IMG/VR virus record: IMGVR_UViG_2600255075_000001
Location: 55,584-119,583 of that record
From: a virus
Lineage: Duplodnaviria; Caudoviricetes
DNA length: 64,000 bases
Strand: one strand, 5' to 3'
Part shown: one piece after another, positions 1 to 64,000 of the stretch
Position numbering within the stretch: the first letter of the stretch is position 1
Layout: each line of letters opens with the position of its first letter
Notes under the pieces: model-generated
Database searches by the model: none
Told to the model about the DNA's origin: nothing
Seen by the model: only the letters and a program-made list of their open reading frames with translations
Translations under genes and position numbers: made by a program

Positions 1-42
1 TTTAACATTAAACTACCTCCTTGGATATTATTCTTATGAAAT

Positions 43-294
43 TCAAGTTTTATCAGTTTTTAATAACTCAGCAAGTTTATAAATGTCTTCCTTGAGGAGG
101 ACCAACTCGCATAATTTCTTCTCCTTTTTATCTGCACCAAGGGTCATGACATTCGCAATAAAGTCTTTTTCATGCGAAGTATTTACAATTTCCATCCATC
201 TTGGGGATACTTCACAAATCAAAGCTTTTGCGCCCAGTTCATTCTTCTTTCTTTGATAAAAACCTACTGGAAATCTGATAATATTATCATCCAT
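43..294 (-). CDS. hypothetical protein
   Basis: ORF 43..315; ATG at 294 preceded by GGAGGG RBS. Confidence 0.7.
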   Translation of the reverse strand: MDDNIIRFPVGFYQRKKNELGAKALICEVSPRWMEIVNTSHEKDFIANVMTLGADKKEKKLCELVLLKEDIYKLAELLKTDKT

Positions 295-343
295 TTTAGG
301 CCCTCCTAACTCCAAAAAAATAAAACTAGTATTTTATTGGTTA

Positions 344-835
344 CTACCGTCTCTGAATTTCTTGCATTTTAACCTTACCAATAATAATCATTTCCTGAAA
401 TGCTCTTCCCTTTACTTGGACATCATCTTGAAACTTTCCCTTATCCCAAAAGAGTGCAATTTTCGCAAGTTGATATAATACATAATACTTCTTACAAACT
501 AAAAGACCAACGACTATTAATATATTGAAAAACAGTAGAACCGCTACCAATACTAAACTCGGAATACTTGTGGATATTGGAATATTTACAATAAACTGCT
601 GTAAAAAGCCTAGAGAGAGCGCAACTGTACCAGCAACTCCCGAAGCTTTTTGATCAAGGAGGTTAAGAAACAAACTTGGATTATAATTAAAAAATGTTCC
701 ACTTTCTTTACGAAGATCATCGAAGCTTTTTGAGAAAAATGCAAATCCTAAAAAAATTACACCAACAAGATCCATAATTAGGCCAAAAATAGACCAAATA
801 TTTGCAACAGTAAAATGACTCAAATCAACATTCAT
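344..835 (-). CDS. membrane protein, about 3 TM segments
   Basis: 163-aa ORF with hydrophobic stretches. Confidence 0.75.
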   Translation of the reverse strand: MNVDLSHFTVANIWSIFGLIMDLVGVIFLGFAFFSKSFDDLRKESGTFFNYNPSLFLNLLDQKASGVAGTVALSLGFLQQFIVNIPISTSIPSLVLVAVLLFFNILIVVGLLVCKKYYVLYQLAKIALFWDKGKFQDDVQVKGRAFQEMIIIGKVKMQEIQRR

Positions 836-879
836 TTTTTCCGATCCTTTTGATTTATTTTATTGTTGAAGCCAGTCTT

Positions 880-1029
880 TTATCCAATTTTTATGTAGGT
901 ACTCAGCGTCTCAGTAAGCCACCTTGTGCCACCAGTTAAAAGGCTGCTAAATACTCCTGGATTCTTGTAAAAGTACAAGCATGTTGTCAATCCAATAAAT
1001 CCCAAGATAATCTTATTTCGATTAGGCAT
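880..1029 (-). CDS. small membrane protein (49 aa), not in ORF track
   Basis: MPNRNKIILGFIGLTTCLYFYKNP..., GGAGGAG RBS; stop lies in degenerate repeat 866-883. Confidence 0.55.
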   Translation of the reverse strand: MPNRNKIILGFIGLTTCLYFYKNPGVFSSLLTGGTRWLTETLSTYIKIG

Positions 1030-1122
1030 TCTGTCTCCTCCGCTTCTTATGGGATGCCCTACAACTTATAATTCTTCAGAATCATAACCAATCATGCCAT
1101 CATTCCTCATAAAACCAATCCA

Positions 1123-1332
1123 TTATTTATTTTCAACATACTCATCGACGCGTTTTCTAAACTCTTCATTGTCTCTATATTCAAAACACGAAGAGACAAC
1201 CATTTGAATTATACTTTCCCTTGTCATCTCGCGAATCTTCTCGTCGGCCATAACTCCATCAGAAAAGGTTTTGGCATTGCTCAGCACTGAATCAAAGTCA
1301 TATCTAACTCTACTCACAAAACAACCCTCCAT
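1123..1332 (-). CDS. hypothetical protein
   Basis: 69-aa ORF between two junction repeats. Confidence 0.55.
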   Translation of the reverse strand: MEGCFVSRVRYDFDSVLSNAKTFSDGVMADEKIREMTRESIIQMVVSSCFEYRDNEEFRKRVDEYVENK

Positions 1333-1415
1333 CTAAAATCATAAAATCTCCATTTTATCTTCTTCTTTAGAGCTCTTTTTTAGCTTCCATCCACAAGTAA
1401 ATTATTTTTATATTC

Positions 1416-1898
1416 CTATCTGTTTCCCATCACTTGCCACGCAGCACTAGATGGTGTGTAAATTTTTTTATTATCCCCATCTCTGCACCACACAACAAAA
1501 TGCTCACAATTATTAAATACTAGATTATAGCCTGTTGTATACAATTTACTATATGCTTTTTGAATTGCCTCCTCCCGGCTGCAATTCAATGGGCTGTTTC
1601 TTATTTCAATTGCTTTCCCATTTTTAAAAGTCTCGATTGTATCCATTTGTATAATTCCTAAGCCATCTACCTTTGTGAAATGAATCACCATTCCATCACC
1701 TATATAGATTCCATGATGAATATATCCGCAAAAAACCGAAATGTGATCTCCTTTTACTATTTCAGGGTCCTTACCAAAGAATGCATGTATCGCTTTATAT
1801 GGCGCAGCCTGAGAGCTTTCAACAGCATTGATTGTTGTTCTTGTCACTCTTTCAATTGCTTCGCTCAGTAAGGTTAAAGTATACTTCAAGCAAAACAC
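1416..1898 (-). CDS. LRAT/NC-domain (permuted NlpC/P60) protein
   Basis: HHGIYIGDGMVIH and NNCEHF catalytic motifs. Confidence 0.85.
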   Translation of the reverse strand: MFCLKYTLTLLSEAIERVTRTTINAVESSQAAPYKAIHAFFGKDPEIVKGDHISVFCGYIHHGIYIGDGMVIHFTKVDGLGIIQMDTIETFKNGKAIEIRNSPLNCSREEAIQKAYSKLYTTGYNLVFNNCEHFVVWCRDGDNKKIYTPSSAAWQVMGNR

Positions 1899-1968
1899 CC
1901 CTTATAAAATCAGTTTTTTATTAGATTGTTTAGCACTGCGCTTCCGCGGTTATCAATATGTTAGTTTC

Positions 1969-2727
1969 TTATTTGTTTTTTATCCGGGAAATACTGATAC
2001 TCTCCTTAATCTCTTTCCAAACCTGCTCCATGACTATCTGTGGATGAACTGAATTAATTTCTTTCTCTTCATCACTTAAAGTTTGCTTGAACCTTAACCA
2101 CTGTTTACTGAGGTATGCCAATCTTAAGTCCCTGTTAGTGCATCCTCTAAATTCATCATCGTTTCGTAAATGTTCTATCCATTTTCCTTGAACTTTTTGC
2201 GTAATCTCTTCAGTATAAATTACTCTATTTTGTTCGAGTTTATTTATTTCTTCTATGCCAAACTTCTCTTCAATCAATTCGTCTAAAGAATAAAATAATT
2301 GAGAATCCCATATAGCACCCTCATCATTCAAGAAATGGTCAATGCTCATGTAATATGTACTTAATATGACAACCACTGAAACCTTATATGTTACATCCAC
2401 AGGTATATCTTCAATAACTTTATTGTACTCATCTACTATATTAGTAATTTTCAACTTCACTTCATTACCGCTTGTTTTATACAAATGATTCTTAATCAAA
2501 TCCTCGTATGAAATAAGTGAACTTTGAACTTCATCCATTGTGAGTTTTGATTCAGTGATAAATACTGGGTAGTTTCCCCTTTTTGCTAAAAGAAATAATT
2601 TAAGGAAATTTTCCTTAGAGCTACTAATAGAAATATTAACTCTTTCGATTTCATCAGGGTCTAATTCATTGATAAAATATATTATCTCATTTTCATTTGC
2701 AAATTTAATAATATCTTCTAAAAACAT
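1969..2727 (-). CDS. hypothetical protein (252 aa, acidic)
   Basis: Long ORF with GAGGGA RBS. Confidence 0.75.
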   Translation of the reverse strand: MFLEDIIKFANENEIIYFINELDPDEIERVNISISSSKENFLKLFLLAKRGNYPVFITESKLTMDEVQSSLISYEDLIKNHLYKTSGNEVKLKITNIVDEYNKVIEDIPVDVTYKVSVVVILSTYYMSIDHFLNDEGAIWDSQLFYSLDELIEEKFGIEEINKLEQNRVIYTEEITQKVQGKWIEHLRNDDEFRGCTNRDLRLAYLSKQWLRFKQTLSDEEKEINSVHPQIVMEQVWKEIKESISISRIKNK

Positions 2728-2752
2728 ATTCCCTCTCTCTTTCTTGATGAAA

Positions 2753-3280
2753 TCAGACTTTTATTTGCTCGGCCAACTCTTTAAATTTCAGTAATAATTC
2801 TCTTGAATGCTCTAGTTGTTCTTCTAAAACGCCGTTGCTGCCTTCGATTTTAAAATGAAGTCCATTTATAATCCAATCAATCGACACACCATAGATAGAA
2901 GCAAGTTTAGATATGGTCAATAAATCGGGCTCACTAACATTGTTTTCATATCCGCTTATGGTTTTGTTATTTATACCTGAGAGCTGGGAAACCTCTCTTT
3001 GAGACAGTCCTTTAAGTTCTCTAGATTTTTTAAGTCTAAGTGATATTTCCTCTTTCTTAGGTGCCACTATTTTTTCTTCTTTTAATTGACGGCCAAACAA
3101 ATAATCTAGCGTAACATTGTAGAAATCAGCTACTTTAATTATAAATTTAAAATCAGGCTCTCTAATATCGTTTTCGTATCCTTAATACGTAGTACGAGCG
3201 ATATTCAAAGTTTTTGCAAGATCGCCCTGTGATAAACGTATTGATTCTCTTAAATATCGAAGTCTTTCGCCAATCGACAT
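2753..3280 (-). pseudogene. tandem two-domain XRE HTH regulator with in-frame TAA at 3182-3184
   Basis: ATG 3280 MSIGERLRYLRESIRLSQGDLAKTLNIARTTY*GYENDIREPD... continues in frame into ORF 2753..3100, which holds a second HTH. Confidence 0.8.
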
Positions 3281-3313
3281 GTATTCACCTAATCTAAAAG
3301 AATATTATTTTAT

Positions 3314-3484
3314 TCACTCATCAACTTCAATCAACAACCCTACAGTTACACTGATCGTTTCACCGGCATCAAATTCTACGTAGGCTGCGTCAGTTTCTGA
3401 AGTGAATCCATCAAATTCGTACTGAAGGAAAAAGCCAGTTCCTAATCCAATATGTCTCACTCGATCTCCACGATGAAATATCAA
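3314..3484 (-). CDS. 56-aa protein, possible Tudor/SH3-like fold; not in ORF track
   Basis: TTG start, IFHRGDRVRHIGLGTG pattern, GGGG RBS-like sequence upstream. Confidence 0.5.
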   Translation of the reverse strand: MIFHRGDRVRHIGLGTGFFLQYEFDGFTSETDAAYVEFDAGETISVTVGLLIEVDE

Positions 3485-3588
3485 AAAGACCAGCCCCTAT
3501 GTAGTTTGAAAACTGTTATATACATTATAATACGTTTCCAATATCTAGTATATCATATAATAATAAATTATATTCTTATACTTTTATT

Positions 3589-3771
3589 TTAATTATTTTC
3601 CCAAACTACCTCTTTAGTTACATTGTCAATTATCCTGTAACCGACTGGACAAAATAGTTTGAGTGCTTCGAGATCTTCGCTATCTTTTATTCGCTGCCAG
3701 TATTCGATTCCTGCTTTATCATCCCGTCCGTCATAGCGTTGCAGACAGTATCTCTTCACTTCGTTTTCCAT
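3589..3771 (-). CDS. hypothetical protein
   Basis: 60-aa ORF, AAGGAG RBS. Confidence 0.6.
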   Translation of the reverse strand: MENEVKRYCLQRYDGRDDKAGIEYWQRIKDSEDLEALKLFCPVGYRIIDNVTKEVVWENN

Positions 3772-3778
3772 CTCCTTA

Positions 3779-4084
3779 TCAAGCAGTTTGGAGCGCTAGA
3801 TACTTTTGCATAGATAATTCGGTTACCTGGTCTAAGAACCATTTCTCTTCAACAGGATTCAACTCTCGTGGTGTTATATAGGTGTCGCTGTTATTGCAAT
3901 AAATATCCGTGCGCCATCCGTTACCCTGTTGCTTAAAAGTAAAGGTGAGATCTCCCCATATTAAGTCTTTCTCATTTAGGACTTTAACTGCTTCCTCTTC
4001 CGTCAAACCATCGTTTTGCTTCACGAGAAGGTTTTTAAAATATTCATACTCTAAAAATCTTCTTTTTATCATTATTAACACCAT
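3779..4084 (-). CDS. hypothetical protein
   Basis: 101-aa ORF in operon context. Confidence 0.6.
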   Translation of the reverse strand: MVLIMIKRRFLEYEYFKNLLVKQNDGLTEEEAVKVLNEKDLIWGDLTFTFKQQGNGWRTDIYCNNSDTYITPRELNPVEEKWFLDQVTELSMQKYLALQTA

Positions 4085-4101
4085 CCTATATATTTTTGTT
4101 T

Positions 4102-4353
4102 TTAAGAATTGTCTTCTTCAAGTACTTGATTGCACACTTCTACGCATTCATTACAAATAACAACTCGTCTGGCAGCAATCATTTTATTTAATTCGCTTTG
4201 AAACTTACCACAAAAATCGCATTGCAACTCATTCTCGATACTTGGGAAAACAAGAAGTTCATCATACTTTTTAGCTTTTCTCATAATCTCATGCATCGCC
4301 TTAACACCTATATTCGATTCGCTCATACCCAATCTCTCCCTTATATAATTCAC
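4102..4353 (-). CDS. ClpX C4-type zinc finger protein
   Basis: CDFCGK..L.KMIA....ICNECVEVC motif; true start may be the second Met. Confidence 0.8.
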   Translation of the reverse strand: MNYIRERLGMSESNIGVKAMHEIMRKAKKYDELLVFPSIENELQCDFCGKFQSELNKMIAARRVVICNECVEVCNQVLEEDNS

Positions 4354-4553
4354 TTTTTATCGTCCATTTGCTCTTGTTTCAAATATTCGGCTGCAGGCGT
4401 CCCATTGCTCCAATCATAATTCTCAAGAAAATCAAATTGCGATTTACAGTGCCATCCATTCTCAAACATTTGTCTGTGATGCCTTTCTCTTTCTTCTACA
4501 TCATCATATTTATATAATTCCCGTTTGATTATAGACTCATGATATTTAATCAT
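4350..4553 (-). CDS. hypothetical protein
   Basis: 67-aa ORF, GGAGGG RBS. Confidence 0.65.
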   Translation of the reverse strand: MIKYHESIIKRELYKYDDVEERERHHRQMFENGWHCKSQFDFLENYDWSNGTPAAEYLKQEQMDDKK

Positions 4554-4592
4554 TATTTTGTAGTTCCCTCCTTATGAAATCTGCTTTTTTTG

Positions 4593-4898
4593 CTATTTAG
4601 GTTGAACAAGCATTCCACCACATTCAGGCTCTTCGCCTTCAAGCCATCCTATAATGCGCTCAAACATCGATCTATAACTACCCCTAAAATCAAAAAGTAC
4701 ATCATCAAATCCAATACTAAAACAACGGCCATCTCTCAAATCCCAATTCGGACAAACATATTTGATATGCCTACAAATTCTGTTTCGATTTTTACTAAGT
4801 CTACCGAACCTGTGACTGTCCCATATTTTACTCATAATTATTTTGTATTCATCAACTGTTAGCGATTCGCTACAGATTACTTCTGGAATATTACCCAT
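4593..4898 (-). CDS. hypothetical protein
   Basis: 101-aa ORF, AAAGGA RBS. Confidence 0.6.
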   Translation of the reverse strand: MGNIPEVICSESLTVDEYKIIMSKIWDSHRFGRLSKNRNRICRHIKYVCPNWDLRDGRCFSIGFDDVLFDFRGSYRSMFERIIGWLEGEEPECGGMLVQPK

Positions 4899-4970
4899 GA
4901 TTATTGATCGTCCTTTCGTTTTTGTGAATGAAATTGCTTTTTCATTTCTCGTTGCTTCTTCTAGTCTATT

Positions 4971-5276
4971 CTATTTGTTTGTAACCTTAATAATGATTTG
5001 CTGCGACTCAAGGATGATACTTAGTTCTGTCTTGCCATAACCCGAACTAATGGACACTCTCTTGTCACTCTCATCTAATCCAAAGTATTCAGTTATTTTA
5101 TTTTTACTATTATTGATTGACTCAAGATCGCTTGTTAAGTTAGGGAATGTTAATGATACAGTCATTGCTGAATCGCTGCCACATGAGACAAATGACCAAA
5201 CTGAGCCGGTTCCTTTATTGATCTCGTCTAGTAGATTTGAAAGTTTGCCAAGCTGGAATATTGATGGAGTTTGCAT
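4971..5276 (-). CDS. hypothetical protein
   Basis: 101-aa ORF, AAAGGAG RBS. Confidence 0.65.
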   Translation of the reverse strand: MQTPSIFQLGKLSNLLDEINKGTGSVWSFVSCGSDSAMTVSLTFPNLTSDLESINNSKNKITEYFGLDESDKRVSISSGYGKTELSIILESQQIIIKVTNK

Positions 5277-5347
5277 TTATATGTCTCCTTTCGGTTCGCC
5301 GATTATTTAAAAGCTCCGTAACAATTAGGTTGGGCTGTTATATCAAT

Positions 5348-5704
5348 TTATAGTTCACTACCATCCCACGGATAACAATTGGTATTATTTATGATTTGAG
5401 GCTTTACCCCAAAGTAATGGTACTCTGGCTCCAACTCTTCGTCTTCATAAGCTGCGGCCCACTCCGAAGCGATATTACTTGGATTGCTCGTTTCGACCAA
5501 CTTAATTTCAACGGTTCCTACATCTAACAGATGATCGCCACTACTGCACTTAGGACATTTAATACCATTTCCATTTGAATCAACTATGTTACATGAAAAA
5601 TGTAAACTACATTCAATACAGTACTGCAGTTCATCGTAGAATATGTGACCAATGATCTTCTCATCATAGTGCTGGATAATTCGTATAGGCATTAGTTTCC
5701 CCAT
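5348..5704 (-). CDS. zinc-ribbon protein
   Basis: CIEC...CPKC motifs, GGGGG RBS. Confidence 0.65.
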   Translation of the reverse strand: MGKLMPIRIIQHYDEKIIGHIFYDELQYCIECSLHFSCNIVDSNGNGIKCPKCSSGDHLLDVGTVEIKLVETSNPSNIASEWAAAYEDEELEPEYHYFGVKPQIINNTNCYPWDGSEL

Positions 5705-5737
5705 ATAATCCCCCCTGTTGAATTTACTTTTTAATAT

Positions 5738-6001
5738 TTATTTATGCTCACCCAGTCGCAATCTTTGTTCTAAACATTTGCTCTGTTTTGAGTCAAAATC
5801 CTCAGCGCGCGCGCGATCTAAAATGATTTCTAGAGAATCCATCGCAGCCGAGAAGCCCTTCTTTTCTTTAGGTAAATTGCATTGCAGCTTATTGATTGCC
5901 ATTCTTTGCAATTCAGACTCTAGAGTACTCGGTAAACATGATACCCATACCTTACATTGAAAGTCTTCCCCTAGATTGAGAGTTACCCATTTACCATACA
6001 T
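5738..6001 (-). CDS. hypothetical protein
   Basis: 87-aa ORF, GGAGG RBS. Confidence 0.65.
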   Translation of the reverse strand: MYGKWVTLNLGEDFQCKVWVSCLPSTLESELQRMAINKLQCNLPKEKKGFSAAMDSLEIILDRARAEDFDSKQSKCLEQRLRLGEHK

Positions 6002-6041
6002 TTCAGTTCATCCTCCCTCCTATAAAATCGCTCTTTTATTG

Positions 6042-6605
6042 TTAAGTCAGGCAAGCCATAGACTTAGCGATAATCCTCTTGTCTGATTCTATTTGCTTCA
6101 TCACTAGTTCCTGTTCTTCAAATTCAATTTTGATTTCAGCCATTCTTTGTTCGATTTCCTTCTTAACTTTAATAGATCTTGTTTTATATAATTTAAGATT
6201 TAAATTAGCTAACTCTATATCATTGTATAATTTTGTTTCTTTTATTTTCTTATACAATGTATTTTCTAGCTTTGTTAACCTTCTTATTTCAGATTGATAG
6301 AGTTTCACTAATTTATCATGGAGAGGATTCTTTTTATCTAAATCTGGAATATGTCCTCTTTTATATTCTATTACCGTTATTACTGTAGTAAGGTCTTGTG
6401 AAAGAATAATTCCCTTTTTCCCAGAAGCGAACAGATGACTTCTGTTACCTTTATCGCAAGTAATTTCTCCTATGTATGTACCCGCCCTAATAATTGACTT
6501 ACACATATTAATAATGTCGGCTTCATTCAACATCTTAAATCTTTCTTTTGCTCGTTGTATTGCATGAGGAGTAAAATCCAAAGCTTTTAAATTCACTTTG
6601 ATCAT
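6042..6605 (-). CDS. hypothetical protein, N-terminal DUF4258/RelE-like motif plus coiled coil
   Basis: FTPHAIQRAKERF ... TTVITV pattern. Confidence 0.6.
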   Translation of the reverse strand: MIKVNLKALDFTPHAIQRAKERFKMLNEADIINMCKSIIRAGTYIGEITCDKGNRSHLFASGKKGIILSQDLTTVITVIEYKRGHIPDLDKKNPLHDKLVKLYQSEIRRLTKLENTLYKKIKETKLYNDIELANLNLKLYKTRSIKVKKEIEQRMAEIKIEFEEQELVMKQIESDKRIIAKSMACLT

Positions 6606-6826
6606 TCTTTCCCCTCCGGGACCAATTGATATTTATTTATAATTTCAATAGCTTTATTTTTAAAATTCTCACCTATATAAACTGTTTGCCAGCTATTACT
6701 TAACCCGATTAGATTTTCTTTTTTCAATTTTCTTAGAACGTCAGTATCGTAACCCCTCCAGCTTTCATTTCCACTTGCTGTTAAATGAATAAGTACAACA
6801 GTTAGATCTTCAATTAATTGATCCAT
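6602..6826 (-). CDS. small hypothetical protein (DUF6429-like)
   Basis: SWRGYD.DVL..L pattern, GAGGTG RBS. Confidence 0.55.
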   Translation of the reverse strand: MDQLIEDLTVVLIHLTASGNESWRGYDTDVLRKLKKENLIGLSNSWQTVYIGENFKNKAIEIINKYQLVPEGKE

Positions 6827-6845
6827 TTTTCACCTCATAAAAGAC

Positions 6846-7106
6846 TTATTTCATCGTAATTGCTTCGACAATTAACCGACATGAATTATCATAATGTGCT
6901 TGGGCTAATTCCTTGCTTTTCTCTAAAGTGTGAACGTCTCTTCCAATATCTTTACCATCGAACCAGATCATATAAGTGTCATTATTTCCTTTAGAAATGA
7001 GATAATGACTTTTCTTAATTCCGAAGTCAACCCATGACTCGTGTTTATGAATCGAAGTTGATTTAAATTCCAATTTTTTAAACATAATAATTCGTCTCCT
7101 ATTCAT
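6846..7106 (-). CDS. hypothetical protein
   Basis: ORF bounded by repeats at 6837 and 7114. Confidence 0.6.
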   Translation of the reverse strand: MNRRRIIMFKKLEFKSTSIHKHESWVDFGIKKSHYLISKGNNDTYMIWFDGKDIGRDVHTLEKSKELAQAHYDNSCRLIVEAITMK

Positions 7107-7135
7107 ATTCTGAATGAAATACTTCTTTCATTTGG

Positions 7136-7480
7136 CTATATTACTTTCCGATATTGATATCCTGTAGGTGAATTGCCCACATATTCAAAACAAAACTTTC
7201 GGTTAGCCAAATTAATCTCTGTTACTGCACCTTTTTGGAATCCAGATGATTTAAGTTGTTCTATGAAATTTGGATTATGAATTATATCTGGATCGCTCTT
7301 ATCATCAATAACAATTTCAAAACGTTTCAGTTGATCTGGAAGTTCATTTACTTCTTCCCAATAGTCAAGTGCAATCAATGCTCCATTTCCAATTCCTGCT
7401 TCATTGCAAGCATTCGCAATATTTGTGCCGATTACATACTCTTCCTTGTCAAATCTCCAGACTAACTTATATATTTTCAT
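7136..7480 (-). CDS. hypothetical protein
   Basis: 114 aa, GAGGAGG RBS, bounded by repeats at 7114 and 7507. Confidence 0.7.
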   Translation of the reverse strand: MKIYKLVWRFDKEEYVIGTNIANACNEAGIGNGALIALDYWEEVNELPDQLKRFEIVIDDKSDPDIIHNPNFIEQLKSSGFQKGAVTEINLANRKFCFEYVGNSPTGYQYRKVI

Positions 7481-7520
7481 TTACTACTCCTCCTCTGAAT
7501 AAGCCGATAAAAGAATCCTT

Positions 7521-7727
7521 TCATCGTATTACATTAATTCCAAAATCATTTATCCATTCCAAATATCCAGAAGATGCTTCTTGTGCATAGATTAAGTTAC
7601 ATTTTGTTCCCTTCACATCTAAGTAAGTCTTAGCCTTGTTTTCGGCCTCTTGCTTTGTTAAAGCTTCCACAGGCATTGCAGCTCCATCATATCCAACATG
7701 CCAAATCACATTGAAACATCTCCCCAT
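7521..7727 (-). CDS. hypothetical protein
   Basis: 68-aa ORF whose start and stop codons overlap repeats at 7726 and 7507. Confidence 0.5.
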   Translation of the reverse strand: MGRCFNVIWHVGYDGAAMPVEALTKQEAENKAKTYLDVKGTKCNLIYAQEASSGYLEWINDFGINVIR

Positions 7728-7830
7728 GAAATAATCTTTTCATCGTATTAAATTCTGATTTTGCTCTTGAGTCCTAGCGAAACGTAATATAGGTGTATGC
7801 TCTTACATTTTTAAAGAAATCATTTGATTA

Positions 7831-8346
7831 TTAAACGATCAAGTAAGCCCAAACGACGTATAACAAATACACAAATAAAGGATGTGCCAGTATTGTAATT
7901 ACCTGAGCTAACCTGTTTTCCTTTATTAGCTTCTCAATTCTTAACACTTCGTGATGCAATCCTGTCTTTCTGCAATATTCAATTGCATAGTTATTTGCAT
8001 CCATCTCTTTTCTATTGAATGAGTAATAGATTAAATATAAAGCGCGCGCTAGTTTTTTTAATATCCATGGCTTATTACTGCTACTACGAAATGTGTAATT
8101 CTCTTTATTTCTATTCTTATACTGCCAGCTATGTCGCATCTCATGAGCAAGAATTCCAATGTTATTTGTGTCTGCAACAGCTACAAACTCGGGGTTTTCT
8201 TCCCAAACATGTGCCCCTAAAAATAACGAACCATATTTTTTAGTTTTTTCTTTTGCCTCTTCTCCAAAGAAGACTAAGGGATCGACATTCAGTTCTCGTT
8301 TTAGGTTTTCAGTATGAGCGTAAAAAAGCGTTTTCTCATCTACCAT
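7831..8346 (-). CDS. HExxH zincin-like protein with C-terminal TM (DUF3920-like)
   Basis: LAHEMRHSWQ and E.DAN.YA motifs, hydrophobic C-terminus. Confidence 0.7.
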   Translation of the reverse strand: MVDEKTLFYAHTENLKRELNVDPLVFFGEEAKEKTKKYGSLFLGAHVWEENPEFVAVADTNNIGILAHEMRHSWQYKNRNKENYTFRSSSNKPWILKKLARALYLIYYSFNRKEMDANNYAIEYCRKTGLHHEVLRIEKLIKENRLAQVITILAHPLFVYLLYVVWAYLIV

Positions 8347-8472
8347 GTAACTATCTCCCTATGTATAATCGTTTATTTTTACAGAACAGACATTGCTCTT
8401 CACCAAGTACTTAAAGCATATTTCTTCTTCTTTATACAAGTCAATTCTTGTATAAAATATTCATTTCATTTT

Positions 8473-8736
8473 TTAATGTCTATTAATACCATACTCATTA
8501 ACCAACCGGCAAATGTGAGATTTTTTAATTGCAATGATTTCATCTTCAGATAGTTCTTTAAAAAAATCTTCGTATGTAAATTCGGGAAACATCTTTTTCA
8601 ATTGAGAAATCCGTTTTTCCGGAATAACCCCTGTCTTTAGCCAAATAGATATATTCGCCCTGTTAATTCCTATACTATTAGCAATATCTGAATAAGTTTT
8701 TCCATAAAGATTACAAGCCAATCTTAAACCGTTCAA
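8473..8736 (-). CDS. Cro/XRE-like HTH protein
   Basis: TYSDIANSIGINRANISIW HTH. Confidence 0.75.
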   Translation of the reverse strand: MNGLRLACNLYGKTYSDIANSIGINRANISIWLKTGVIPEKRISQLKKMFPEFTYEDFFKELSEDEIIAIKKSHICRLVNEYGINRH

Positions 8737-8920
8737 TAATTTTCACGCTCCTATAAGTTGAGCAATTTGATAAAAGGATCATTTTATTGCTTAAAACACT
8801 CTAATTATTTGTTCGGTTTTCTTTTTTAAATACTCAATCTCTTTTGACTGCGATTTAATCAGTGCTAACATTCCAGTAATTACTGGATCATTTCTATAGT
8901 GTCTATCATCGATTAGTTTT

Positions 8921-9133
8921 TCAAGTTCTTTTATTTTCAACGTCGCCCACTCCTTCTAACTCATCGAGTATATATTGATAAGCTGCTACTTTACCCTCCC
9001 AATAACCTAAACTATAGCCCCCAAAATAATTATGAGTTTGTTCTGGATTTTCTCCATGTTCATTTTTATAGGTGAAAGCTCTTCGTTTAGCATAAGTTAT
9101 CCTCTTTGCTAAAAAATCTCTAATGTCTTGCAT
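8921..9133 (-). CDS. hypothetical protein
   Basis: 70 aa, AGGAGG RBS. Confidence 0.65.
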   Translation of the reverse strand: MQDIRDFLAKRITYAKRRAFTYKNEHGENPEQTHNYFGGYSLGYWEGKVAAYQYILDELEGVGDVENKRT

Positions 9134-9191
9134 TTATCCGAATTCCTCCTAGATAAATAAAATATAGTTTTATCGTATATCATACATATAT

Positions 9192-9220
9192 ATTATATTC
9201 TTTTATTATATTAACGTCAA
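9192..9220 (-). promoter_or_regulatory. sigma-A-type early promoter
   Basis: TTGACG-N17-TATAAT on minus strand. Confidence 0.75.
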
Positions 9221-9349
9221 TCCTTTTTCACTTAAAAAGCCTAATTAGTTTTTACACTAATTAGGCCTATGTACCGGTAGACATTCTGGATCAAATCCTT
9301 TACATTCACAATTGCAATCCATAATGTATTATTTTATTATCAAAGAACG

Positions 9350-9757
9350 TTAATTAAACATGTCAGCACAACTTATTTTATGAGCCTGCGTAACTTTCTG
9401 CATTACATCGCTACTCAACTCGGCTACTTTGTTTATTAGCCTTGATTTGTCAACCGTTCTGACCTGCTCTAACATAACAACAGAATCCAAGAGTACTCCA
9501 TCTACACCCCCTTCTAAGACAACATGTGTAGGCAGTTTTGCTTTTTGGATTTGAGACGAAATAGCTGCTACAATTACAGTAGTTCCAAACTTGTTACCCT
9601 TTTGATTACTGATGATTACGCAAGGTCTAATGCCTCCTTGCTCAGATCCCACGTTTCCATCAAGCCTAACAGTCCAAACTTCTCCCCTATTCACTTCTAC
9701 TTTCTGTGTCATTCTATTCACATCGCTATACTTCCGTTCTAATACTGCAGCCATCAA
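9350..9757 (-). CDS. mazF: PemK/MazF-family endoribonuclease (no adjacent antitoxin)
   Basis: RGEVW.V.L....GSEQGGIRPCVIISN ... LEQVRTVDKSRL signature. Confidence 0.9.
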   Translation of the reverse strand: MMAAVLERKYSDVNRMTQKVEVNRGEVWTVRLDGNVGSEQGGIRPCVIISNQKGNKFGTTVIVAAISSQIQKAKLPTHVVLEGGVDGVLLDSVVMLEQVRTVDKSRLINKVAELSSDVMQKVTQAHKISCADMFN

Positions 9758-9823
9758 TCGATCTCTCCTTTTTGATTTTTCGCTATATTTTCATTTTTTA
9801 TTCACAATAGTATTATACCCCCT

Positions 9824-9852
9824 ATTATAAAGAACAAAACTATAAAATACAA
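9824..9852 (-). promoter_or_regulatory. sigma-A-type promoter upstream of mazF
   Basis: TTGTAT-N17-TATAAT on minus strand. Confidence 0.6.
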
Positions 9853-9973
9853 TAGTTATTTGTCAAATGGAAAATCGCTCAAAAAACAAAGTATTTTATC
9901 CTTTACATAAATGGATAGGCATGGTAATGGAATAAATTCCCTCCAAACTGGATAGATTTAATATTATACGGAG

Positions 9974-10459
9974 GTGGCACATTTGAGGAAAGATAATTGG
10001 ACAAGCCAGGAAGATAAGATTCTGGCAGATACTATTCTCGCACATATTGCAAGCGGAAGCACTCAACTACAAGCTTTTGAAGAGGTGTCAGCAAAAGTCG
10101 ATAGATCTTCAGCAGCGTGTGGATTTAGATGGAATAGCGAATTAAGAAAGATCTATACTGAAGAGATTAAGAAGGCTAAAACTGCGCGCGCCGAATCCAA
10201 AATGAAAAGATCAAATAATGATTACTCAGAACAGGTTGAGCAAGACTACGAAGATACCTTTGGCGGTTTACTCGAAAAGTTGAAATCAAAAATAAGCTTA
10301 CTTGAAAAAGAGTTAGATCGAGTAAAGAATGAAAACACCAGATTGAAAATTACTTTACAGGATAGCAGGCCGGATGTGGTTTTGAGCGAGGATTTTAAAA
10401 ACATGATAAAAATAATTGAACGCGCCAGATCACTAGGCGTCTTAGAGAAGACAAGTTAA
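9974..10459 (+). CDS. rsfA: RsfA-family transcriptional regulator
   Basis: RKDNW...ED.ILA..IL.HI..GSTQL.AFEEV....RS.AACGFRWNS motif. Confidence 0.88.
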   Translation: MAHLRKDNWTSQEDKILADTILAHIASGSTQLQAFEEVSAKVDRSSAACGFRWNSELRKIYTEEIKKAKTARAESKMKRSNNDYSEQVEQDYEDTFGGLLEKLKSKISLLEKELDRVKNENTRLKITLQDSRPDVVLSEDFKNMIKIIERARSLGVLEKTS

Positions 10460-10486
10460 CCCCCACCATAAGGTAGGGGTTTTTTA
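10458..10486. terminator. hairpin terminator between convergent rsfA and ligase genes
   Basis: AACCCC...GGGGTT stem followed by T-run. Confidence 0.6.
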
Positions 10487-10487
10487 T

Positions 10488-11321
10488 TTATAAAACATAT
10501 TCAACAAACACTGGCGATCTCAATAGTCCTTTTTTAGTCCAATTTCTTGTTTTAATCCGAGCCTTTATTAGCGGCTCAAGATAGACAGTACTTTTGTCTT
10601 CTTTGTAAGTGATCGATCTTTTTATGACATTGAATGCTTTTTTTGCTTCTGGATTCACACCCAATTCAATAACACCGGCAGCTCTCATTTTGCCTGTCTC
10701 ATCTATAACTGATGTGAGCCATCCAAATTCGTTCTTTTTATAACCTGTAATAAACACTTCGGCATATGTCCAATTTATTACCTTCTGCCAATTCCAAGAT
10801 CTCTTGCCTATTTCGTATCTTGACTCTGCCATCTTTTGAACTAAGCCCTCTAATGCATTTGCCTCTACAAGCTCATAAAGGGCACTAGCTGAGCCGAGAG
10901 ACCATTTAACCTGTTTATATGACTCCGTCTCACTAAAAGATTCCGAAAGCAATTCTTTTCGTTTTAACAGTGGCAATCCTGATGTATCAATTCCTTTATA
11001 TCTTATAATATCAAATGCAAAGAATGTGACTAAGGTTTTATCGGTTTTGGACTTGAATCTTTTAGATAATGCTTCGAAATCAGGTTTTCCTTGGGCGTCA
11101 ATTATGACTACCTCTCCATCAATAATTGTTCCTTCTGGTAATGGACAATCTAGCAACTCTGAAAATATAGACGTTACCTCGTTATTGTGCCGAGTGTATA
11201 ATTTCACACCATTTATAGTACTGATTATCAGTCTAAATCCATCAAACTTCAATTCATTTATATAAGCAGCTTCATCACTTGGATTATTTGCCGTTTGTAA
11301 AAGCATAGGAGAAACAAACAT
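10488..11321 (-). CDS. ATP-dependent DNA ligase (LigD ligase domain / SPbeta LigB-like)
   Basis: ELKFDGFR (KxDG), IDGEVV, AFDII, EGLV motifs. Confidence 0.88.
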   Translation of the reverse strand: MFVSPMLLQTANNPSDEAAYINELKFDGFRLIISTINGVKLYTRHNNEVTSIFSELLDCPLPEGTIIDGEVVIIDAQGKPDFEALSKRFKSKTDKTLVTFFAFDIIRYKGIDTSGLPLLKRKELLSESFSETESYKQVKWSLGSASALYELVEANALEGLVQKMAESRYEIGKRSWNWQKVINWTYAEVFITGYKKNEFGWLTSVIDETGKMRAAGVIELGVNPEAKKAFNVIKRSITYKEDKSTVYLEPLIKARIKTRNWTKKGLLRSPVFVEYVL

Positions 11322-11649
11322 TTTTCATCACCCAATTACATTGTAACTCTTTTTCAAAAGATATTTATCTAGTAAGTATTGGGTTAATGAAGATCTCCAA
11401 CAATAGTTACGTACCATGCTATAGCACCAGATATTAAAAATCCTAACATTAAAGTTAACCAGAATATTCTAAGGATTTTCTTGACTACATTGAATATACG
11501 AATCATCTCACTAACTCCATTTCAATTTTTACACTTATTGGAATTATATCACCTCTGACCCCATAATGTAAATTTTATCTGAAAATATCTTATAGGATAT
11601 GTTTGGGATATGAACAATTGTCTACACTTACCATTAGGAGTGTGGACAG

Positions 11650-12021
11650 ATGAATCGATTTAAAAATGAAGAATCCTATCTACTTTTGCTCGGTGCAAGG
11701 ATCAAGCAAATTAGAAATGATAAAGGTATAACTCAAGAGGAATTGGCTGAAAGAATGAATACTTCGAGTCCTTATATTGGCAATGTTGAACGTGGTCAAA
11801 AAAACATTACATTATCGTCGTTATTCAGGTTTGCTGACGCTCTAAATGTCCGCGTAATGGATTTATTTGCTTTCGAAGCATTCTCTGATACCGGCATTGT
11901 GAAACCCTCAGAATTAGCAATTACAGAAGATAAGATGTTGCCACTTATTGAATTACTTTCGCAGTGTAATACAGCGGATAGAGATAAAATATACCGCATG
12001 CTTATTGAATTTCTAAAGTAA
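11650..12021 (+). CDS. XRE-family HTH regulator
   Basis: ITQEELAERMNTSSPYIGNVERGQKN. Confidence 0.88.
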   Translation: MNRFKNEESYLLLLGARIKQIRNDKGITQEELAERMNTSSPYIGNVERGQKNITLSSLFRFADALNVRVMDLFAFEAFSDTGIVKPSELAITEDKMLPLIELLSQCNTADRDKIYRMLIEFLK

Positions 12022-12069
12022 AAGCCATATGAAATACAAATTTTATCGTGGAATAAAAAGTGGCCGCTG

Positions 12070-12222
12070 TTATACGGCCACACGGTTTCCTTTAGTTACA
12101 TAAAAAATATTGTCATCCTTACACATTTGAGTAAACAAGTTGAATTTTTCAAAATCGTCAAATGTGTAATTGTTTATGGCTAACTCATTTCTCCACTTTT
12201 CAATTGTTGTAACTGTATACAT
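12070..12222 (-). CDS. small hypothetical protein
   Basis: ATG 12222 with GGAGGA RBS within ORF 12070..12312. Confidence 0.5.
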   Translation of the reverse strand: MYTVTTIEKWRNELAINNYTFDDFEKFNLFTQMCKDDNIFYVTKGNRVAV

Positions 12223-12262
12223 GAACATTCTCCTCCGTATTAAGCTCATAAGTTGTATTGTT

Positions 12263-13277
12263 CTATTCCGAGCTCTCAGATACAAAGTGGTTGTAAAGAG
12301 CCTGGAGTCCATTTACACGCCCCCAAACCTGATCCTTCTTTGTAGTCCCCCCAACGCAGTAGCGACGATAAGAATCCCCCTTTTTGTTATTCTGTGAGTA
12401 CCATTGTAAAAACGCCGATACTTTTTCTTGATCGCTGTTATTCAAGAATAAGGCGACCATCGAAGGAATATTTACCTTCGTTACGAACTTGGATTTGTCC
12501 TGGAATGTTTTCTCAATGTTGTTATATGCAGAATCGAGTAATTGTAGTGTCTCATCTTCAATTTCGTTTTGTTTAAAGATAGCTTCAACATCCTTTGTTG
12601 AAAAAGAGGGGAAATCTAATTTACCCGCGATAATTATGGATTGAAGTATGCACATTTGACGATCCGATTTCTTAATACTTCCCTCCGGGAAATGTGCAAC
12701 GTTTAGAAACAGGCCGCTTTTATTAATTCTTTCATGTCCATAGTTTTGAACTTTTTTCGAAGCAGATACAAAAGCAAGATGCTCTTTTGAAACAGGTTTT
12801 CCGTTATTCAGTCTATAAAAGACAGTGTCTATGATACTTTCTTCATCATCGTTCTCATCGAATTCCAAAACCCTGAAGGTTATCATAAAACTGTTTATTG
12901 AATCTTGCACCTCTTCAGGAAGCTCTGAAAATCTTAATCCGGATATGTCGTAGGTTTCACCATTAGACTCAAGCGTCACCGGTTCCAGCTTCGTCAAAGC
13001 AAATTCATCTTTTCTGTAAGAATAAAAGATGGTAAGCCTTTGTTGACCATCGATGACATCATAGACGTTTACCTGTTTTTCATTAATAATTTTAGGAGTC
13101 TGAACAGCATACACATCAGGAACGAACAAAGTTAGAGACGAATGAATAAGCAACGAATTGTCTTCAATCTTCCATTGCCCTGATGGACGTTGAATAGGGT
13201 GATCAAAAGTAATAGTCCCCCCGCTCGATCATGCTGCAAATTTGTTTAACGTTCCAGGATAAAGGTTTTCTAATCAT
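12263..13277 (-). pseudogene. DUF262 (ParB/GmrS-like) protein, frameshifted in a G6 run at 13217-13222
   Basis: RBS + ATG 13277; QR, IDGQQRL and FYRLNNG motifs; removing one G restores a single ORF. Confidence 0.8.
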
Positions 13278-13401
13278 ATATTAGTGCCTCCTGAAGAATT
13301 CGATATGGTAATATTGTACAACGAGTCATTTGTTGCTGTTACCAATTTTGCTAGCTAGATGATAAAATCAATGTTTTATTACCTATATGTACTTAAAATG
13401 C

Positions 13402-13680
13402 TTATGCGAATGATACAACCATTTCATGATACAACTTGATATAGTGTTCATCGATTATTTCATATGCGCGCGGAGAAAAATATACACTGTTCATCTTATC
13501 AGCGGCCGCGGTTCTTTCATTGATAAATTCAATTAAATCGTCTGCATCATCGAATATTTTCGTTTGAGATTTTCTAGTATCGATCTTAGTAGCATCTCTC
13601 AAGCTAATGACAACACTCCTGCTCTCATCAATAACATCAAGATTGCCGTATTTGTTTATAGCAGTGTGATAACTACTCAT
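13402..13680 (-). CDS. hypothetical protein
   Basis: 92 aa, AAGGAG RBS. Confidence 0.65.
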   Translation of the reverse strand: MSSYHTAINKYGNLDVIDESRSVVISLRDATKIDTRKSQTKIFDDADDLIEFINERTAAADKMNSVYFSPRAYEIIDEHYIKLYHEMVVSFA

Positions 13681-13721
13681 AATAAAAACTCCTTAATAAA
13701 TTTAATTAGTATACTTTTATT

Positions 13722-13904
13722 TTATAATTCATCATTCATTAATTTTATTGAAATGATCCCTTTAGATAGAAAACTGTCGGATAAAGCGAACTCGCCATCT
13801 TTGTCAAAAAAGAAGTTGTATTCTCCTTCCTTCCGACTAAAAGTTGCAAGTTTAATGACGACACCATAATCTAACGAGTATATGTTTCCTGGTGTAAAAT
13901 CCAT
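13722..13904 (-). CDS. hypothetical protein
   Basis: 60 aa, AGGGGTG RBS. Confidence 0.6.
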   Translation of the reverse strand: MDFTPGNIYSLDYGVVIKLATFSRKEGEYNFFFDKDGEFALSDSFLSKGIISIKLMNDEL

Positions 13905-14066
13905 ATTCGCTTCACCCCTTCTATGTATTTCCTACTCCTTTATTATAACACAAACTAGATTAATAGTATAGTTTTATTTTATTAATCAAACGATGAAAAC
14001 AGTTTTTCATCGTTCTATAACTTCATACCTCTCTATATTTCCCCTTGAACATCAAACCATTTACCA

Positions 14067-14942
14067 TCACCATATTCTACTCACTTCGTCATTCGTTTGA
14101 GATAAAACAATTTCATTTCTTTTTGTAATATTTTTATCTTTCATAAGTCTTCCTATTTCAAATAATGCCGCGAACTCAACTGATAATGCCTTTGCGATTA
14201 TCGTGTTACCGTTGGTTCTGTAAAAATTTATTCCATCAGTATATACATGCTCATATATAGGACTAATATCATAAACATATGCAGGTTTAAGATCTCCAAC
14301 ACCATTTAATATTCCTGCTGAAATAGAGTGATTACCTCCATTTACAAAGCCTATCCTCATTGGCAACCAAAATTCAATGTTATGATTGTTGCTTTTCTCC
14401 TCCCATTCACCCCAAAACCGACCTTTGCCAATGTTAACCATCGAGTTTAATTGTCTCCCTTTATTCCAAGGCCAAGGTAGTACAAGATCCTCTTTCAAAA
14501 CTACTCGTTCATTTTCTGCAGGTAAATCCATGAAGAAATCATACATCTTTTTGCCGTTACTTTTGTCGATCACCTCGGATATACTAAACAAGACATGCCA
14601 TGCATCAATATTCGGTAACCTCTCAAATTCCTTGCCTTGATATAAAAGGTTTGTAATGTACTTAGTTTGCAGCCGTAATCCTATAAGTTTAATAGTATCA
14701 AATATTGGATGACGTTCTGGCATTTCGATCTGATCGCATTTTATTTGCCTTTGCTCGTGATTTTCAATCACGATCTTTGCATAGCTCATTAAATTATCGA
14801 ACAATATCTTCTTTTGACCAAAGGATGCTTTGACATCTGAGTTATAAACACTAGTTTTTTCGTCCGCTTCTTCCTTTGATAATTTACTCATTATATGCTT
14901 GAAAAAATCTATTAGTTTCTCCCCCTTATATAGAATAAACAT
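14067..14942 (-). CDS. DUF6710-like protein (ParB/Srx-like GNH motif)
   Basis: LPWPW and VNGGNHSI motifs; family assigned from memory. Confidence 0.6.
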   Translation of the reverse strand: MFILYKGEKLIDFFKHIMSKLSKEEADEKTSVYNSDVKASFGQKKILFDNLMSYAKIVIENHEQRQIKCDQIEMPERHPIFDTIKLIGLRLQTKYITNLLYQGKEFERLPNIDAWHVLFSISEVIDKSNGKKMYDFFMDLPAENERVVLKEDLVLPWPWNKGRQLNSMVNIGKGRFWGEWEEKSNNHNIEFWLPMRIGFVNGGNHSISAGILNGVGDLKPAYVYDISPIYEHVYTDGINFYRTNGNTIIAKALSVEFAALFEIGRLMKDKNITKRNEIVLSQTNDEVSRIW

Positions 14943-15127
14943 ACAGGAAGTTTATACCACATTTTGAATTATGACTTCTTACTATGAGCAAGCAAACTTG
15001 TTTATTGGTATGACGCTCAGCCAAATGAATTTGTGAGATTTAATATATCTCGTTCTATACAAATTTGTGTTCACCATATTTATTTATGTAATGAAATAGC
15101 CATTTCATAAAATTTCCTCATTGTTAA

Positions 15128-15925
15128 TTACCATCTAAACATATCATTGCTATCACTATTTGTACTGTTGGCATTCGAAAACCCGTCCAAATCAGGAAAT
15201 AAGGTTTCATTTCTAATGTCAAAACAATCAATTAAAATTTTTCGGCACTCCAATTTTAATTTAGCTGTGATTGCAATACTTAAATTGGCGTTATTTTCCT
15301 TAGGTAATTTTAAACTGCCACTTTTTATTCCGCTTACATCGCTGTATAAAAATACTCCATGTTGAGCTGCAATTCTCTTCGATACGACGGGAGTTTCAAT
15401 GAACATAGGATGATCGTATTTACTTAGATCCTTTGTTAAATCACTATAATCACGATCATCAAGAACACCTTCAATACCACCCCCTACAAAATTTGTATGT
15501 ACACCTAACAATAGTCCTGTTTTGTCTTGATTCGCTTGAACACAAAACCATAAACCAACTAGTGAGTTTTTAGAAAAATCAACAAGCCTTGTCGCTGCTC
15601 CGTGATGTTGCAATTTGGCAAGAAGTTCTGAATCACTAATCTCATTCCCATACAGCTTTCCGTAGCCTTTGTGTCTCGCTTGTTTTATCAGAGATTCTTC
15701 ATAGTTAATGATATCGTTCTCTAAAATATTGGGCTTCGAATTAATCAGTTTTCGATAGGCGCCACTATGTATAGGCCAATCAATATTACTTTGACCCCGC
15801 CATAACCTAACATTATTGTATCTTCCAGAATTATTAATAATGACCAACTCAGTTAATTCTAAAAAAGATTCTGGTGCAAATACTTCGCCAAATAATTCAG
15901 TTTGTAAGAACTTCATAATATCCAC
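15128..15925 (-). CDS. FRG-domain protein
   Basis: WRGQS, LQHHGAATRLVDFS, RIAAQHGVF, LFPDLDG motifs. Confidence 0.9.
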   Translation of the reverse strand: MDIMKFLQTELFGEVFAPESFLELTELVIINNSGRYNNVRLWRGQSNIDWPIHSGAYRKLINSKPNILENDIINYEESLIKQARHKGYGKLYGNEISDSELLAKLQHHGAATRLVDFSKNSLVGLWFCVQANQDKTGLLLGVHTNFVGGGIEGVLDDRDYSDLTKDLSKYDHPMFIETPVVSKRIAAQHGVFLYSDVSGIKSGSLKLPKENNANLSIAITAKLKLECRKILIDCFDIRNETLFPDLDGFSNANSTNSDSNDMFRW

Positions 15926-15970
15926 CTCGTGACTCGTTCAGTTAATGTAAATTAATTTAGAATAAAACAG

Positions 15971-16288
15971 TCATTTCATTTCAAATTCATAAATATCGAA
16001 TTCGTCCCAGATTTGCCACTTTACATTTGATAGTTTTTCAAGGTCAATATTTCTCATTCCATGACTTAAATATGCTTTATCACGTGTTCCATTTATTACA
16101 TCTAGTATTCTATTATTGATTCCCTCAACGGACTGATCAACCAGAATATAAGATGCCCCACCATCTAAAGTATCTTCAAATTGAAACTTGGAGCCTCGCG
16201 ATTCCTGAATTAATCCCTTTAATTTGCGTTTATAAAACTTTGGCTTATAATCAATTTCAAGCATTTCTCTTTTCCTCTCTTTCCTCAT
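15971..16288 (-). CDS. hypothetical protein
   Basis: ORF spanning repeat 15962 to degenerate repeat 16287. Confidence 0.6.
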   Translation of the reverse strand: MRKERKREMLEIDYKPKFYKRKLKGLIQESRGSKFQFEDTLDGGASYILVDQSVEGINNRILDVINGTRDKAYLSHGMRNIDLEKLSNVKWQIWDEFDIYEFEMK

Positions 16289-16425
16289 AAAATAACCCTT
16301 ATATCGCCCATTTGCATTATATATTCTTATTATACTGATTTAACCAAAACAATCATAGGTAGGGTAACATTTGTTCCATTAAACTTTGATTATGTATTCC
16401 TTGATCCTTTTGATCGACGCCGCTG

Positions 16426-19047
16426 TTATATAGCTTCTGCCGCGTCATCCTCCATCTTATCAATAATAACTAGGACAGTATTAACTGAGGTTCCCGATTC
16501 TTTAAAAGATCCTTCGGGTAACATATCGTAGTATCCACGCTCATTTAACCATTCGCGGAATTCTACACTTTTAAAATCGTTCGCAAAGGTGAAATGAGGA
16601 GACATGATAGCAACAATACGTCCACCATTCTTTAGGCACTTATAGGCATGCTGCACATGGGCTATGTCTTTGTTGCGTTCGAATGGAGGATTCATAATGA
16701 TTTTGTCGAAATGGTTATATCTAACATGTTCAAGGAAATCATATCCAACAATATTGTATTGTTTAAGTTCTAAAATCTCACGAAGTGAACTGTTCCACTC
16801 TATCCCCTCTAGATCCGCAGCTATGCCGTTTTGCTGACAATGTGCTGTTATACTGTCTAGAATGTTCCCATTACCCGCAGACGGTTCGAGGACTGTCTCT
16901 CCGTCTTTAATATCTGCATAGCTCAGCATGTGTTCAACAATGGTTTTAGGTGTAGGATAGTAGCCGTCTATTTTCTTGAATTTAACCTCAGCTTCAAGTT
17001 TCTTGATTTTCTTTATTATTGGGTTTACCGGCTTCTCAATTTCCGCGATGATTGTTTCATATTCATCTAATGCACTGTTGTATTGATATGTATTGCATAT
17101 ATTCGCTCTATTAAGCATCTTTTGTTTTTTGGGAACTTGAAGATTCCACATGCCATCAAGAGGTAAACTATAATCAATTTCAGGATATTTAGTCTCCCGT
17201 TTAAACTTTGTTCTTGAGATAAATCGATTATGAATGTCATCTCTAAACGTACCAACTAAAAGAGCTTGTTCTAATTGTGTCATGCTGTTATGGATTGCTT
17301 TATCTTTTAGATATTGAAGCAAAGCAATTTCAAGTCGTAGCCTTTCCCGCTTATTTTCTCTATTTTCCTCCTCATTTTGACGCTTCCATGTGTTAGTAAG
17401 ATAGTTTCTGCTTATTGCATTAAGTTTCTTTTGTGCCGATTCAATTTGCTTCTCAATCTTGCCAATATTTTGTTCCTGATTGGATGAAATTGGGTTTTTA
17501 TCGGTTTTCTCTCCATTTTGCTGTTTCATCTTTGAGCTGCTGATATTCATTACTTTTAGCGATTCCAGAGCCTCCACAATGAGGGAAGAGCCTTGCCCAT
17601 AGGAACGGAATAGTCCAATCAAGATCTCGGATACGAAGAAGCCTCTTTCTTTTACATAGTCCGATATCTTTGCTTTATATTCTGTTTTCTCTTCCTCAGT
17701 TTCTGGACGCTTAATATTGCCATACTGATCCGACATAATAGATGTGGAATAGTCCATAATCCAATCTGCAGCATCTTCTATGGTAATGCTGGTATCATGA
17801 GCGCCGGCTGTTATAGGTGATTCTTGAGCCTCTGCAAAGCCTAATAGCGCTTTTAACTCTGCTGTGATATCGTGACCATTCTTCGATTTGGTAATAAGTT
17901 GTGATGCTTTGTCTTTAGTAATGACAAGGTTTGTCGTATTGAGTTTTGTAGCACAATGGAGAGCCCACAATTGACGCTTAGTTGCCTGTTTTTCATCAGT
18001 TACAGTTTCATTTTTCGTGTAAGTTTGCTTCTTCTCTGTTGACGCCTCTTCGGTGTCTCCGGACAATGCTGGTGCGTCCATATTTGCTTTAGGTTGTTTA
18101 CGCGACGTCTTCTTAAATACAATTTTCTCTTCATATTCTGTTGCTTCTTGCAATTCAACGATAGAAATGTGTCCTTTCTGAAGGAGATCGTTTATTTTGT
18201 CCGTAGACACAAACATTGTTTTTCCTTTAGCCTTAGAAGGCTTGCCATTCTTGCCAAGTTTGGAAAAAGATCCGCTTTTCTTGTCATCATAAACATACAC
18301 ACATTGCCACTTAGTACCCTTCCAATTGCCGTTAGTGTAGTCGCACTTCATAATGAACGTAGTTCCAGTTTTAAAATCTTCTGCTGTTATAAAGGTTTTT
18401 TCAACTTCTACAAATTTAACGATCGTTCTAGGAACAAGTATAATTTCTGATTCAAGTGTATCGGAATTGCGCAGAACCTTTTCGAAACGGTTCACAATAG
18501 CAATTACTCTTTCTTGTTTCTGTTGTTCAGCCGTTTTTGTTTTATCTTTATAATCATAATCATTGCAAGCGAATACGCCGGTTCCCTTGCCTATAATTTG
18601 ACCGTCCTTTTCAATATGCCAAGAACAATTACCTGGATTTTCATAAGTGAATGAAGGGTAAGTTTCAACAACTGTAAATTGCGGTTCCGTATCCCTGCAT
18701 CTCAGACGTTCGATACCTGCTAGAGCCGCCGCGCGCTCCCCTTCGGTAGCACCAGAGTTAGCGGCCGCAAGTTTGTGTAATTTTTCTAATTTACGATTAA
18801 TATCCTGATTGGTTTTAACACTGCTATAAAGTACTTGCTTCTTTTCATATCCCGAATAGTATGTATTAGAATGATCGATAACGAGAACATAACCATTTTT
18901 TTCAGCGAGACCATCCCAAGAAGCTGGGTCAAAATAATCAGTCATTGAGTCGCTGCAATCTTCTTTATACCCATAAGTCTTCCAGCCACGTTTAACGAGT
19001 TCCCGCATAATTAATACTTTAGCTTCTCTCTTATCTCCATACCACAT
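16426..19047 (-). CDS. 873-aa multidomain protein with C-terminal N6-adenine DNA methyltransferase
   Basis: YYPTP, VLEPSAGNG (motif I), IIMNPPF (motif IV), F..SGTSV; DUF2786-like helix ATEGERAAA in N-terminal part. Confidence 0.85.
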   Translation of the reverse strand: MWYGDKREAKVLIMRELVKRGWKTYGYKEDCSDSMTDYFDPASWDGLAEKNGYVLVIDHSNTYYSGYEKKQVLYSSVKTNQDINRKLEKLHKLAAANSGATEGERAAALAGIERLRCRDTEPQFTVVETYPSFTYENPGNCSWHIEKDGQIIGKGTGVFACNDYDYKDKTKTAEQQKQERVIAIVNRFEKVLRNSDTLESEIILVPRTIVKFVEVEKTFITAEDFKTGTTFIMKCDYTNGNWKGTKWQCVYVYDDKKSGSFSKLGKNGKPSKAKGKTMFVSTDKINDLLQKGHISIVELQEATEYEEKIVFKKTSRKQPKANMDAPALSGDTEEASTEKKQTYTKNETVTDEKQATKRQLWALHCATKLNTTNLVITKDKASQLITKSKNGHDITAELKALLGFAEAQESPITAGAHDTSITIEDAADWIMDYSTSIMSDQYGNIKRPETEEEKTEYKAKISDYVKERGFFVSEILIGLFRSYGQGSSLIVEALESLKVMNISSSKMKQQNGEKTDKNPISSNQEQNIGKIEKQIESAQKKLNAISRNYLTNTWKRQNEEENRENKRERLRLEIALLQYLKDKAIHNSMTQLEQALLVGTFRDDIHNRFISRTKFKRETKYPEIDYSLPLDGMWNLQVPKKQKMLNRANICNTYQYNSALDEYETIIAEIEKPVNPIIKKIKKLEAEVKFKKIDGYYPTPKTIVEHMLSYADIKDGETVLEPSAGNGNILDSITAHCQQNGIAADLEGIEWNSSLREILELKQYNIVGYDFLEHVRYNHFDKIIMNPPFERNKDIAHVQHAYKCLKNGGRIVAIMSPHFTFANDFKSVEFREWLNERGYYDMLPEGSFKESGTSVNTVLVIIDKMEDDAAEAI

Positions 19048-19139
19048 AATATTACATCTCCTTGCTATGTATTATTTTATTTTTAAATTCAAGATTTAGT
19101 TGCTGTTATATGATCAATGCAAGGGATAATAGTAACATT

Positions 19140-19274
19140 TTATTTGGTATTAAAAGAATCGGCTGCAACGTATGAAGCTAAAGTCATTTTTAATAATTCC
19201 TTTGTTTTTTTGTCTGTCTCTTCTTTTATTAATTGTTCAAACTGTTTAATAATTTCATCTTCTTTTGTTTTCAT
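19140..19274 (-). CDS. small hypothetical protein (44 aa)
   Basis: AAGGAG RBS, MKTKEDEIIKQFEQ... Confidence 0.45.
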   Translation of the reverse strand: MKTKEDEIIKQFEQLIKEETDKKTKELLKMTLASYVAADSFNTK

Positions 19275-19285
19275 CTAATCGCTCC

Positions 19286-19492
19286 TTATCGTATAACTGT
19301 ATAACCGTTTTCTTCTGCCCATTCTTTAGCATTTTTTCTACTATTCAATACATTTATTACCCATCCACCAGCCTCGCACAAAGAGCCAGTTAGAGGATAA
19401 AATCTTAAAGCTTTTATTTCCCATTTTCTATTCTTATTATTTAATGCAACTCGCCCATCGAACCTAATAGGTATATTTAATTCTTGATTCAT
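19286..19492 (-). CDS. hypothetical protein
   Basis: 68 aa, AGGAGG RBS. Confidence 0.6.
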   Translation of the reverse strand: MNQELNIPIRFDGRVALNNKNRKWEIKALRFYPLTGSLCEAGGWVINVLNSRKNAKEWAEENGYTVIR

Positions 19493-19555
19493 CGTTTTAT
19501 CCTCCTATGAAATTAAAATTTCATTGCCTGATTAAATACAAGCACAGTATTCTAA

Positions 19556-20731
19556 TTAGCGGGTGTATCTATACAAATAACAGTTACCATGGCTAACAGC
19601 GCTTATGCCGTCGCGGGTCTTTTTAACTAAACGCCTTTGTTGTTTCTCGCTGATAAATTCGTCTGCGATTGGTTTTAGATCCTCAATCTTGATTTCTTGA
19701 GTTAAGACACTTTTATCCGTAGTCTTAACGATTTGGAAAGCTGCTCGTATATTATCGCTTGTACTCCATTTTAAAACTAAAATCTCACCAACATTAAACG
19801 GATTGGGTTCAGTTTCTTTCTTATCTGTCCATCCTTCGGGAATTTTCATTTCTTCGATTTCGGCATATGGATAGTAGCAGTAGCACCCTTTTAAATGCTG
19901 GTCAATGTAATCGCCGCTAACCTTCTTAGGATTTACCTTTAAAACAGTTGCCCAGAGTCCTCTTACTTTTATCAAATAACCTACCTTTACAGTATCTTTG
20001 CTATATTCAAAGCCTCCAATTTCATCCATGCGGTTTTGTAAATAAGCAAGTTTATCGACTTCGTATTCCATCCGATCTAGCAATTTTTGCAGCCATTCTT
20101 CATCATTTCTTTCTTCTGCCTTGACAATATACCTTTCAAGGCTACGAATTTCCTTTTGGCACTCCTCTATCCTGTTATTCAAATAAGGCTTACTATTGAG
20201 TTTTGTTTGGTCTGCTGTTGCATGCGCAGTTTCTGCTCGTTCCTTGAAATATTCGCTTTTTCGATACTCATCGAATCCTTTATGGTAACGGTTTAAAACC
20301 CTGTTTCTTTGATTTGTGAAAGCTCTACCTGCGCTGCTGTTTATATTCGGTTGCGTCAGCCATGACCAGTCTTTGCGCAATTCATCAAACTCCTGTTGCA
20401 ATCCTTTCGCTCTATTGGCTGCATTATCTGCGTATTCTTCATAGCGTTCCGCCCTACGTTCTGCTTTCTCCGCTTTCCGTTCTAGCTGTTCAGCATATGA
20501 CAAACGCTCGCCTTCCTGTCCTCCGTTTGTAAAGCCCAACTGTTCAGCAACCCGAAGGGCCGAATAATGATTATTCGTTGATTTCGACACCCAAGCTCCT
20601 GCATAGCTTGACCATGTAAAAAACCGCCTCAATTCTTTTTTCTGCACTTCTGGCATTGATTTGTATTCGTCTTTTGTAAAACGCAATTCAATTTTCTGTG
20701 TTTCACGATTTAAAATGTATTGGTTTGACAT
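19556..20731 (-). CDS. DUF3560-like protein
   Basis: ERKAEKAERRAERYEEYA...QPNI...RA..A pattern; AGGAGG RBS. Confidence 0.7.
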   Translation of the reverse strand: MSNQYILNRETQKIELRFTKDEYKSMPEVQKKELRRFFTWSSYAGAWVSKSTNNHYSALRVAEQLGFTNGGQEGERLSYAEQLERKAEKAERRAERYEEYADNAANRAKGLQQEFDELRKDWSWLTQPNINSSAGRAFTNQRNRVLNRYHKGFDEYRKSEYFKERAETAHATADQTKLNSKPYLNNRIEECQKEIRSLERYIVKAEERNDEEWLQKLLDRMEYEVDKLAYLQNRMDEIGGFEYSKDTVKVGYLIKVRGLWATVLKVNPKKVSGDYIDQHLKGCYCYYPYAEIEEMKIPEGWTDKKETEPNPFNVGEILVLKWSTSDNIRAAFQIVKTTDKSVLTQEIKIEDLKPIADEFISEKQQRRLVKKTRDGISAVSHGNCYLYRYTR

Positions 20732-20784
20732 ATTTATTCCTCCTATAAAATCGAAATTTCATTGCCTGATTAAAACGTTTTTTG

Positions 20785-21240
20785 TTACTCTTTCCATCCC
20801 TTTTTAATCGTTGCAAAATCGCCAACTTTAATTATGTGAGCTTTTGTTTTACTCTTGTATATCCTAATAGTAACCGAGTTGTCATCTGCAAAATGAACAG
20901 TTCCTTTGCCGCTCATCTCACCAAATATTGTATCAACCGTGTAACGGACCTTATCTCCTTGATTTAAAGACTGGATAACTTCTCTTTGCATAATTGTTTG
21001 AATGAGATCCACTGTCAAATCATACTTTTCGGCATACTCAAGTGCTTTTTCATATGGCAGACCAACCATACAATAATTCCCCCAATAAGGAGCTACAAAA
21101 CCGCTGTCACGCCTATACGATTTAATATTATTTTCTTTTATATCTAAATCAATCAATTGCTGGAGCGTCTTATACTCCTCTTCTGTTCGGTTGTATATGT
21201 TAATTCGAGCCACCTTATTTATTCCATTCACATTGAGCAC
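20785..21240 (-). CDS. hypothetical protein
   Basis: 151-aa ORF between repeats 20745 and 21289. Confidence 0.65.
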   Translation of the reverse strand: MLNVNGINKVARINIYNRTEEEYKTLQQLIDLDIKENNIKSYRRDSGFVAPYWGNYCMVGLPYEKALEYAEKYDLTVDLIQTIMQREVIQSLNQGDKVRYTVDTIFGEMSGKGTVHFADDNSVTIRIYKSKTKAHIIKVGDFATIKKGWKE

Positions 21241-21312
21241 CCCATTATTGTTTTTAGGCTTTGCAACTTTCTCATTACATTAAATCAAATAAAATCAAAC
21301 TTTTATCGTTCA

Positions 21313-21747
21313 TTAAAATACAAAACCTTTATTAAATATGATTTCGATCATTCTTTCATATTCCGATTGTGGCTGGTTAATTCTATCCGATTCAAATGTA
21401 AATCCTCTACCGCATACACCAATTAGTCCATTTTCAATGAGAATATAAAATAAATGTTTATTTCTGGGCTCATATTCCTCTATGTATTCAATTACTAAGT
21501 TTTGTTTGTAGATGTTTTCTTGATTTACTGGTCCTCCACCAAAGAAATGTGACACAAGAGAATTATAGAGATTATATATATTTGCATTTATTAATAAGAT
21601 TACGTCTTCCGTATTTAACACCTTATTCTTTACTGCTTGAATCGCTTTTTTAAATTGAGTTTTTGATTCAAATACTTTTTCGGTAACTGCAAAATTAAAC
21701 ATTTTCACTACCTCCATTATCCCATCTGAAAAAATACTTGCATACAT
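21313..21747 (-). CDS. hypothetical protein
   Basis: ORF; likely start at internal Met behind GGAGGT. Confidence 0.6.
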   Translation of the reverse strand: MYASIFSDGIMEVVKMFNFAVTEKVFESKTQFKKAIQAVKNKVLNTEDVILLINANIYNLYNSLVSHFFGGGPVNQENIYKQNLVIEYIEEYEPRNKHLFYILIENGLIGVCGRGFTFESDRINQPQSEYERMIEIIFNKGFVF

Positions 21748-21755
21748 TCTTTTAT

Positions 21756-22181
21756 TTATACTGCTATGTATTTTGATTTAGGAGAATTTTTCTTATGATA
21801 TTCAAGCTGCCATAACATTAATTCTTTAGTATTATAAGCTTTGCCGATTAGTCTGTTTTTACCTTTGACGCTAGTAGCTTTATCAATTACATGACTCCGC
21901 TCACCATAGTAATATTCTCGTGTATTCTTTTTGAATATGGAGAGAATCCAATACATGTTTTTTTCTTTGTTATTATTGATGTTAGTATAGATAAAACCTC
22001 TATTTCCCCAATGACTAGAAATTTCAGAAAGCCGGTTAATTATAGCTTTTTCATCTGGAAAGAATTCGTACGTTGCAAAAACTGAATCGAGTTTACTTAC
22101 AATTGGATCAGTAGCTCCATAATATATTTCCGTTTTACCCTTACTGTTAGAAAACTTTGCAATAACGAAGGCATTAGACAT
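21756..22181 (-). CDS. hypothetical protein
   Basis: 141 aa, AAGGAGG RBS. Confidence 0.7.
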   Translation of the reverse strand: MSNAFVIAKFSNSKGKTEIYYGATDPIVSKLDSVFATYEFFPDEKAIINRLSEISSHWGNRGFIYTNINNNKEKNMYWILSIFKKNTREYYYGERSHVIDKATSVKGKNRLIGKAYNTKELMLWQLEYHKKNSPKSKYIAV

Positions 22182-22208
22182 TCTAAATCCTCCTTATATT
22201 ATTTTCTT

Positions 22209-22304
22209 TTACTTTATTATAAGACTTCCAACAATGGTTAATTTTTGTTGTTCCTTTTTTAGCTGCCATTTACTCGCAAGGATTGCCAACGCTGTTTTAC
22301 TCAT
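22209..22304 (-). CDS. 31-aa peptide, first gene of early operon
   Basis: GAGGTGG RBS; MSKTALAILASKWQLKKEQQKLTIVGSLIIK. Confidence 0.45.
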   Translation of the reverse strand: MSKTALAILASKWQLKKEQQKLTIVGSLIIK

Positions 22305-22353
22305 TGTTTTCCACCTCATAATAGTTTTTGTTTTATCTCTTCTTCTTAACTTA

Positions 22354-22400
22354 ATTATGCCACATTCAACTATTTAAATCAATTATTATATTCTTTTATT
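22354..22400 (-). promoter_or_regulatory. sigma-A-type promoter with adjacent AATAAAAGAATATAAT box
   Basis: TTGATT-N17-CATAAT; box immediately upstream of -35. Confidence 0.6.
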
Positions 22401-22430
22401 CTGTAATTGTAAAGCCCAAATTTTTGGGCT

Positions 22431-22868
22431 TCAATCTTTATGTACAATGTAGAATCGATTATCCTTTTCCACTACTCGATTAAATGTAAACAGATTCTCT
22501 ATAGGTTCATCAATAACCTTTGATAATTTATACATTGTTTTAACGTCAAGGTTGTTATCTTTAAAAATTTGACTCACACGCTGTTTGGTTAAACCTCCAA
22601 GTAATTGTCCCAGTTGCTCCTGAGTTAACCCCTTCTCTTTTGTTACTTCCCTTAGTTTGTTCTCAAACCCTTCGGCCTTAAACACTTCAATTTGTTTATC
22701 AATATATTGCGATGCCTTAGATGAATGATAAATTTCTTTGCAGCTATCGCATTGAACAGCAGGAATGTTTTCAATAACTAAAGTTTTCCCCTCCACGGTT
22801 TGCTCAATGGTATCCATTATAGGTGACAATTGCTTAGATCCGCATTCGACACACACTTTTAATTCCAT
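22431..22868 (-). CDS. YgiT/MqsA-type Zn-finger + HTH antitoxin-like protein
   Basis: CVECG...IENIPAVQCDSCKE plus LTQEQLGQLLGGLTKQRVSQI HTH. Confidence 0.85.
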   Translation of the reverse strand: MELKVCVECGSKQLSPIMDTIEQTVEGKTLVIENIPAVQCDSCKEIYHSSKASQYIDKQIEVFKAEGFENKLREVTKEKGLTQEQLGQLLGGLTKQRVSQIFKDNNLDVKTMYKLSKVIDEPIENLFTFNRVVEKDNRFYIVHKD

Positions 22869-22910
22869 GATTCCACTCCCCCATTTTCCTTTTAAAGGGC
22901 GAAAGCTTCA

Positions 22911-23207
22911 TTAGTTCGCCCTAACCTGGTTATCCATAACAGTTATAATAACGATTAATTCATCCGGATTATGTACAAACTTGATAGCTAACCTATGGTC
23001 GTGCTGTCCTCCTTTAATCTTATAAGATGTCACACCGTCAGGATTGTTTGTATCGGTTCTTAGGATCTGATTAGGATTCGTCAGGATATCTCGAACATCA
23101 GCATCTGTTAAACCCCGTTGAATCATTTGTATCCTTGCATGCTTAGTCATAAAGTAATTACCCTGAGTTGCAAGCGATTGAATTTTAGTAAGTACCGCTG
23201 AAACCAT
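22911..23207 (-). CDS. DUF4258 (RelE-like) putative toxin
   Basis: TKHARIQMIQRGL ... LIVIITVM; directly upstream of antitoxin-like gene. Confidence 0.8.
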   Translation of the reverse strand: MVSAVLTKIQSLATQGNYFMTKHARIQMIQRGLTDADVRDILTNPNQILRTDTNNPDGVTSYKIKGGQHDHRLAIKFVHNPDELIVIITVMDNQVRAN

Positions 23208-23360
23208 TATGTATCAACTCCTATCTATAAGTCAAGTATACACTTTACTTTTGACAAAGTCAATAAAATAATTGTATATTACATAGTTTAATTATATTAA
23301 TTTTCAATCAAGAAAAACTGCCCGTCTGGTTTATTAGAACGGACAGTAAGTAGTTTTATA

Positions 23361-23723
23361 TTACTCCATAAGCTTTTTTGCTTCATTTTCCTTTCTACGA
23401 TAATCAGTAAATACAACCATTCTATCAGCCCCATCAGTCTTTAAAGCATACAATATTTCATATCCCATAAGTTCACCGACAATGTTTAATAGGTTAGTCT
23501 CATCACCTTCTTTAACTTTTTCTTTCCATTTAGCATGATAGGCGTCAACCTTCTTTTGTGTACTTTCTGTATCAGTTACATTGTGCATGACATCGTAAGC
23601 TATACTCTCCATTACCGCTTTAGTATCTTTAACAAACTCGCTGTTCATACCACAGGCAGACAAAGTTAAAACCGATAAACATAGTAAGACAGTTATAATT
23701 GTCTTAGATAGACGTTTAATCAT
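23361..23723 (-). CDS. lipoprotein
   Basis: Signal peptide with lipobox LSAC. Confidence 0.8.
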   Translation of the reverse strand: MIKRLSKTIITVLLCLSVLTLSACGMNSEFVKDTKAVMESIAYDVMHNVTDTESTQKKVDAYHAKWKEKVKEGDETNLLNIVGELMGYEILYALKTDGADRMVVFTDYRRKENEAKKLME

Positions 23724-24363
23724 AGTAAGTTACTCCCTCATATTGGTTAATTTATGCAAATACATTTATATACCGTTGGACCTATATTGGTCTAGCAAAT
23801 TTTAGGTAGTTTAGGTAGAAAGGTATATATGTTAAGATTAGTTGTGTGAAAGGATATAAGTAATGGAGATACATAAGGATAAATGTTGGGTGGATTAGAT
23901 TAGATAGAGTTGCGATTAATATAGATGGAAATATAAAGTGTAATCATATATTAGTGATCACAAAAAGCAAGCTAATGTAAACTTATGTAGTCTTAAAGTA
24001 GTAGTAAAATGTAATCATAAAGCAATCAAAAATGTAAAAGACTTTTGACATGTTACAATTGTTACTAGGCGATGATAGCACAAAGTAGATAGCCAATTAG
24101 ATATAAATCAGCGCTCTCTTTTTGCTCATTCATTACAATTTTAAACAGAATTATTACACAAGTAAACAAATATAATACTCTATACTTCTCAACACTTCAC
24201 TTTACCATACAACATATATTATATAGTAAATAAGGGGGGGTATTTTACATCAAAGAGCCGGTTCAATTTCAAAAAAGAGTCCGCAGCACTTCTACTCCTA
24301 GACTCAACTTATAAATTTTCTCATCCTCATTTTCTTCCTCATCTTAAATTTCACCTAAAATTC

Positions 24364-24413
24364 TATCGTAATCCCTATCGTAGGCCTATCGTAATATTGC
24401 CGTAACCATCGTA
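24364..24413 (+). repeat. phased short direct repeats (T/C)ATCGTA
   Basis: Copies at 24364, 24376, 24387, 24407 (partial at 24399). Confidence 0.7.
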
Positions 24414-24829
24414 ATATCCATCATTTAACGATACCCTTATTAGCCTAATTTTCTCACCAAATTCACCAATTCAACACAAAAAACCCTTGTACAATAAGGG
24501 TTTACGATATGATTCGTTACTAAACTATTTACTTTGACAATTTTATGCACAATAATCCTTATACCTACAACGATTCCAGATATCTAATTTGCCCAGTTTT
24601 AATCAACGCTCGATATATATCTATCGACAGATAATCAAATCATAATTTATTCAAAATACGAACCGTAAACGACTTGTGCTTATAATTTCATTTCTAAGTC
24701 AAAATTCAACACAATTATTAATAGATTTCCCAGGTCTAATACTTAATTAATGGTTTCATTCGTTTAACACAGTTGCATCAATAATTCATTGATTAATCTG
24801 TGGTATTTTCATGTTTACACTTTAGTCAG

Positions 24830-24944
24830 TTAAAAACATAGAAAATGGCATACACCTATAATAGAATAATTAATATATCTATTACTTATATTATATAATA
24901 CATATTACTCTATTATAGGTGTATGCCAAAATCTATGTTTTTAA
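24830..24944. repeat. 41-bp inverted repeat (37/41 match) with 33-bp AT-rich spacer
   Basis: Arms 24830-24870 and 24904-24944; perfect 20-bp core TGGCATACACCTATAATAGA. Confidence 0.92.
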
Positions 24945-24948
24945 ACAT

Positions 24949-25695
24949 TTAACTTTTTCTCCCAGAAATTGAATAAACGTTTGCTTTTGTTGCTTCTCCC
25001 CTTCTATTGCTTTGATTGATAGTAATATAACCCTTGCTTTGAAGTAACTCTAAGTATCTGAAAATCGTCCTTTTAGGAATACTAATACTTTTTTCTAACT
25101 GGGTAATGCCTATATCAAAACCGTTTAAAAATAAATCGCACTTATGACTAATGTATTGATAAATGTAAAATCCATTTAGTCCTATCTCGTCTTGGAGTAT
25201 TGTTTGAAAACACACGAAGTCGAATACATGAGTGTTGTCAATTACGAAATATGTACCATCTTTGATCCCAATCTGCTTACTCTCCTCTGTTCTGTAAAAT
25301 GCTTTTAATGGCTGTTTTATAAAATAATTTTTGGACATATCGACTAATCTTCTGGTTTCTGCATCTAAACTAAAATATGTAGTAAAACTTAATTCTCCAG
25401 TCTCATACTTATATTGCAAAGGAAAATCCCTTGTTGAATGAGTTAAGCCAATCCGATCTGTAAGTCCATTTCTTTTTATAATTTTATTAATATTAGTGTA
25501 GCTTGATGAATACCCAAGCATTTGTTTAATTTTTTCAGCAGGTATTGGATACTTACAGTAGCGATATAGATAACACAAAAGACAATAATAACAATAAACA
25601 GTTGCAATGTTGCCAGTGTTGATTCCGTCAAAATTTTTTAAGTCATCAAATATCTCGTTATGGATATATACGAGTTCTCTTCTTCTCATTGCCAT
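24949..25695 (-). CDS. protein with C-terminal winged HTH (replication initiator/regulator-like)
   Basis: GITQLEKSISIPKRTIFRYLELLQSKGYI...NVY wHTH. Confidence 0.7.
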   Translation of the reverse strand: MAMRRRELVYIHNEIFDDLKNFDGINTGNIATVYCYYCLLCYLYRYCKYPIPAEKIKQMLGYSSSYTNINKIIKRNGLTDRIGLTHSTRDFPLQYKYETGELSFTTYFSLDAETRRLVDMSKNYFIKQPLKAFYRTEESKQIGIKDGTYFVIDNTHVFDFVCFQTILQDEIGLNGFYIYQYISHKCDLFLNGFDIGITQLEKSISIPKRTIFRYLELLQSKGYITINQSNRRGEATKANVYSISGRKS

Positions 25696-25710
25696 AATTT
25701 GAGTTTACCT

Positions 25711-26763
25711 CTAGGCCCTGTTAGCAATCATATTACGAGCTGCCGACCTAACTTGATACCCTAGGCCATTCTTGATTCCCTTTAGTAAGGAGATAAGTTC
25801 TTCGCGAGACAGTTCCTCAAATATATCTTCTTTGATGTCATTTTCCATTTGGATACCGGCCATATTCTCCATTCCTATTTCATTGTTCGCATAGATCATT
25901 GTTGTATTAACGTTTTTGTGATTCCCTTGTCTTTTAGCTCTATGGATATCACCTGTGGTCTCAAGTTCCCAATTAATCGCCACGGTTTTCAAACTGTGAA
26001 AAACGATATTTCTATGCTCCGGTATTCCGAGTTGATTCCTAATTTTTTTCATCATAGCAGAAATAGTCTTAGGGGTAATATGAAAAAATTTGTTATCTGT
26101 GTATCTCTTGCAATAGTGTTGCTGTCTAAGATCCATTAAAGCTTTATATAAGTCCGGACGAATAGGTTTTTTATCTTTTACTCCTCCTTTGTCAATTACC
26201 TCAACAATGTAATATTCACCACACTCAGACTGGCGAATATTATCCTCTTTTAATGACAGTAATGCGCCCTCCCTTATCGAAGTTGTATATGCCAGTCTGA
26301 TTAATACGGATTTCTCAAGACCTTTATCCTGGCTTAAAGCAAGTTCAGCAAACAATCGAGCTTCATCCAAAGTTAGCTTTCCGTAACTTTGGCTATCTGC
26401 TGGCAAAAAATCTAACCTCAGTATGTTGCTCTTAATGGGATACTCGTTTCTTTCAAGATGTTCGAAGAGACTCAATACTGCGGCTATGTAAGCATTAACA
26501 GTAGTTTTTTTGTTGTATTGATCAATAAGATACTTCTGGTAACGAATCATATCAACATTCCTAAACTGCAGATCCTCACGCTTTAAATCTTCAATATTTT
26601 TATTTTTCATATACATGAAAAATTTTCTGATACCTCTTTCGTAATTTTGTGCTGTGCTGGCGCTTTGAATCTCATGCTTTGATAAAAAAGCTTGAATATC
26701 TTCATATACTGAATCATGATGCAGACTCACAATATTGTTTGTTGCTTTGTTCAACCTAATCAT
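25711..26763 (-). CDS. tyrosine recombinase-fold protein (YopP-like)
   Basis: TSIREGA (R), KGG, FHSLK (HxxR changed to HxxK), GNH..TTMIY. Confidence 0.82.
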   Translation of the reverse strand: MIRLNKATNNIVSLHHDSVYEDIQAFLSKHEIQSASTAQNYERGIRKFFMYMKNKNIEDLKREDLQFRNVDMIRYQKYLIDQYNKKTTVNAYIAAVLSLFEHLERNEYPIKSNILRLDFLPADSQSYGKLTLDEARLFAELALSQDKGLEKSVLIRLAYTTSIREGALLSLKEDNIRQSECGEYYIVEVIDKGGVKDKKPIRPDLYKALMDLRQQHYCKRYTDNKFFHITPKTISAMMKKIRNQLGIPEHRNIVFHSLKTVAINWELETTGDIHRAKRQGNHKNVNTTMIYANNEIGMENMAGIQMENDIKEDIFEELSREELISLLKGIKNGLGYQVRSAARNMIANRA

Positions 26764-26921
26764 CTCCCCTTTTATTTACTAACAATTTATCATTATATAG
26801 TAAGGTACGTCAACAATATAAATATTTATTGCATTCTTTTGTTTTATATGCTACCTTTATTTTAAATAGTTTGCTAAGAGCAAATTATAAAATGATAATG
26901 GAGGTATGCAATTTAGTGCGT

Positions 26922-27098
26922 ATGATTGGAGCTTCTTTTGCTAGTTGGCAAGATAATTATTATGATGGGGTTGAAAATGACGAGTTTGAATACCGTGGTT
27001 TAGAAAAAGAGATGTACGATGAATATATAAACGATACTTCAGACGATTATTTGTTGGCACTTAAAAGGCAAGGAGGTAAAAACAATCAGTCTAGATAA
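26922..27098 (+). CDS. small acidic hypothetical protein
   Basis: Part of ORF 26829..27098; GGAGG upstream; start uncertain. Confidence 0.4.
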   Translation: MIGASFASWQDNYYDGVENDEFEYRGLEKEMYDEYINDTSDDYLLALKRQGGKNNQSR

Positions 27099-29658
27099 AC
27101 AAATTTATCTATATAGTGTAGATACAAGCGCTTTTTATGACGAATTCGAATACAAAATACATAAAAAACTAAATAAATATTATATTCTAAAAAAGAGTAT
27201 AAAAATCGCTCTCAATACTGCAAAAAAAGATCAAGCAAAGAGAGTACTAAGTAAAATCGGTATCAGAATTAAGAAATATAAACTTCTCCTCGAAGAGAAA
27301 TTGAGCAAAAACACTAATGCTCGCAAATTACGCGAGGACCATCTTATTTCAAGTAAACTTGTCACCGCTTTTGAATCCACTCTTACCCGGACAATAAATG
27401 CTCAGATAAATTGTATCTGTGCCGATCTAATAATTGTGCGCACTTATTATCTTAAAGTGCTTGAAAATCTCATAACACAAGGATTTATATTTAAAAATGA
27501 AAAGTATGTATATTTAACAGCATCAGCTGGTCAGATACGCACTAAAAAGACAGTATTTATCAAGGAGAGTTTATTACAAAAACACCGTGATACATTGACA
27601 TGCGGTTTAACAGTTGAAAAAATAAATAGTCTCGGTGGAGTAAACATAAATAAATACCTTGCCTATCTTGCGCTATGCTTTAGTGCTTCAGATCCTTGGA
27701 AGGACTTCAATATTGATCGAGCAATTGTAGTTGATGATATGGAAACCAATGTGCGAAGCGTTGTGGATTTTGTCGATGACAAGAGTTATGAGATTACGCG
27801 GCAACAGATGGATATACCAATTAATCATACCGATGGTTGCGGAATGGTTCTGCCGAGAAAAAATAAAAAAAGCATGATGGTTCGGCTTCCCTGGGTTAAG
27901 GGGCTACTTGTCCCTTTCCCTTTTGATAAATTCATTAGAGAAAAAAGTAAAAGCTCAAAAGTAAAAGACATTTACGGCAAGGAGTACGATATTATAAAAG
28001 ACCGAATTGAGGTCATCTTTACAAAGAGTCAATTCAAGATGTGGAAATACTATTCTTCGTGGGATGAATACAGAGCGTTCTACAAACTTCATGGTTGTCA
28101 CGCAAGTAAGTGCAACGAAGAAGATGACGTTTTTAGAAAAGCTAAACTTAATTATCAAATGTTACAGACGCTTACCGACTTTTCAGATAACGAATTAATG
28201 TCTGTAAGTGCAAAGACGATTGAGAAGATAAACAATATCGGCAGAGATCGCGATACCATGCTAAGTATTCTTGGGGTAAAAGAGAGCAATAACAAGGATT
28301 ATTTCCAACAAGCGCTGGAGTTATATCCCGAATTACTTAACGATACATATAGCAGAGAAGTTCTAAAACAGGTCAAGAAAAGCATCGTCAAAGAAGCCAA
28401 ATCAGGAAAAATTGACGTAGAAGGTTACTACACATTTGTATCTCCAGATCTTTATGCGTTCTGCGAGTATCTATTTCTAAATGACTTAACACCCGCGGGA
28501 CTACTTGATAATGGCCAAGTTTACTGTAGTTTGTTTAAAGAATATTCAACTCTCGATTGTCTTAGGAGTCCTCATTTATATCGAGAGCACGCAGTGCGTC
28601 AGAATATTGTCGATAAAGAAAAAAGTCGATGGTTTGTTACTAAAGGAGTCTATACTAGTTGTCATGATCCTATAAGTAAACTTCTTCAGTTCGATGTGGA
28701 TGGCGACAAGAGTCTTGTCTGTGCGGACAGCGTTATTATTGATGTAGCCAAGAGAAATATGAAAGAAATTGTTCCTTTGTATTACAATATGTCCAAAGCT
28801 GAGGCTCAAATGATAACCGATGCCGAAGTTTATAATGGCTTAGCTGCCGCTTACACCGGCGGCAACATCGGGCTCTATAGCAACAATATCACTAAGATTT
28901 GGAACAGTGAAAATCCTAATCTGGACGTAATTAAGCTACTCTGTTGTGAAAATAACTTTGTGATTGATTATGCTAAAACATTATATAAACCAACAAGACC
29001 TGACAGTATGGCAAAACTAATTAAAGGCTACACTAAGGCTAAAAATCCTAACTTCTTTATTTATGCAAAAGATAAATCTAAGGATAGTGTAGAAAATGCC
29101 AACGCTAGTGTAGTGAATAGATTGCAAAAATTGATTCCTAATCCACGACTGAATTTTCGAGCTGCAAACTTAGGACAATTTACTTACAAAACGCTTTTAA
29201 GCGACACAAACAAATACATAGATGTATCGAAAGAAAATAATTTAATTGAGAAATTTAAAGAGCTTGATTTGAAACGAAGATTCTTTTCTCTTGTTGATGA
29301 AGAAGACCTATACAGCAAATCTTATCGGTATAAGGAAATCAGAGATATTCTACTCGATTATAATACAAATATTAATTATATTGTGGACGTATTAGTTGAG
29401 TATTTGTATGTGTATAAAAAAAGTAGCTATAAAACAACACTTTGGAGCAGTTTTGGAGATGTCATTGTTGAAAACATCAAAAGAAACGTGACTCACCCTT
29501 TAAAAGGCGGCTATATTTTGTGTAATGTATGTGGGGATAGGATTTTAGAAACAAGTAACCGAAGAAAATATTGTGAACGCTGCTGGAAAGAGGAACAAAA
29601 AAGGATAAAAAGAGAAAGTTGGCACAAGCATAAAAGTAAATATAGAAAAACCTGCTAG
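27085..29658 (+). CDS. yonO: YonO-like single-subunit DNA-dependent RNA polymerase; probable ATC start
   Basis: TASAGQIR, HTDGCG, RLPWVKG, RSPH and QFDVDGD catalytic motif; frame open 72 codons upstream of track start, AGGAGGT at 27071-27077. Confidence 0.9.
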   Translation: MSLDKQIYLYSVDTSAFYDEFEYKIHKKLNKYYILKKSIKIALNTAKKDQAKRVLSKIGIRIKKYKLLLEEKLSKNTNARKLREDHLISSKLVTAFESTLTRTINAQINCICADLIIVRTYYLKVLENLITQGFIFKNEKYVYLTASAGQIRTKKTVFIKESLLQKHRDTLTCGLTVEKINSLGGVNINKYLAYLALCFSASDPWKDFNIDRAIVVDDMETNVRSVVDFVDDKSYEITRQQMDIPINHTDGCGMVLPRKNKKSMMVRLPWVKGLLVPFPFDKFIREKSKSSKVKDIYGKEYDIIKDRIEVIFTKSQFKMWKYYSSWDEYRAFYKLHGCHASKCNEEDDVFRKAKLNYQMLQTLTDFSDNELMSVSAKTIEKINNIGRDRDTMLSILGVKESNNKDYFQQALELYPELLNDTYSREVLKQVKKSIVKEAKSGKIDVEGYYTFVSPDLYAFCEYLFLNDLTPAGLLDNGQVYCSLFKEYSTLDCLRSPHLYREHAVRQNIVDKEKSRWFVTKGVYTSCHDPISKLLQFDVDGDKSLVCADSVIIDVAKRNMKEIVPLYYNMSKAEAQMITDAEVYNGLAAAYTGGNIGLYSNNITKIWNSENPNLDVIKLLCCENNFVIDYAKTLYKPTRPDSMAKLIKGYTKAKNPNFFIYAKDKSKDSVENANASVVNRLQKLIPNPRLNFRAANLGQFTYKTLLSDTNKYIDVSKENNLIEKFKELDLKRRFFSLVDEEDLYSKSYRYKEIRDILLDYNTNINYIVDVLVEYLYVYKKSSYKTTLWSSFGDVIVENIKRNVTHPLKGGYILCNVCGDRILETSNRRKYCERCWKEEQKRIKRESWHKHKSKYRKTC

Positions 29659-29905
29659 AATTTTAGAAAGATGCTGTAACCCTTGCTACGCTTGGCTTTC
29701 TGTTGATTATAGTAGCATAAAATTAAAAATTACATACCTATATTGGCTTATTTAAAGCCTTTTTAGTCAAATCGCTTAATCGTATTAAAGGGAGATGTAT
29801 ATCAACAACCAGCGCAGAAAACTTGAGTGATGTTCACTCCTTCCTAATTCATTTAAACAATTGCTTTAACCGATATAAAAATATTGAAATTTATAAAGGA
29901 GAACG

Positions 29906-30190
29906 ATGATTATGAATAAAGACCAATTAGTAAAACAGGTAGCAAATGATACCAACTTAAGCAATAAAGATGTCGATCTAACAATCAATCATGCCTTAGA
30001 AGTAATTAAGCAGGCACTGTCAAATGGAGACAAAGTTACACTTCATGGTTTCGGCAGCTTTGAAAATCGAACTCGTGCTGCACGCAAAGGTCGTAATCCT
30101 CAAACCGGCGAAGAGATGCTGATTCCGGAATCTAAGAGACCAGCATTTTCTGCAGGAAAAAAATTTAAAGACGCCCTTAATTGCAAATAA
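29906..30190 (+). CDS. hup: HU-family DNA-binding protein
   Basis: GFGSF...RAARKGRNPQTGE...PAFSAGK. Confidence 0.95.
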   Translation: MIMNKDQLVKQVANDTNLSNKDVDLTINHALEVIKQALSNGDKVTLHGFGSFENRTRAARKGRNPQTGEEMLIPESKRPAFSAGKKFKDALNCK

Positions 30191-30204
30191 TACTTTGATA
30201 ATCC

Positions 30205-30230
30205 ACCCCTCGTCATGTGCGAGGGGCTTT
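30205..30230 (+). terminator. probable intrinsic terminator
   Basis: CCCCTCG...CGAGGGG stem then T residues. Confidence 0.55.
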
Positions 30231-30285
30231 GTTCGTTATTCGTTAAGTAAATAAAATAATAATTTCATGGGAGTGAAAGCGCTAG

Positions 30286-30483
30286 ATGTCAAAAAAGAAT
30301 CATGATAAAAGCTCGTTCAATCGGACGGGTTTATTTGATTATGAAAAAATGACTATTAACTATGAAGATAAGAATGGAGTTTACACTTTTAACCTGAAAT
30401 CCGCCCTCGAAAAGTTAGACGGTCAAAATATTTCCCTCAGTGTTGAAGCCGAGACTCCTGCAGCCATAGTTGACGAGGAATAA
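30286..30483 (+). CDS. YonK-like small protein
   Basis: Size, position after HU, and LDGQNISLSV pattern. Confidence 0.65.
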   Translation: MSKKNHDKSSFNRTGLFDYEKMTINYEDKNGVYTFNLKSALEKLDGQNISLSVEAETPAAIVDEE

Positions 30484-30486
30484 GAT

Positions 30487-31692
30487 ATGGATCAACCAGA
30501 AACATTTAGGAAGCCGGGCGAAGACTTAGACGATTATCTTGTCCGTCTCGGAGATAACTTTGATTTATACGGTTTGACATGGACTACCGCCTCTTCCCTG
30601 CTCAACTCAGAGGCAGAAGATGAATATAGTGAGTCAAAATGGAGAAAAGACTATAACTGTTATTTACGATGGAAAGATAAATTAACTCTTAAGTTATCCA
30701 ATGACGGAGAGTATCTACAAGAAATTCATGATAAAACAACTGAATTACTTAAGGAAAAAATACGACTCCAAGACCAGAAGCGAGAATATACAACTACTGT
30801 TCGATACCAGGCTCGTTTTGAACATCTAAAAAATGAAATACATAAGTCAATTCTAGCATTGGCAAAAATTAAACCCTTAAACTTTCAATCACCTGCACCG
30901 GTATTTTCAGATGTCAGAGCAAACATTTTATGGTCGGATTGGCACTACGGCAGCGATTTTAAAAACAGTCTCAATGAATACAACCCGGATATTTTCAGAG
31001 CCAGGCTACAAAGATTAGTTTCCCAAACCATAAAATATATCAAACTGCACAAAGTTAATACTTTGACAGTTGGAGCTCTTGGCGATTTCCTTGCTGGCGC
31101 TATCCATATATCTAACCGTGTACAATCCAGCGAGACGATTATCGAACAAATCCAAGTCGTTTCCGAAGCTCTTGCAGAGTCATTAGCCGAGCTATCAAAA
31201 CATGTGCAGCAGATTTGCTTTATCAATATCATTGGTAACCACGCTAGGCTAATACCGAACAAAACCGAATCTATTTTAAATGAAAACCTTGAAAACCTAA
31301 TCCCTTGGTATCTGCATAGTCGCTTAAAAGATTTCAAGAATGTCGAGATATGCCAGGATACAGACGGCTATTATGTAGACAATTCCTTCTCGCCTAGCCA
31401 TGTTTACGTTCATGGAGATTTAGACCATGTGTCAAGCGTAGCTAAAACAATCCCCCAGGTTATTGGTGTTGTACCGAGGTATATTTTCTGCGGGCACATC
31501 CATCATGACACAGTAAAGGAGCATGGCAGAACTAAGGTTATCTCGAATGGGTCGTTAATTGGTGTAGATGATTACGCTGTATCTAAACGCTTATACGCTG
31601 AACCAATGCAAAAAATGCACATATTTAATGGTGACAGAATTGAGTACACCATTGATATCCCACTGAATAGATGTGATGTGAATGAAAAATGA
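30487..31692 (+). CDS. calcineurin-like metallophosphoesterase (YonJ-like)
   Basis: SDWHYG, GD, GNH, HGD, GHIH motifs. Confidence 0.88.
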   Translation: MDQPETFRKPGEDLDDYLVRLGDNFDLYGLTWTTASSLLNSEAEDEYSESKWRKDYNCYLRWKDKLTLKLSNDGEYLQEIHDKTTELLKEKIRLQDQKREYTTTVRYQARFEHLKNEIHKSILALAKIKPLNFQSPAPVFSDVRANILWSDWHYGSDFKNSLNEYNPDIFRARLQRLVSQTIKYIKLHKVNTLTVGALGDFLAGAIHISNRVQSSETIIEQIQVVSEALAESLAELSKHVQQICFINIIGNHARLIPNKTESILNENLENLIPWYLHSRLKDFKNVEICQDTDGYYVDNSFSPSHVYVHGDLDHVSSVAKTIPQVIGVVPRYIFCGHIHHDTVKEHGRTKVISNGSLIGVDDYAVSKRLYAEPMQKMHIFNGDRIEYTIDIPLNRCDVNEK

Positions 31693-31915
31693 TATTTCTC
31701 CAATTAACGTAATCGTTCTAAGTGATTTTGAAAAAGAATCCGATTGTATGATAGCTGCATGTTTGGATATCTTGGAAACTTGCAAGTCAAGAATTGATAA
31801 TGAGTCGGTATTACGTATGGTTGCACAGGAAATACGGGAGATTACCTTGCGCGAAATCCTTACAAAAGAAATACAGATGAAAGCGGCAATTCTCGAACAA
31901 ACAAAGAGTTGGTAA
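31682..31915 (+). CDS. hypothetical protein
   Basis: 77-aa ORF overlapping previous stop. Confidence 0.55.
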   Translation: MKNDISPINVIVLSDFEKESDCMIAACLDILETCKSRIDNESVLRMVAQEIREITLREILTKEIQMKAAILEQTKSW

Positions 31916-32079
31916 GCATATGAGCAAATATCAAGCACATCAGATCGAAATGATTTGGTGTGTTTTCATTTATTCATAAAAGAATGTGGGTAACTCTTTT
32001 TAAAGGGTTTATAAATAGGTTTCTCTCCCCCCTACTCACCTTCTTTATTATCTAGGGGGATATTTAAGGTGGTGAAATA

Positions 32080-33150
32080 ATGCCAAAACTAAAAAACAAT
32101 GCTCCAACTATTGAAGAATCAAAAGATAAAACATGTACTTCTTGCGGGAAAACTAAAAAAATGAGAATAGACTTTTATATGTCAAATTCAAAACATCATT
32201 CTGACAGGCGCTATCCTGTATGTAAGGTATGTATTAAGAAAGATTTGAATATTAACGAACAGAGTAGTATTCGATCTGTTCTACTAGAGATGAATAGACC
32301 CTTTCTTTTTAACGTTTGGTCTAATGCATTGATTGAAGCTGAAAAAAAGAACTCAGACCCTTTTGGACTCTACCTTAAAAGTATCCAATTATCATATAAA
32401 GAATTGACCTGGCCAGATTCAGATGTGGAGTATGTGGGGCCTCTAATCGAAAACAAAATAAATCCAACAGCTACTTCTGATCAAATAAATATCTTAATCA
32501 ACACAAATGATAAAAGGAACGAAGAAGATGTAGTAACCATGCTTGGATACGATCCCTTTGTAGTTGAGACGGCAGCAGATAGAATATTTCTATTTGGAAG
32601 ACTTGTCGATTTTCTAGATGAAAGTACGTTAGAAGACGGTTTTAAGCTGCCAGCAGTTGTTGAAATAGTTAAGACATTCCATCAAATAGATAAAATAAAT
32701 GCTCAGCTATCCTCTATTATGACGGATTCGAAATCTGTTGCAAGTAATATTGGAGGCATTACATCTCTTGTCAATGCTAAAGAGAAAATGCTTAAATCTG
32801 TTTTAGCTCTAGCAAAAGATAATGGTATCTCTGTAAATCATAACAATAATAAAAGTAAAGGCTCTGGCACTCTTTCAGGTATTATCAAAACCCTCCATGA
32901 AAATGGATTTGACGAGGCGCAAGTTAACCTCTTCGATATTGAAACTTCCGAAGGAATGTTACAGGTTGCAGACATCAGCAATCGAAGTATCTTAAATCAG
33001 CTACAATTTGATGAAAATGATTATGTTTCAATGCTAACTGAACAAAGAGAATTGATTCAGGAACTAGATAAAAAAGTTTTGGCTCTTGAGGAAGAAAATA
33101 GATTATTAAAAAGAAATGAAAAGAAACAGGGCTTAGGCAATGATAAATAA
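32080..33150 (+). CDS. Zn-finger protein, putative terminase small subunit
   Basis: CTSC...CKVC; immediately upstream of and overlapping terL. Confidence 0.65.
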   Translation: MPKLKNNAPTIEESKDKTCTSCGKTKKMRIDFYMSNSKHHSDRRYPVCKVCIKKDLNINEQSSIRSVLLEMNRPFLFNVWSNALIEAEKKNSDPFGLYLKSIQLSYKELTWPDSDVEYVGPLIENKINPTATSDQINILINTNDKRNEEDVVTMLGYDPFVVETAADRIFLFGRLVDFLDESTLEDGFKLPAVVEIVKTFHQIDKINAQLSSIMTDSKSVASNIGGITSLVNAKEKMLKSVLALAKDNGISVNHNNNKSKGSGTLSGIIKTLHENGFDEAQVNLFDIETSEGMLQVADISNRSILNQLQFDENDYVSMLTEQRELIQELDKKVLALEEENRLLKRNEKKQGLGNDK

Positions 33151-34939
33151 AAATATGTCACAACGAAAAATTGATGGCTATTTAAAATTAGTAGAAGTTA
33201 TTCAATGGGGCAGAAGATACCCCGTCCGATTTGTAGAACGTTTTTTTGGCATTGAGCTTCTCGACTATCAAAAATACATCTTTATGCAAAGCTGGTCTAC
33301 CCCTTTTGTACTTTGGGTTATGAGCCGGAATGCTGGGAAAACTACTCTTGGCTCCCCTTTCATCATGGCAAAAAGTCTATTGGTTCCTAATTTGCAAGTA
33401 TACATATTGGCAGGCGTGGGTAGTCAAAGCCAGGAAATGTTTATGAAAATTGAAAAAATTGCAAAAAGAGAAATTGCCTCATTTACCGGTTTAACAGATA
33501 TATTTTATAACGAAACAATTAAAAGTGCCGCGAATACAGACGGCTTTACACACAATCCCGCCTCATTTCAGTACAAATTATATAATAACAGCGCTGTTAA
33601 CTCTCTAAATGGAGCTTTTGATAATAACCGCTCTAAGCGTTCTAATCTAAACTTTTATGACGAAAGCGGATTTGCTCCCGATGATTTATTCTTAACCTCC
33701 GAACCTTTTACTGTGCAAAATAGCGATTTTAGACTTGGCGGCGAAGTTGATGTAACTATGTTGCCAAAACAATTTCCCAATCAATTAATTTATGCGTCTT
33801 CTGCATCATCGACTGATACATATTTTTTCAGTAAGTATCGTGATTTTGCGCAAAAAATGTTTCTCGGTGACAAAAGGTACTTTGTAGCAGATATTAGTTG
33901 TGATTTGGTGATTAATGCCACACATAACGGTAAGAAGTACCCTGTTTCACTCCTATCGCAAGAAACCGTTGACGCCGCGATGCGAGATAATAAAGAAAAA
34001 GCTATGCGCGAGTATAAAAATGTTTTCTCCACTGAAGGAGGAAATGATCAAATTGTTAAACGTGCAGCTATCATCAGAAACTCCGAATTACGCCCTCCCA
34101 CCTTAGCAAATGAAGGGGGATCAAGGTATATAATTGCATATGATCCCGCTCGAAGTTATGATAATTCGGTTGCTATTGTTGGAGAAATTATATGTGATGA
34201 GCAAATTGGATATAAATTAAAAATATGCAATGCTGTTAGTTTTTCAGATATGGCAAAAAAGAAAAAGACACCTATGCGTACTCCGGAACAAACCGAATTC
34301 ATTAAACAAATGATATTAGACTATAATGGTGCAGGTTTTGCTGATTACGAGAACATAGAAGCTTTATTAATTGATTCGGGCGCAGGTGGAGGCGGTACGA
34401 TTATCTCCGACTACTTTATGGAACAATGGCTTGATAAGGGCGGCCGTCTTCATAAGGGATTAATCGATAAGATCGAATCGGCAGACTATATAAATAAGTT
34501 TCCTTCTGCTGTAGACAAAATAAAACTTCTTTCTCCAAAAAAATACAAAAAAGATATGTTTGAAGCACTAATTGAAATGATGAATCTGGACTTAATTTCA
34601 TTTACGGATACTTATGATAATAAGGGCATTATCCTTACCAACAGACTCGATGATAAAGGCAATGTAACAGAAAGTAAATACAAGTTGTCCAATGATGAGA
34701 TTACATCATTAATTCAATTAGATCTGGCAAAAGAAGAACTGGTTAGCATCTATCGATTTGAAAGCACAAACGGAAATTGCCGATATGATTTACCGCCCGA
34801 CAAGCAAAGCAAAATGCATGACGACCGAGCATATTGTGTTGCAATGCTTGCCTGGTATCTTCAACAGCTTAGACGCGAAAGCATTACAAATAAGTCTCGA
34901 CCCAAAAGCGACATTTCAAGGTATGTATTTTATAACTAG
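33140..34939 (+). CDS. terL: terminase large subunit
   Basis: Walker A SRNAGKT, Walker B FYDE, nuclease YDPARS and HDDRAY. Confidence 0.92.
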   Translation: MINKNMSQRKIDGYLKLVEVIQWGRRYPVRFVERFFGIELLDYQKYIFMQSWSTPFVLWVMSRNAGKTTLGSPFIMAKSLLVPNLQVYILAGVGSQSQEMFMKIEKIAKREIASFTGLTDIFYNETIKSAANTDGFTHNPASFQYKLYNNSAVNSLNGAFDNNRSKRSNLNFYDESGFAPDDLFLTSEPFTVQNSDFRLGGEVDVTMLPKQFPNQLIYASSASSTDTYFFSKYRDFAQKMFLGDKRYFVADISCDLVINATHNGKKYPVSLLSQETVDAAMRDNKEKAMREYKNVFSTEGGNDQIVKRAAIIRNSELRPPTLANEGGSRYIIAYDPARSYDNSVAIVGEIICDEQIGYKLKICNAVSFSDMAKKKKTPMRTPEQTEFIKQMILDYNGAGFADYENIEALLIDSGAGGGGTIISDYFMEQWLDKGGRLHKGLIDKIESADYINKFPSAVDKIKLLSPKKYKKDMFEALIEMMNLDLISFTDTYDNKGIILTNRLDDKGNVTESKYKLSNDEITSLIQLDLAKEELVSIYRFESTNGNCRYDLPPDKQSKMHDDRAYCVAMLAWYLQQLRRESITNKSRPKSDISRYVFYN

Positions 34940-34961
34940 AAATTCAAGGAGGTGAGCCAAT

Positions 34962-36404
34962 ATCGGTCCACCAACAAGAGATGTAGTCCAATATGAAAAA
35001 TTATCGCAAGGGATATATGCACTATCTTACAAAACAAATTCGACTAAGCTAAAGTTTACCAAAGACCAGGTATTCTCAATACTGGAGAGCAACGATGAAG
35101 AGAAGTTACGAAATGCATCTCACTACTTCTTCTCTATTTCAGGCCAATATAGAAATTTAATACAACACTATTCCACTATTCTAACTTACAGCTACCTCAC
35201 AATACCCAGAGTAAAAGATAAATCATTATATAGTAATGTTAGGTTCCAAAACGACTTTCAAAAAGTTCTTGACTATACAGATAAAGCCTACATCGAGGAA
35301 TCCTGTAGATTCATTGCGTTAGTGACTTTAATGGATGGAGTATTCTATGGTTATGAACGCCAGTTAGATGACGTTATTACTCTACAGCAGCTCCCTCCGC
35401 AATTTTGTCGATCTAAATATAAAATAAATGGTTCTTATGCTATTGAGTTTAATTTACGCTTTTTCGATACGTATAAAGATATCCAATTGAAGTTAAAGTT
35501 GTTTGAAATGTTCCCTGAAGATTTTTTGCAATTATACCTGGATTATAAAGATGGAAAATCGACCGAATGGGTTCAATTAAATCCGAGTTATGCAAGATGT
35601 CATAAATTTCAAGATGACGCCAGACCAATGTTGGCAGACATATTCCCTGAGTTAATAAACCTTAAGGAATACAAAGAATTAGATAAATCAAAAACAAAAA
35701 TGGATTTATATAAATTGATCGTTCAGAAGCTTCCAGTAGATGACGATGGAGAACCTACGATTTTATTAGAAGAAGCTAAGGCGCTACATTCTAATGCCAA
35801 AAAAATGATTTCACAAGAAGGTATAGATGTACTAACAACTCCCCTCGAAGTTCAAGGTGTTAACCTGCAGGAACGAGGATCGACAATCAATGACAACATT
35901 AATAGAGCAAATAATATGGTTTTTGATGAAGCCGGTGCTTCACGAATTATATTCAATGGAGGTTCCGATGGTGGCAGTATTGGACTTTCATACTCCATTA
36001 ATGTAGACGAAAACACGATGTTTCCATTACTTGACCAATTTAAAAGATGGTATGACAACAAGTTTAAATCGTTAGTTAATACAAAAAATTATTGGTTTGA
36101 AAATCTATTTCCTGAAGTCACAAGATTTAACTGGAAGGAAAAATACGATCAGTATAAAGATGCTGCTACGCTTGGTTATTCAAAGTTATTGCCCATTGTA
36201 ACAATGGGTATAAAGCAAACCACATTCTTAAACCTGCTTCAATATGAGAATGATTTGCTAGGTTTGAATGATTTAATGTCCCCTCTTCGCTCTACTCATA
36301 CGCAAAGTGGTGAACAAGGGCGACCAGAGCAAGGTGAAAAATCTTTAAGCGAAAAAGGAATAGAAACGAGAAATAAAAATGGGAATAAAAATAGATCTAA
36401 ATAG
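34962..36404 (+). CDS. portal protein; probable ATC start
   Basis: Position after terL; frame open from 34956 after in-frame TGA 34953; AGGAGGTG at 34947-34954; C-terminal GRP motif. Confidence 0.8.
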   Translation: MGPPTRDVVQYEKLSQGIYALSYKTNSTKLKFTKDQVFSILESNDEEKLRNASHYFFSISGQYRNLIQHYSTILTYSYLTIPRVKDKSLYSNVRFQNDFQKVLDYTDKAYIEESCRFIALVTLMDGVFYGYERQLDDVITLQQLPPQFCRSKYKINGSYAIEFNLRFFDTYKDIQLKLKLFEMFPEDFLQLYLDYKDGKSTEWVQLNPSYARCHKFQDDARPMLADIFPELINLKEYKELDKSKTKMDLYKLIVQKLPVDDDGEPTILLEEAKALHSNAKKMISQEGIDVLTTPLEVQGVNLQERGSTINDNINRANNMVFDEAGASRIIFNGGSDGGSIGLSYSINVDENTMFPLLDQFKRWYDNKFKSLVNTKNYWFENLFPEVTRFNWKEKYDQYKDAATLGYSKLLPIVTMGIKQTTFLNLLQYENDLLGLNDLMSPLRSTHTQSGEQGRPEQGEKSLSEKGIETRNKNGNKNRSK

Positions 36405-36421
36405 GAAAGGAGGTGTTAAGA

Positions 36422-38062
36422 ATGAATCTTACAGTCAGCACGAGTCTCCCTATCACCTTCGAGCAGATTGAGAAGTTACCTGATTCGCGCTTTACAAAAG
36501 TAAAAATATATCTTTGTCATACAGGAAAAAACTTAAATAACTCGTATTTTGAAAAGAGTGTAATTGAAGAAGCTATTCCATCATTGGCAAACATTCCTAT
36601 CCTTGGTTTTATACAAGTAGATAATCTTAATGAAGCAGATTTTAAAGGTCACGAACAGCGACTTATGATTGATGAAAACGGAGTAACTGTTGAGTATTTA
36701 GGTAGGGCCTATGGTGTTATCCCAGAAGACAATAGAGCTTACTTTGAAAATAAGCTGTGCGATGATAATGTTACGAGAGAGTTTCTAGTTGTTGAAGGAG
36801 TCTTATGGAACAAATTTAAAGACGCAACCGAGATTATTATTAATAATGACTCTCGTCCACAATCTATGGAGCTAGCGCCATCTTCAATTGAAGGCAACTT
36901 CAAAAAAGATGGTGTTTTCTATTTTTCTAAATTTCAATTTGAAGGCGCATGCATTTTGGGATCTAATATTACTCCGGCAATGCGCGGATCTGTAATTGAA
37001 AATGTAGATTTTAGTCTTAATAGCGCTTCACTTCAATCCATGTTGAATGAATTTAACACAACATATTCAGAATTAAATCAACCCTCTAAGGAGGATGATA
37101 ATAAATATAAAGGAGGAGTTAACTTGAACGAAAAATTGGAGCTGTTCAAGAAATTTCCGACTCTTAAAGATGAAGACATTGCTGAACTTAAAGCAAACAT
37201 TGAGCAATACTCTCTTGAAGAATTAGAAACAAACTTGAATCAGATCGTTAAGTCACAAACAGATAGCAACACTTTCTCTCTTACTGCACAGCAACTCCAA
37301 CAGGAAATTAGAGGAGCATTAACTCTAGAGCGAGTGATTGATAAATGGAATGACAGTGTTCGTGCTTACTGGTATATAGATCATGATGATAATAGAGTAT
37401 ATGCTGAAGACACTCAAGATGGTTATCTTCCAGTTGGTCTTAACTATACAAAAAGTGGCGACTCAGTAGTTATTGATTTTGAAAGTAAGAAAAGGATCAA
37501 ATGGGTCCCCCAGGATCTAGAAGAAGGCATTGAAACTGCTGTTTCCTTTGTATCTATTGATCGCAGTGCCGCTGAATTGGAAATTACAAAGAAGACTGTT
37601 GAACAGGATTTTTTCACTAAGTTAGAGGAAATAAATACTGAGTTAGACGAATTAAAGCCTCAATTTGAAGCTACGAAAGCACAGAATGAAAAATTGCAAG
37701 CTGAAGTATCTGAATATTCTTCTAATGTTGACAATGAAAAATTAAAAGTGCAAATCAATGAACTCTCTGCTTACAAACTAGCAAGAGAAAAGCAGGATAA
37801 GCTCGATGTAATTAAGAACTTCAAAGATCTTACTGATGACGAGAAGAAACCATTTCAAGATGAAGTTGATAAATATGCTATAGAAGAACTTGAAGATAAG
37901 CTCTTCTCTTTTGTTGGACGCAAGGGTCTATCTAGCTTCTCTGCGAATCGTGGATCTAAGGAATATCTAACTACATCTCTAGCTAATTTTGAGGCTCAGA
38001 CTAAATCTAACGAACCCACATGGGCAAGTTTAGTCGAAGATTTTAAAAATAAAAGTAATTGA
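36422..38062 (+). CDS. prohead protease/scaffold fusion (YonD-like)
   Basis: HTGKNLNNS, QSMEL, CILG...PAM protease-like N-terminus; acidic coiled-coil C-terminus. Confidence 0.8.
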   Translation: MNLTVSTSLPITFEQIEKLPDSRFTKVKIYLCHTGKNLNNSYFEKSVIEEAIPSLANIPILGFIQVDNLNEADFKGHEQRLMIDENGVTVEYLGRAYGVIPEDNRAYFENKLCDDNVTREFLVVEGVLWNKFKDATEIIINNDSRPQSMELAPSSIEGNFKKDGVFYFSKFQFEGACILGSNITPAMRGSVIENVDFSLNSASLQSMLNEFNTTYSELNQPSKEDDNKYKGGVNLNEKLELFKKFPTLKDEDIAELKANIEQYSLEELETNLNQIVKSQTDSNTFSLTAQQLQQEIRGALTLERVIDKWNDSVRAYWYIDHDDNRVYAEDTQDGYLPVGLNYTKSGDSVVIDFESKKRIKWVPQDLEEGIETAVSFVSIDRSAAELEITKKTVEQDFFTKLEEINTELDELKPQFEATKAQNEKLQAEVSEYSSNVDNEKLKVQINELSAYKLAREKQDKLDVIKNFKDLTDDEKKPFQDEVDKYAIEELEDKLFSFVGRKGLSSFSANRGSKEYLTTSLANFEAQTKSNEPTWASLVEDFKNKSN

Positions 38063-38083
38063 AACTAGGAGGCAATATAAATC

Positions 38084-38620
38084 ATGGCTATTGTTAAACA
38101 ACCGAGTGTATATGGTGTGGTCGAATTAAATCACATTGCAGCAGTTAAAACAGGTGAAATTAAAGCTCAATTCCCTTTGAATACAACTGATTTTGCATCT
38201 ACACCAGCAGAAAATGGCATGCTATTAATCGTTGACGAAGTAATTGAAGACATCAAAAAACCAACTGGAATCACTAACTATGTCTATCTTCATGCTTCTG
38301 TAGAAAAAGACTACGAAGGCAAAGGGCGCAAACACTTCAGTGTAAAACCCGGTGAATTTCTTCCTAAATTGTTGAAATTGAAAAGAGGTGACACTTTCGA
38401 GACAAACAGCTTTGAATATGACACAGCGACCTATGCCAACTATGTGGCCATCACTGCGGCCATTAATAGCACTACAGTTTACGGAATTCCTTCTACATCT
38501 GGATACATTCGCATTGTTGCATCCCCCGGTGGTACCGAGGCAGTAACTCTAAAAGTTGTTAAAGGTGTTACTCTTCCCAACGGTGAACTCGGTCTTAAAT
38601 TTGTCGTAGATAAAGGGTAG
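38084..38620 (+). CDS. putative capsid decoration/structural protein
   Basis: Between scaffold and capsid genes; ENGMLL motif. Confidence 0.6.
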   Translation: MAIVKQPSVYGVVELNHIAAVKTGEIKAQFPLNTTDFASTPAENGMLLIVDEVIEDIKKPTGITNYVYLHASVEKDYEGKGRKHFSVKPGEFLPKLLKLKRGDTFETNSFEYDTATYANYVAITAAINSTTVYGIPSTSGYIRIVASPGGTEAVTLKVVKGVTLPNGELGLKFVVDKG

Positions 38621-38657
38621 TAAATAAAAACTTAAAATACTAGGAGGATAATACACA

Positions 38658-39650
38658 ATGGCAGATATGACAATTAAACAACTTGCGGTCGCTGTTTATA
38701 AAAAACAAGCCCCCACTAACTTCTCTTTGAATGATATGGAAGGCGCATTGCGCGATAAATTCCGCGAACTTGCTTCAGATTTTAATACTTATCGTCGTAA
38801 TAAAATTGAGATTTTTGAACTCATTGAGCAAGTAATCGATGAAGTCGCACCTAAAAAAATTATCGAAGCAATTGGTATGTTCGCAGAAGTCAAAACTTAT
38901 GGTCAAGGTGAGCGCGCGCGCTTCAAACGTAAGCTTGGTCGTAATAATGTTAGACGCTTCATCACACGTGTTGGACTTGGTGGAATTTACGAACGTGTAC
39001 GCTTGGATAGCGATTATGTAGACGTTGCCACACATGCTTACGGCGGGGCTGCATATGTGGAATTCGAACAATTCCTAGATGGAACGATGGATTTCACCGA
39101 TTTGGTCAATCTCATCATCGATGGAATTGAATATAAAATTTTAGAAGAAGTACAAGCAGCACTCATCGCTACTTTTAATGGCCTTCCCGCAGCCAATAAA
39201 GCATCGGGTGCAGCTTTTGATGCGGCAGAAATGAGACGCTTGATTACAACTATTAAGGCATATGGCGGTAATGCGAACATCATTTGTACACCAGAATTCG
39301 CCGGTACAATTACGCCTGCATCTGGATTTGTCGGTGACCCAGACAAGGCAGATATGCGCAATCAAGGATATATTGGCCGTTTTGAAGGTGCGAATGTAAT
39401 CGTACTTCCACAATCCTTTACTGATTCCAGTAACACAACCAAAGTTCTCAATCCTCAATTTGCTTTCATTGTACCTACCGGTGGTACAGAAGATGAAAAA
39501 ATTGTAAAAGTGGCTCTTGAGGGGCAGACAGTTGTAAAAGAAGTACAAAATGCCGATGATTCCATGGAATTCCAAGCATACAAAAAAATCGGTAGCAATA
39601 TTTTGTTCACTAATTACTTTGCGGTTTATAAGAACACGGCTCTACAATAA
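38658..39650 (+). CDS. major capsid protein
   Basis: Position, 330 aa, strong RBS, followed by hairpin. Confidence 0.8.
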   Translation: MADMTIKQLAVAVYKKQAPTNFSLNDMEGALRDKFRELASDFNTYRRNKIEIFELIEQVIDEVAPKKIIEAIGMFAEVKTYGQGERARFKRKLGRNNVRRFITRVGLGGIYERVRLDSDYVDVATHAYGGAAYVEFEQFLDGTMDFTDLVNLIIDGIEYKILEEVQAALIATFNGLPAANKASGAAFDAAEMRRLITTIKAYGGNANIICTPEFAGTITPASGFVGDPDKADMRNQGYIGRFEGANVIVLPQSFTDSSNTTKVLNPQFAFIVPTGGTEDEKIVKVALEGQTVVKEVQNADDSMEFQAYKKIGSNILFTNYFAVYKNTALQ

Positions 39651-39718
39651 CATCCATTTTTGAGGACGGATAATCCCGTCCTCTATTATTAAATTATAAA
39701 GGGAGCGAATATTTCAAT

Positions 39719-40207
39719 ATGGCAAATCGAAAACTAACTGATAAAACTATGGTCTCAGTCTTTAATAATAACGGCGGTGTTGTATTCTATTATTCTGAAC
39801 TCAATAGAGTAAAACGAAGATGGGATAAGCCAAACGTAGACAAGAAAATATCTCTTGAAGAATTGAAAGAACTAGTAAATACCGCGGGTGGTTATGAACT
39901 TCTACGTGATGACCTTTTAATCACAGACATTGATGTGCGCGAAGAATTAGGTCTACCCGTAGAAAAAGAATATATGCTTGATGATCAAGGAATCAAAGAA
40001 TTGCTCTGTAGATCACAAGAAGATTTGGAAGAAGTTCTTAGTAATGCTTCAGACGCAATCAAAGAAAAAATTGCACATGTTGCGATACTAATTCAACTTG
40101 CCGACTTGAATAAAATTGAAGTCATAAAGGCCAATACTGGCATCGATATTCTTTCTGCAATCCAACAAGGAAAAGAAGATCAAAAAACAGGCGTAAAGAC
40201 TAAATAA
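39719..40207 (+). CDS. phage structural-module protein
   Basis: Position in head module. Confidence 0.65.
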   Translation: MANRKLTDKTMVSVFNNNGGVVFYYSELNRVKRRWDKPNVDKKISLEELKELVNTAGGYELLRDDLLITDIDVREELGLPVEKEYMLDDQGIKELLCRSQEDLEEVLSNASDAIKEKIAHVAILIQLADLNKIEVIKANTGIDILSAIQQGKEDQKTGVKTK

Positions 40208-40220
40208 AGGAGAGGTATGC

Positions 40221-40679
40221 TTGCCCACTCCATTTTCTAAGGTGTTTTCTATTTTCACTGGTAAAATTCAAGATGACCTCTACTCTATCCTTTCTGTAGA
40301 GGAAGCCGAACTTGATATGATAGATTTGTTAAATGAATCAATCGTTAAATTTGAATTCCCTAAAGAGGATATAAGAAATAAAGACGACTTAATTAAGGAG
40401 TTCATAGAAGATTTATCATTAGGCACTATTAGTATTCTTGGTAATCTTATGGTACTTGAATGGCAAGACCGCCAGATAAACAATATTTCCCTAATTAAAC
40501 AGCGTATGTCCAGTAAAGACTTTAAGTTTACTTCTCAAGCTAATCATTTAGAAGCTCTTCTAAAACTTAGAGAAGAAACGGAGAGACGTGTGTTCAAACT
40601 AAAAAGGCAATACTCATATCTTCAAACAGGAGAAAATTATAATAAACCTGATTATAGTGGTTTAGGCGGTGGCACCTAA
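40221..40679 (+). CDS. putative head-tail adaptor
   Basis: Position; KDFKFTSQANHL motif. Confidence 0.6.
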   Translation: MPTPFSKVFSIFTGKIQDDLYSILSVEEAELDMIDLLNESIVKFEFPKEDIRNKDDLIKEFIEDLSLGTISILGNLMVLEWQDRQINNISLIKQRMSSKDFKFTSQANHLEALLKLREETERRVFKLKRQYSYLQTGENYNKPDYSGLGGGT

Positions 40680-41905
40680 TGAGTTGGCAAGAAAGATTTG
40701 CTCTACGTATGAACGCCATCGGCACAACCATAAGACAGCGTGAGATAAATAATGAAATTCTTAGAATAGGTGAAATTTTTAGCGACTCTCCTTCTTATGC
40801 ATTAGTTTATCAGAATGACGCCGCTACTCCTGCTGATGTATGGATAACAGATAATTCAGATTCGAAGGGAACAAAAGACATAGTTTCCCAGTTAAAAGTT
40901 CCACTCTATGCCGGGGACTTAATTGAATGGAATTATGAAAAATGGCTTATTACTTCAATGGAAAGCATATCTACCATTTATTATGCTGGAACGATGTCAA
41001 AGTGCCTTGGAAATTTAAAATGGCTTAACGGCGATGGTCTTATGAGAGACACATGGTTTACATTTAATAGCATATCAAATGCTAATTCAGGCGTGAATGA
41101 GGGCCAGATCATCAATTTAGGTAACGAGTATAGGCACATTCTTATTCCTCTTAATGAGAATACAAAGTTAATAAGTAAAGATAAGAGATTTATTTTAGAT
41201 CAACGCGCTTGGAAGGCAATAGGAGTAGATCGAATTAGCAAACGAGGTATTATCAATTTAACCTTAAAAGAAGATGCCGTGGCTAACTCTGATAATTTAG
41301 AGTTAGAAGTTGCGGATTACAGAGGTAATACTGCCAATTACTCATTAGCAATTATCAATGACGACCCATCTTCTATCTCCGTTGGTTTCACATTGCAACT
41401 TCGGTCAGAAGTAAAAAATAACGGAACTCTAGTCAGTAAGCCTATTATATGGTCTGCTAATAATGAAGCAGTGGCAACGGTAAATGAAAGTGGAATTTTA
41501 TCAGCTCACAGTGTCGGTCAAGTAATAATTACAGCATCTTTAGCAGACAATCCTTCAATCTCAACATCTATTGATGTGACTATTGTAGATATTCCTAAAC
41601 TTTACACTATTGAAATTGAGTCCAATTCCACATTACCTCACGAGATTAAGAATGGTCAGTCTAAAACATATATTGCAAAAGTATATGAAAATAGTTCATT
41701 GGTTTTGGAAAATTTAGAATGGCAGTTATTTTCTGACGATCAGATCTCCCCCACCTCTCTCGGATTGATTAATTCTCAAACCAATGAATCCTGTATTGTA
41801 AAAAATAACAGATCAAATTCCGGCTACATCCAACTGAAGGTATCTTTGGTAAAAGATGCCTCAATATATAGATGGCTACGTCTGCAAATGAAACCTCTAG
41901 TATAA
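40679..41905 (+). CDS. putative head-closure protein with Ig-like (Big_2) domain
   Basis: WS.NNEAVATVNESG.L.A..VG.V.ITAS Ig motif. Confidence 0.7.
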   Translation: MSWQERFALRMNAIGTTIRQREINNEILRIGEIFSDSPSYALVYQNDAATPADVWITDNSDSKGTKDIVSQLKVPLYAGDLIEWNYEKWLITSMESISTIYYAGTMSKCLGNLKWLNGDGLMRDTWFTFNSISNANSGVNEGQIINLGNEYRHILIPLNENTKLISKDKRFILDQRAWKAIGVDRISKRGIINLTLKEDAVANSDNLELEVADYRGNTANYSLAIINDDPSSISVGFTLQLRSEVKNNGTLVSKPIIWSANNEAVATVNESGILSAHSVGQVIITASLADNPSISTSIDVTIVDIPKLYTIEIESNSTLPHEIKNGQSKTYIAKVYENSSLVLENLEWQLFSDDQISPTSLGLINSQTNESCIVKNNRSNSGYIQLKVSLVKDASIYRWLRLQMKPLV

Positions 41906-41923
41906 GATTATTGAGGTGAATGA

Positions 41924-42412
41924 ATGGCAAAATTTGAACAACTTAATCAATATGTAACCAATATATTTTCCGTTCTCATTGAGAATCAGGATCTTTGTAA
42001 GTTACTATTCTACGCAGTAGATGATCCACTTTCTGAAGTGGATCTGACAGAAGATCAACGCTTTGAATTATTACATACACACATTTACCCCATGCCGAAA
42101 ATTCCAGGAGAACAATCTGCACAATCTAGTTTTTTAAGCATCTATTTTGACAACTTCAAATTGGCCAATGAAAACAAAGGAATAAAAGACAGTAGCCTAG
42201 TAATTGATATCCTTATTCATAACGAAATATGGAATTTACATGGGACAGGTCTTTTCCGTCCATACTCTATTTTGAGTGAGATCGATAAGATGGTTAACAA
42301 TGAACGAGTAGCCGGTATAAAAAAAATGGAATTTGACAGAGGTAGACTTATCCGTTACAACGCGGATTATTCTGGCTACCAGGTAACCTATAGTATGTCG
42401 AGCGTTAATTGA
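41924..42412 (+). CDS. putative tail terminator/connector
   Basis: Position and size. Confidence 0.5.
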   Translation: MAKFEQLNQYVTNIFSVLIENQDLCKLLFYAVDDPLSEVDLTEDQRFELLHTHIYPMPKIPGEQSAQSSFLSIYFDNFKLANENKGIKDSSLVIDILIHNEIWNLHGTGLFRPYSILSEIDKMVNNERVAGIKKMEFDRGRLIRYNADYSGYQVTYSMSSVN

Positions 42413-43131
42413 TGGAATCCGTTAAGTACATATTGGGCAAACCTGAATTAGAAAAAGACGCCGGTTTTATTTACCCTGTCAAAGTAAAAGACTACGACGA
42501 GTTTAATGATTGCAGGAATGTCCTCTACATTAATAAGAATCATTTCTCTAACGAATATCAAGAATACCCTTTATTAGATCTTATAGTATACGGTTATAAA
42601 GATGTCGAGATGATACGACAGCTTAAGCTGCTTATTAAGTTAGTGACTGGTCACGATCCTCTACTTCACGAAGACAATAATGGCTGCTCGTTTGTCATAA
42701 GTGCTGATAAGAAGGTATATAGCGGTAACTATGAAAACTTTCGTAGAATTGTCATGCGACAGAACCTCCTGTTTGAGCAAAAGGTTTACAAAAATAAGCT
42801 CACTCAAGAATGGGCTAATAAGGCTATTGAAGCTAAAAGTAAAAACGGTATCCCTATCACCTTCGAAGACATGATTACAACGGTCTCTGTAATTACTGGT
42901 AAAACCTACGACCAAATTGGGGAACAAACCATCTATCAATTAACCGCTGATTTCAAACGCATAGCGAGAGATAAGAGTTATCACACTTCGATTGCGATGA
43001 AATGTGCTGGTGCTGAAAAAGTTTCTATCGAGCATTTTGCAGAGGAAATCAATATGTTTGAAAATCCATATGACAATTTGTTCGTCGGCAAGGAAAACCT
43101 AAATCAATTAAATAAAGCACTAAGAAATTAA
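42409..43131 (+). CDS. phage tail-module protein
   Basis: Position. Confidence 0.6.
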   Translation: MMESVKYILGKPELEKDAGFIYPVKVKDYDEFNDCRNVLYINKNHFSNEYQEYPLLDLIVYGYKDVEMIRQLKLLIKLVTGHDPLLHEDNNGCSFVISADKKVYSGNYENFRRIVMRQNLLFEQKVYKNKLTQEWANKAIEAKSKNGIPITFEDMITTVSVITGKTYDQIGEQTIYQLTADFKRIARDKSYHTSIAMKCAGAEKVSIEHFAEEINMFENPYDNLFVGKENLNQLNKALRN

Positions 43132-43174
43132 AAGGGCATTTGGCTCTTTATTTTTTTTATAGGAGGAATAACTA

Positions 43175-43909
43175 GTGGCATTGATTGCAGACGTATTTAT
43201 TGCACTTTTAGTTGACCCGAGTGGTCAAACTTTTGCATCAACTACTCTTCAAAGTGGAGATATTGATTTTAACGTAAAAGAAAATGAGGTTCGAGGTGGA
43301 CGCGGTAATGCACTACAAGGCGTTCTTCATTCTGACAGAGATATTTCTGTCAAGATGACTGACAGTCTATTCCGTTATGATTGGATGGCCCGTCAACTCG
43401 GTCAGTCTATTGTAACAGGAGCAGGCAGAGCGTATGCTATGCCAGAATGGTACACTGCCAGCGGTTCAAGCACAATCAAAATTTCGCTTCCTGAAGCACC
43501 GATTGCTGATACTTTGGTAATTTACAAAGCTGACGGGACCCTTGTCCCAAAAGCCAATTATACACTCTCTAATAAAGATGTAACCTTTACAACAGGTGTT
43601 ACTGCAGGTGAAAAAGTTGATGTTAGGACTTATCAATATGCAACTTCTGCAAAGACAGAAACCATTAACATTGACAACAGTGTATTTGCAAAAGGTACAA
43701 AACTAATTCTTGAAACTTTAGAAATTGATAACGATGAAACCCCTCTGTATAAGATCCAATACATTTTCGAAAGCGCAGTCCCTACGGGCAATTTCTCGAT
43801 TAAGACAGCTTCCGAGCGCAACGGTCAGGCGCAGCAATTTGATTTAAAAGTGCTTAAACCTAAAGACAGTAATGTGATTGGACAAGTACTTCGTATTCCA
43901 CTTACTTAG
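43175..43909 (+). CDS. major tail (tube) protein
   Basis: EVRGGRGN motif, strong RBS, followed by terminator. Confidence 0.75.
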   Translation: MALIADVFIALLVDPSGQTFASTTLQSGDIDFNVKENEVRGGRGNALQGVLHSDRDISVKMTDSLFRYDWMARQLGQSIVTGAGRAYAMPEWYTASGSSTIKISLPEAPIADTLVIYKADGTLVPKANYTLSNKDVTFTTGVTAGEKVDVRTYQYATSAKTETINIDNSVFAKGTKLILETLEIDNDETPLYKIQYIFESAVPTGNFSIKTASERNGQAQQFDLKVLKPKDSNVIGQVLRIPLT

Positions 43910-43921
43910 TCCTTATCTTCC

Positions 43922-43958
43922 TGGGAAGACGCCACTTCGGTTTCTTCCCATTTTTTTA
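43922..43958 (+). terminator. intrinsic terminator
   Basis: TGGGAAGA...TCTTCCCA followed by T7. Confidence 0.7.
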
Positions 43959-44073
43959 TCTTGACAATGAAATACACATTTTATGACTTATCGCCACTTG
44001 CCGAGCTCAAAACTACGAACGATTAGAATTTAAATACATAGTCCCCTACTTAATTAAATTGGAGGAAAATATA

Positions 44074-44607
44074 ATGAATAGACTAACACTCACGAGTGAT
44101 TCTATTAACGCCCTCGATACAGACTACGACATGCTTCAAAAAGTAGACTTTAAAGATGGAAGCTACACTGAAATTTATAAATCTTTTCGACCAACCAAGA
44201 TAGATGAAATGGTAAAGTCGCTTGCAAACTTTATAACTCAATATGAGAAACATCAAGGAAAAATTAATGACAACAAAATGTTTTACAGTCTTTTATATCT
44301 TCACATAGTTATTTATTTTTCCAAATTGATCCCCGAGTTGCCAACAGACTTTCCTACTAAACTTGATCTCTTCCTTAAGCTACTCGATAATCAGTATGTC
44401 GTTGAGCTTGAAGAAAGCTTCGATGTAAGCGAGATCGCTAAAGTTTATTCGGTAATTGAAAAAAGCCTCCGCATTCACAAAGAGGCAACGAAGCAAATCA
44501 ATGCAGCAAGAGAAGAAGTCAGAAATAATCTGGACAATCTTGAACTCCAAAATAGCGATATTTTTGAGAATCTAAAAGACACTGTATCCAATGAAAGAGT
44601 TCAATAA
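44074..44607 (+). CDS. putative tail assembly chaperone
   Basis: After tail tube; GGAGG RBS before ATG 44074. Confidence 0.5.
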   Translation: MNRLTLTSDSINALDTDYDMLQKVDFKDGSYTEIYKSFRPTKIDEMVKSLANFITQYEKHQGKINDNKMFYSLLYLHIVIYFSKLIPELPTDFPTKLDLFLKLLDNQYVVELEESFDVSEIAKVYSVIEKSLRIHKEATKQINAAREEVRNNLDNLELQNSDIFENLKDTVSNERVQ

Positions 44608-45016
44608 TTTAACGGATACTCTATCTTTTTTGCAGCAACAGATCAATTCATCGCTCAAAGAAGAGGTTTCTGATTTAACAGTGAAGACACTTCAAGAGAA
44701 TATGCAGAAAGAAGTTTACGATGTGTATCAACCCAAAAAATATGATCGATCGGGTTATCAAGGTGGATTAATTGATCCTTCGAACATCGAAGTTAAAATA
44801 AATGGAAGTTTATTATCTGTAGAATCAGTGAGAAATGATGAGGACCGAAATGTAAGTGAAATTGTTGAGACTGGTAAGGGTTACACTTACAATTTTGAGT
44901 ATGCAGGTAAGCCACGCCCCTTCACTGATACAACAAGAGAAGAATTAAGAGAATCTAATAAATTAATTCATAGTATGAAGAACGGACTGCATAAAAGAGG
45001 CATCAAGACAGATTAA
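44591..45016 (+). CDS. HK97 gp10-like tail/neck protein
   Basis: VYD.Y.P..Y.R, GKPRPF motifs. Confidence 0.55.
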   Translation: MKEFNNLTDTLSFLQQQINSSLKEEVSDLTVKTLQENMQKEVYDVYQPKKYDRSGYQGGLIDPSNIEVKINGSLLSVESVRNDEDRNVSEIVETGKGYTYNFEYAGKPRPFTDTTREELRESNKLIHSMKNGLHKRGIKTD

Positions 45017-45028
45017 GGAAGTGAATGG

Positions 45029-46012
45029 ATGGCAGAAGTTGAAAAATTGCCCGAAGTAACAGAGGAAGAATGGAATAGTGTAAACGAATATAACATAGAG
45101 ATTGTGGATGAGTTTCTCCAACAGCAGCACCTCTCCCCTCAAACTTTAAAACAGTATGAATCAGCATTGAAAATCTTTTTCCGCTTTGTTAGAGAGAAAT
45201 GTAAGAACGCACCTCTTTATGAATTGAAACCTAAGCATGCACTTCAGTATCAAAACTTTTTGATGAGTAGAGGACTATCTTCTAGTGCCGTTAAATTAAA
45301 ACGATCAGCAGTCTCTTCCCTATGCGGCTATTTAGAAGTTTATTATGCAGACGAACATCCATTGTTCCGTAACATTTATAACAAGAAGATACCTAATCCA
45401 CCCAAAACAGCAAGACATGAGAAAAAGCCGCTTTCTCAGGCTGAAATAGATAATTTGATACATGTATTAGAAGAAAGATCAGAGTGGCAAATGCTTGCGT
45501 ATGTTTTATTTAGTTATGATTCAGGTTGTCGAAGAGGAGAAACACGTCAACTCCTAAAAGAAGTTGCCACTTACCAGTATTCCAAGGATATGAAAACTGG
45601 AGAAGAAAAGAATTACTACCTGACCCATAATATCCGTACAAAAGGACGAGGAAAAGAAGGAAAGGTCAGAAAGCTAATTTTTTCAGACATGTCGATGACT
45701 GCTATCAAGAAATGGCTTTCCGTACGTGGAGACGACGACTGCCCCTATGTTTTTGTACATAAGACAAAGGCTGGAAATACTAAACAGCTCAGTCCTACAG
45801 CATTTAACGATTGGTGCACAGACGTTTTTTCGGAAATTGTTGGACGCAGGGTTCATCCCCATCAACTTCGTTCTTCTAGAGCAACAAACTTAGTAGCTGT
45901 CGAAGGTAAGGACATCGAAAAGGTAAAGAATCTGCTTGGGCATCAATCGTCCGAGACAACAAAAATCTACGTTGTTAAAGAGGGCGAAGATGATGTGGAT
46001 GATCTTTTTTAA
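45029..46012 (+). CDS. tyrosine recombinase embedded in tail module (YomM-like)
   Basis: GCRRGE, KG, HQLR, LGH, TT.IY: full catalytic set. Confidence 0.92.
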   Translation: MAEVEKLPEVTEEEWNSVNEYNIEIVDEFLQQQHLSPQTLKQYESALKIFFRFVREKCKNAPLYELKPKHALQYQNFLMSRGLSSSAVKLKRSAVSSLCGYLEVYYADEHPLFRNIYNKKIPNPPKTARHEKKPLSQAEIDNLIHVLEERSEWQMLAYVLFSYDSGCRRGETRQLLKEVATYQYSKDMKTGEEKNYYLTHNIRTKGRGKEGKVRKLIFSDMSMTAIKKWLSVRGDDDCPYVFVHKTKAGNTKQLSPTAFNDWCTDVFSEIVGRRVHPHQLRSSRATNLVAVEGKDIEKVKNLLGHQSSETTKIYVVKEGEDDVDDLF

Positions 46013-46062
46013 CCATAAAATCAGCATTTTATAGTAAGCAAAAGATAATAAAAGTAAAACTA

Positions 46063-46091
46063 TTGTATATTTGAATGATAACTGGTATCAT
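46063..46091 (+). promoter_or_regulatory. sigma-A-type promoter
   Basis: TTGTAT-N17-TATCAT with TG extension. Confidence 0.55.
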
Positions 46092-46293
46092 CTCTTTCAA
46101 AAGGAGGAGATTGTTATCAAAATACATATAAATATCGCTAAGCTTTGGAAGCAATTGTCGCTTAATGAACAGTCTTTAAAGTGTTTTCTGAAAAATCTAT
46201 AGCATTATTATCAAAACAGCCTGCATCTATTAAGGTGCAGTGTCATTTTGATAATAATAAAACCGATCTTAAAGATCGGTTAAGATAGTCCAG

Positions 46294-46845
46294 TTATATT
46301 TCATATTGTAATTCTTCGACATTCGTTTCTCTGCCTGCAGACTCATTAAACAACCTGACAATACCTTTTGTAAAATCGTAACTATACCCAGTCAAGAAGA
46401 GTGCTTCTTTTTTTTCATTATTTTTATCAAAATAAACCACTTGAATATATGGCTGAAGAATTTCATCTTGTTTACTTTGGTTGGCAAGACCGCTCATACC
46501 GCCCACGATTGCACCAATAGGACCAAGCAGCATACCGCCAGTTACCGCACGAAGGATAACAGATTTTTGTTTTTCGCTTAATTTTAGCTCTCTTGCAAGC
46601 AGACATCTTGCTTGAACATACCTGTCAATAGGAATTATCTGTGTGTCATTTATGGTCAGTTTATCTGAGTAAATCTTTATGTCTGCCCCTACCCCGGAAT
46701 CCAAATTGGGTATTCCGCATACGTGCTTTGATTGAAATTGTCCCAAAATTCCCTTAGATTTATTTGATTTTGAAATTATCAATCCGATACTTACAGTCAC
46801 CGCAAGGAGACATGCCATTATCATTAAAATCCAAATTAGCGCCAT
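46294..46845 (-). CDS. membrane-anchored moron protein, opposite to late operon
   Basis: N-terminal TM and glycine-zipper GGMLLGPIGAIVGG. Confidence 0.8.
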   Translation of the reverse strand: MALIWILMIMACLLAVTVSIGLIISKSNKSKGILGQFQSKHVCGIPNLDSGVGADIKIYSDKLTINDTQIIPIDRYVQARCLLARELKLSEKQKSVILRAVTGGMLLGPIGAIVGGMSGLANQSKQDEILQPYIQVVYFDKNNEKKEALFLTGYSYDFTKGIVRLFNESAGRETNVEELQYEI

Positions 46846-46972
46846 AAGGAACCCCCAATTTAGTTATAAGGAAAATATATCATATTGATCCTTAACCTTC
46901 TACACATATAAATATTGAATTTTAAGAAGCGACTTTGTTCGCTTCTTTTTTATTTCACTTTTGGAGGTAATT

Positions 46973-49900
46973 ATGTCCAATGATCTAAGAATATTAATAT
47001 CTGCCGGACTTAATATTGGAAAGTCGACGAATGAAATTAATAATGCAGTAAAATTGCTTGAGAATAAAATAAATAATTTAAAACTAAATATTCAGATCGA
47101 TAAGAATCTTAGCAAGGGAATTCAAGACCTTATAGTTTCCGTTGAGAAAATGAAAAGTATAAGTCAAGATCAAAATAAGGTTGTCTCGGAATCTCAAGTG
47201 GTTCATAAACGCTTAGATGGGTCTGTTCAAACCCTAACTCAAAAAGTATTAAAAAATGGCGAAGTAATCAGTAAAACAAGAACGATTCATGATGAAAATA
47301 AACGAGCAATTCAGGACGAAGAGACTGCTACTAAAAAGCTAACTCAGGGCGTTGAGCAGCTTAATAAAGCAGAGCTCGACTCTATTAAAATCAGCAAAAA
47401 TAAAGCTGACAAGATAAATGGCTACACCGTTAAATCAACAGATGGGTATAAAACCACTACAAACCGTTTAGAATCAGACGGTTCAACTCTTATTAATTCT
47501 CAAGCAGTAACCAATTATAAGAAACAGCGTGAAGATTTAATTAAGGAGCAAGAGAGATTAAATAAGAAATCTGAGGAATTAGATCGTGCTCATTATTCAG
47601 CTCTAAAAGACGCTCGTAAGCGTGAAGAAGAGCTTGAGAAAACACACTATTTAGCACTACAGCAGAACCAAAAGCGCGACCAGGACTATCTACAATCAAA
47701 AGCTAATATGCAGAATAAACTTAATGATATTCAGCGTCGATTTGGGGCAGATTCAAATGTCAGCAATCAAATCGAGAATCTAAATAACCAACTCAGCAAT
47801 GTATCCTCAATTGGAAATTATAAAAATGCTTTAAGTAGTATCGATACTGAATTGAAGAAAGTTGTAACATCTGCGAAAACTGCCGGTTCAAACATTATGG
47901 GATTCGGACAACAATTTGCTGTAGCCATTCAGAGAATACCACTATGGATGGGCGCAATGACCGCCTTCTATTTCCCTCTTCGTCAATTTCAGGAAGGGCT
48001 AAAATCAATACTTGAAATTGATACGGCGCTCACAAATCTTAAGAAAGTAACTGATGAGACGACTGCAACATACGCTCAATTTGTTCGTGAGTCTGGTGAA
48101 ATTGCGAACTCTGTTGGTAACTTGACGGTAAATGTAATTCAATCTGCAACCGAATGGGCTAGACTTGGTTACAACATTCAGCAGGCTAAAGTCCTTGCTA
48201 AAGAGACGCTGGTTTACCAAAATGTCGGAGACATAAAGAGTGCAGAGGATGCCTCTAAATCGCTCATTTCCACAATTAAAGGCTTTGGTATGGAAGTTGA
48301 CTCTCAAGGTAAGAATGTAAGAAAAATTGTAGATATTTACAATGAAGTAGGCAATAAGTTTGCTATTTCAAGTGCGGGGATTGGCGAAGCAATGCGAAGA
48401 AGCGCGGCGAGTCTTTCCGAAGCAGGAAACACAATTGAACAAGCAGTCGCATTAGCAACTGGAGCGAATAGCACTATTCAAGATCCAGCGAGAGTCGGAC
48501 AGGCGCTTAAAACTATATCCATGAGATTACGCGGCATTTCCGAAGAAGGGGAAGATTTATCTAACCTTGTTCCCTCTTTAGAACAAAAATTTCAGTCAAT
48601 TGGTTTAACATTGCAAAAAGACGAAAATACGTTTAAGAGTACTTATGAAATATTCCAGGATCTATCTAAAGTTTGGGGTAAGCTCAGCGAATTTGAACGA
48701 AGTGACATCCTAGAGCTTGTTGCAGGCAAACTTCAAGGCAATATTGCTGCCTCCCTCATTTCTAATTTTAAAGATGCGGAAGGTGCTCTACAAGCGGGCC
48801 TAAATAGCTTTGGAAGTGCCGCTAAGGAAAATGAAACTTACCTTAAATCCATGCAGGGGCATATCGCTAAGTTGAAGAATGAGGCAACAAACTTCTGGCA
48901 AGGAGTAATGGACTCGGGGGCTTTGAATCAAATAATTGATCTGGGAACAAGTCTTATAGGAGTACTAAGAAGTGTAACAGATACCTTCGGAGGATTGGGC
49001 TCACTAGCAGGAGTTGCCACTGCTGCCCTAATCGCTTTTAATGTCTCCGTTAGAAGTAACACTGTTGGAGCGCTCAGCCAGAGCCTCGCTAATGCAGCCC
49101 TCCAATTTAAATCGCTATCCTGGTTTACAAATTTATATACAAGTTCAGCGGTTGGGGCTAGAGTTGCTACCATAGCTCTGCAGGCTACTATGACAATGGG
49201 TTTATCTATCGCTGTAGCAGGTTTAATCAGTGGATTAACTTCTCTTTACCAGGCTCACCAAAAAAATAAAGATATACAAGATCAAGTTAAAGCACAGAAT
49301 GAGCAGATTGCCGAATCATGGAACACGCAGCAGGATAAAATCCAACCATTATTGAGTCAGTATAGAGCCTTAAACGCTCTTACAAATGAAGGTAAGACAT
49401 TTAGTAGTCCAGATCAAGAACAAAAGTATCTACAAACTGTAAACGACCTTTCTACCCTACTCCCTAATTTAGTGGCTCGTATAGATGAAAAAGGTCAAAA
49501 GCATTTGCTTAATGCAGATGCCATTGAGAGGGAGCTAAAATACACAAAGGAATTAGCTCAACTTGAAAGACAAGGAAAAGTCGATAATGCCAAATCTGAC
49601 TTTTCCAGTACAATCGAAGAAATTGAAAAAGCTAAAAAATCGCTCAATAAATTAAAAGAAGATTTAGTCGGTGAGTATCTTTTTGTAAATAAAGACAACA
49701 TCAAAAATATATACGGCGATGTTAATGCTGTTCAAATCAAAATACTAAATAAAGAAAATGAGATTGCATTAAAAACAGATGTCCTAAAAAACAAAATGCA
49801 AACAGTTGTAGAGTCTTTCCTAAAGTTAAATAACATTGACATACCGGCAGAAGCAAGTAAAAATATTGCCACTGTAATTAAATCTTTAGATGTGTCAAAT

Positions 49901-52900
49901 TTTAAAGACTCTGAAAAAATGACTCAGACTGTTCAGAACTTCTCCTCTTTTCTAAAACTTTTAAAAGAAAATAGTGGTACTGAAGAGGCAAAAAATGCAT
50001 TCAACGCTTTAAAAGACACTCTTGGCTTAACGGATAGCCAAGTATCTTTGCTTAGAAGCAGTTTTGATTCGGCTAAGGGATCTCTTGATAGCGCAGCTAA
50101 TTCGGCTGTTAACCTGAATACTGTCTTTTCGAGCTTAACAGGAAACTATAAAGCGGCATCCGATCAAATAAAACCTTTAAATCAATTGATTGATGCGATG
50201 GGTAAAGGGAAAAAGATGACCGCAGACGAGGTTGCTCAGCTCTCATTTCAGGTTGAAGGTTTCACCGAAGCGATAATCGACGAAAACGGTCAAATCAAAA
50301 ATAACGTCGATGCTGTAATCAATCTTCGGGATGAGAAAATACAGGCTTATAAAGATCAAGAGCAAGGAATGATTGATAACCTCAATAAGCTTGAACAGAC
50401 CACTATTCAAGAGTTAAAGCTCTATGGTATACAGGTGGAAGGTATCAAATCTGTCGCCGAAGCCTTAGGGGAAATCTCTACAAAAAAGAGCCAAGTATCT
50501 GCTGATATTCGTCAAATGGGTAGAGAAAATGATATGGCTGGAGTCGAAGAGGCAACAAAAACTTTTGATGTTCTTTTTGATACCGAAGTGAAACTAGGCA
50601 AAATCGAAGCAATAAAGAAACGAATTGAAGGGTTGGCCAATACAACTAGGAGCGGTCTTGAACAGGTTGGTATGTCTGAGCCAGCAAAAGATAAGAAAGC
50701 TAAAGAGAAAAAAGCTAAAACAAAGTCCGAACCGTCCCCCTATGACGAATCGGAAAAGTATAAAATCAACGAATATGAGCGCGCTTTGCAGAGACTTGAC
50801 GATGAACTCAGGGAGTCCGAAGCAATCATCAATCGTTATCCTGACACGTCAAAGGATTATAGGGACGAGTTAACAAAACAAATTGAGATTCGGAAGAAGA
50901 TGCAGGCTCTCGCTCACAATGAGGCCGAACGCCTTCGTTCTGAAATTTCAGATGTTAAGAATAAAATCGCCGTAGGAAAACTTAATCAGAAACAGGAGAA
51001 CGACCTGCTTAAGCAACTTGAACAAAAAGAAAACAATCTTAGCCAACTCAGCAATAAATGGTGGGACTATCAAGTTGCGGTTGAAGCGACTCAGAAGAAG
51101 ATTACCGAAAGCATGGCTAAGTACAATAAAGAACAATTTGATATTTCTAAAAATTGGATCGATCAAGAGAAATATTATAAGCGGCTATCCTTAGACGATG
51201 AATTAGCTGCTTGGGAACGTGTTCAGGCTAGGTATGAGCAAGGTTCTGAAGAGCGGTTAAATGCGGATAAGGAAGTTTACCGCGTCAGGCAAGAACTCCT
51301 GTCCAAGTATGAGGAAGATTTCAACAAGGTAATGGAGAAAACTTCCCAAGCTACAGATGAAACGATCGAGAAGCTTCGGAAAAAGTTGGAGACAAAGGAA
51401 ACGTTCAATCCAAGTGAACTAACGGATTCAGTAGATGCTATCATGGCAAGTATCGATATGATTGACAGGAAATATCCGAACGGATTCTCCCCTATTGATA
51501 CATCCGACGATGCCAGAGTAAGATTGAATGCTTATAAGGCTAATGTTACCGCTCTCGCATCCAACATGAAAAGCATGATGGAGATGCCATACAATAACGC
51601 AGATCAACTTAAAAATATGATTGATGGACAGATCATGTTTGCTGGAAATATCAAAAAGCTTATGAATGAAACGAATAGTCTTATTAAGCAAACTGAAACG
51701 GCCTACCGTATGCAAGAGGCATCGTTAGAAAATCAAATCAAACTGCATCAGCAAAGAAACGATAAAATTATTGAAGGTTTGAACAAGGCGCTTGAAGTCA
51801 AGGATACCTTTAATACAACTGACTTTAGTACTTCTATCAACTCCATTCTGTCTGCTTTAGATGCATTAGATGGTAAGTATGTTAAAGGTAATTTCGTTGA
51901 ATCCACTCTGGGTACACGGGAAGACTTAGAATCGTATAAGAAGAAAGTTACCGAGATAGCTGAAGCCATTAAGAATTATCAAAACAGTGCTGACTTCTCA
52001 TCCTCCTCAATTACAGAGCAGACTAAATATATTAATGGGTTGAAGACTCAAATTGATTCGCTTAACGACTCCATCCGAGTCAAAGAGCTTCAGTACAAAA
52101 ATGAAGAAGAAGCGCTTGTCCAGTTAATCAAAGCAAAAGAGAAATCTTATGACGATGAAATCAATAAGCAGAAAGAAACATTAAAGAATCTTGATGAGCA
52201 GATTGATAAAGAGGATCGCTTAAAGAAACTCAAAGATATCAATGACGAGCTTGATAAGGTTAAGAATGATAAGCGCTTTTCTTATATTAATGCCGATGGC
52301 AAGGAAATACTCACCTATGATAAAGGGAAGGTTGCTGAATTAGAGAAGCAGCGCGACGATCTTCTAAAGCAGTATGAGCGCGAAGATGTAAAGAAAGCTC
52401 TCCAAGATAGCATTGATCAACTAGAAAAGACCAAAAATGAAACTATTCAGAAACTGCAAGAACAGCTAGATAAAACTAAAGTTATTCATCAGAATGAACT
52501 TGAGTCACAGAAGCTTTATGTGAAGAGTTTAGAGGATCTGTATCGGATTGGTTTACAGGATGTACAGAACAAAATTGGTCAGTTAAAATCGCAATATGAT
52601 ACTGAAATTGCAAATGAACAGGCGCGATTAGATACGCTTAGACAGGTTCATCAATCCGAACTAGACAGCATGAATATGTATGCCGGTTATCTGTCGCAAC
52701 TAAATCAATTTCTTACTCAGGATACCCAAACAAAGATAGATGCTCTTAAAACCATTTATGACAAAGAAGCTGAAGATCTAAAAACACATCTTAAAGAGAT
52801 GGTTGAGAATACAGAAGCAGGTAAGATGGCGTTTCATAAAGTATTAGATGAATATAAAAACGGCGCCATATCAAGACTTGATTCAATGGTGTCGGCAGCT

Positions 52901-53299
52901 CAAGACAGGCTTCGGCAAATGCAGGCTATTATGGCGGCTATGGCATCCATGTCTGGTGGCGCAACCCCATCCTCTTCGAGCATTCCTAAATATCACACAG
53001 GTGGAACCGCTGGGCTTCCCCCTCTTGCCAATAATGAAGTCCCGGCAATCCTGAAACTTGGAGAGCAAGTATTCACACAGGATCACATAGCTAAACTAAA
53101 AAGTATCATTATGCAGCCAATTAATTTTGTTGGAAGCATTTTGGGAAATGTACGTAATGCTATTCCCGATTCTCCAATTAGAAACAATCAAGAAACCGCC
53201 GTACCAACATACAACTTGTCCAATTTTACAATTCAAGCTAATAACCCAACTGAGTTGTTTAGCGGATTGAATAACTTAATTAAATCAAATAGAACTTAA
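46973..53299 (+). CDS. tape measure protein (TP901-type core)
   Basis: About 2100 aa coiled coil, EIDTALTNLKKVTD / NEVGNKFAISS core, C-terminal YHTGG; ATG 46973 after GGAGG. Confidence 0.92.
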   Translation: MSNDLRILISAGLNIGKSTNEINNAVKLLENKINNLKLNIQIDKNLSKGIQDLIVSVEKMKSISQDQNKVVSESQVVHKRLDGSVQTLTQKVLKNGEVISKTRTIHDENKRAIQDEETATKKLTQGVEQLNKAELDSIKISKNKADKINGYTVKSTDGYKTTTNRLESDGSTLINSQAVTNYKKQREDLIKEQERLNKKSEELDRAHYSALKDARKREEELEKTHYLALQQNQKRDQDYLQSKANMQNKLNDIQRRFGADSNVSNQIENLNNQLSNVSSIGNYKNALSSIDTELKKVVTSAKTAGSNIMGFGQQFAVAIQRIPLWMGAMTAFYFPLRQFQEGLKSILEIDTALTNLKKVTDETTATYAQFVRESGEIANSVGNLTVNVIQSATEWARLGYNIQQAKVLAKETLVYQNVGDIKSAEDASKSLISTIKGFGMEVDSQGKNVRKIVDIYNEVGNKFAISSAGIGEAMRRSAASLSEAGNTIEQAVALATGANSTIQDPARVGQALKTISMRLRGISEEGEDLSNLVPSLEQKFQSIGLTLQKDENTFKSTYEIFQDLSKVWGKLSEFERSDILELVAGKLQGNIAASLISNFKDAEGALQAGLNSFGSAAKENETYLKSMQGHIAKLKNEATNFWQGVMDSGALNQIIDLGTSLIGVLRSVTDTFGGLGSLAGVATAALIAFNVSVRSNTVGALSQSLANAALQFKSLSWFTNLYTSSAVGARVATIALQATMTMGLSIAVAGLISGLTSLYQAHQKNKDIQDQVKAQNEQIAESWNTQQDKIQPLLSQYRALNALTNEGKTFSSPDQEQKYLQTVNDLSTLLPNLVARIDEKGQKHLLNADAIERELKYTKELAQLERQGKVDNAKSDFSSTIEEIEKAKKSLNKLKEDLVGEYLFVNKDNIKNIYGDVNAVQIKILNKENEIALKTDVLKNKMQTVVESFLKLNNIDIPAEASKNIATVIKSLDVSNFKDSEKMTQTVQNFSSFLKLLKENSGTEEAKNAFNALKDTLGLTDSQVSLLRSSFDSAKGSLDSAANSAVNLNTVFSSLTGNYKAASDQIKPLNQLIDAMGKGKKMTADEVAQLSFQVEGFTEAIIDENGQIKNNVDAVINLRDEKIQAYKDQEQGMIDNLNKLEQTTIQELKLYGIQVEGIKSVAEALGEISTKKSQVSADIRQMGRENDMAGVEEATKTFDVLFDTEVKLGKIEAIKKRIEGLANTTRSGLEQVGMSEPAKDKKAKEKKAKTKSEPSPYDESEKYKINEYERALQRLDDELRESEAIINRYPDTSKDYRDELTKQIEIRKKMQALAHNEAERLRSEISDVKNKIAVGKLNQKQENDLLKQLEQKENNLSQLSNKWWDYQVAVEATQKKITESMAKYNKEQFDISKNWIDQEKYYKRLSLDDELAAWERVQARYEQGSEERLNADKEVYRVRQELLSKYEEDFNKVMEKTSQATDETIEKLRKKLETKETFNPSELTDSVDAIMASIDMIDRKYPNGFSPIDTSDDARVRLNAYKANVTALASNMKSMMEMPYNNADQLKNMIDGQIMFAGNIKKLMNETNSLIKQTETAYRMQEASLENQIKLHQQRNDKIIEGLNKALEVKDTFNTTDFSTSINSILSALDALDGKYVKGNFVESTLGTREDLESYKKKVTEIAEAIKNYQNSADFSSSSITEQTKYINGLKTQIDSLNDSIRVKELQYKNEEEALVQLIKAKEKSYDDEINKQKETLKNLDEQIDKEDRLKKLKDINDELDKVKNDKRFSYINADGKEILTYDKGKVAELEKQRDDLLKQYEREDVKKALQDSIDQLEKTKNETIQKLQEQLDKTKVIHQNELESQKLYVKSLEDLYRIGLQDVQNKIGQLKSQYDTEIANEQARLDTLRQVHQSELDSMNMYAGYLSQLNQFLTQDTQTKIDALKTIYDKEAEDLKTHLKEMVENTEAGKMAFHKVLDEYKNGAISRLDSMVSAAQDRLRQMQAIMAAMASMSGGATPSSSSIPKYHTGGTAGLPPLANNEVPAILKLGEQVFTQDHIAKLKSIIMQPINFVGSILGNVRNAIPDSPIRNNQETAVPTYNLSNFTIQANNPTELFSGLNNLIKSNRT

Positions 53300-53301
53300 T
53301 G

Positions 53302-53331
53302 AAGAGAGGTTTCGGCCTCTCTTTCTTTTTT
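53302..53331 (+). terminator. intrinsic terminator
   Basis: AAGAGAGG-TTTCGG-CCTCTCTT plus T-run. Confidence 0.7.
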
Positions 53332-53344
53332 ATGGAGGTGAATT

Positions 53345-54199
53345 ATGACAATTATCGGATACGATTTTTATGGTACGCAATTTTTCCGCAGTCCAGGAAA
53401 CGCAATAAAAGACATCTTTTATGGTGAAATTAAAGGCGGAATTTATGATGAATTAGAGATTAGAGACCGCACAGATACGCCAACTGATAAAGGTAAAACC
53501 AAATGGGAGATTGACCATCGAGCGATATTTAAATTCGCTGGAGACCTGGAAGGCGGTAATATATCTAATAGTGGTCTAGAGATTGTATCCTTTGCAATTA
53601 AGCGCCGAAGAGTCAATGAAATTGATTCTGTTACCCTTGATCATATTCCTTTTGTAAATAATCTCAGCATCAACTACGAAGATTACACGCAACCAAATGA
53701 TGAGCTAATTTATACAATCGTTCCTATCGCCCAAAATGATTTGGGAGGAAAGCCGGTTGAAGTCCATGTAAAATCCGATTTTGTTGGCTGGTGGTTAGTT
53801 GATAAAGAAACAGACGCAATACTCGGATTTGATTCGGCTATTGGAGAAATCGGTAGTGTCGAAACAGCTTTAAATCAAGGCAGAACGGTAATTGAAACAC
53901 TCTCTCGATTCCCTTCTGTATATTATTTCGATAAGGATTATCACACTTTTTCTCTAAGCACCGCAATTATTCCAAGTGAGTTCGAACGTTCTGGCCAGAA
54001 CTATGAGAAGATTGTGAATACGTTTATTCGCGACCATCGTCCTTTTATCGTTAAATCTGATACAGGTAGAATCTTTGTCTGCGACTGTAGTAATCCGAGG
54101 TTTAGTACGCCGCTAAATACATGGAGAGATTATGATTATGGAGTTTTAACGATTGATTTCTTAGAAATTCAAGACTACAACGAATTTATGAATGAGTAA
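53345..54199 (+). CDS. putative distal tail protein
   Basis: First gene after TMP. Confidence 0.6.
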   Translation: MTIIGYDFYGTQFFRSPGNAIKDIFYGEIKGGIYDELEIRDRTDTPTDKGKTKWEIDHRAIFKFAGDLEGGNISNSGLEIVSFAIKRRRVNEIDSVTLDHIPFVNNLSINYEDYTQPNDELIYTIVPIAQNDLGGKPVEVHVKSDFVGWWLVDKETDAILGFDSAIGEIGSVETALNQGRTVIETLSRFPSVYYFDKDYHTFSLSTAIIPSEFERSGQNYEKIVNTFIRDHRPFIVKSDTGRIFVCDCSNPRFSTPLNTWRDYDYGVLTIDFLEIQDYNEFMNE

Positions 54200-54210
54200 G
54201 AAGGTGAAAA

Positions 54211-55389
54211 ATGCAATATTGCTCATCTGAATATTTGGCTGCTTTAAAAAGCCCAATCAAACAAATGTATTTGAAATTTGAATTTTATGATTCTCAAATG
54301 AATTACATTAGCGAGTTTACAAAGCAAATCACGGCTCAAGATTCTGGTTCCATTTCTGTTGATGCTTCTCGTCCAGTTAGACGTAGTTTCTCCTTCAAGT
54401 TATTGAACAAGAAAAACGAGTTTAACTTTGGTGAAGATAATCTTATTTGGATTGATAAACGAGTCAAAGTGTATACAGGTCTAAAGCTTAGGACTGGCGA
54501 GGTTGAGTACATTCCACAAGGAGTATTTGTCCTGTCTGAGCCTGAAGATAGTCATACATCAGAAGGTAAACTAACTAGCCTATCGGGTATGGATAAAATG
54601 TTTCTTTGTACGGATAAGCGAGGGAAGTTTAGAACAGAAACTACAATTGAAGTTGGTGGAAATATTGGAGCTATCATAAAACTATTGGCTCAAAAATATG
54701 GCGAAACCCAATTTAACTTTGACCCTATCTCAGAAACTATTCCATACACGTTTACTTTTCAACCGAGCGACAATATTTATAAAGCAATGTCTGATCTGGC
54801 TCTACTTGCTAAGTGTGAGCTTTTTTATGATGTAAACGGGTATCTTAGGTTGCGCAAGATCGATCTGAATCAATTTGAACAATCGCCATCAGTTTGGAGA
54901 TACACCTACGGCGATCTGAGTGAACGGTTTTATGCGGGGAACGTGAGAAAGTTTGATGAAAATCAATTAGCTAATCGAATATTGGTTTTAGGGGGATCGA
55001 GCCAAATTGCTGAGAGCAGATTTGAGTTAGTCGTTACAGAAGCCGATCCACTTTGGCAAGGCCACCCCTATTCCATTGAGAAGATTGGAGAAATTACCTA
55101 TGAGCACAACAGCGGCAATCCGGACAGTCTTCTCTCAACGAACGAAGAATGTAAATGGAGAGCTAAATATGAACTTATGAATCGGCTTGGTTATGCAGAA
55201 AGAGTCTCTTTATCGCTTAGTCCAAATTATCTTCATGATGTAAATGATGTTATCGAGATAGAGGACGAAGAAAACTCTGTTACGGGAAAATATCTTATCC
55301 GTAGTTTCTCGCTACCTCTAAATCCTCAATTAATGAATTGTGAATGCATGAAGTATCGCCGCGTCATAACCGATTGGAATTTCATCTAA
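54211..55389 (+). CDS. baseplate hub/Tal-like protein
   Basis: FYDVNGYLRL and LDVNDVIEI-type motifs, position. Confidence 0.7.
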   Translation: MQYCSSEYLAALKSPIKQMYLKFEFYDSQMNYISEFTKQITAQDSGSISVDASRPVRRSFSFKLLNKKNEFNFGEDNLIWIDKRVKVYTGLKLRTGEVEYIPQGVFVLSEPEDSHTSEGKLTSLSGMDKMFLCTDKRGKFRTETTIEVGGNIGAIIKLLAQKYGETQFNFDPISETIPYTFTFQPSDNIYKAMSDLALLAKCELFYDVNGYLRLRKIDLNQFEQSPSVWRYTYGDLSERFYAGNVRKFDENQLANRILVLGGSSQIAESRFELVVTEADPLWQGHPYSIEKIGEITYEHNSGNPDSLLSTNEECKWRAKYELMNRLGYAERVSLSLSPNYLHDVNDVIEIEDEENSVTGKYLIRSFSLPLNPQLMNCECMKYRRVITDWNFI

Positions 55390-55401
55390 GGAGGTGATCG
55401 G

Positions 55402-56745
55402 TTGACGAATGAAGATTTTATAAAAGCAGTTAGGCAGATTGTGCAGCTTGAATTAAAAGAAATGAAACTCTTAAATGGTCATTGGCATTTAGGAACTGTA
55501 AACAAGGTAAAAACTAAAACGTTGCTCTCGATTAATATTGATGGTTCATCTCAGACTCAAGATGTCCCTTGTAACCCAGATGTAATTTTTAATGACGGAG
55601 ATCTTGTATACGTTGTTTATGTAAACGGTGACTCTAAAAGCAAATTTGTACCCTACAAAAGATTTGCAGACAAAAATTATGAAACGATGGTTTTGGCGAA
55701 TAAAGTTTTAGGCAATTTGGCAATTGGATCAAAAGAGGATTTCACCAAAAATGCACCGTTTAACTTTACCGTCATTGAAGGTATTCGGGGCGGTGTAGAA
55801 TACTCAGAATTATGGATACTAATTAACGCTCACTACGATTTTGAGGCAAAAAGATTCAAAAGGAAGAACATAAATTACAACTCTTTCGGTCTGCAATTTC
55901 AGAACAAAGGGACGTATCCAGGAGAAGAAAATTACGGCGACTATACAAATCAAAGTATAGGAATCTGGAGAACTAGTGGAAGAAATCAATATTCACAAAA
56001 CGATCCTACCAGAAATTTAGTCGGTGAGGAAATTGGTGCATTTGACGGAAACGGGAAATGGCAAGAGTTTGGAATTATGCTTGGCTGGAACAACACATTT
56101 ATGTTCGACTCTTATGGTGGAACTACTGTAGGTGGAGCAGGCTTTGAAATCGACGGAAATGGTACTAGTCCATATAAACGGGTGTCGCTTGGAAAGTTTA
56201 ATGGTGGAAGTCTGGACTCAAACAAGAAATACGAAGAATATGGATATGCTTATAACGGAGATTTGTGGAATTCGTTTCATGGGATGTTTGGAAGTGACCA
56301 GGGTAACAGAAACAGCTCTTTCTTTGGTCAAATATGCCCTATCGACTTCTATGACACAGGGCAATTCAATCCGTATTCCAATCAAGCCTCAATGGATAAC
56401 TTACGACTCGCATGGATAGTAAAACCCAAAAATTTAGGACATCAAATTGAAAATTGGAAAGATATTATGTCCGTAGACATGGACGGCAACATGAAATTAA
56501 AAGAAAGAACTGTTTCAGCTACTCTGGTAGCAAATGCAACTGTTAACGGAACAGACTTTAATTTTAACTATCCCGACTCAACATGGAATAAGAGTAACAC
56601 ATTTATAGCAGGTGTAATTGGTGTTCAATCCAACGGTTCACTTAAACAATTTGGTGCAATAAATGCCACATTCACCGACTTTGGCGCTTATGGTTATCTA
56701 GGTGAAGGTTTTCAATCTGCGAAGATTCTTATATCCAAATACTAA
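55402..56745 (+). CDS. tail spike/central fiber-like protein
   Basis: OB-fold-like N-terminus (GDLVYVVYVNG), G/N-rich C-terminus. Confidence 0.55.
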   Translation: MTNEDFIKAVRQIVQLELKEMKLLNGHWHLGTVNKVKTKTLLSINIDGSSQTQDVPCNPDVIFNDGDLVYVVYVNGDSKSKFVPYKRFADKNYETMVLANKVLGNLAIGSKEDFTKNAPFNFTVIEGIRGGVEYSELWILINAHYDFEAKRFKRKNINYNSFGLQFQNKGTYPGEENYGDYTNQSIGIWRTSGRNQYSQNDPTRNLVGEEIGAFDGNGKWQEFGIMLGWNNTFMFDSYGGTTVGGAGFEIDGNGTSPYKRVSLGKFNGGSLDSNKKYEEYGYAYNGDLWNSFHGMFGSDQGNRNSSFFGQICPIDFYDTGQFNPYSNQASMDNLRLAWIVKPKNLGHQIENWKDIMSVDMDGNMKLKERTVSATLVANATVNGTDFNFNYPDSTWNKSNTFIAGVIGVQSNGSLKQFGAINATFTDFGAYGYLGEGFQSAKILISKY

Positions 56746-56763
56746 AAGAAATGAGGTGATTTA

Positions 56764-57771
56764 TTGGCCACACAAAAACCCTATAACATTAATTTAAAGG
56801 GTACAACTGTTGATGCAAAAGATTCGATTAAAGTATCTTGGCAAAGTTCAGGTGACATGAGTGTAGCTTTTGAGGTTCGGATTTATAGAAATCAAGATAA
56901 CAATCTGCTCTATGATAGTGGTCGAATAACATCGTTTGCGAAGAACTATTCCCTTCCAGCATTTGCTTTGCCAAATGGATACGAATTGAAAGTTCAAGTC
57001 ACGATATGGGATTCTGGTAATAACTTTGCAGTCTCGGACACAGAGATATTCCAAACATCGTCTAGGCCGAATGTTTTAGTATCTCCAATTGGAGTTGTGA
57101 ATTCTCGGTCCTACGAGTTTTCGGCTAGTTACACTCAGACTGAAAACGTTCCATTCAGATCATGGATTGCGTTCTTATATGACAAAGATAAAACGCTAAT
57201 TAGTCAATCTAACGTTAGGACATCGACCCCTCTAGTTTATTTAATTAATTACTTAAAAAGCGGTTCATCCTATTTTATTGAGTTCCAGGCAACAAGTAAC
57301 AAAGGTTCCGTTGGCACTAGTGGTCTGATCCCCTTCTCGGTCAGTTATCTGCAGCCCGACATTAGCATTAATCTTGAAGCGAAGAACATTAAGAATTCCG
57401 GAATCCAATTGTCGTGGAAAACTATTCAGATTATCGGAAATACCACTAAACAGCCCATTTATTTGAATGGTGAGAAACTGGATCTACGCGATGATGTTTT
57501 TACATTTACAGATGGATTTCATGTGGATGCAAATTTTACTCTAAAGTTATGGTTAGAGAACATAAAGTCATACACAGATTTGTTAGTTCTAAAAGGACAG
57601 AACGGTATTATGACTCTGCAATATTGGGATGATGACCAACGATTTCACCTATTCAGAGAAGTTTACAATTACCGTTCGCATTACTCCAGCCAGCCGCTAA
57701 CCGGCAATGGCTATTTTTTATGCATTCAACAGATTGGCGGAGACATGAATATATTTGGTGAGGTGAATTAG
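56764..57771 (+). CDS. tail/baseplate protein with Fn3-like beta domains
   Basis: VSWQ / LSWK Fn3-like patterns, position. Confidence 0.55.
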   Translation: MATQKPYNINLKGTTVDAKDSIKVSWQSSGDMSVAFEVRIYRNQDNNLLYDSGRITSFAKNYSLPAFALPNGYELKVQVTIWDSGNNFAVSDTEIFQTSSRPNVLVSPIGVVNSRSYEFSASYTQTENVPFRSWIAFLYDKDKTLISQSNVRTSTPLVYLINYLKSGSSYFIEFQATSNKGSVGTSGLIPFSVSYLQPDISINLEAKNIKNSGIQLSWKTIQIIGNTTKQPIYLNGEKLDLRDDVFTFTDGFHVDANFTLKLWLENIKSYTDLLVLKGQNGIMTLQYWDDDQRFHLFREVYNYRSHYSSQPLTGNGYFLCIQQIGGDMNIFGEVN

Positions 57772-57775
57772 AAAT

Positions 57776-58393
57776 ATGGCAGTTAATCTATCGACCTTTC
57801 CTGTTAAAATTGATGAGTTTCAGCGTCATTATGAGTTGCAAGCTCAAGATATTCCAGGGATACAAAGATTTCAGGAATTAAAGCTAAAAGCCAATCGCAC
57901 TCCTGCGGAAGAGACTGAACTGGCTAATTTAACTGTACAGTATCGGGAAAAGTTTATTTCAGCGGATGATTTTAACAGGTTCCAAGATGCCTTGGTTAAC
58001 ATGGAGATATTCATTAAAGATAATGTCGAAGGTTATATCTTAACCAAGCAAGGGGAGTTTACAACCTATGTCGATGCAGCCAAAAATACTGTTCAAGCAA
58101 CAAAGGACTCGGCTCTACAAACCATTGAGCAAAAAAAAGAGAACGTAATCACCTACCTTGATGGAACTACAGCAGGAGCTTTAAGAAACGATATTGGTGT
58201 CATGGGAGATTTGGAGACAATTAATAAACAATCTCTTGTTAAAGTGGCCAATGAGCTCCGATCTGACAATATAAAAGTAGACAATAAAATCGGTATTTTA
58301 TCGGGGTTAAATTCCACTGATCAAAGCAATATTGTAAAAGCAATTAATGAAATCAAGTCTAATTTAGAGATTGCTTATTGGATGGGGGTATAA
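57776..58393 (+). CDS. tail fiber/baseplate arm protein
   Basis: STFP..ID start, IG.L..L.T..K..LV.AINE repeats. Confidence 0.65.
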   Translation: MAVNLSTFPVKIDEFQRHYELQAQDIPGIQRFQELKLKANRTPAEETELANLTVQYREKFISADDFNRFQDALVNMEIFIKDNVEGYILTKQGEFTTYVDAAKNTVQATKDSALQTIEQKKENVITYLDGTTAGALRNDIGVMGDLETINKQSLVKVANELRSDNIKVDNKIGILSGLNSTDQSNIVKAINEIKSNLEIAYWMGV

Positions 58394-58394
58394 A

Positions 58395-58724
58395 ATGATT
58401 AATACACCAAAGAGATTATATGTAAATCTGCCAGGCACAACAATTACTACTGCATATACTGTGCCAGCGTTAACAACAACTATCGTTAAAAATATTCATA
58501 TTGCAAACAATACTTCAGTTGTTTCAACTGTAACTATTCATCTGGTTCCATTTGGGCAAACGGCAGCTAATTCGAATAAGATTATCGCCTCCTACCCAGT
58601 CAAGCCAAACGACAGTATTAGTGTCGATCTCTCCTCTGTTCTCCATTCTGGTGACACGATTCAAGTTTCTCAGGGTACAGCAAGCGCTATATCAGTCTAT
58701 ATCTCTGGAGTTGAGTGTGTATGA
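58395..58724 (+). CDS. small tail fiber-associated protein
   Basis: YTVPA..TTIVK pattern. Confidence 0.6.
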   Translation: MINTPKRLYVNLPGTTITTAYTVPALTTTIVKNIHIANNTSVVSTVTIHLVPFGQTAANSNKIIASYPVKPNDSISVDLSSVLHSGDTIQVSQGTASAISVYISGVECV

Positions 58725-60301
58725 GTATTCGCCGTTTAGGAGACATGAGGATCAAGCCAGGGGCGTCTGGCGATGTTCAATCGAGCGATGTAAGAGCAGG
58801 TAAAACATTTTCATCTGAAATTGATACAGATCAAGTTGGAACCTTACCCGACCGTGGCGCTATGACCTTGACAGCGAGTGGAACAGGACAGGTTGTAATT
58901 CCAGACGGTATTCATTCTAATAGCAAGATTGCTCAAGTGAACGTACCTGCAGATAAAGTTTTGACGGGAACAGCAATTGCAAGTGTAGCAGGTACAATGC
59001 CTAATAGAGGCGCTCCAACTTTTAACGTCTCTCCTAATAATCAAACGATTACACCCGGCTATTATACAGGCGGCACAGTAGCAGGGGATGTGAATATTCG
59101 GCCTGAAAATATTAAAAAGGGAGTTTGGATTGGTGGAGTACAGGGAAATTCTCTAGAATATGGTGCAGGAGATTGGATTTCATTTGGACGTATCCAAAAA
59201 TACCGATTGCTGCAGAGATGGGAGAAGACCTTTGCAGGTTCTAACTATGTACTCGAAGGACGCCCTTCTTGTGTGGATAACCGCTATGTGTGTAGCATGA
59301 GTTATTACGATGGCACCAACAGATTTACTCTGCTGATCTGTTGGGACGTTACAGGTACTGAGGTATGGCGACATACTGTACCGGCTGGGGGTAGCAATTA
59401 TGCATTGGAGGGTACTTCGTTAATCTCTCGGGATCGTGCCCACGTATTTTGGTCTTATGGTAACAGTTCAGGTAATACATATTCTCCGAAATTACGGAAG
59501 ATTAGACTTTCAGATGGTGCTACTATTTGGGACAATGTGGAATATATCGACCAAACTGCTGGGGCATTACAAGAAACCGCGGACGGAAAAATTTGGCTCA
59601 TTGGTTCATTTTATACTAGTACCACTTACTCCGCCATTACTCGATATTCAGCATCAGGCACTTTAGAAGCCAAGCAAACACATAGTCCGGGCAATGGCCC
59701 ACAGATAGTCGTCCAACCGGACGGTCAGTATTATTACCTTTTCGATGACAACAGGAGACTCCGAAAATTTCAAGCTACTGGTACCACATCAGTCGATGCT
59801 GGTGGTAATTACTTTGGCAAAGAGCAATGGTCTCTTTCCTTATCGGCCATATTCAGATCTGGTCAAGGGGCTTTCTGGGCGCCTGCCTTGGGTCAGGTAT
59901 GTGTAAGTGGTGGTAGCTATGCCTATGCAAACAATGGTGAAGCTGTGAATACTGGAGCATTAGCACCACAACTTGCTTTTGTAAATCAGAGCGGTGTTCT
60001 GCAGGGAGTGTCAGGTGTGCCTTGTACATCGAGTACTGGTGTATGTACGCCTATAAATGACGGCGAATTTTATTTTATGGGAGATTCATCTGTTGTTACT
60101 CCCTACATACTAAGGACATCAGACAAAGCTGTTGTGGCTAGATTTGATCCTGGCGACCCTAATGCCTTTGGAGCCAATCGTAGTGGTAAGAGTTTCTCGT
60201 GGGATTTCGGTAACTGTGCATTCGCTATAACAAGGCCCATACCGAATAACGGCACAACCCAGTATCTATCTTTGCACTATCTAAATACTTACTTTGGCTA
60301 A
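58721..60301 (+). CDS. tail fiber / receptor-binding protein
   Basis: DV..GKTF, GT.P.RG, IP.G.H, NIKKGV.I.GV.G repeats then beta-propeller-like C-terminus. Confidence 0.8.
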   Translation: MSIRRLGDMRIKPGASGDVQSSDVRAGKTFSSEIDTDQVGTLPDRGAMTLTASGTGQVVIPDGIHSNSKIAQVNVPADKVLTGTAIASVAGTMPNRGAPTFNVSPNNQTITPGYYTGGTVAGDVNIRPENIKKGVWIGGVQGNSLEYGAGDWISFGRIQKYRLLQRWEKTFAGSNYVLEGRPSCVDNRYVCSMSYYDGTNRFTLLICWDVTGTEVWRHTVPAGGSNYALEGTSLISRDRAHVFWSYGNSSGNTYSPKLRKIRLSDGATIWDNVEYIDQTAGALQETADGKIWLIGSFYTSTTYSAITRYSASGTLEAKQTHSPGNGPQIVVQPDGQYYYLFDDNRRLRKFQATGTTSVDAGGNYFGKEQWSLSLSAIFRSGQGAFWAPALGQVCVSGGSYAYANNGEAVNTGALAPQLAFVNQSGVLQGVSGVPCTSSTGVCTPINDGEFYFMGDSSVVTPYILRTSDKAVVARFDPGDPNAFGANRSGKSFSWDFGNCAFAITRPIPNNGTTQYLSLHYLNTYFG

Positions 60302-60317
60302 TTAGGAGGAATACACA

Positions 60318-60602
60318 ATGGAAAAACGTTATATCACATTAAACGCCGATGGAGAAATAGGTACTATTTATGCGTCCTTAAAATACGCGCCTAAGGATGC
60401 AAAGCCTATTGAAGTAGACTATATTTTACAAGATCCAGAAAAAAGTAAAACACATGTAGCAACTTTGAAATTTGATCCCGATAAAAAATGTCTGTATTAT
60501 GAATATACACTAGCACCACCTTCACAAGAACAAATAATTCAGGATATGCAAGCAGCACAAGCAGTAATGATGTTAGCCTTAGTGGATGCTGGCCTCATAT
60601 AA
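60318..60602 (+). CDS. putative tail fiber chaperone
   Basis: After fiber gene, AGGAGG RBS. Confidence 0.55.
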   Translation: MEKRYITLNADGEIGTIYASLKYAPKDAKPIEVDYILQDPEKSKTHVATLKFDPDKKCLYYEYTLAPPSQEQIIQDMQAAQAVMMLALVDAGLI

Positions 60603-60623
60603 TATGAGAGGAAAGGAAGACTA

Positions 60624-60764
60624 ATGGACTGGTTTAAAACAGTAAAAGTTTATTACGACAAAGGATTCTACACCAATGACAATGTAAAAGTGTTTGTGGT
60701 AAAGAACAAAATTACATCTGAACAATACGAGCTTATTACAAATGAAGAGTTTTCAGTTGAATAA
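60624..60764 (+). CDS. xkdX: XkdX-family protein (46 aa), not in ORF track
   Basis: MDWFKTVKVYYDKGFYT...FV..NKITSEQYELIT. Confidence 0.85.
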   Translation: MDWFKTVKVYYDKGFYTNDNVKVFVVKNKITSEQYELITNEEFSVE

Positions 60765-60844
60765 AAGAAAACAATAAAATGATTATTTTATAATTATAAG
60801 GGACCTCTTTTCTGGGTCTCTTTTCTACATTAGGAGGACAAAAA

Positions 60845-61246
60845 GTGAACGAATCAATTTTGAAACTAATTTTTAGTACGGGAGCAACTATTACTACATA
60901 CGCATTTGGGGGCTGGTCTGCAGTATTGGGGGTCCTTGTAGCACTTGTAGTAATTGACCAAGTAACAGGTATTGTGGCATCGATTAAAGACGGAACTGGA
61001 CTAAGCTCTCGTGTAGGTTTTATTGGTATTAGTAAGAAGGTATTTATCTTTGTAGTTATCGCAATGTGTCATTGGTTCGATGGCATTATGAATCTGAATG
61101 GGATCTTGATGGATGCAGCAATTTATTTTTACATTGCGAATGAAACCATCTCTATTATCGAAAACCTTGGACGCATCGATGTACTCATTCCAGAACAACT
61201 CAAACAAATCATTACTGTGCTTCGAAATAAAAACCAAAATAAATGA
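60845..61246 (+). CDS. phage holin (holin_4_1-type)
   Basis: FGGW, D..TG, SSRVG..GI.KK, NE.ISIIEN motifs. Confidence 0.9.
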   Translation: MNESILKLIFSTGATITTYAFGGWSAVLGVLVALVVIDQVTGIVASIKDGTGLSSRVGFIGISKKVFIFVVIAMCHWFDGIMNLNGILMDAAIYFYIANETISIIENLGRIDVLIPEQLKQIITVLRNKNQNK

Positions 61247-61259
61247 GGTGTACTGTATC

Positions 61260-62048
61260 ATGAGTTTTAAAATGAAATACTCCATTACTCCCCTATATCT
61301 TCCTACAAAAACAAAGAGACGGACGGGAATTACTGCTAATAAGATAAAGTTTATGGTTGCTCATGATACCGGAAATCCAAACTCGACTGCAAGAGGAAAT
61401 GTAAAATATTATAATAATTCCGCCAACCAAATTGAAGCATCTGCTCATATTTTCGTTGATGATAAGGAGATCATCGAATGTGTGCCATTCCTTACTGATA
61501 AACCCGAGAAGGCTTGGCACGTTTTGTATAATGTCGATGTAGATAATAAACTATTTGGATGCGATGCAAACGATGCTGCAGGAGGTATTGAATATTGCTA
61601 CGGAACCAATATAAATTCCAATGAGGCTTACAAGCGATTTGTTTGGGTTTTAGCTTATTCATTTTACAAATTCAACATTCAACCAACAGAATTAATAGGA
61701 CATCACATTCTCGATCCTAAGCGAAAAACCGACCCTGAAAATGGATTATCAAAATCGGGAAGATCTTATGCACAACTTAAAAAAGATGTGATAAAAGAAT
61801 ACTATGATTGCTTAAATTGTGAGGAGGCTGATGAAAACATGTCATTGCAATTGAATGATTATGAATGGAAAATGCTTAATAGTATCTGGAGTCAACGATA
61901 TAACAAAGGTGAAATTACAGATTGGAAATGGATTGATAGAATTAGATGTAGGCAATTGACAGCAGGAGAACTGGCCTTTCTAAACTCGGTTGTTGCGGCC
62001 AAACAAGATTGTTTAAGTGTAGAAGCCGAATCCGCAGGTATGCAGTGA
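61260..62048 (+). CDS. endolysin, N-acetylmuramoyl-L-alanine amidase (Amidase_2)
   Basis: AHDTGN, SAH.FVDD, GIE, GH....RKTDP; ATG 61260 after GAGGTG. Confidence 0.9.
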   Translation: MSFKMKYSITPLYLPTKTKRRTGITANKIKFMVAHDTGNPNSTARGNVKYYNNSANQIEASAHIFVDDKEIIECVPFLTDKPEKAWHVLYNVDVDNKLFGCDANDAAGGIEYCYGTNINSNEAYKRFVWVLAYSFYKFNIQPTELIGHHILDPKRKTDPENGLSKSGRSYAQLKKDVIKEYYDCLNCEEADENMSLQLNDYEWKMLNSIWSQRYNKGEITDWKWIDRIRCRQLTAGELAFLNSVVAAKQDCLSVEAESAGMQ

Positions 62049-62049
62049 A

Positions 62050-62685
62050 TTGAAGAAAGCTAATGAAGGAAAAAAATTTGAAAAAAACTACGAAAATTCT
62101 GTAAATAGCACATCTCACTTTTTCCTTAGGCTTAAAGATGCACCAAAATGGCTTAGAGGCTCTAGCGCAACTTTTACACCCGAGAACCCATGTGATGGGA
62201 TTCAGTATGCTGCCCCCTTTCTTTGGCTAGTAGAATTAAAAAGTACCAAAGGGAGTTCGATCAGTTTTAATCCTGAAAGACCTGAAGAGAAACCTCGAAA
62301 TAAAACCACACATGTAATGATCAAAGCTCATCAGGTTAAATCGCTCATGAAATTTGCAACTAAAGATGGATTGATACCTGGATTCATATTTAACTTTAGA
62401 GAAAGAGGTACAAAAACCAAATACTATCCACCCGAAACATTCTTCGTACATATATATGATTTCGTAAAATGGACAAGGAATAGTAAAAAATCAGGTATAA
62501 ACAGAGATGATTGCAGGACAATTGGGTTTCCAATACAAACAACTTTAGATAAAGATTATGACATTTGTAAGTTTATTGACGATTCTCTACCTTCTTTTAT
62601 CAGTCGAGGATACTTAAAGATTGAGTTTCTTAAAAGTGTAGTTAATCGATTGAACTTATTAATTGGTGATAGTAAAAAGAAATAA
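62050..62685 (+). CDS. RecU-like Holliday junction resolvase
   Basis: NEGKKFE, CD, ELKSTK, HQ..L motifs. Confidence 0.8.
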   Translation: MKKANEGKKFEKNYENSVNSTSHFFLRLKDAPKWLRGSSATFTPENPCDGIQYAAPFLWLVELKSTKGSSISFNPERPEEKPRNKTTHVMIKAHQVKSLMKFATKDGLIPGFIFNFRERGTKTKYYPPETFFVHIYDFVKWTRNSKKSGINRDDCRTIGFPIQTTLDKDYDICKFIDDSLPSFISRGYLKIEFLKSVVNRLNLLIGDSKKK

Positions 62686-62890
62686 TATTAGGGCATCCAG
62701 AATAGATCAAACGATCAAATATGGCTGTCCTATTTTTTTCAACAGCCCTCTCTCTCCTACAGTTCGCAGGTGTTATCTAAACAGGAACTCCATAACACCG
62801 CTTTCTATCATAAATAATAAAAATAAATGTTTACTATAATTATAGATCATAATATAATACAGATAACCATATAACAAAGGAGGTGAAAAA

Positions 62891-64000
62891 TTGGCTATTT
62901 ATGAATACAGCAAACGAGGGAAAATTCACTATTTTTATTCTTTTGAAGTTAAAGATTTTCATGGAAAGAGAAAAACCATAAAACAAAAAGGCTTTACTGG
63001 AAAGAGAGAGGCGCGCGCGGCAGAAGCAGAAGCGCGCGTAGAATGGGAAAAGGGGTTGTTTGTAGATCCTTCCACAATTACTTACGCAGAATATTTGAAA
63101 TCTTGGATAACAAATAAGCACAACATATCTCCCCAAACCCGGGAAACAAATGAAGGACAAATTAAAAACCATATCAATCCAGTGATTGGCAATGTTTTGC
63201 TGCAAAAGCTTACAACACAACATATTGAAATTTTGATAACATCATTAAAAAATAAAAGTTTATCATCTGGAACTGTTAAGAAGATTTTTAATTTGGTCAA
63301 CACCTCTTTGAAATCAGCAGTAAAAAAAGAGTTAATCGTTAAAAATCCAATTGATTTAATGGACGTTGGCTCTAAGCCTGCTGTCAAAAAAGGAAGAGTT
63401 GATTTTTGGACAGTTGATGAAGTTAAGGATTTTCTAGATGGACTTGAGCACCGGCACAGAATAATATTTGTTCTTGCTATTTACACTGGAATGAGGCGTG
63501 GTGAGATACTCGGACTACGCTGGAGAGATATTGACTTAGAGAATGGTCAGATTAGGATCAGCCAAATATTAGCTTTTAAAGGTGAAATTAAAGATGGTGC
63601 AAAAACCGTTTCTGGCAATCGCTCAATTTCTATCCCTCCAATCGTAGTATCGGAATTACGCAAACACCGGTCTACAATAATTAAAGAAAAGTGGGATGCT
63701 CAAGAGAAGTATAAAGATCATGACCTAGTAGTGTGTCGCAAAAATGGATTGCCTGTAAGCTGGAGTAATTTTCATAAGTTTTGGCTAAGAATACTTTCTA
63801 AATCAAATGTCCGTCCAATACGATTTCATGATTTAAGACACACCTGTGCCTCACTACTTTTGAGCGGTGGAATTCACCCGAAAATTGTTCAGGAATTGCT
63901 TGGGCATTCGTCCATTAAAATCACCCTTGATACTTATTCTCACATGATGCCAAACATCCAGGCGGATGCCGTTAAAACGCTTGAAAAAATGTTAAATTGA
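62891..64000 (+). CDS. int: phage integrase, tyrosine recombinase with arm-binding N-terminal domain
   Basis: KQKGF..KREA N-terminus; TGMRRGE, FHDLRH, LGHSSI.ITLDTYSH; stop TGA at 63998-64000. Confidence 0.95.
   Translation: MAIYEYSKRGKIHYFYSFEVKDFHGKRKTIKQKGFTGKREARAAEAEARVEWEKGLFVDPSTITYAEYLKSWITNKHNISPQTRETNEGQIKNHINPVIGNVLLQKLTTQHIEILITSLKNKSLSSGTVKKIFNLVNTSLKSAVKKELIVKNPIDLMDVGSKPAVKKGRVDFWTVDEVKDFLDGLEHRHRIIFVLAIYTGMRRGEILGLRWRDIDLENGQIRISQILAFKGEIKDGAKTVSGNRSISIPPIVVSELRKHRSTIIKEKWDAQEKYKDHDLVVCRKNGLPVSWSNFHKFWLRILSKSNVRPIRFHDLRHTCASLLLSGGIHPKIVQELLGHSSIKITLDTYSHMMPNIQADAVKTLEKMLN

Follow-up and report, generated by a model that had tools for sequence, protein, structure and literature searches.

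An 18-bp palindrome with position-specific spacers punctuates arrays of accessory genes in SPβ-like phages

The stretch of DNA analysed here (the window, 64 kb) belongs to G000: a palindrome at 36..53 (spacer TTCAAG) ends a block of homology between G000 and G002, its spacer being kept with one change. On the minus strand the window encodes a YonR-like Cro/C1-type HTH protein (115 aa, 2753..3100; Pfam HTH_3, E 2e-16), which shares 38% identity with the yonR region of SPβ, and a YopP-like protein with a tyrosine-recombinase fold (350 aa, 25711..26763; Pfam Phage_integrase, 40.7 bits), 30% identical to SPβ YopP. On the plus strand, a YomM-like tyrosine recombinase lies in the tail-gene block (327 aa, 45029..46012; Pfam Phage_integrase, 70 bits); it shares 33% identity with SPβ YomM and matches PDB chains of XerA and of XerC-like proteins. 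A third tyrosine-recombinase gene, also on the plus strand (62891..64000), continues past the window end (PF00589, E 6e-30, on C30:137140-137676). Just outside the window is the gene for an MrpR homologue (C30:68188-69189; Pfam MrpR_N_CB and MrpR_C_cat), which matches PDB entries 8a0a and 8bj6 at about E 1e-27.

The window holds 29 strict copies of the palindrome ATRAAA-N6-TTTYAT, where dinucleotide shuffles predict 0.29, and at least 29 copies were reached in 0 of 100 such shuffles, which bears out the enrichment far above chance claimed in a first-pass annotation. All 21 copies that it had placed in 1-21.3 kb and all four in the late region are present, but the counts rise to 22 and seven, as copies at 17484, 41484, 53405 and 58284 had been missed. 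These four lie inside long ORFs, so that the earlier statement that every copy sits at a gene junction holds for 25 of the 29. About seven degenerate copies had also been counted; the number is right for one-mismatch copies (36 matches with at most one mismatch, minus the 29 strict), but the class is at chance level because the same search on shuffles gives 6.18. With seven one-mismatch copies against about six by chance, the palindromes are all-or-none sites. The whole 6.4-Mb genome holds 73 strict copies, 69 of them in C30:18,335-144,934, within an SPβ-like prophage of about 133 kb that forms an island of about 35% GC in a genome of about 52%. The other four lie outside the prophage (one at C30:192,031 and three on other contigs), and the host's own DNA is all but free of the motif.

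Stop codons fall within several copies and agree with the ORF ends, as first reported: that of ORF 43..315(-) in copy 36..53, that of the YonR-like gene (2753) in 2747..2764, those at 6846 and 7521 in 6837..6854 and 7507..7524, and that of ORF 15971..16288(-) in 15962..15979. The copies at 320..337, 1341..1358 and 4928..4945 are at gene junctions, and 19507..19524 and 20745..20762 stand immediately 5′ of a ribosome-binding site; 12029..12046 lies between convergent genes and lacks a downstream ribosome-binding site. Spacers are common to G061 and G147 (320..337), G061 (6022..6039), G118 (6837..6854 and 19507..19524), G118 and G077 (7114..7131) and G118 and G109 (7507..7524), and the spacer of 1904..1921 is the same as that of a second copy at C30:143145. 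The extended arms described at 13989-14014, around copy 13993..14010, are real. Further strict copies lie at 7726..7743, 8452..8469, 8770..8787, 13362..13379, 15091..15108 and 21289..21306, and 17484..17501 falls within an 873-aa methyltransferase-domain ORF. In the late region, 30251..30268 follows an HU-like gene and is conserved within a G002 block, 43967..43984 and 60774..60791 occupy gaps, and 46015..46032 is at a convergent junction just after the YomM-like gene. Two late copies lie within ORFs 40679..41905 (41484..41501) and 57776..58393 (58284..58301), and 53405..53422 is either 60 nt into ORF 53345..54199 or 5′ of a later start codon.

The palindrome is read as duplex DNA and not as a hairpin. 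Among 60 copies, the R/Y combinations AT, AC, GT and GC occurred 30, 14, 10 and 6 times, where independence predicts 29.3, 14.7, 10.7 and 5.3; no pairing covariation between half-sites was found in this set, and three of six copies tested folded no better than shuffles. Copy 13993..14010, whose single strand folds at -10.3 kcal/mol, is atypical among those tested. Independent half-sites and many non-folding copies argue that the palindrome is not an attC-like hairpin. The first-pass annotation had called the region integron-like, and there is a likeness to the integron attC/attI system in the co-oriented, mostly single-gene units of an accessory region parted by a repeated recombination-type site; integrons in phages are reportedly the topic of PMC9892861. 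However, attC sites are long imperfect palindromes acting as folded single strands, whereas the palindrome has only 18 bp, lacks pairing covariation and in many copies fails to fold. The palindrome array showed no attI/Pc platform. Neither integron membership nor the label is supported in view of the half-sites and the folding results. The palindromes act as duplex DNA and mark off the accessory genes in the arrays of SPβ-like phages; their anatomy, confinement to the prophage and independent half-sites are established.

The flanks of the palindrome are asymmetric and track the direction of transcription, with C-R before the motif and A at spacer position 6. By the gene calls of a crude, purpose-written caller, 31 of 60 co-oriented copies end at most 30 nt before a called start codon, often abutting AGGAGG. 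Both observations would suit a signal at the RNA level, in which an AU-rich element 5′ of the Shine-Dalgarno sequence is a putative processing site or binding site for a translational regulator. We consider such a signal unlikely, since the site is a perfect DNA palindrome without pairing covariation (A-C combinations are as frequent as expected), half of the copies tested do not fold, and nine of the 69 prophage copies are flanked by convergent or divergent genes and have no gene following them on the strand concerned. It would also leave the position-specific conservation of the spacers, described below, unexplained.

Homology between related phages breaks off preferentially at the palindromes. 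In the early region of G000 and G002, 22 of 50 HSP ends lay no more than 12 nt from a strict copy. Breakpoints fell at 22 of 46 motif junctions and 13 of 73 motif-less ones in this pair (odds ratio 4.2, p = 8e-4), and at 12 of 23 and 15 of 85, respectively, between SPβ and phi3T (odds ratio 5.1, p = 0.002), although both tests overstate independence, since the genomes in each pair are relatives. In SPβ itself the core TAAAA-N6-TTTTA is present 34 times, mostly at stop-motif-RBS junctions. Within the window, homology blocks of G002 and G003 both begin exactly at 2747, and the copies at 6022..6039 and 6837..6854 form the two ends of block 6010-6855. Contig homology of the metagenome relative X3 begins at 320 and at 1900 (beside copy 1904..1921) and ends at 4946, and three of the six contig loose ends listed for it are at motif copies.

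Block edges hold 19 of the 25 aligned G000/G002 motif pairs, and in all 19 the palindrome and spacer lie inside the conserved block, as its last bases. Across the aligned pairs, spacers had diverged by 6.0% and their flanks by 13.3% (p = 0.003). Five of the 25 G000/G002 gaps are replacements with the same two palindromes at both ends. Three single-gene indels (gaps 3->4, 11->12 and 12->13) adjoin one palindrome and are not flanked by two, which speaks against the simple site-by-site excision envisaged at first. The coincidence of breakpoints and palindromes is established; counting against a role in recombination, the very short intergenic gaps mean that any gene-sparing breakpoint must fall near a palindrome.

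Unexpectedly, the 6-bp spacers proved to be position-specific across distant phages. Seven prophage loci of different genera have, pair by pair, 69 identical oriented spacers in common, against about 10.8 from column-shuffle nulls summed over the same genome pairs. Twelve spacers recur in at least three genomes (null 0.5), and all shared spacers are perfectly colinear in eight of the nine genome pairs with at least four shared. For 60 of the 69 shared-spacer pairs, no protein homology was detectable within 1.2 kb on either side. Two results point the other way. Orthology of flanking genes was detectable for 12 pairs, in which the spacers were similar (1-5 of 6 matches) and never identical. Between this clade and SPβ, 0 spacers were shared (null 1.6). 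Conserved colinear spacers in distant phages are established, and their position specificity argues that spacer identity matters and is not ignored, contrary to the Tn916-like tolerance of non-matching spacers that the first-pass annotation had invoked.

On comparison of sequences, the breakpoints at palindromes and the kept spacers suggest fixed docking points for gene swapping. We consider it plausible, at about even probability, that the palindromes are position-addressed recombination linkers through which cassettes are exchanged in register. The invariant arms ATRAAA and TTTYAT would be read by a dimeric phage protein, and the 6-bp spacer would act as an address, found at a single junction in any one genome and conserved at the same relative position elsewhere. 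Exchange between co-resident or co-infecting relatives would occur only at copies with the same spacer, swapping gene cassettes in register; copies within one genome would not recombine together, hence no deletions. We infer that recombination itself takes place at the palindromes and that spacer identity is the thing checked during exchange. A protein with a tyrosine-recombinase fold, for instance the YopP-like or the YomM-like one, might be the enzyme; alternatively, a protein-marked site might be acted on by the phage's general machinery for annealing and recombination. The earlier reading of the copies as recombination junctions thus survives in its prophage confinement (four of 73 copies lie outside) and its breakpoints, and not in its integron label, spacer tolerance or simple excision.

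Variants of lox and FRT with heterospecific spacers serve recombinase-mediated cassette exchange, and XerCD/dif has a 6-bp central region. The palindrome resembles such tyrosine-recombinase core sites in having inverted arms around a 6-bp centre and in the coexistence of the same arms with different spacers, and the pattern of the same two sites with different content between genomes recalls cassette exchange. However, its arms are conserved over only 6-8 bp, shorter than those of characterised tyrosine-recombinase sites, and its recombination role is putative. To our knowledge, the heterospecific-spacer arrangement is an engineering device and not a natural phage system. A second parallel is with the PeSLs of T4-type phages, which the excerpted text of Arbiol et al. 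describes as a sigma-70 promoter plus a stem-loop terminator, recombining via mutual similarity to yield mini-circles (Arbiol et al., 2010; PMC2839356). According to the same excerpt, PeSLs are, like the palindromes, short conserved intergenic elements, dense among small non-essential genes, at which related phages differ by insertions, deletions and replacements (PMC2839356). The palindrome differs in its 18-bp length, in lacking promoter and terminator and in having its own conserved spacer in each copy; among the assembled contigs, which were the only material, no mini-circle, other recombination product or hybrid junction was found for it.

The main rival to recombination linkers is a dispersed operator or roadblock, similar to a stoperator, at which a dimeric phage protein, for example the YonR-like HTH protein, would occupy every junction and silence or pace the transcription of lengthy polycistronic arrays. 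We regard this as possible but doubtful. A 6-N6-6 palindrome with independent half-sites suits the binding of duplex DNA by a homodimer, and the sites are confined to phage, in gaps just 5′ of ribosome-binding sites, with flanks whose asymmetry follows transcription. The 20-kb array has few promoter-like sites (92 against 84.7 in shuffles) or terminator-like sites (3 against 8.6), and would therefore benefit from points of control within it. Under an operator, the breakpoint match would arise only because sites and viable breakpoints both need very short intergenic gaps; the odds ratios given above, however, favour motif-bearing over motif-less junctions. Operator families usually show graded degeneracy, whereas one-mismatch copies are at chance level here, and affinity tuning poorly explains spacers conserved in order across genera despite differing genes. 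In cluster A mycobacteriophages, the immunity repressor binds stoperators, which are asymmetric and 13-14 bp long. Stoperators share with the palindromes the pattern of dozens of repressor-type sites in short prophage gaps with orientation linked to transcription, but the palindrome is symmetric, lacks an excess of degenerate copies and has site-specific conserved spacers.

SPβ is already known for a dispersed operator, SPBRE, which is bound by MrpR, a precedent that favours an operator; in the excerpted text of the study, MrpR ChAP-seq yielded no more than ten peaks, each of them at an SPBRE promoter (Kohm et al., 2023; PMC10516654). SPBRE belongs to the same phage family and is likewise a dispersed, partly palindromic intergenic element, its known binder is a recombinase-fold protein (PMC10516654, same excerpt), and the present prophage encodes an MrpR homologue. 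That the palindrome is a diverged SPBRE, and so an operator bound by MrpR/YopR, the master repressor with a tyrosine-recombinase fold, is nevertheless highly improbable and already largely refuted. SPBRE occurs at about ten promoters (same excerpt) and upstream of published MrpR targets reads about ACAAATACAAAWAATATGTATA, overlapping the -10 box, a sequence that differs from the palindrome, and the 34 palindromes of SPβ contrast with its ten peaks. The palindrome does not track MrpR homologues either: six MrpR-homologue loci, including the three closest (62-69% identity), carry 0 copies, and four loci with 33-44% homologues carry 15-24. The prophage's own promoter-embedded repeat, ATAAAAGAATATAAT, makes a stronger candidate for the counterpart of SPBRE. 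We therefore rejected the palindrome as an SPBRE/MrpR operator, which also excludes the known master repressor as the protein behind a dispersed operator.

The YonR-like and YopP-like proteins are candidate binders only, and the YomM-like protein is likewise only a candidate. Across the six motif-positive loci, the only genes common to all were YopQ and MrpR homologues, both of which also occur in motif-negative loci, and gene co-occurrence tied no recombinase to the motif. Phage vB_BcoS-136 has YopP-like and YomM-like genes, yet only three copies in 50 kb. The tyrosine recombinase consensus contains H-x-x-R, in which the Arg is the second catalytic Arg; the YopP-like proteins of both the prophage and SPβ have H-x-x-K.

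A DNA search of the phage collection returned no match to the window (positions 1-22000 in near mode, 1-8000 in distant mode), so the phage was identified through its proteins. The window was located at G000:C30:73731-137730, in a genome of 6.43 Mb and 32 contigs. When our own gene calls were compared with SPβc2 by tblastn, homologs of YopP, YopQ, YopR, YonO, YonN, YonJ and YomM were found, as well as the tape-measure protein, ribonucleotide reductase, DNA polymerase and others, at 22-66% identity and in an SPβ-like order. A homolog of MrpR (YopR), encoded at C30:68188-69189 and so 4.5 kb outside the window, matched PDB 8a0a and 8bj6 (E around 1e-27) and the Pfam MrpR families. Judged by these protein, structure and Pfam matches, the island carrying the motif is classed as a distant SPβ-like prophage. 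Among solved structures, the MrpR homolog matched best not MrpR itself but PDB 9rd5/9rgl (E 8e-30), a recently deposited entry whose title reads only "Core-binding (CB) domain-containing protein". A YonO-like single-chain RNA polymerase of 785 aa (window 27301-29658, plus strand; Pfam RdRP, E 5.5e-17), 49% identical to SPβ yonO over 257 aa, is encoded at the strand-switch point and adjoins an HU-like gene (29906-30190).

The palindrome ATRAAA-N6-TTTYAT occurs in 29 strict copies in the window, where dinucleotide shuffles predicted 0.29 and reached 29 in none of 100 trials. The whole genome holds 73 strict copies, 69 of them within C30:18,335-144,934; this motif-rich interval coincides with an island of ~133 kb whose GC content is ~35%, compared with ~52% for the genome. 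Outside the prophage there is one copy at C30:192,031 and three on other contigs. All the positions given in the first-pass annotation were correct, with four copies missed (17484, 41484, 53405, 58284); as these four lie inside long ORFs, the claim that every copy sits at a gene junction holds for 25 of the 29. The copy at 17484 is within a gene (16426-19047, minus strand) whose 873-aa product has an N6 DNA-methyltransferase domain at its C terminus. Seven window copies carried exactly one mismatch, and shuffles yielded 6.18 matches when up to one mismatch was allowed; the strict sites are thus not surrounded by a set of degenerate ones.

To describe the anatomy of the sites, 60 copies were oriented according to the strand on which the flanking genes lie. 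The oriented consensus was C-R-ATRAAA-N5-A-TTTYAT, often followed directly by AGGAGG. By the crude gene calls of a simple home-made ORF and RBS script, an upstream stop codon fell within -8 to +10 nt of the copy in 26/60 cases, and the copy ended at most 30 nt before a called start codon in 31/60. Convergent or divergent gene pairs flanked 9 of the 69 prophage copies. The R/Y combinations of the two arms (AT 30, AC 14, GT 10, GC 6; n = 60) were those predicted by independence, and single-strand folding of three of six copies tested was no better than that of shuffles. On these two grounds the palindrome is read as duplex DNA by a two-fold-symmetric factor, and not as an attC-like site or RNA hairpin. 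An RNA signal, the kind of explanation that had been offered earlier as RNA processing, is improbable, well behind both recombination linkers and operators. The integron-like label proposed in the first-pass annotation also had to be dropped, because of the nature of the site: integron attC sites are imperfect inverted repeats, tens of bases long, that fold as single strands, whereas this site is 18 bp long, with R/Y pairing at chance and the folding just described. The core sites of tyrosine recombinases consist of inverted arms around a 6-8-bp center, and the palindrome has this form, its 6-bp spacer lying between arms of 6 bp, or of 8 bp when the C-R flank is counted.

A published element of SPβ had to be considered. 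SPBRE, the SPβ repeated element, was reportedly defined by Lazarevic et al. in 1999. According to later reports, its prediction dates from 1999, and work in 2023 showed that it serves as operator for the tyrosine-recombinase-fold repressor MrpR (PMC10516654; PMC4191935); the ten MrpR ChAP-seq peaks described there all lie at SPBRE-carrying promoters (PMC10516654). The SPβc2 regions upstream of MrpR targets (aimR, yosX, yonX, yorE and others) share approximately ACAAATACAAAWAATATGTATA, which overlaps the -10 box and is unlike ATRAAA-N6-TTTYAT. In SPβ itself the strict palindrome occurs 14 times and its core, TAAAA-N6-TTTTA, 34 times, mostly preceded by a stop codon and followed by an RBS. We then looked at co-occurrence in ten other loci of the host family that encode an MrpR homolog. 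The motif was present at 15-24 strict copies per 40 kb in four of them, which are low-GC, SPβ-like and have MrpR at 33-44% identity, and was absent from the remaining six, including the three with the closest homologs (62-69% identity); the motif thus does not track MrpR. The target upstream sequence and the co-occurrence test together rule out the palindrome as SPBRE, and that it could be a diverged SPBRE is very improbable indeed, again behind linkers and operators. The best sigma-A-type promoters of the prophage share a different word, ATAAAAGAATATAAT, which spans the -10 box (window 9192-9220, 22385-22399 and 3567-3581, all minus strand; also C30:40467, 61172, 36834 and 142495). Such promoters number about 8-10, similar to the SPBRE count of SPβ, and we infer that ATAAAAGAATATAAT is the likelier SPBRE counterpart and a candidate operator for the MrpR homolog of this prophage. 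In SPβc2 (L001-L003) there is yet another junction repeat, roughly GAATAAAAATAAAAT, lying just 5' of many ribosome-binding sites (for example at 132,770-132,790, 119,400-119,420 and 113,680-113,700). This repeat is neither SPBRE nor the palindrome, and accounts for the commonest 11-mers of the SPβ genome, with TAAAAATAAAA occurring 11 times.

The first-pass annotation had proposed testing whether gene presence/absence breakpoints between related phages fall within the motif. Homology breakpoints, taken as the ends of BLAST HSPs in two phage pairs and one metagenome, were enriched at motif-bearing junctions in both pairs. In G002, a genome from the same genus, there is a prophage that is a mosaic relative of this one and contains 39 strict palindromes; the two were compared by a colinear BLASTN chain. 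In the early region, 22 of 50 HSP ends fell at most 12 nt from a strict copy in G000, when about 1.5 would be expected (an estimate from the fraction of sequence occupied); three more adjoined a copy present only in G002. Forty-one of the 50 ends were at junctions and nine were intragenic. Breakpoints were found at 22/46 motif-bearing junctions vs 13/73 motif-less ones (Fisher odds ratio 4.2, p = 8e-4), and for SPβ vs phi3T at 12/23 and 15/85, respectively (odds ratio 5.1, p = 0.002). Contigs of metagenome run X3 lost homology at window positions 320, 1900 and 4946, each of which is a motif copy, these being three of the six loose ends listed. Two apparent joints in contigs of runs X1 and X2 were discarded, as they proved to be paralogous stretches elsewhere in the same genome. 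In a second clade, genome G118 gave 4, 3, 0 and 0 HSPs with G113, G109, G122 and G111, the DNA being too divergent for a breakpoint test.

Among aligned G000/G002 motif pairs, 19/25 were at the very edge of a block, and in these 19 the palindrome with its spacer was inside the conserved block, whichever flank was the conserved one. There was no case between these two prophages of palindromes in both lying just past the block end with differing spacers; in one gap of the SPβ/phi3T comparison (3->4) homology stopped after the first arm and the spacers differed. Spacers diverged at 9/150 positions and flanks at 243/1821 (p = 0.003, G000/G002), a difference that is only suggestive because alignments at block edges are biased towards matches. 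Five of 25 G000/G002 gaps were replacements with the same palindromes bounding both sides, and three single-gene indels abutted one palindrome only. The nearest documented parallel is PeSL, a cassette of T4-type phages that is reported to be a promoter-terminator unit and to mediate modular shuffling (PMC2839356). The palindrome resembles it in having indel and replacement breakpoints between close relatives at the element. PeSL contains a strong promoter and a terminator stem-loop, whereas the 20-kb gene array here showed no excess of promoter-like sites (92 vs 84.7 in shuffles) and few terminator-like ones (3 vs 8.6).

The central 6 bp were next compared as possible addresses. Only two duplicated spacers were found among 74 core-pattern (TRAAA-N6-TTTYA) sites in G000, and none in the other genomes compared. 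One spacer, AACTGA, is seen twice in the prophage in direct orientation (window 1904-1921 and C30:143145-143162), and a ~130-bp repeat of 85% identity is also present, its copies 67 kb apart (window 3310-3440 and C30:143998-144130). Seven prophage loci, drawn from different genera within the family and with DNA that could not be aligned, shared 69 identical oriented spacers, against about 10.8 from the summed column-shuffle nulls for the same pairs; as the genomes are related to each other, these counts are not independent events. In eight of the nine genome pairs with at least four shared spacers all of them were perfectly colinear (for example 9/9 in order for G000/G061 and 7/7, in reverse order, for G077/G118). 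Twelve spacers recurred in at least three genomes, against a null mean of 0.5 and maximum of 3 (300 shuffles). The immediate flanks of shared-spacer sites had random-level identity, and in 60/69 pairs none of the ORFs lying up to 1.2 kb to either side had a BLASTP match at E < 1e-3 (random site pairs, 79/80 without a match). The spacer is unique within a genome and conserved by position across genera, while the neighboring genes change. Besides the relatedness of the genomes, two results cut the other way. Twelve pairs could be scored in which the flanking genes were reciprocal best hits and both carried a palindrome, too few for a rate, and their spacers matched at 1-5 of 6 positions, never at six (at least four in 5/12; null probability 6.4%); G000 and SPβ shared no spacer, against a null of 1.6. 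Scanning IMG/VR with one address (AGATAA) gave 99 loci, of which 78 were single-copy, consistent with chance, and 4 had at least four copies; the short loci in this last class had few further addresses in common with the compared genomes. The metagenomic viral contigs L136 (IMGVR_UViG_3300025009_000243), L123, L118 and L149 carry the palindrome very densely, at up to 16 strict copies in 9.8 kb, so the element family is widespread outside cultured genomes.

At classical tyrosine-recombinase sites, a cognate recombinase is recruited by common arms and carries out cleavage and strand exchange at the borders of the spacer, and the two partners need matching central regions, a principle also used for cassette exchange with engineered heterospecific lox/FRT pairs. 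The strict, all-or-none and family-confined palindrome, its placement at junctions, the homology blocks that end on it and the position-conserved spacer make up the pattern expected of such sites. We therefore favor, at about even confidence, the reading of the palindromes as position-addressed recombination linkers, a model whose recombination step and enzyme are inferred. The chief alternative is a dispersed site that acts as operator or roadblock, with the overlap of breakpoints a by-product of very short intergenic gaps. Stoperators are bound by the phage repressor and block transcription in an orientation-dependent manner; of this, only flanks that are asymmetric relative to transcription were seen here. 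Strictness, junction placement, block ends and position-conserved spacers are jointly hard to explain by regulation alone, and we consider the operator reading rather unlikely. More specifically, and more tentatively than for linkers in general, SPβ-like phages might run a natural recombinase-mediated cassette exchange addressed by spacers. A phage-encoded recombinase-fold protein would recognize the common arms, and strand exchange would occur only between sites with identical 6-bp spacers. With dozens of heterospecific addresses in a fixed order, relatives could swap genes between matching addresses in register, so that the genome would be neither scrambled nor deleted.

The evidence on candidate enzymes was weak or negative. 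Integrons have an IntI-type integrase beside an attI site and a cassette promoter; here, three tyrosine-recombinase-fold genes are present, none of them at the head of the array. A 350-aa recombinase-like gene (window 25711-26763, minus strand) was considered as MrpR and rejected, having no PDB match and no similarity to YopR; its product is a YopP homolog. Active tyrosine recombinases have H-x-x-R at the second catalytic arginine. The YopP family, both here and in SPβ (L002:28691-29767), keeps the tyrosine and histidines and has lysine at that position (H-x-x-K), so YopP may be a repurposed recombinase-fold protein. Phage vB_BcoS-136 has YopP-like and YomM-like genes, yet only three palindromes in 50 kb. 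No protein tracked the motif among six motif-positive loci: only the YopQ and MrpR homologs were common to all, and these occur in motif-negative loci too.

Mosaicism in phages is usually ascribed either to illegitimate joining events that are rare and then selected, or to homologous exchange inside genes common to both partners. What was found here is a family-wide, protein-site-like mark at the junctions where homology blocks end, whose central bases are retained at each position from genus to genus even as the genes between marks change. Were these marks addressed exchange points, this would account for the turnover, in very large temperate phages, of dozens of small accessory genes, many of which probably act in defense or counter-defense, with gene order preserved. 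They would be a dedicated evolvability device for anti-defense and other accessory genes, the model phage SPβ included. They would also provide naturally occurring, mutually orthogonal recombination sites, and the long-standing "linker" hypothesis, on which phages evolve by modules, could be put directly to the test with SPβ/phi3T in Bacillus subtilis 168. Even as operators they would form a second dispersed SPβ element, one undescribed in the literature searched on SPβ and relatives, which included PMC10516654, PMC8612738, PMC4191935 and the preprints 10.1101/2021.11.22.469490 and 10.1101/2020.05.06.055103.

Two further features of the prophages were seen. The G002 prophage lacks ~31 kb of the late (structural) region, window 32047-63366 corresponding to 4.7 kb at G002:C2:2325692-2330363, and is probably a defective derivative. 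Sequences like tRNA 5' ends (GGGCCCTTAGCTCAGTTGG...) follow two conserved promoters outside the window, at C30:~61,150 and ~142,470 (L026, L027), which suggests that the prophage probably carries tRNA genes.
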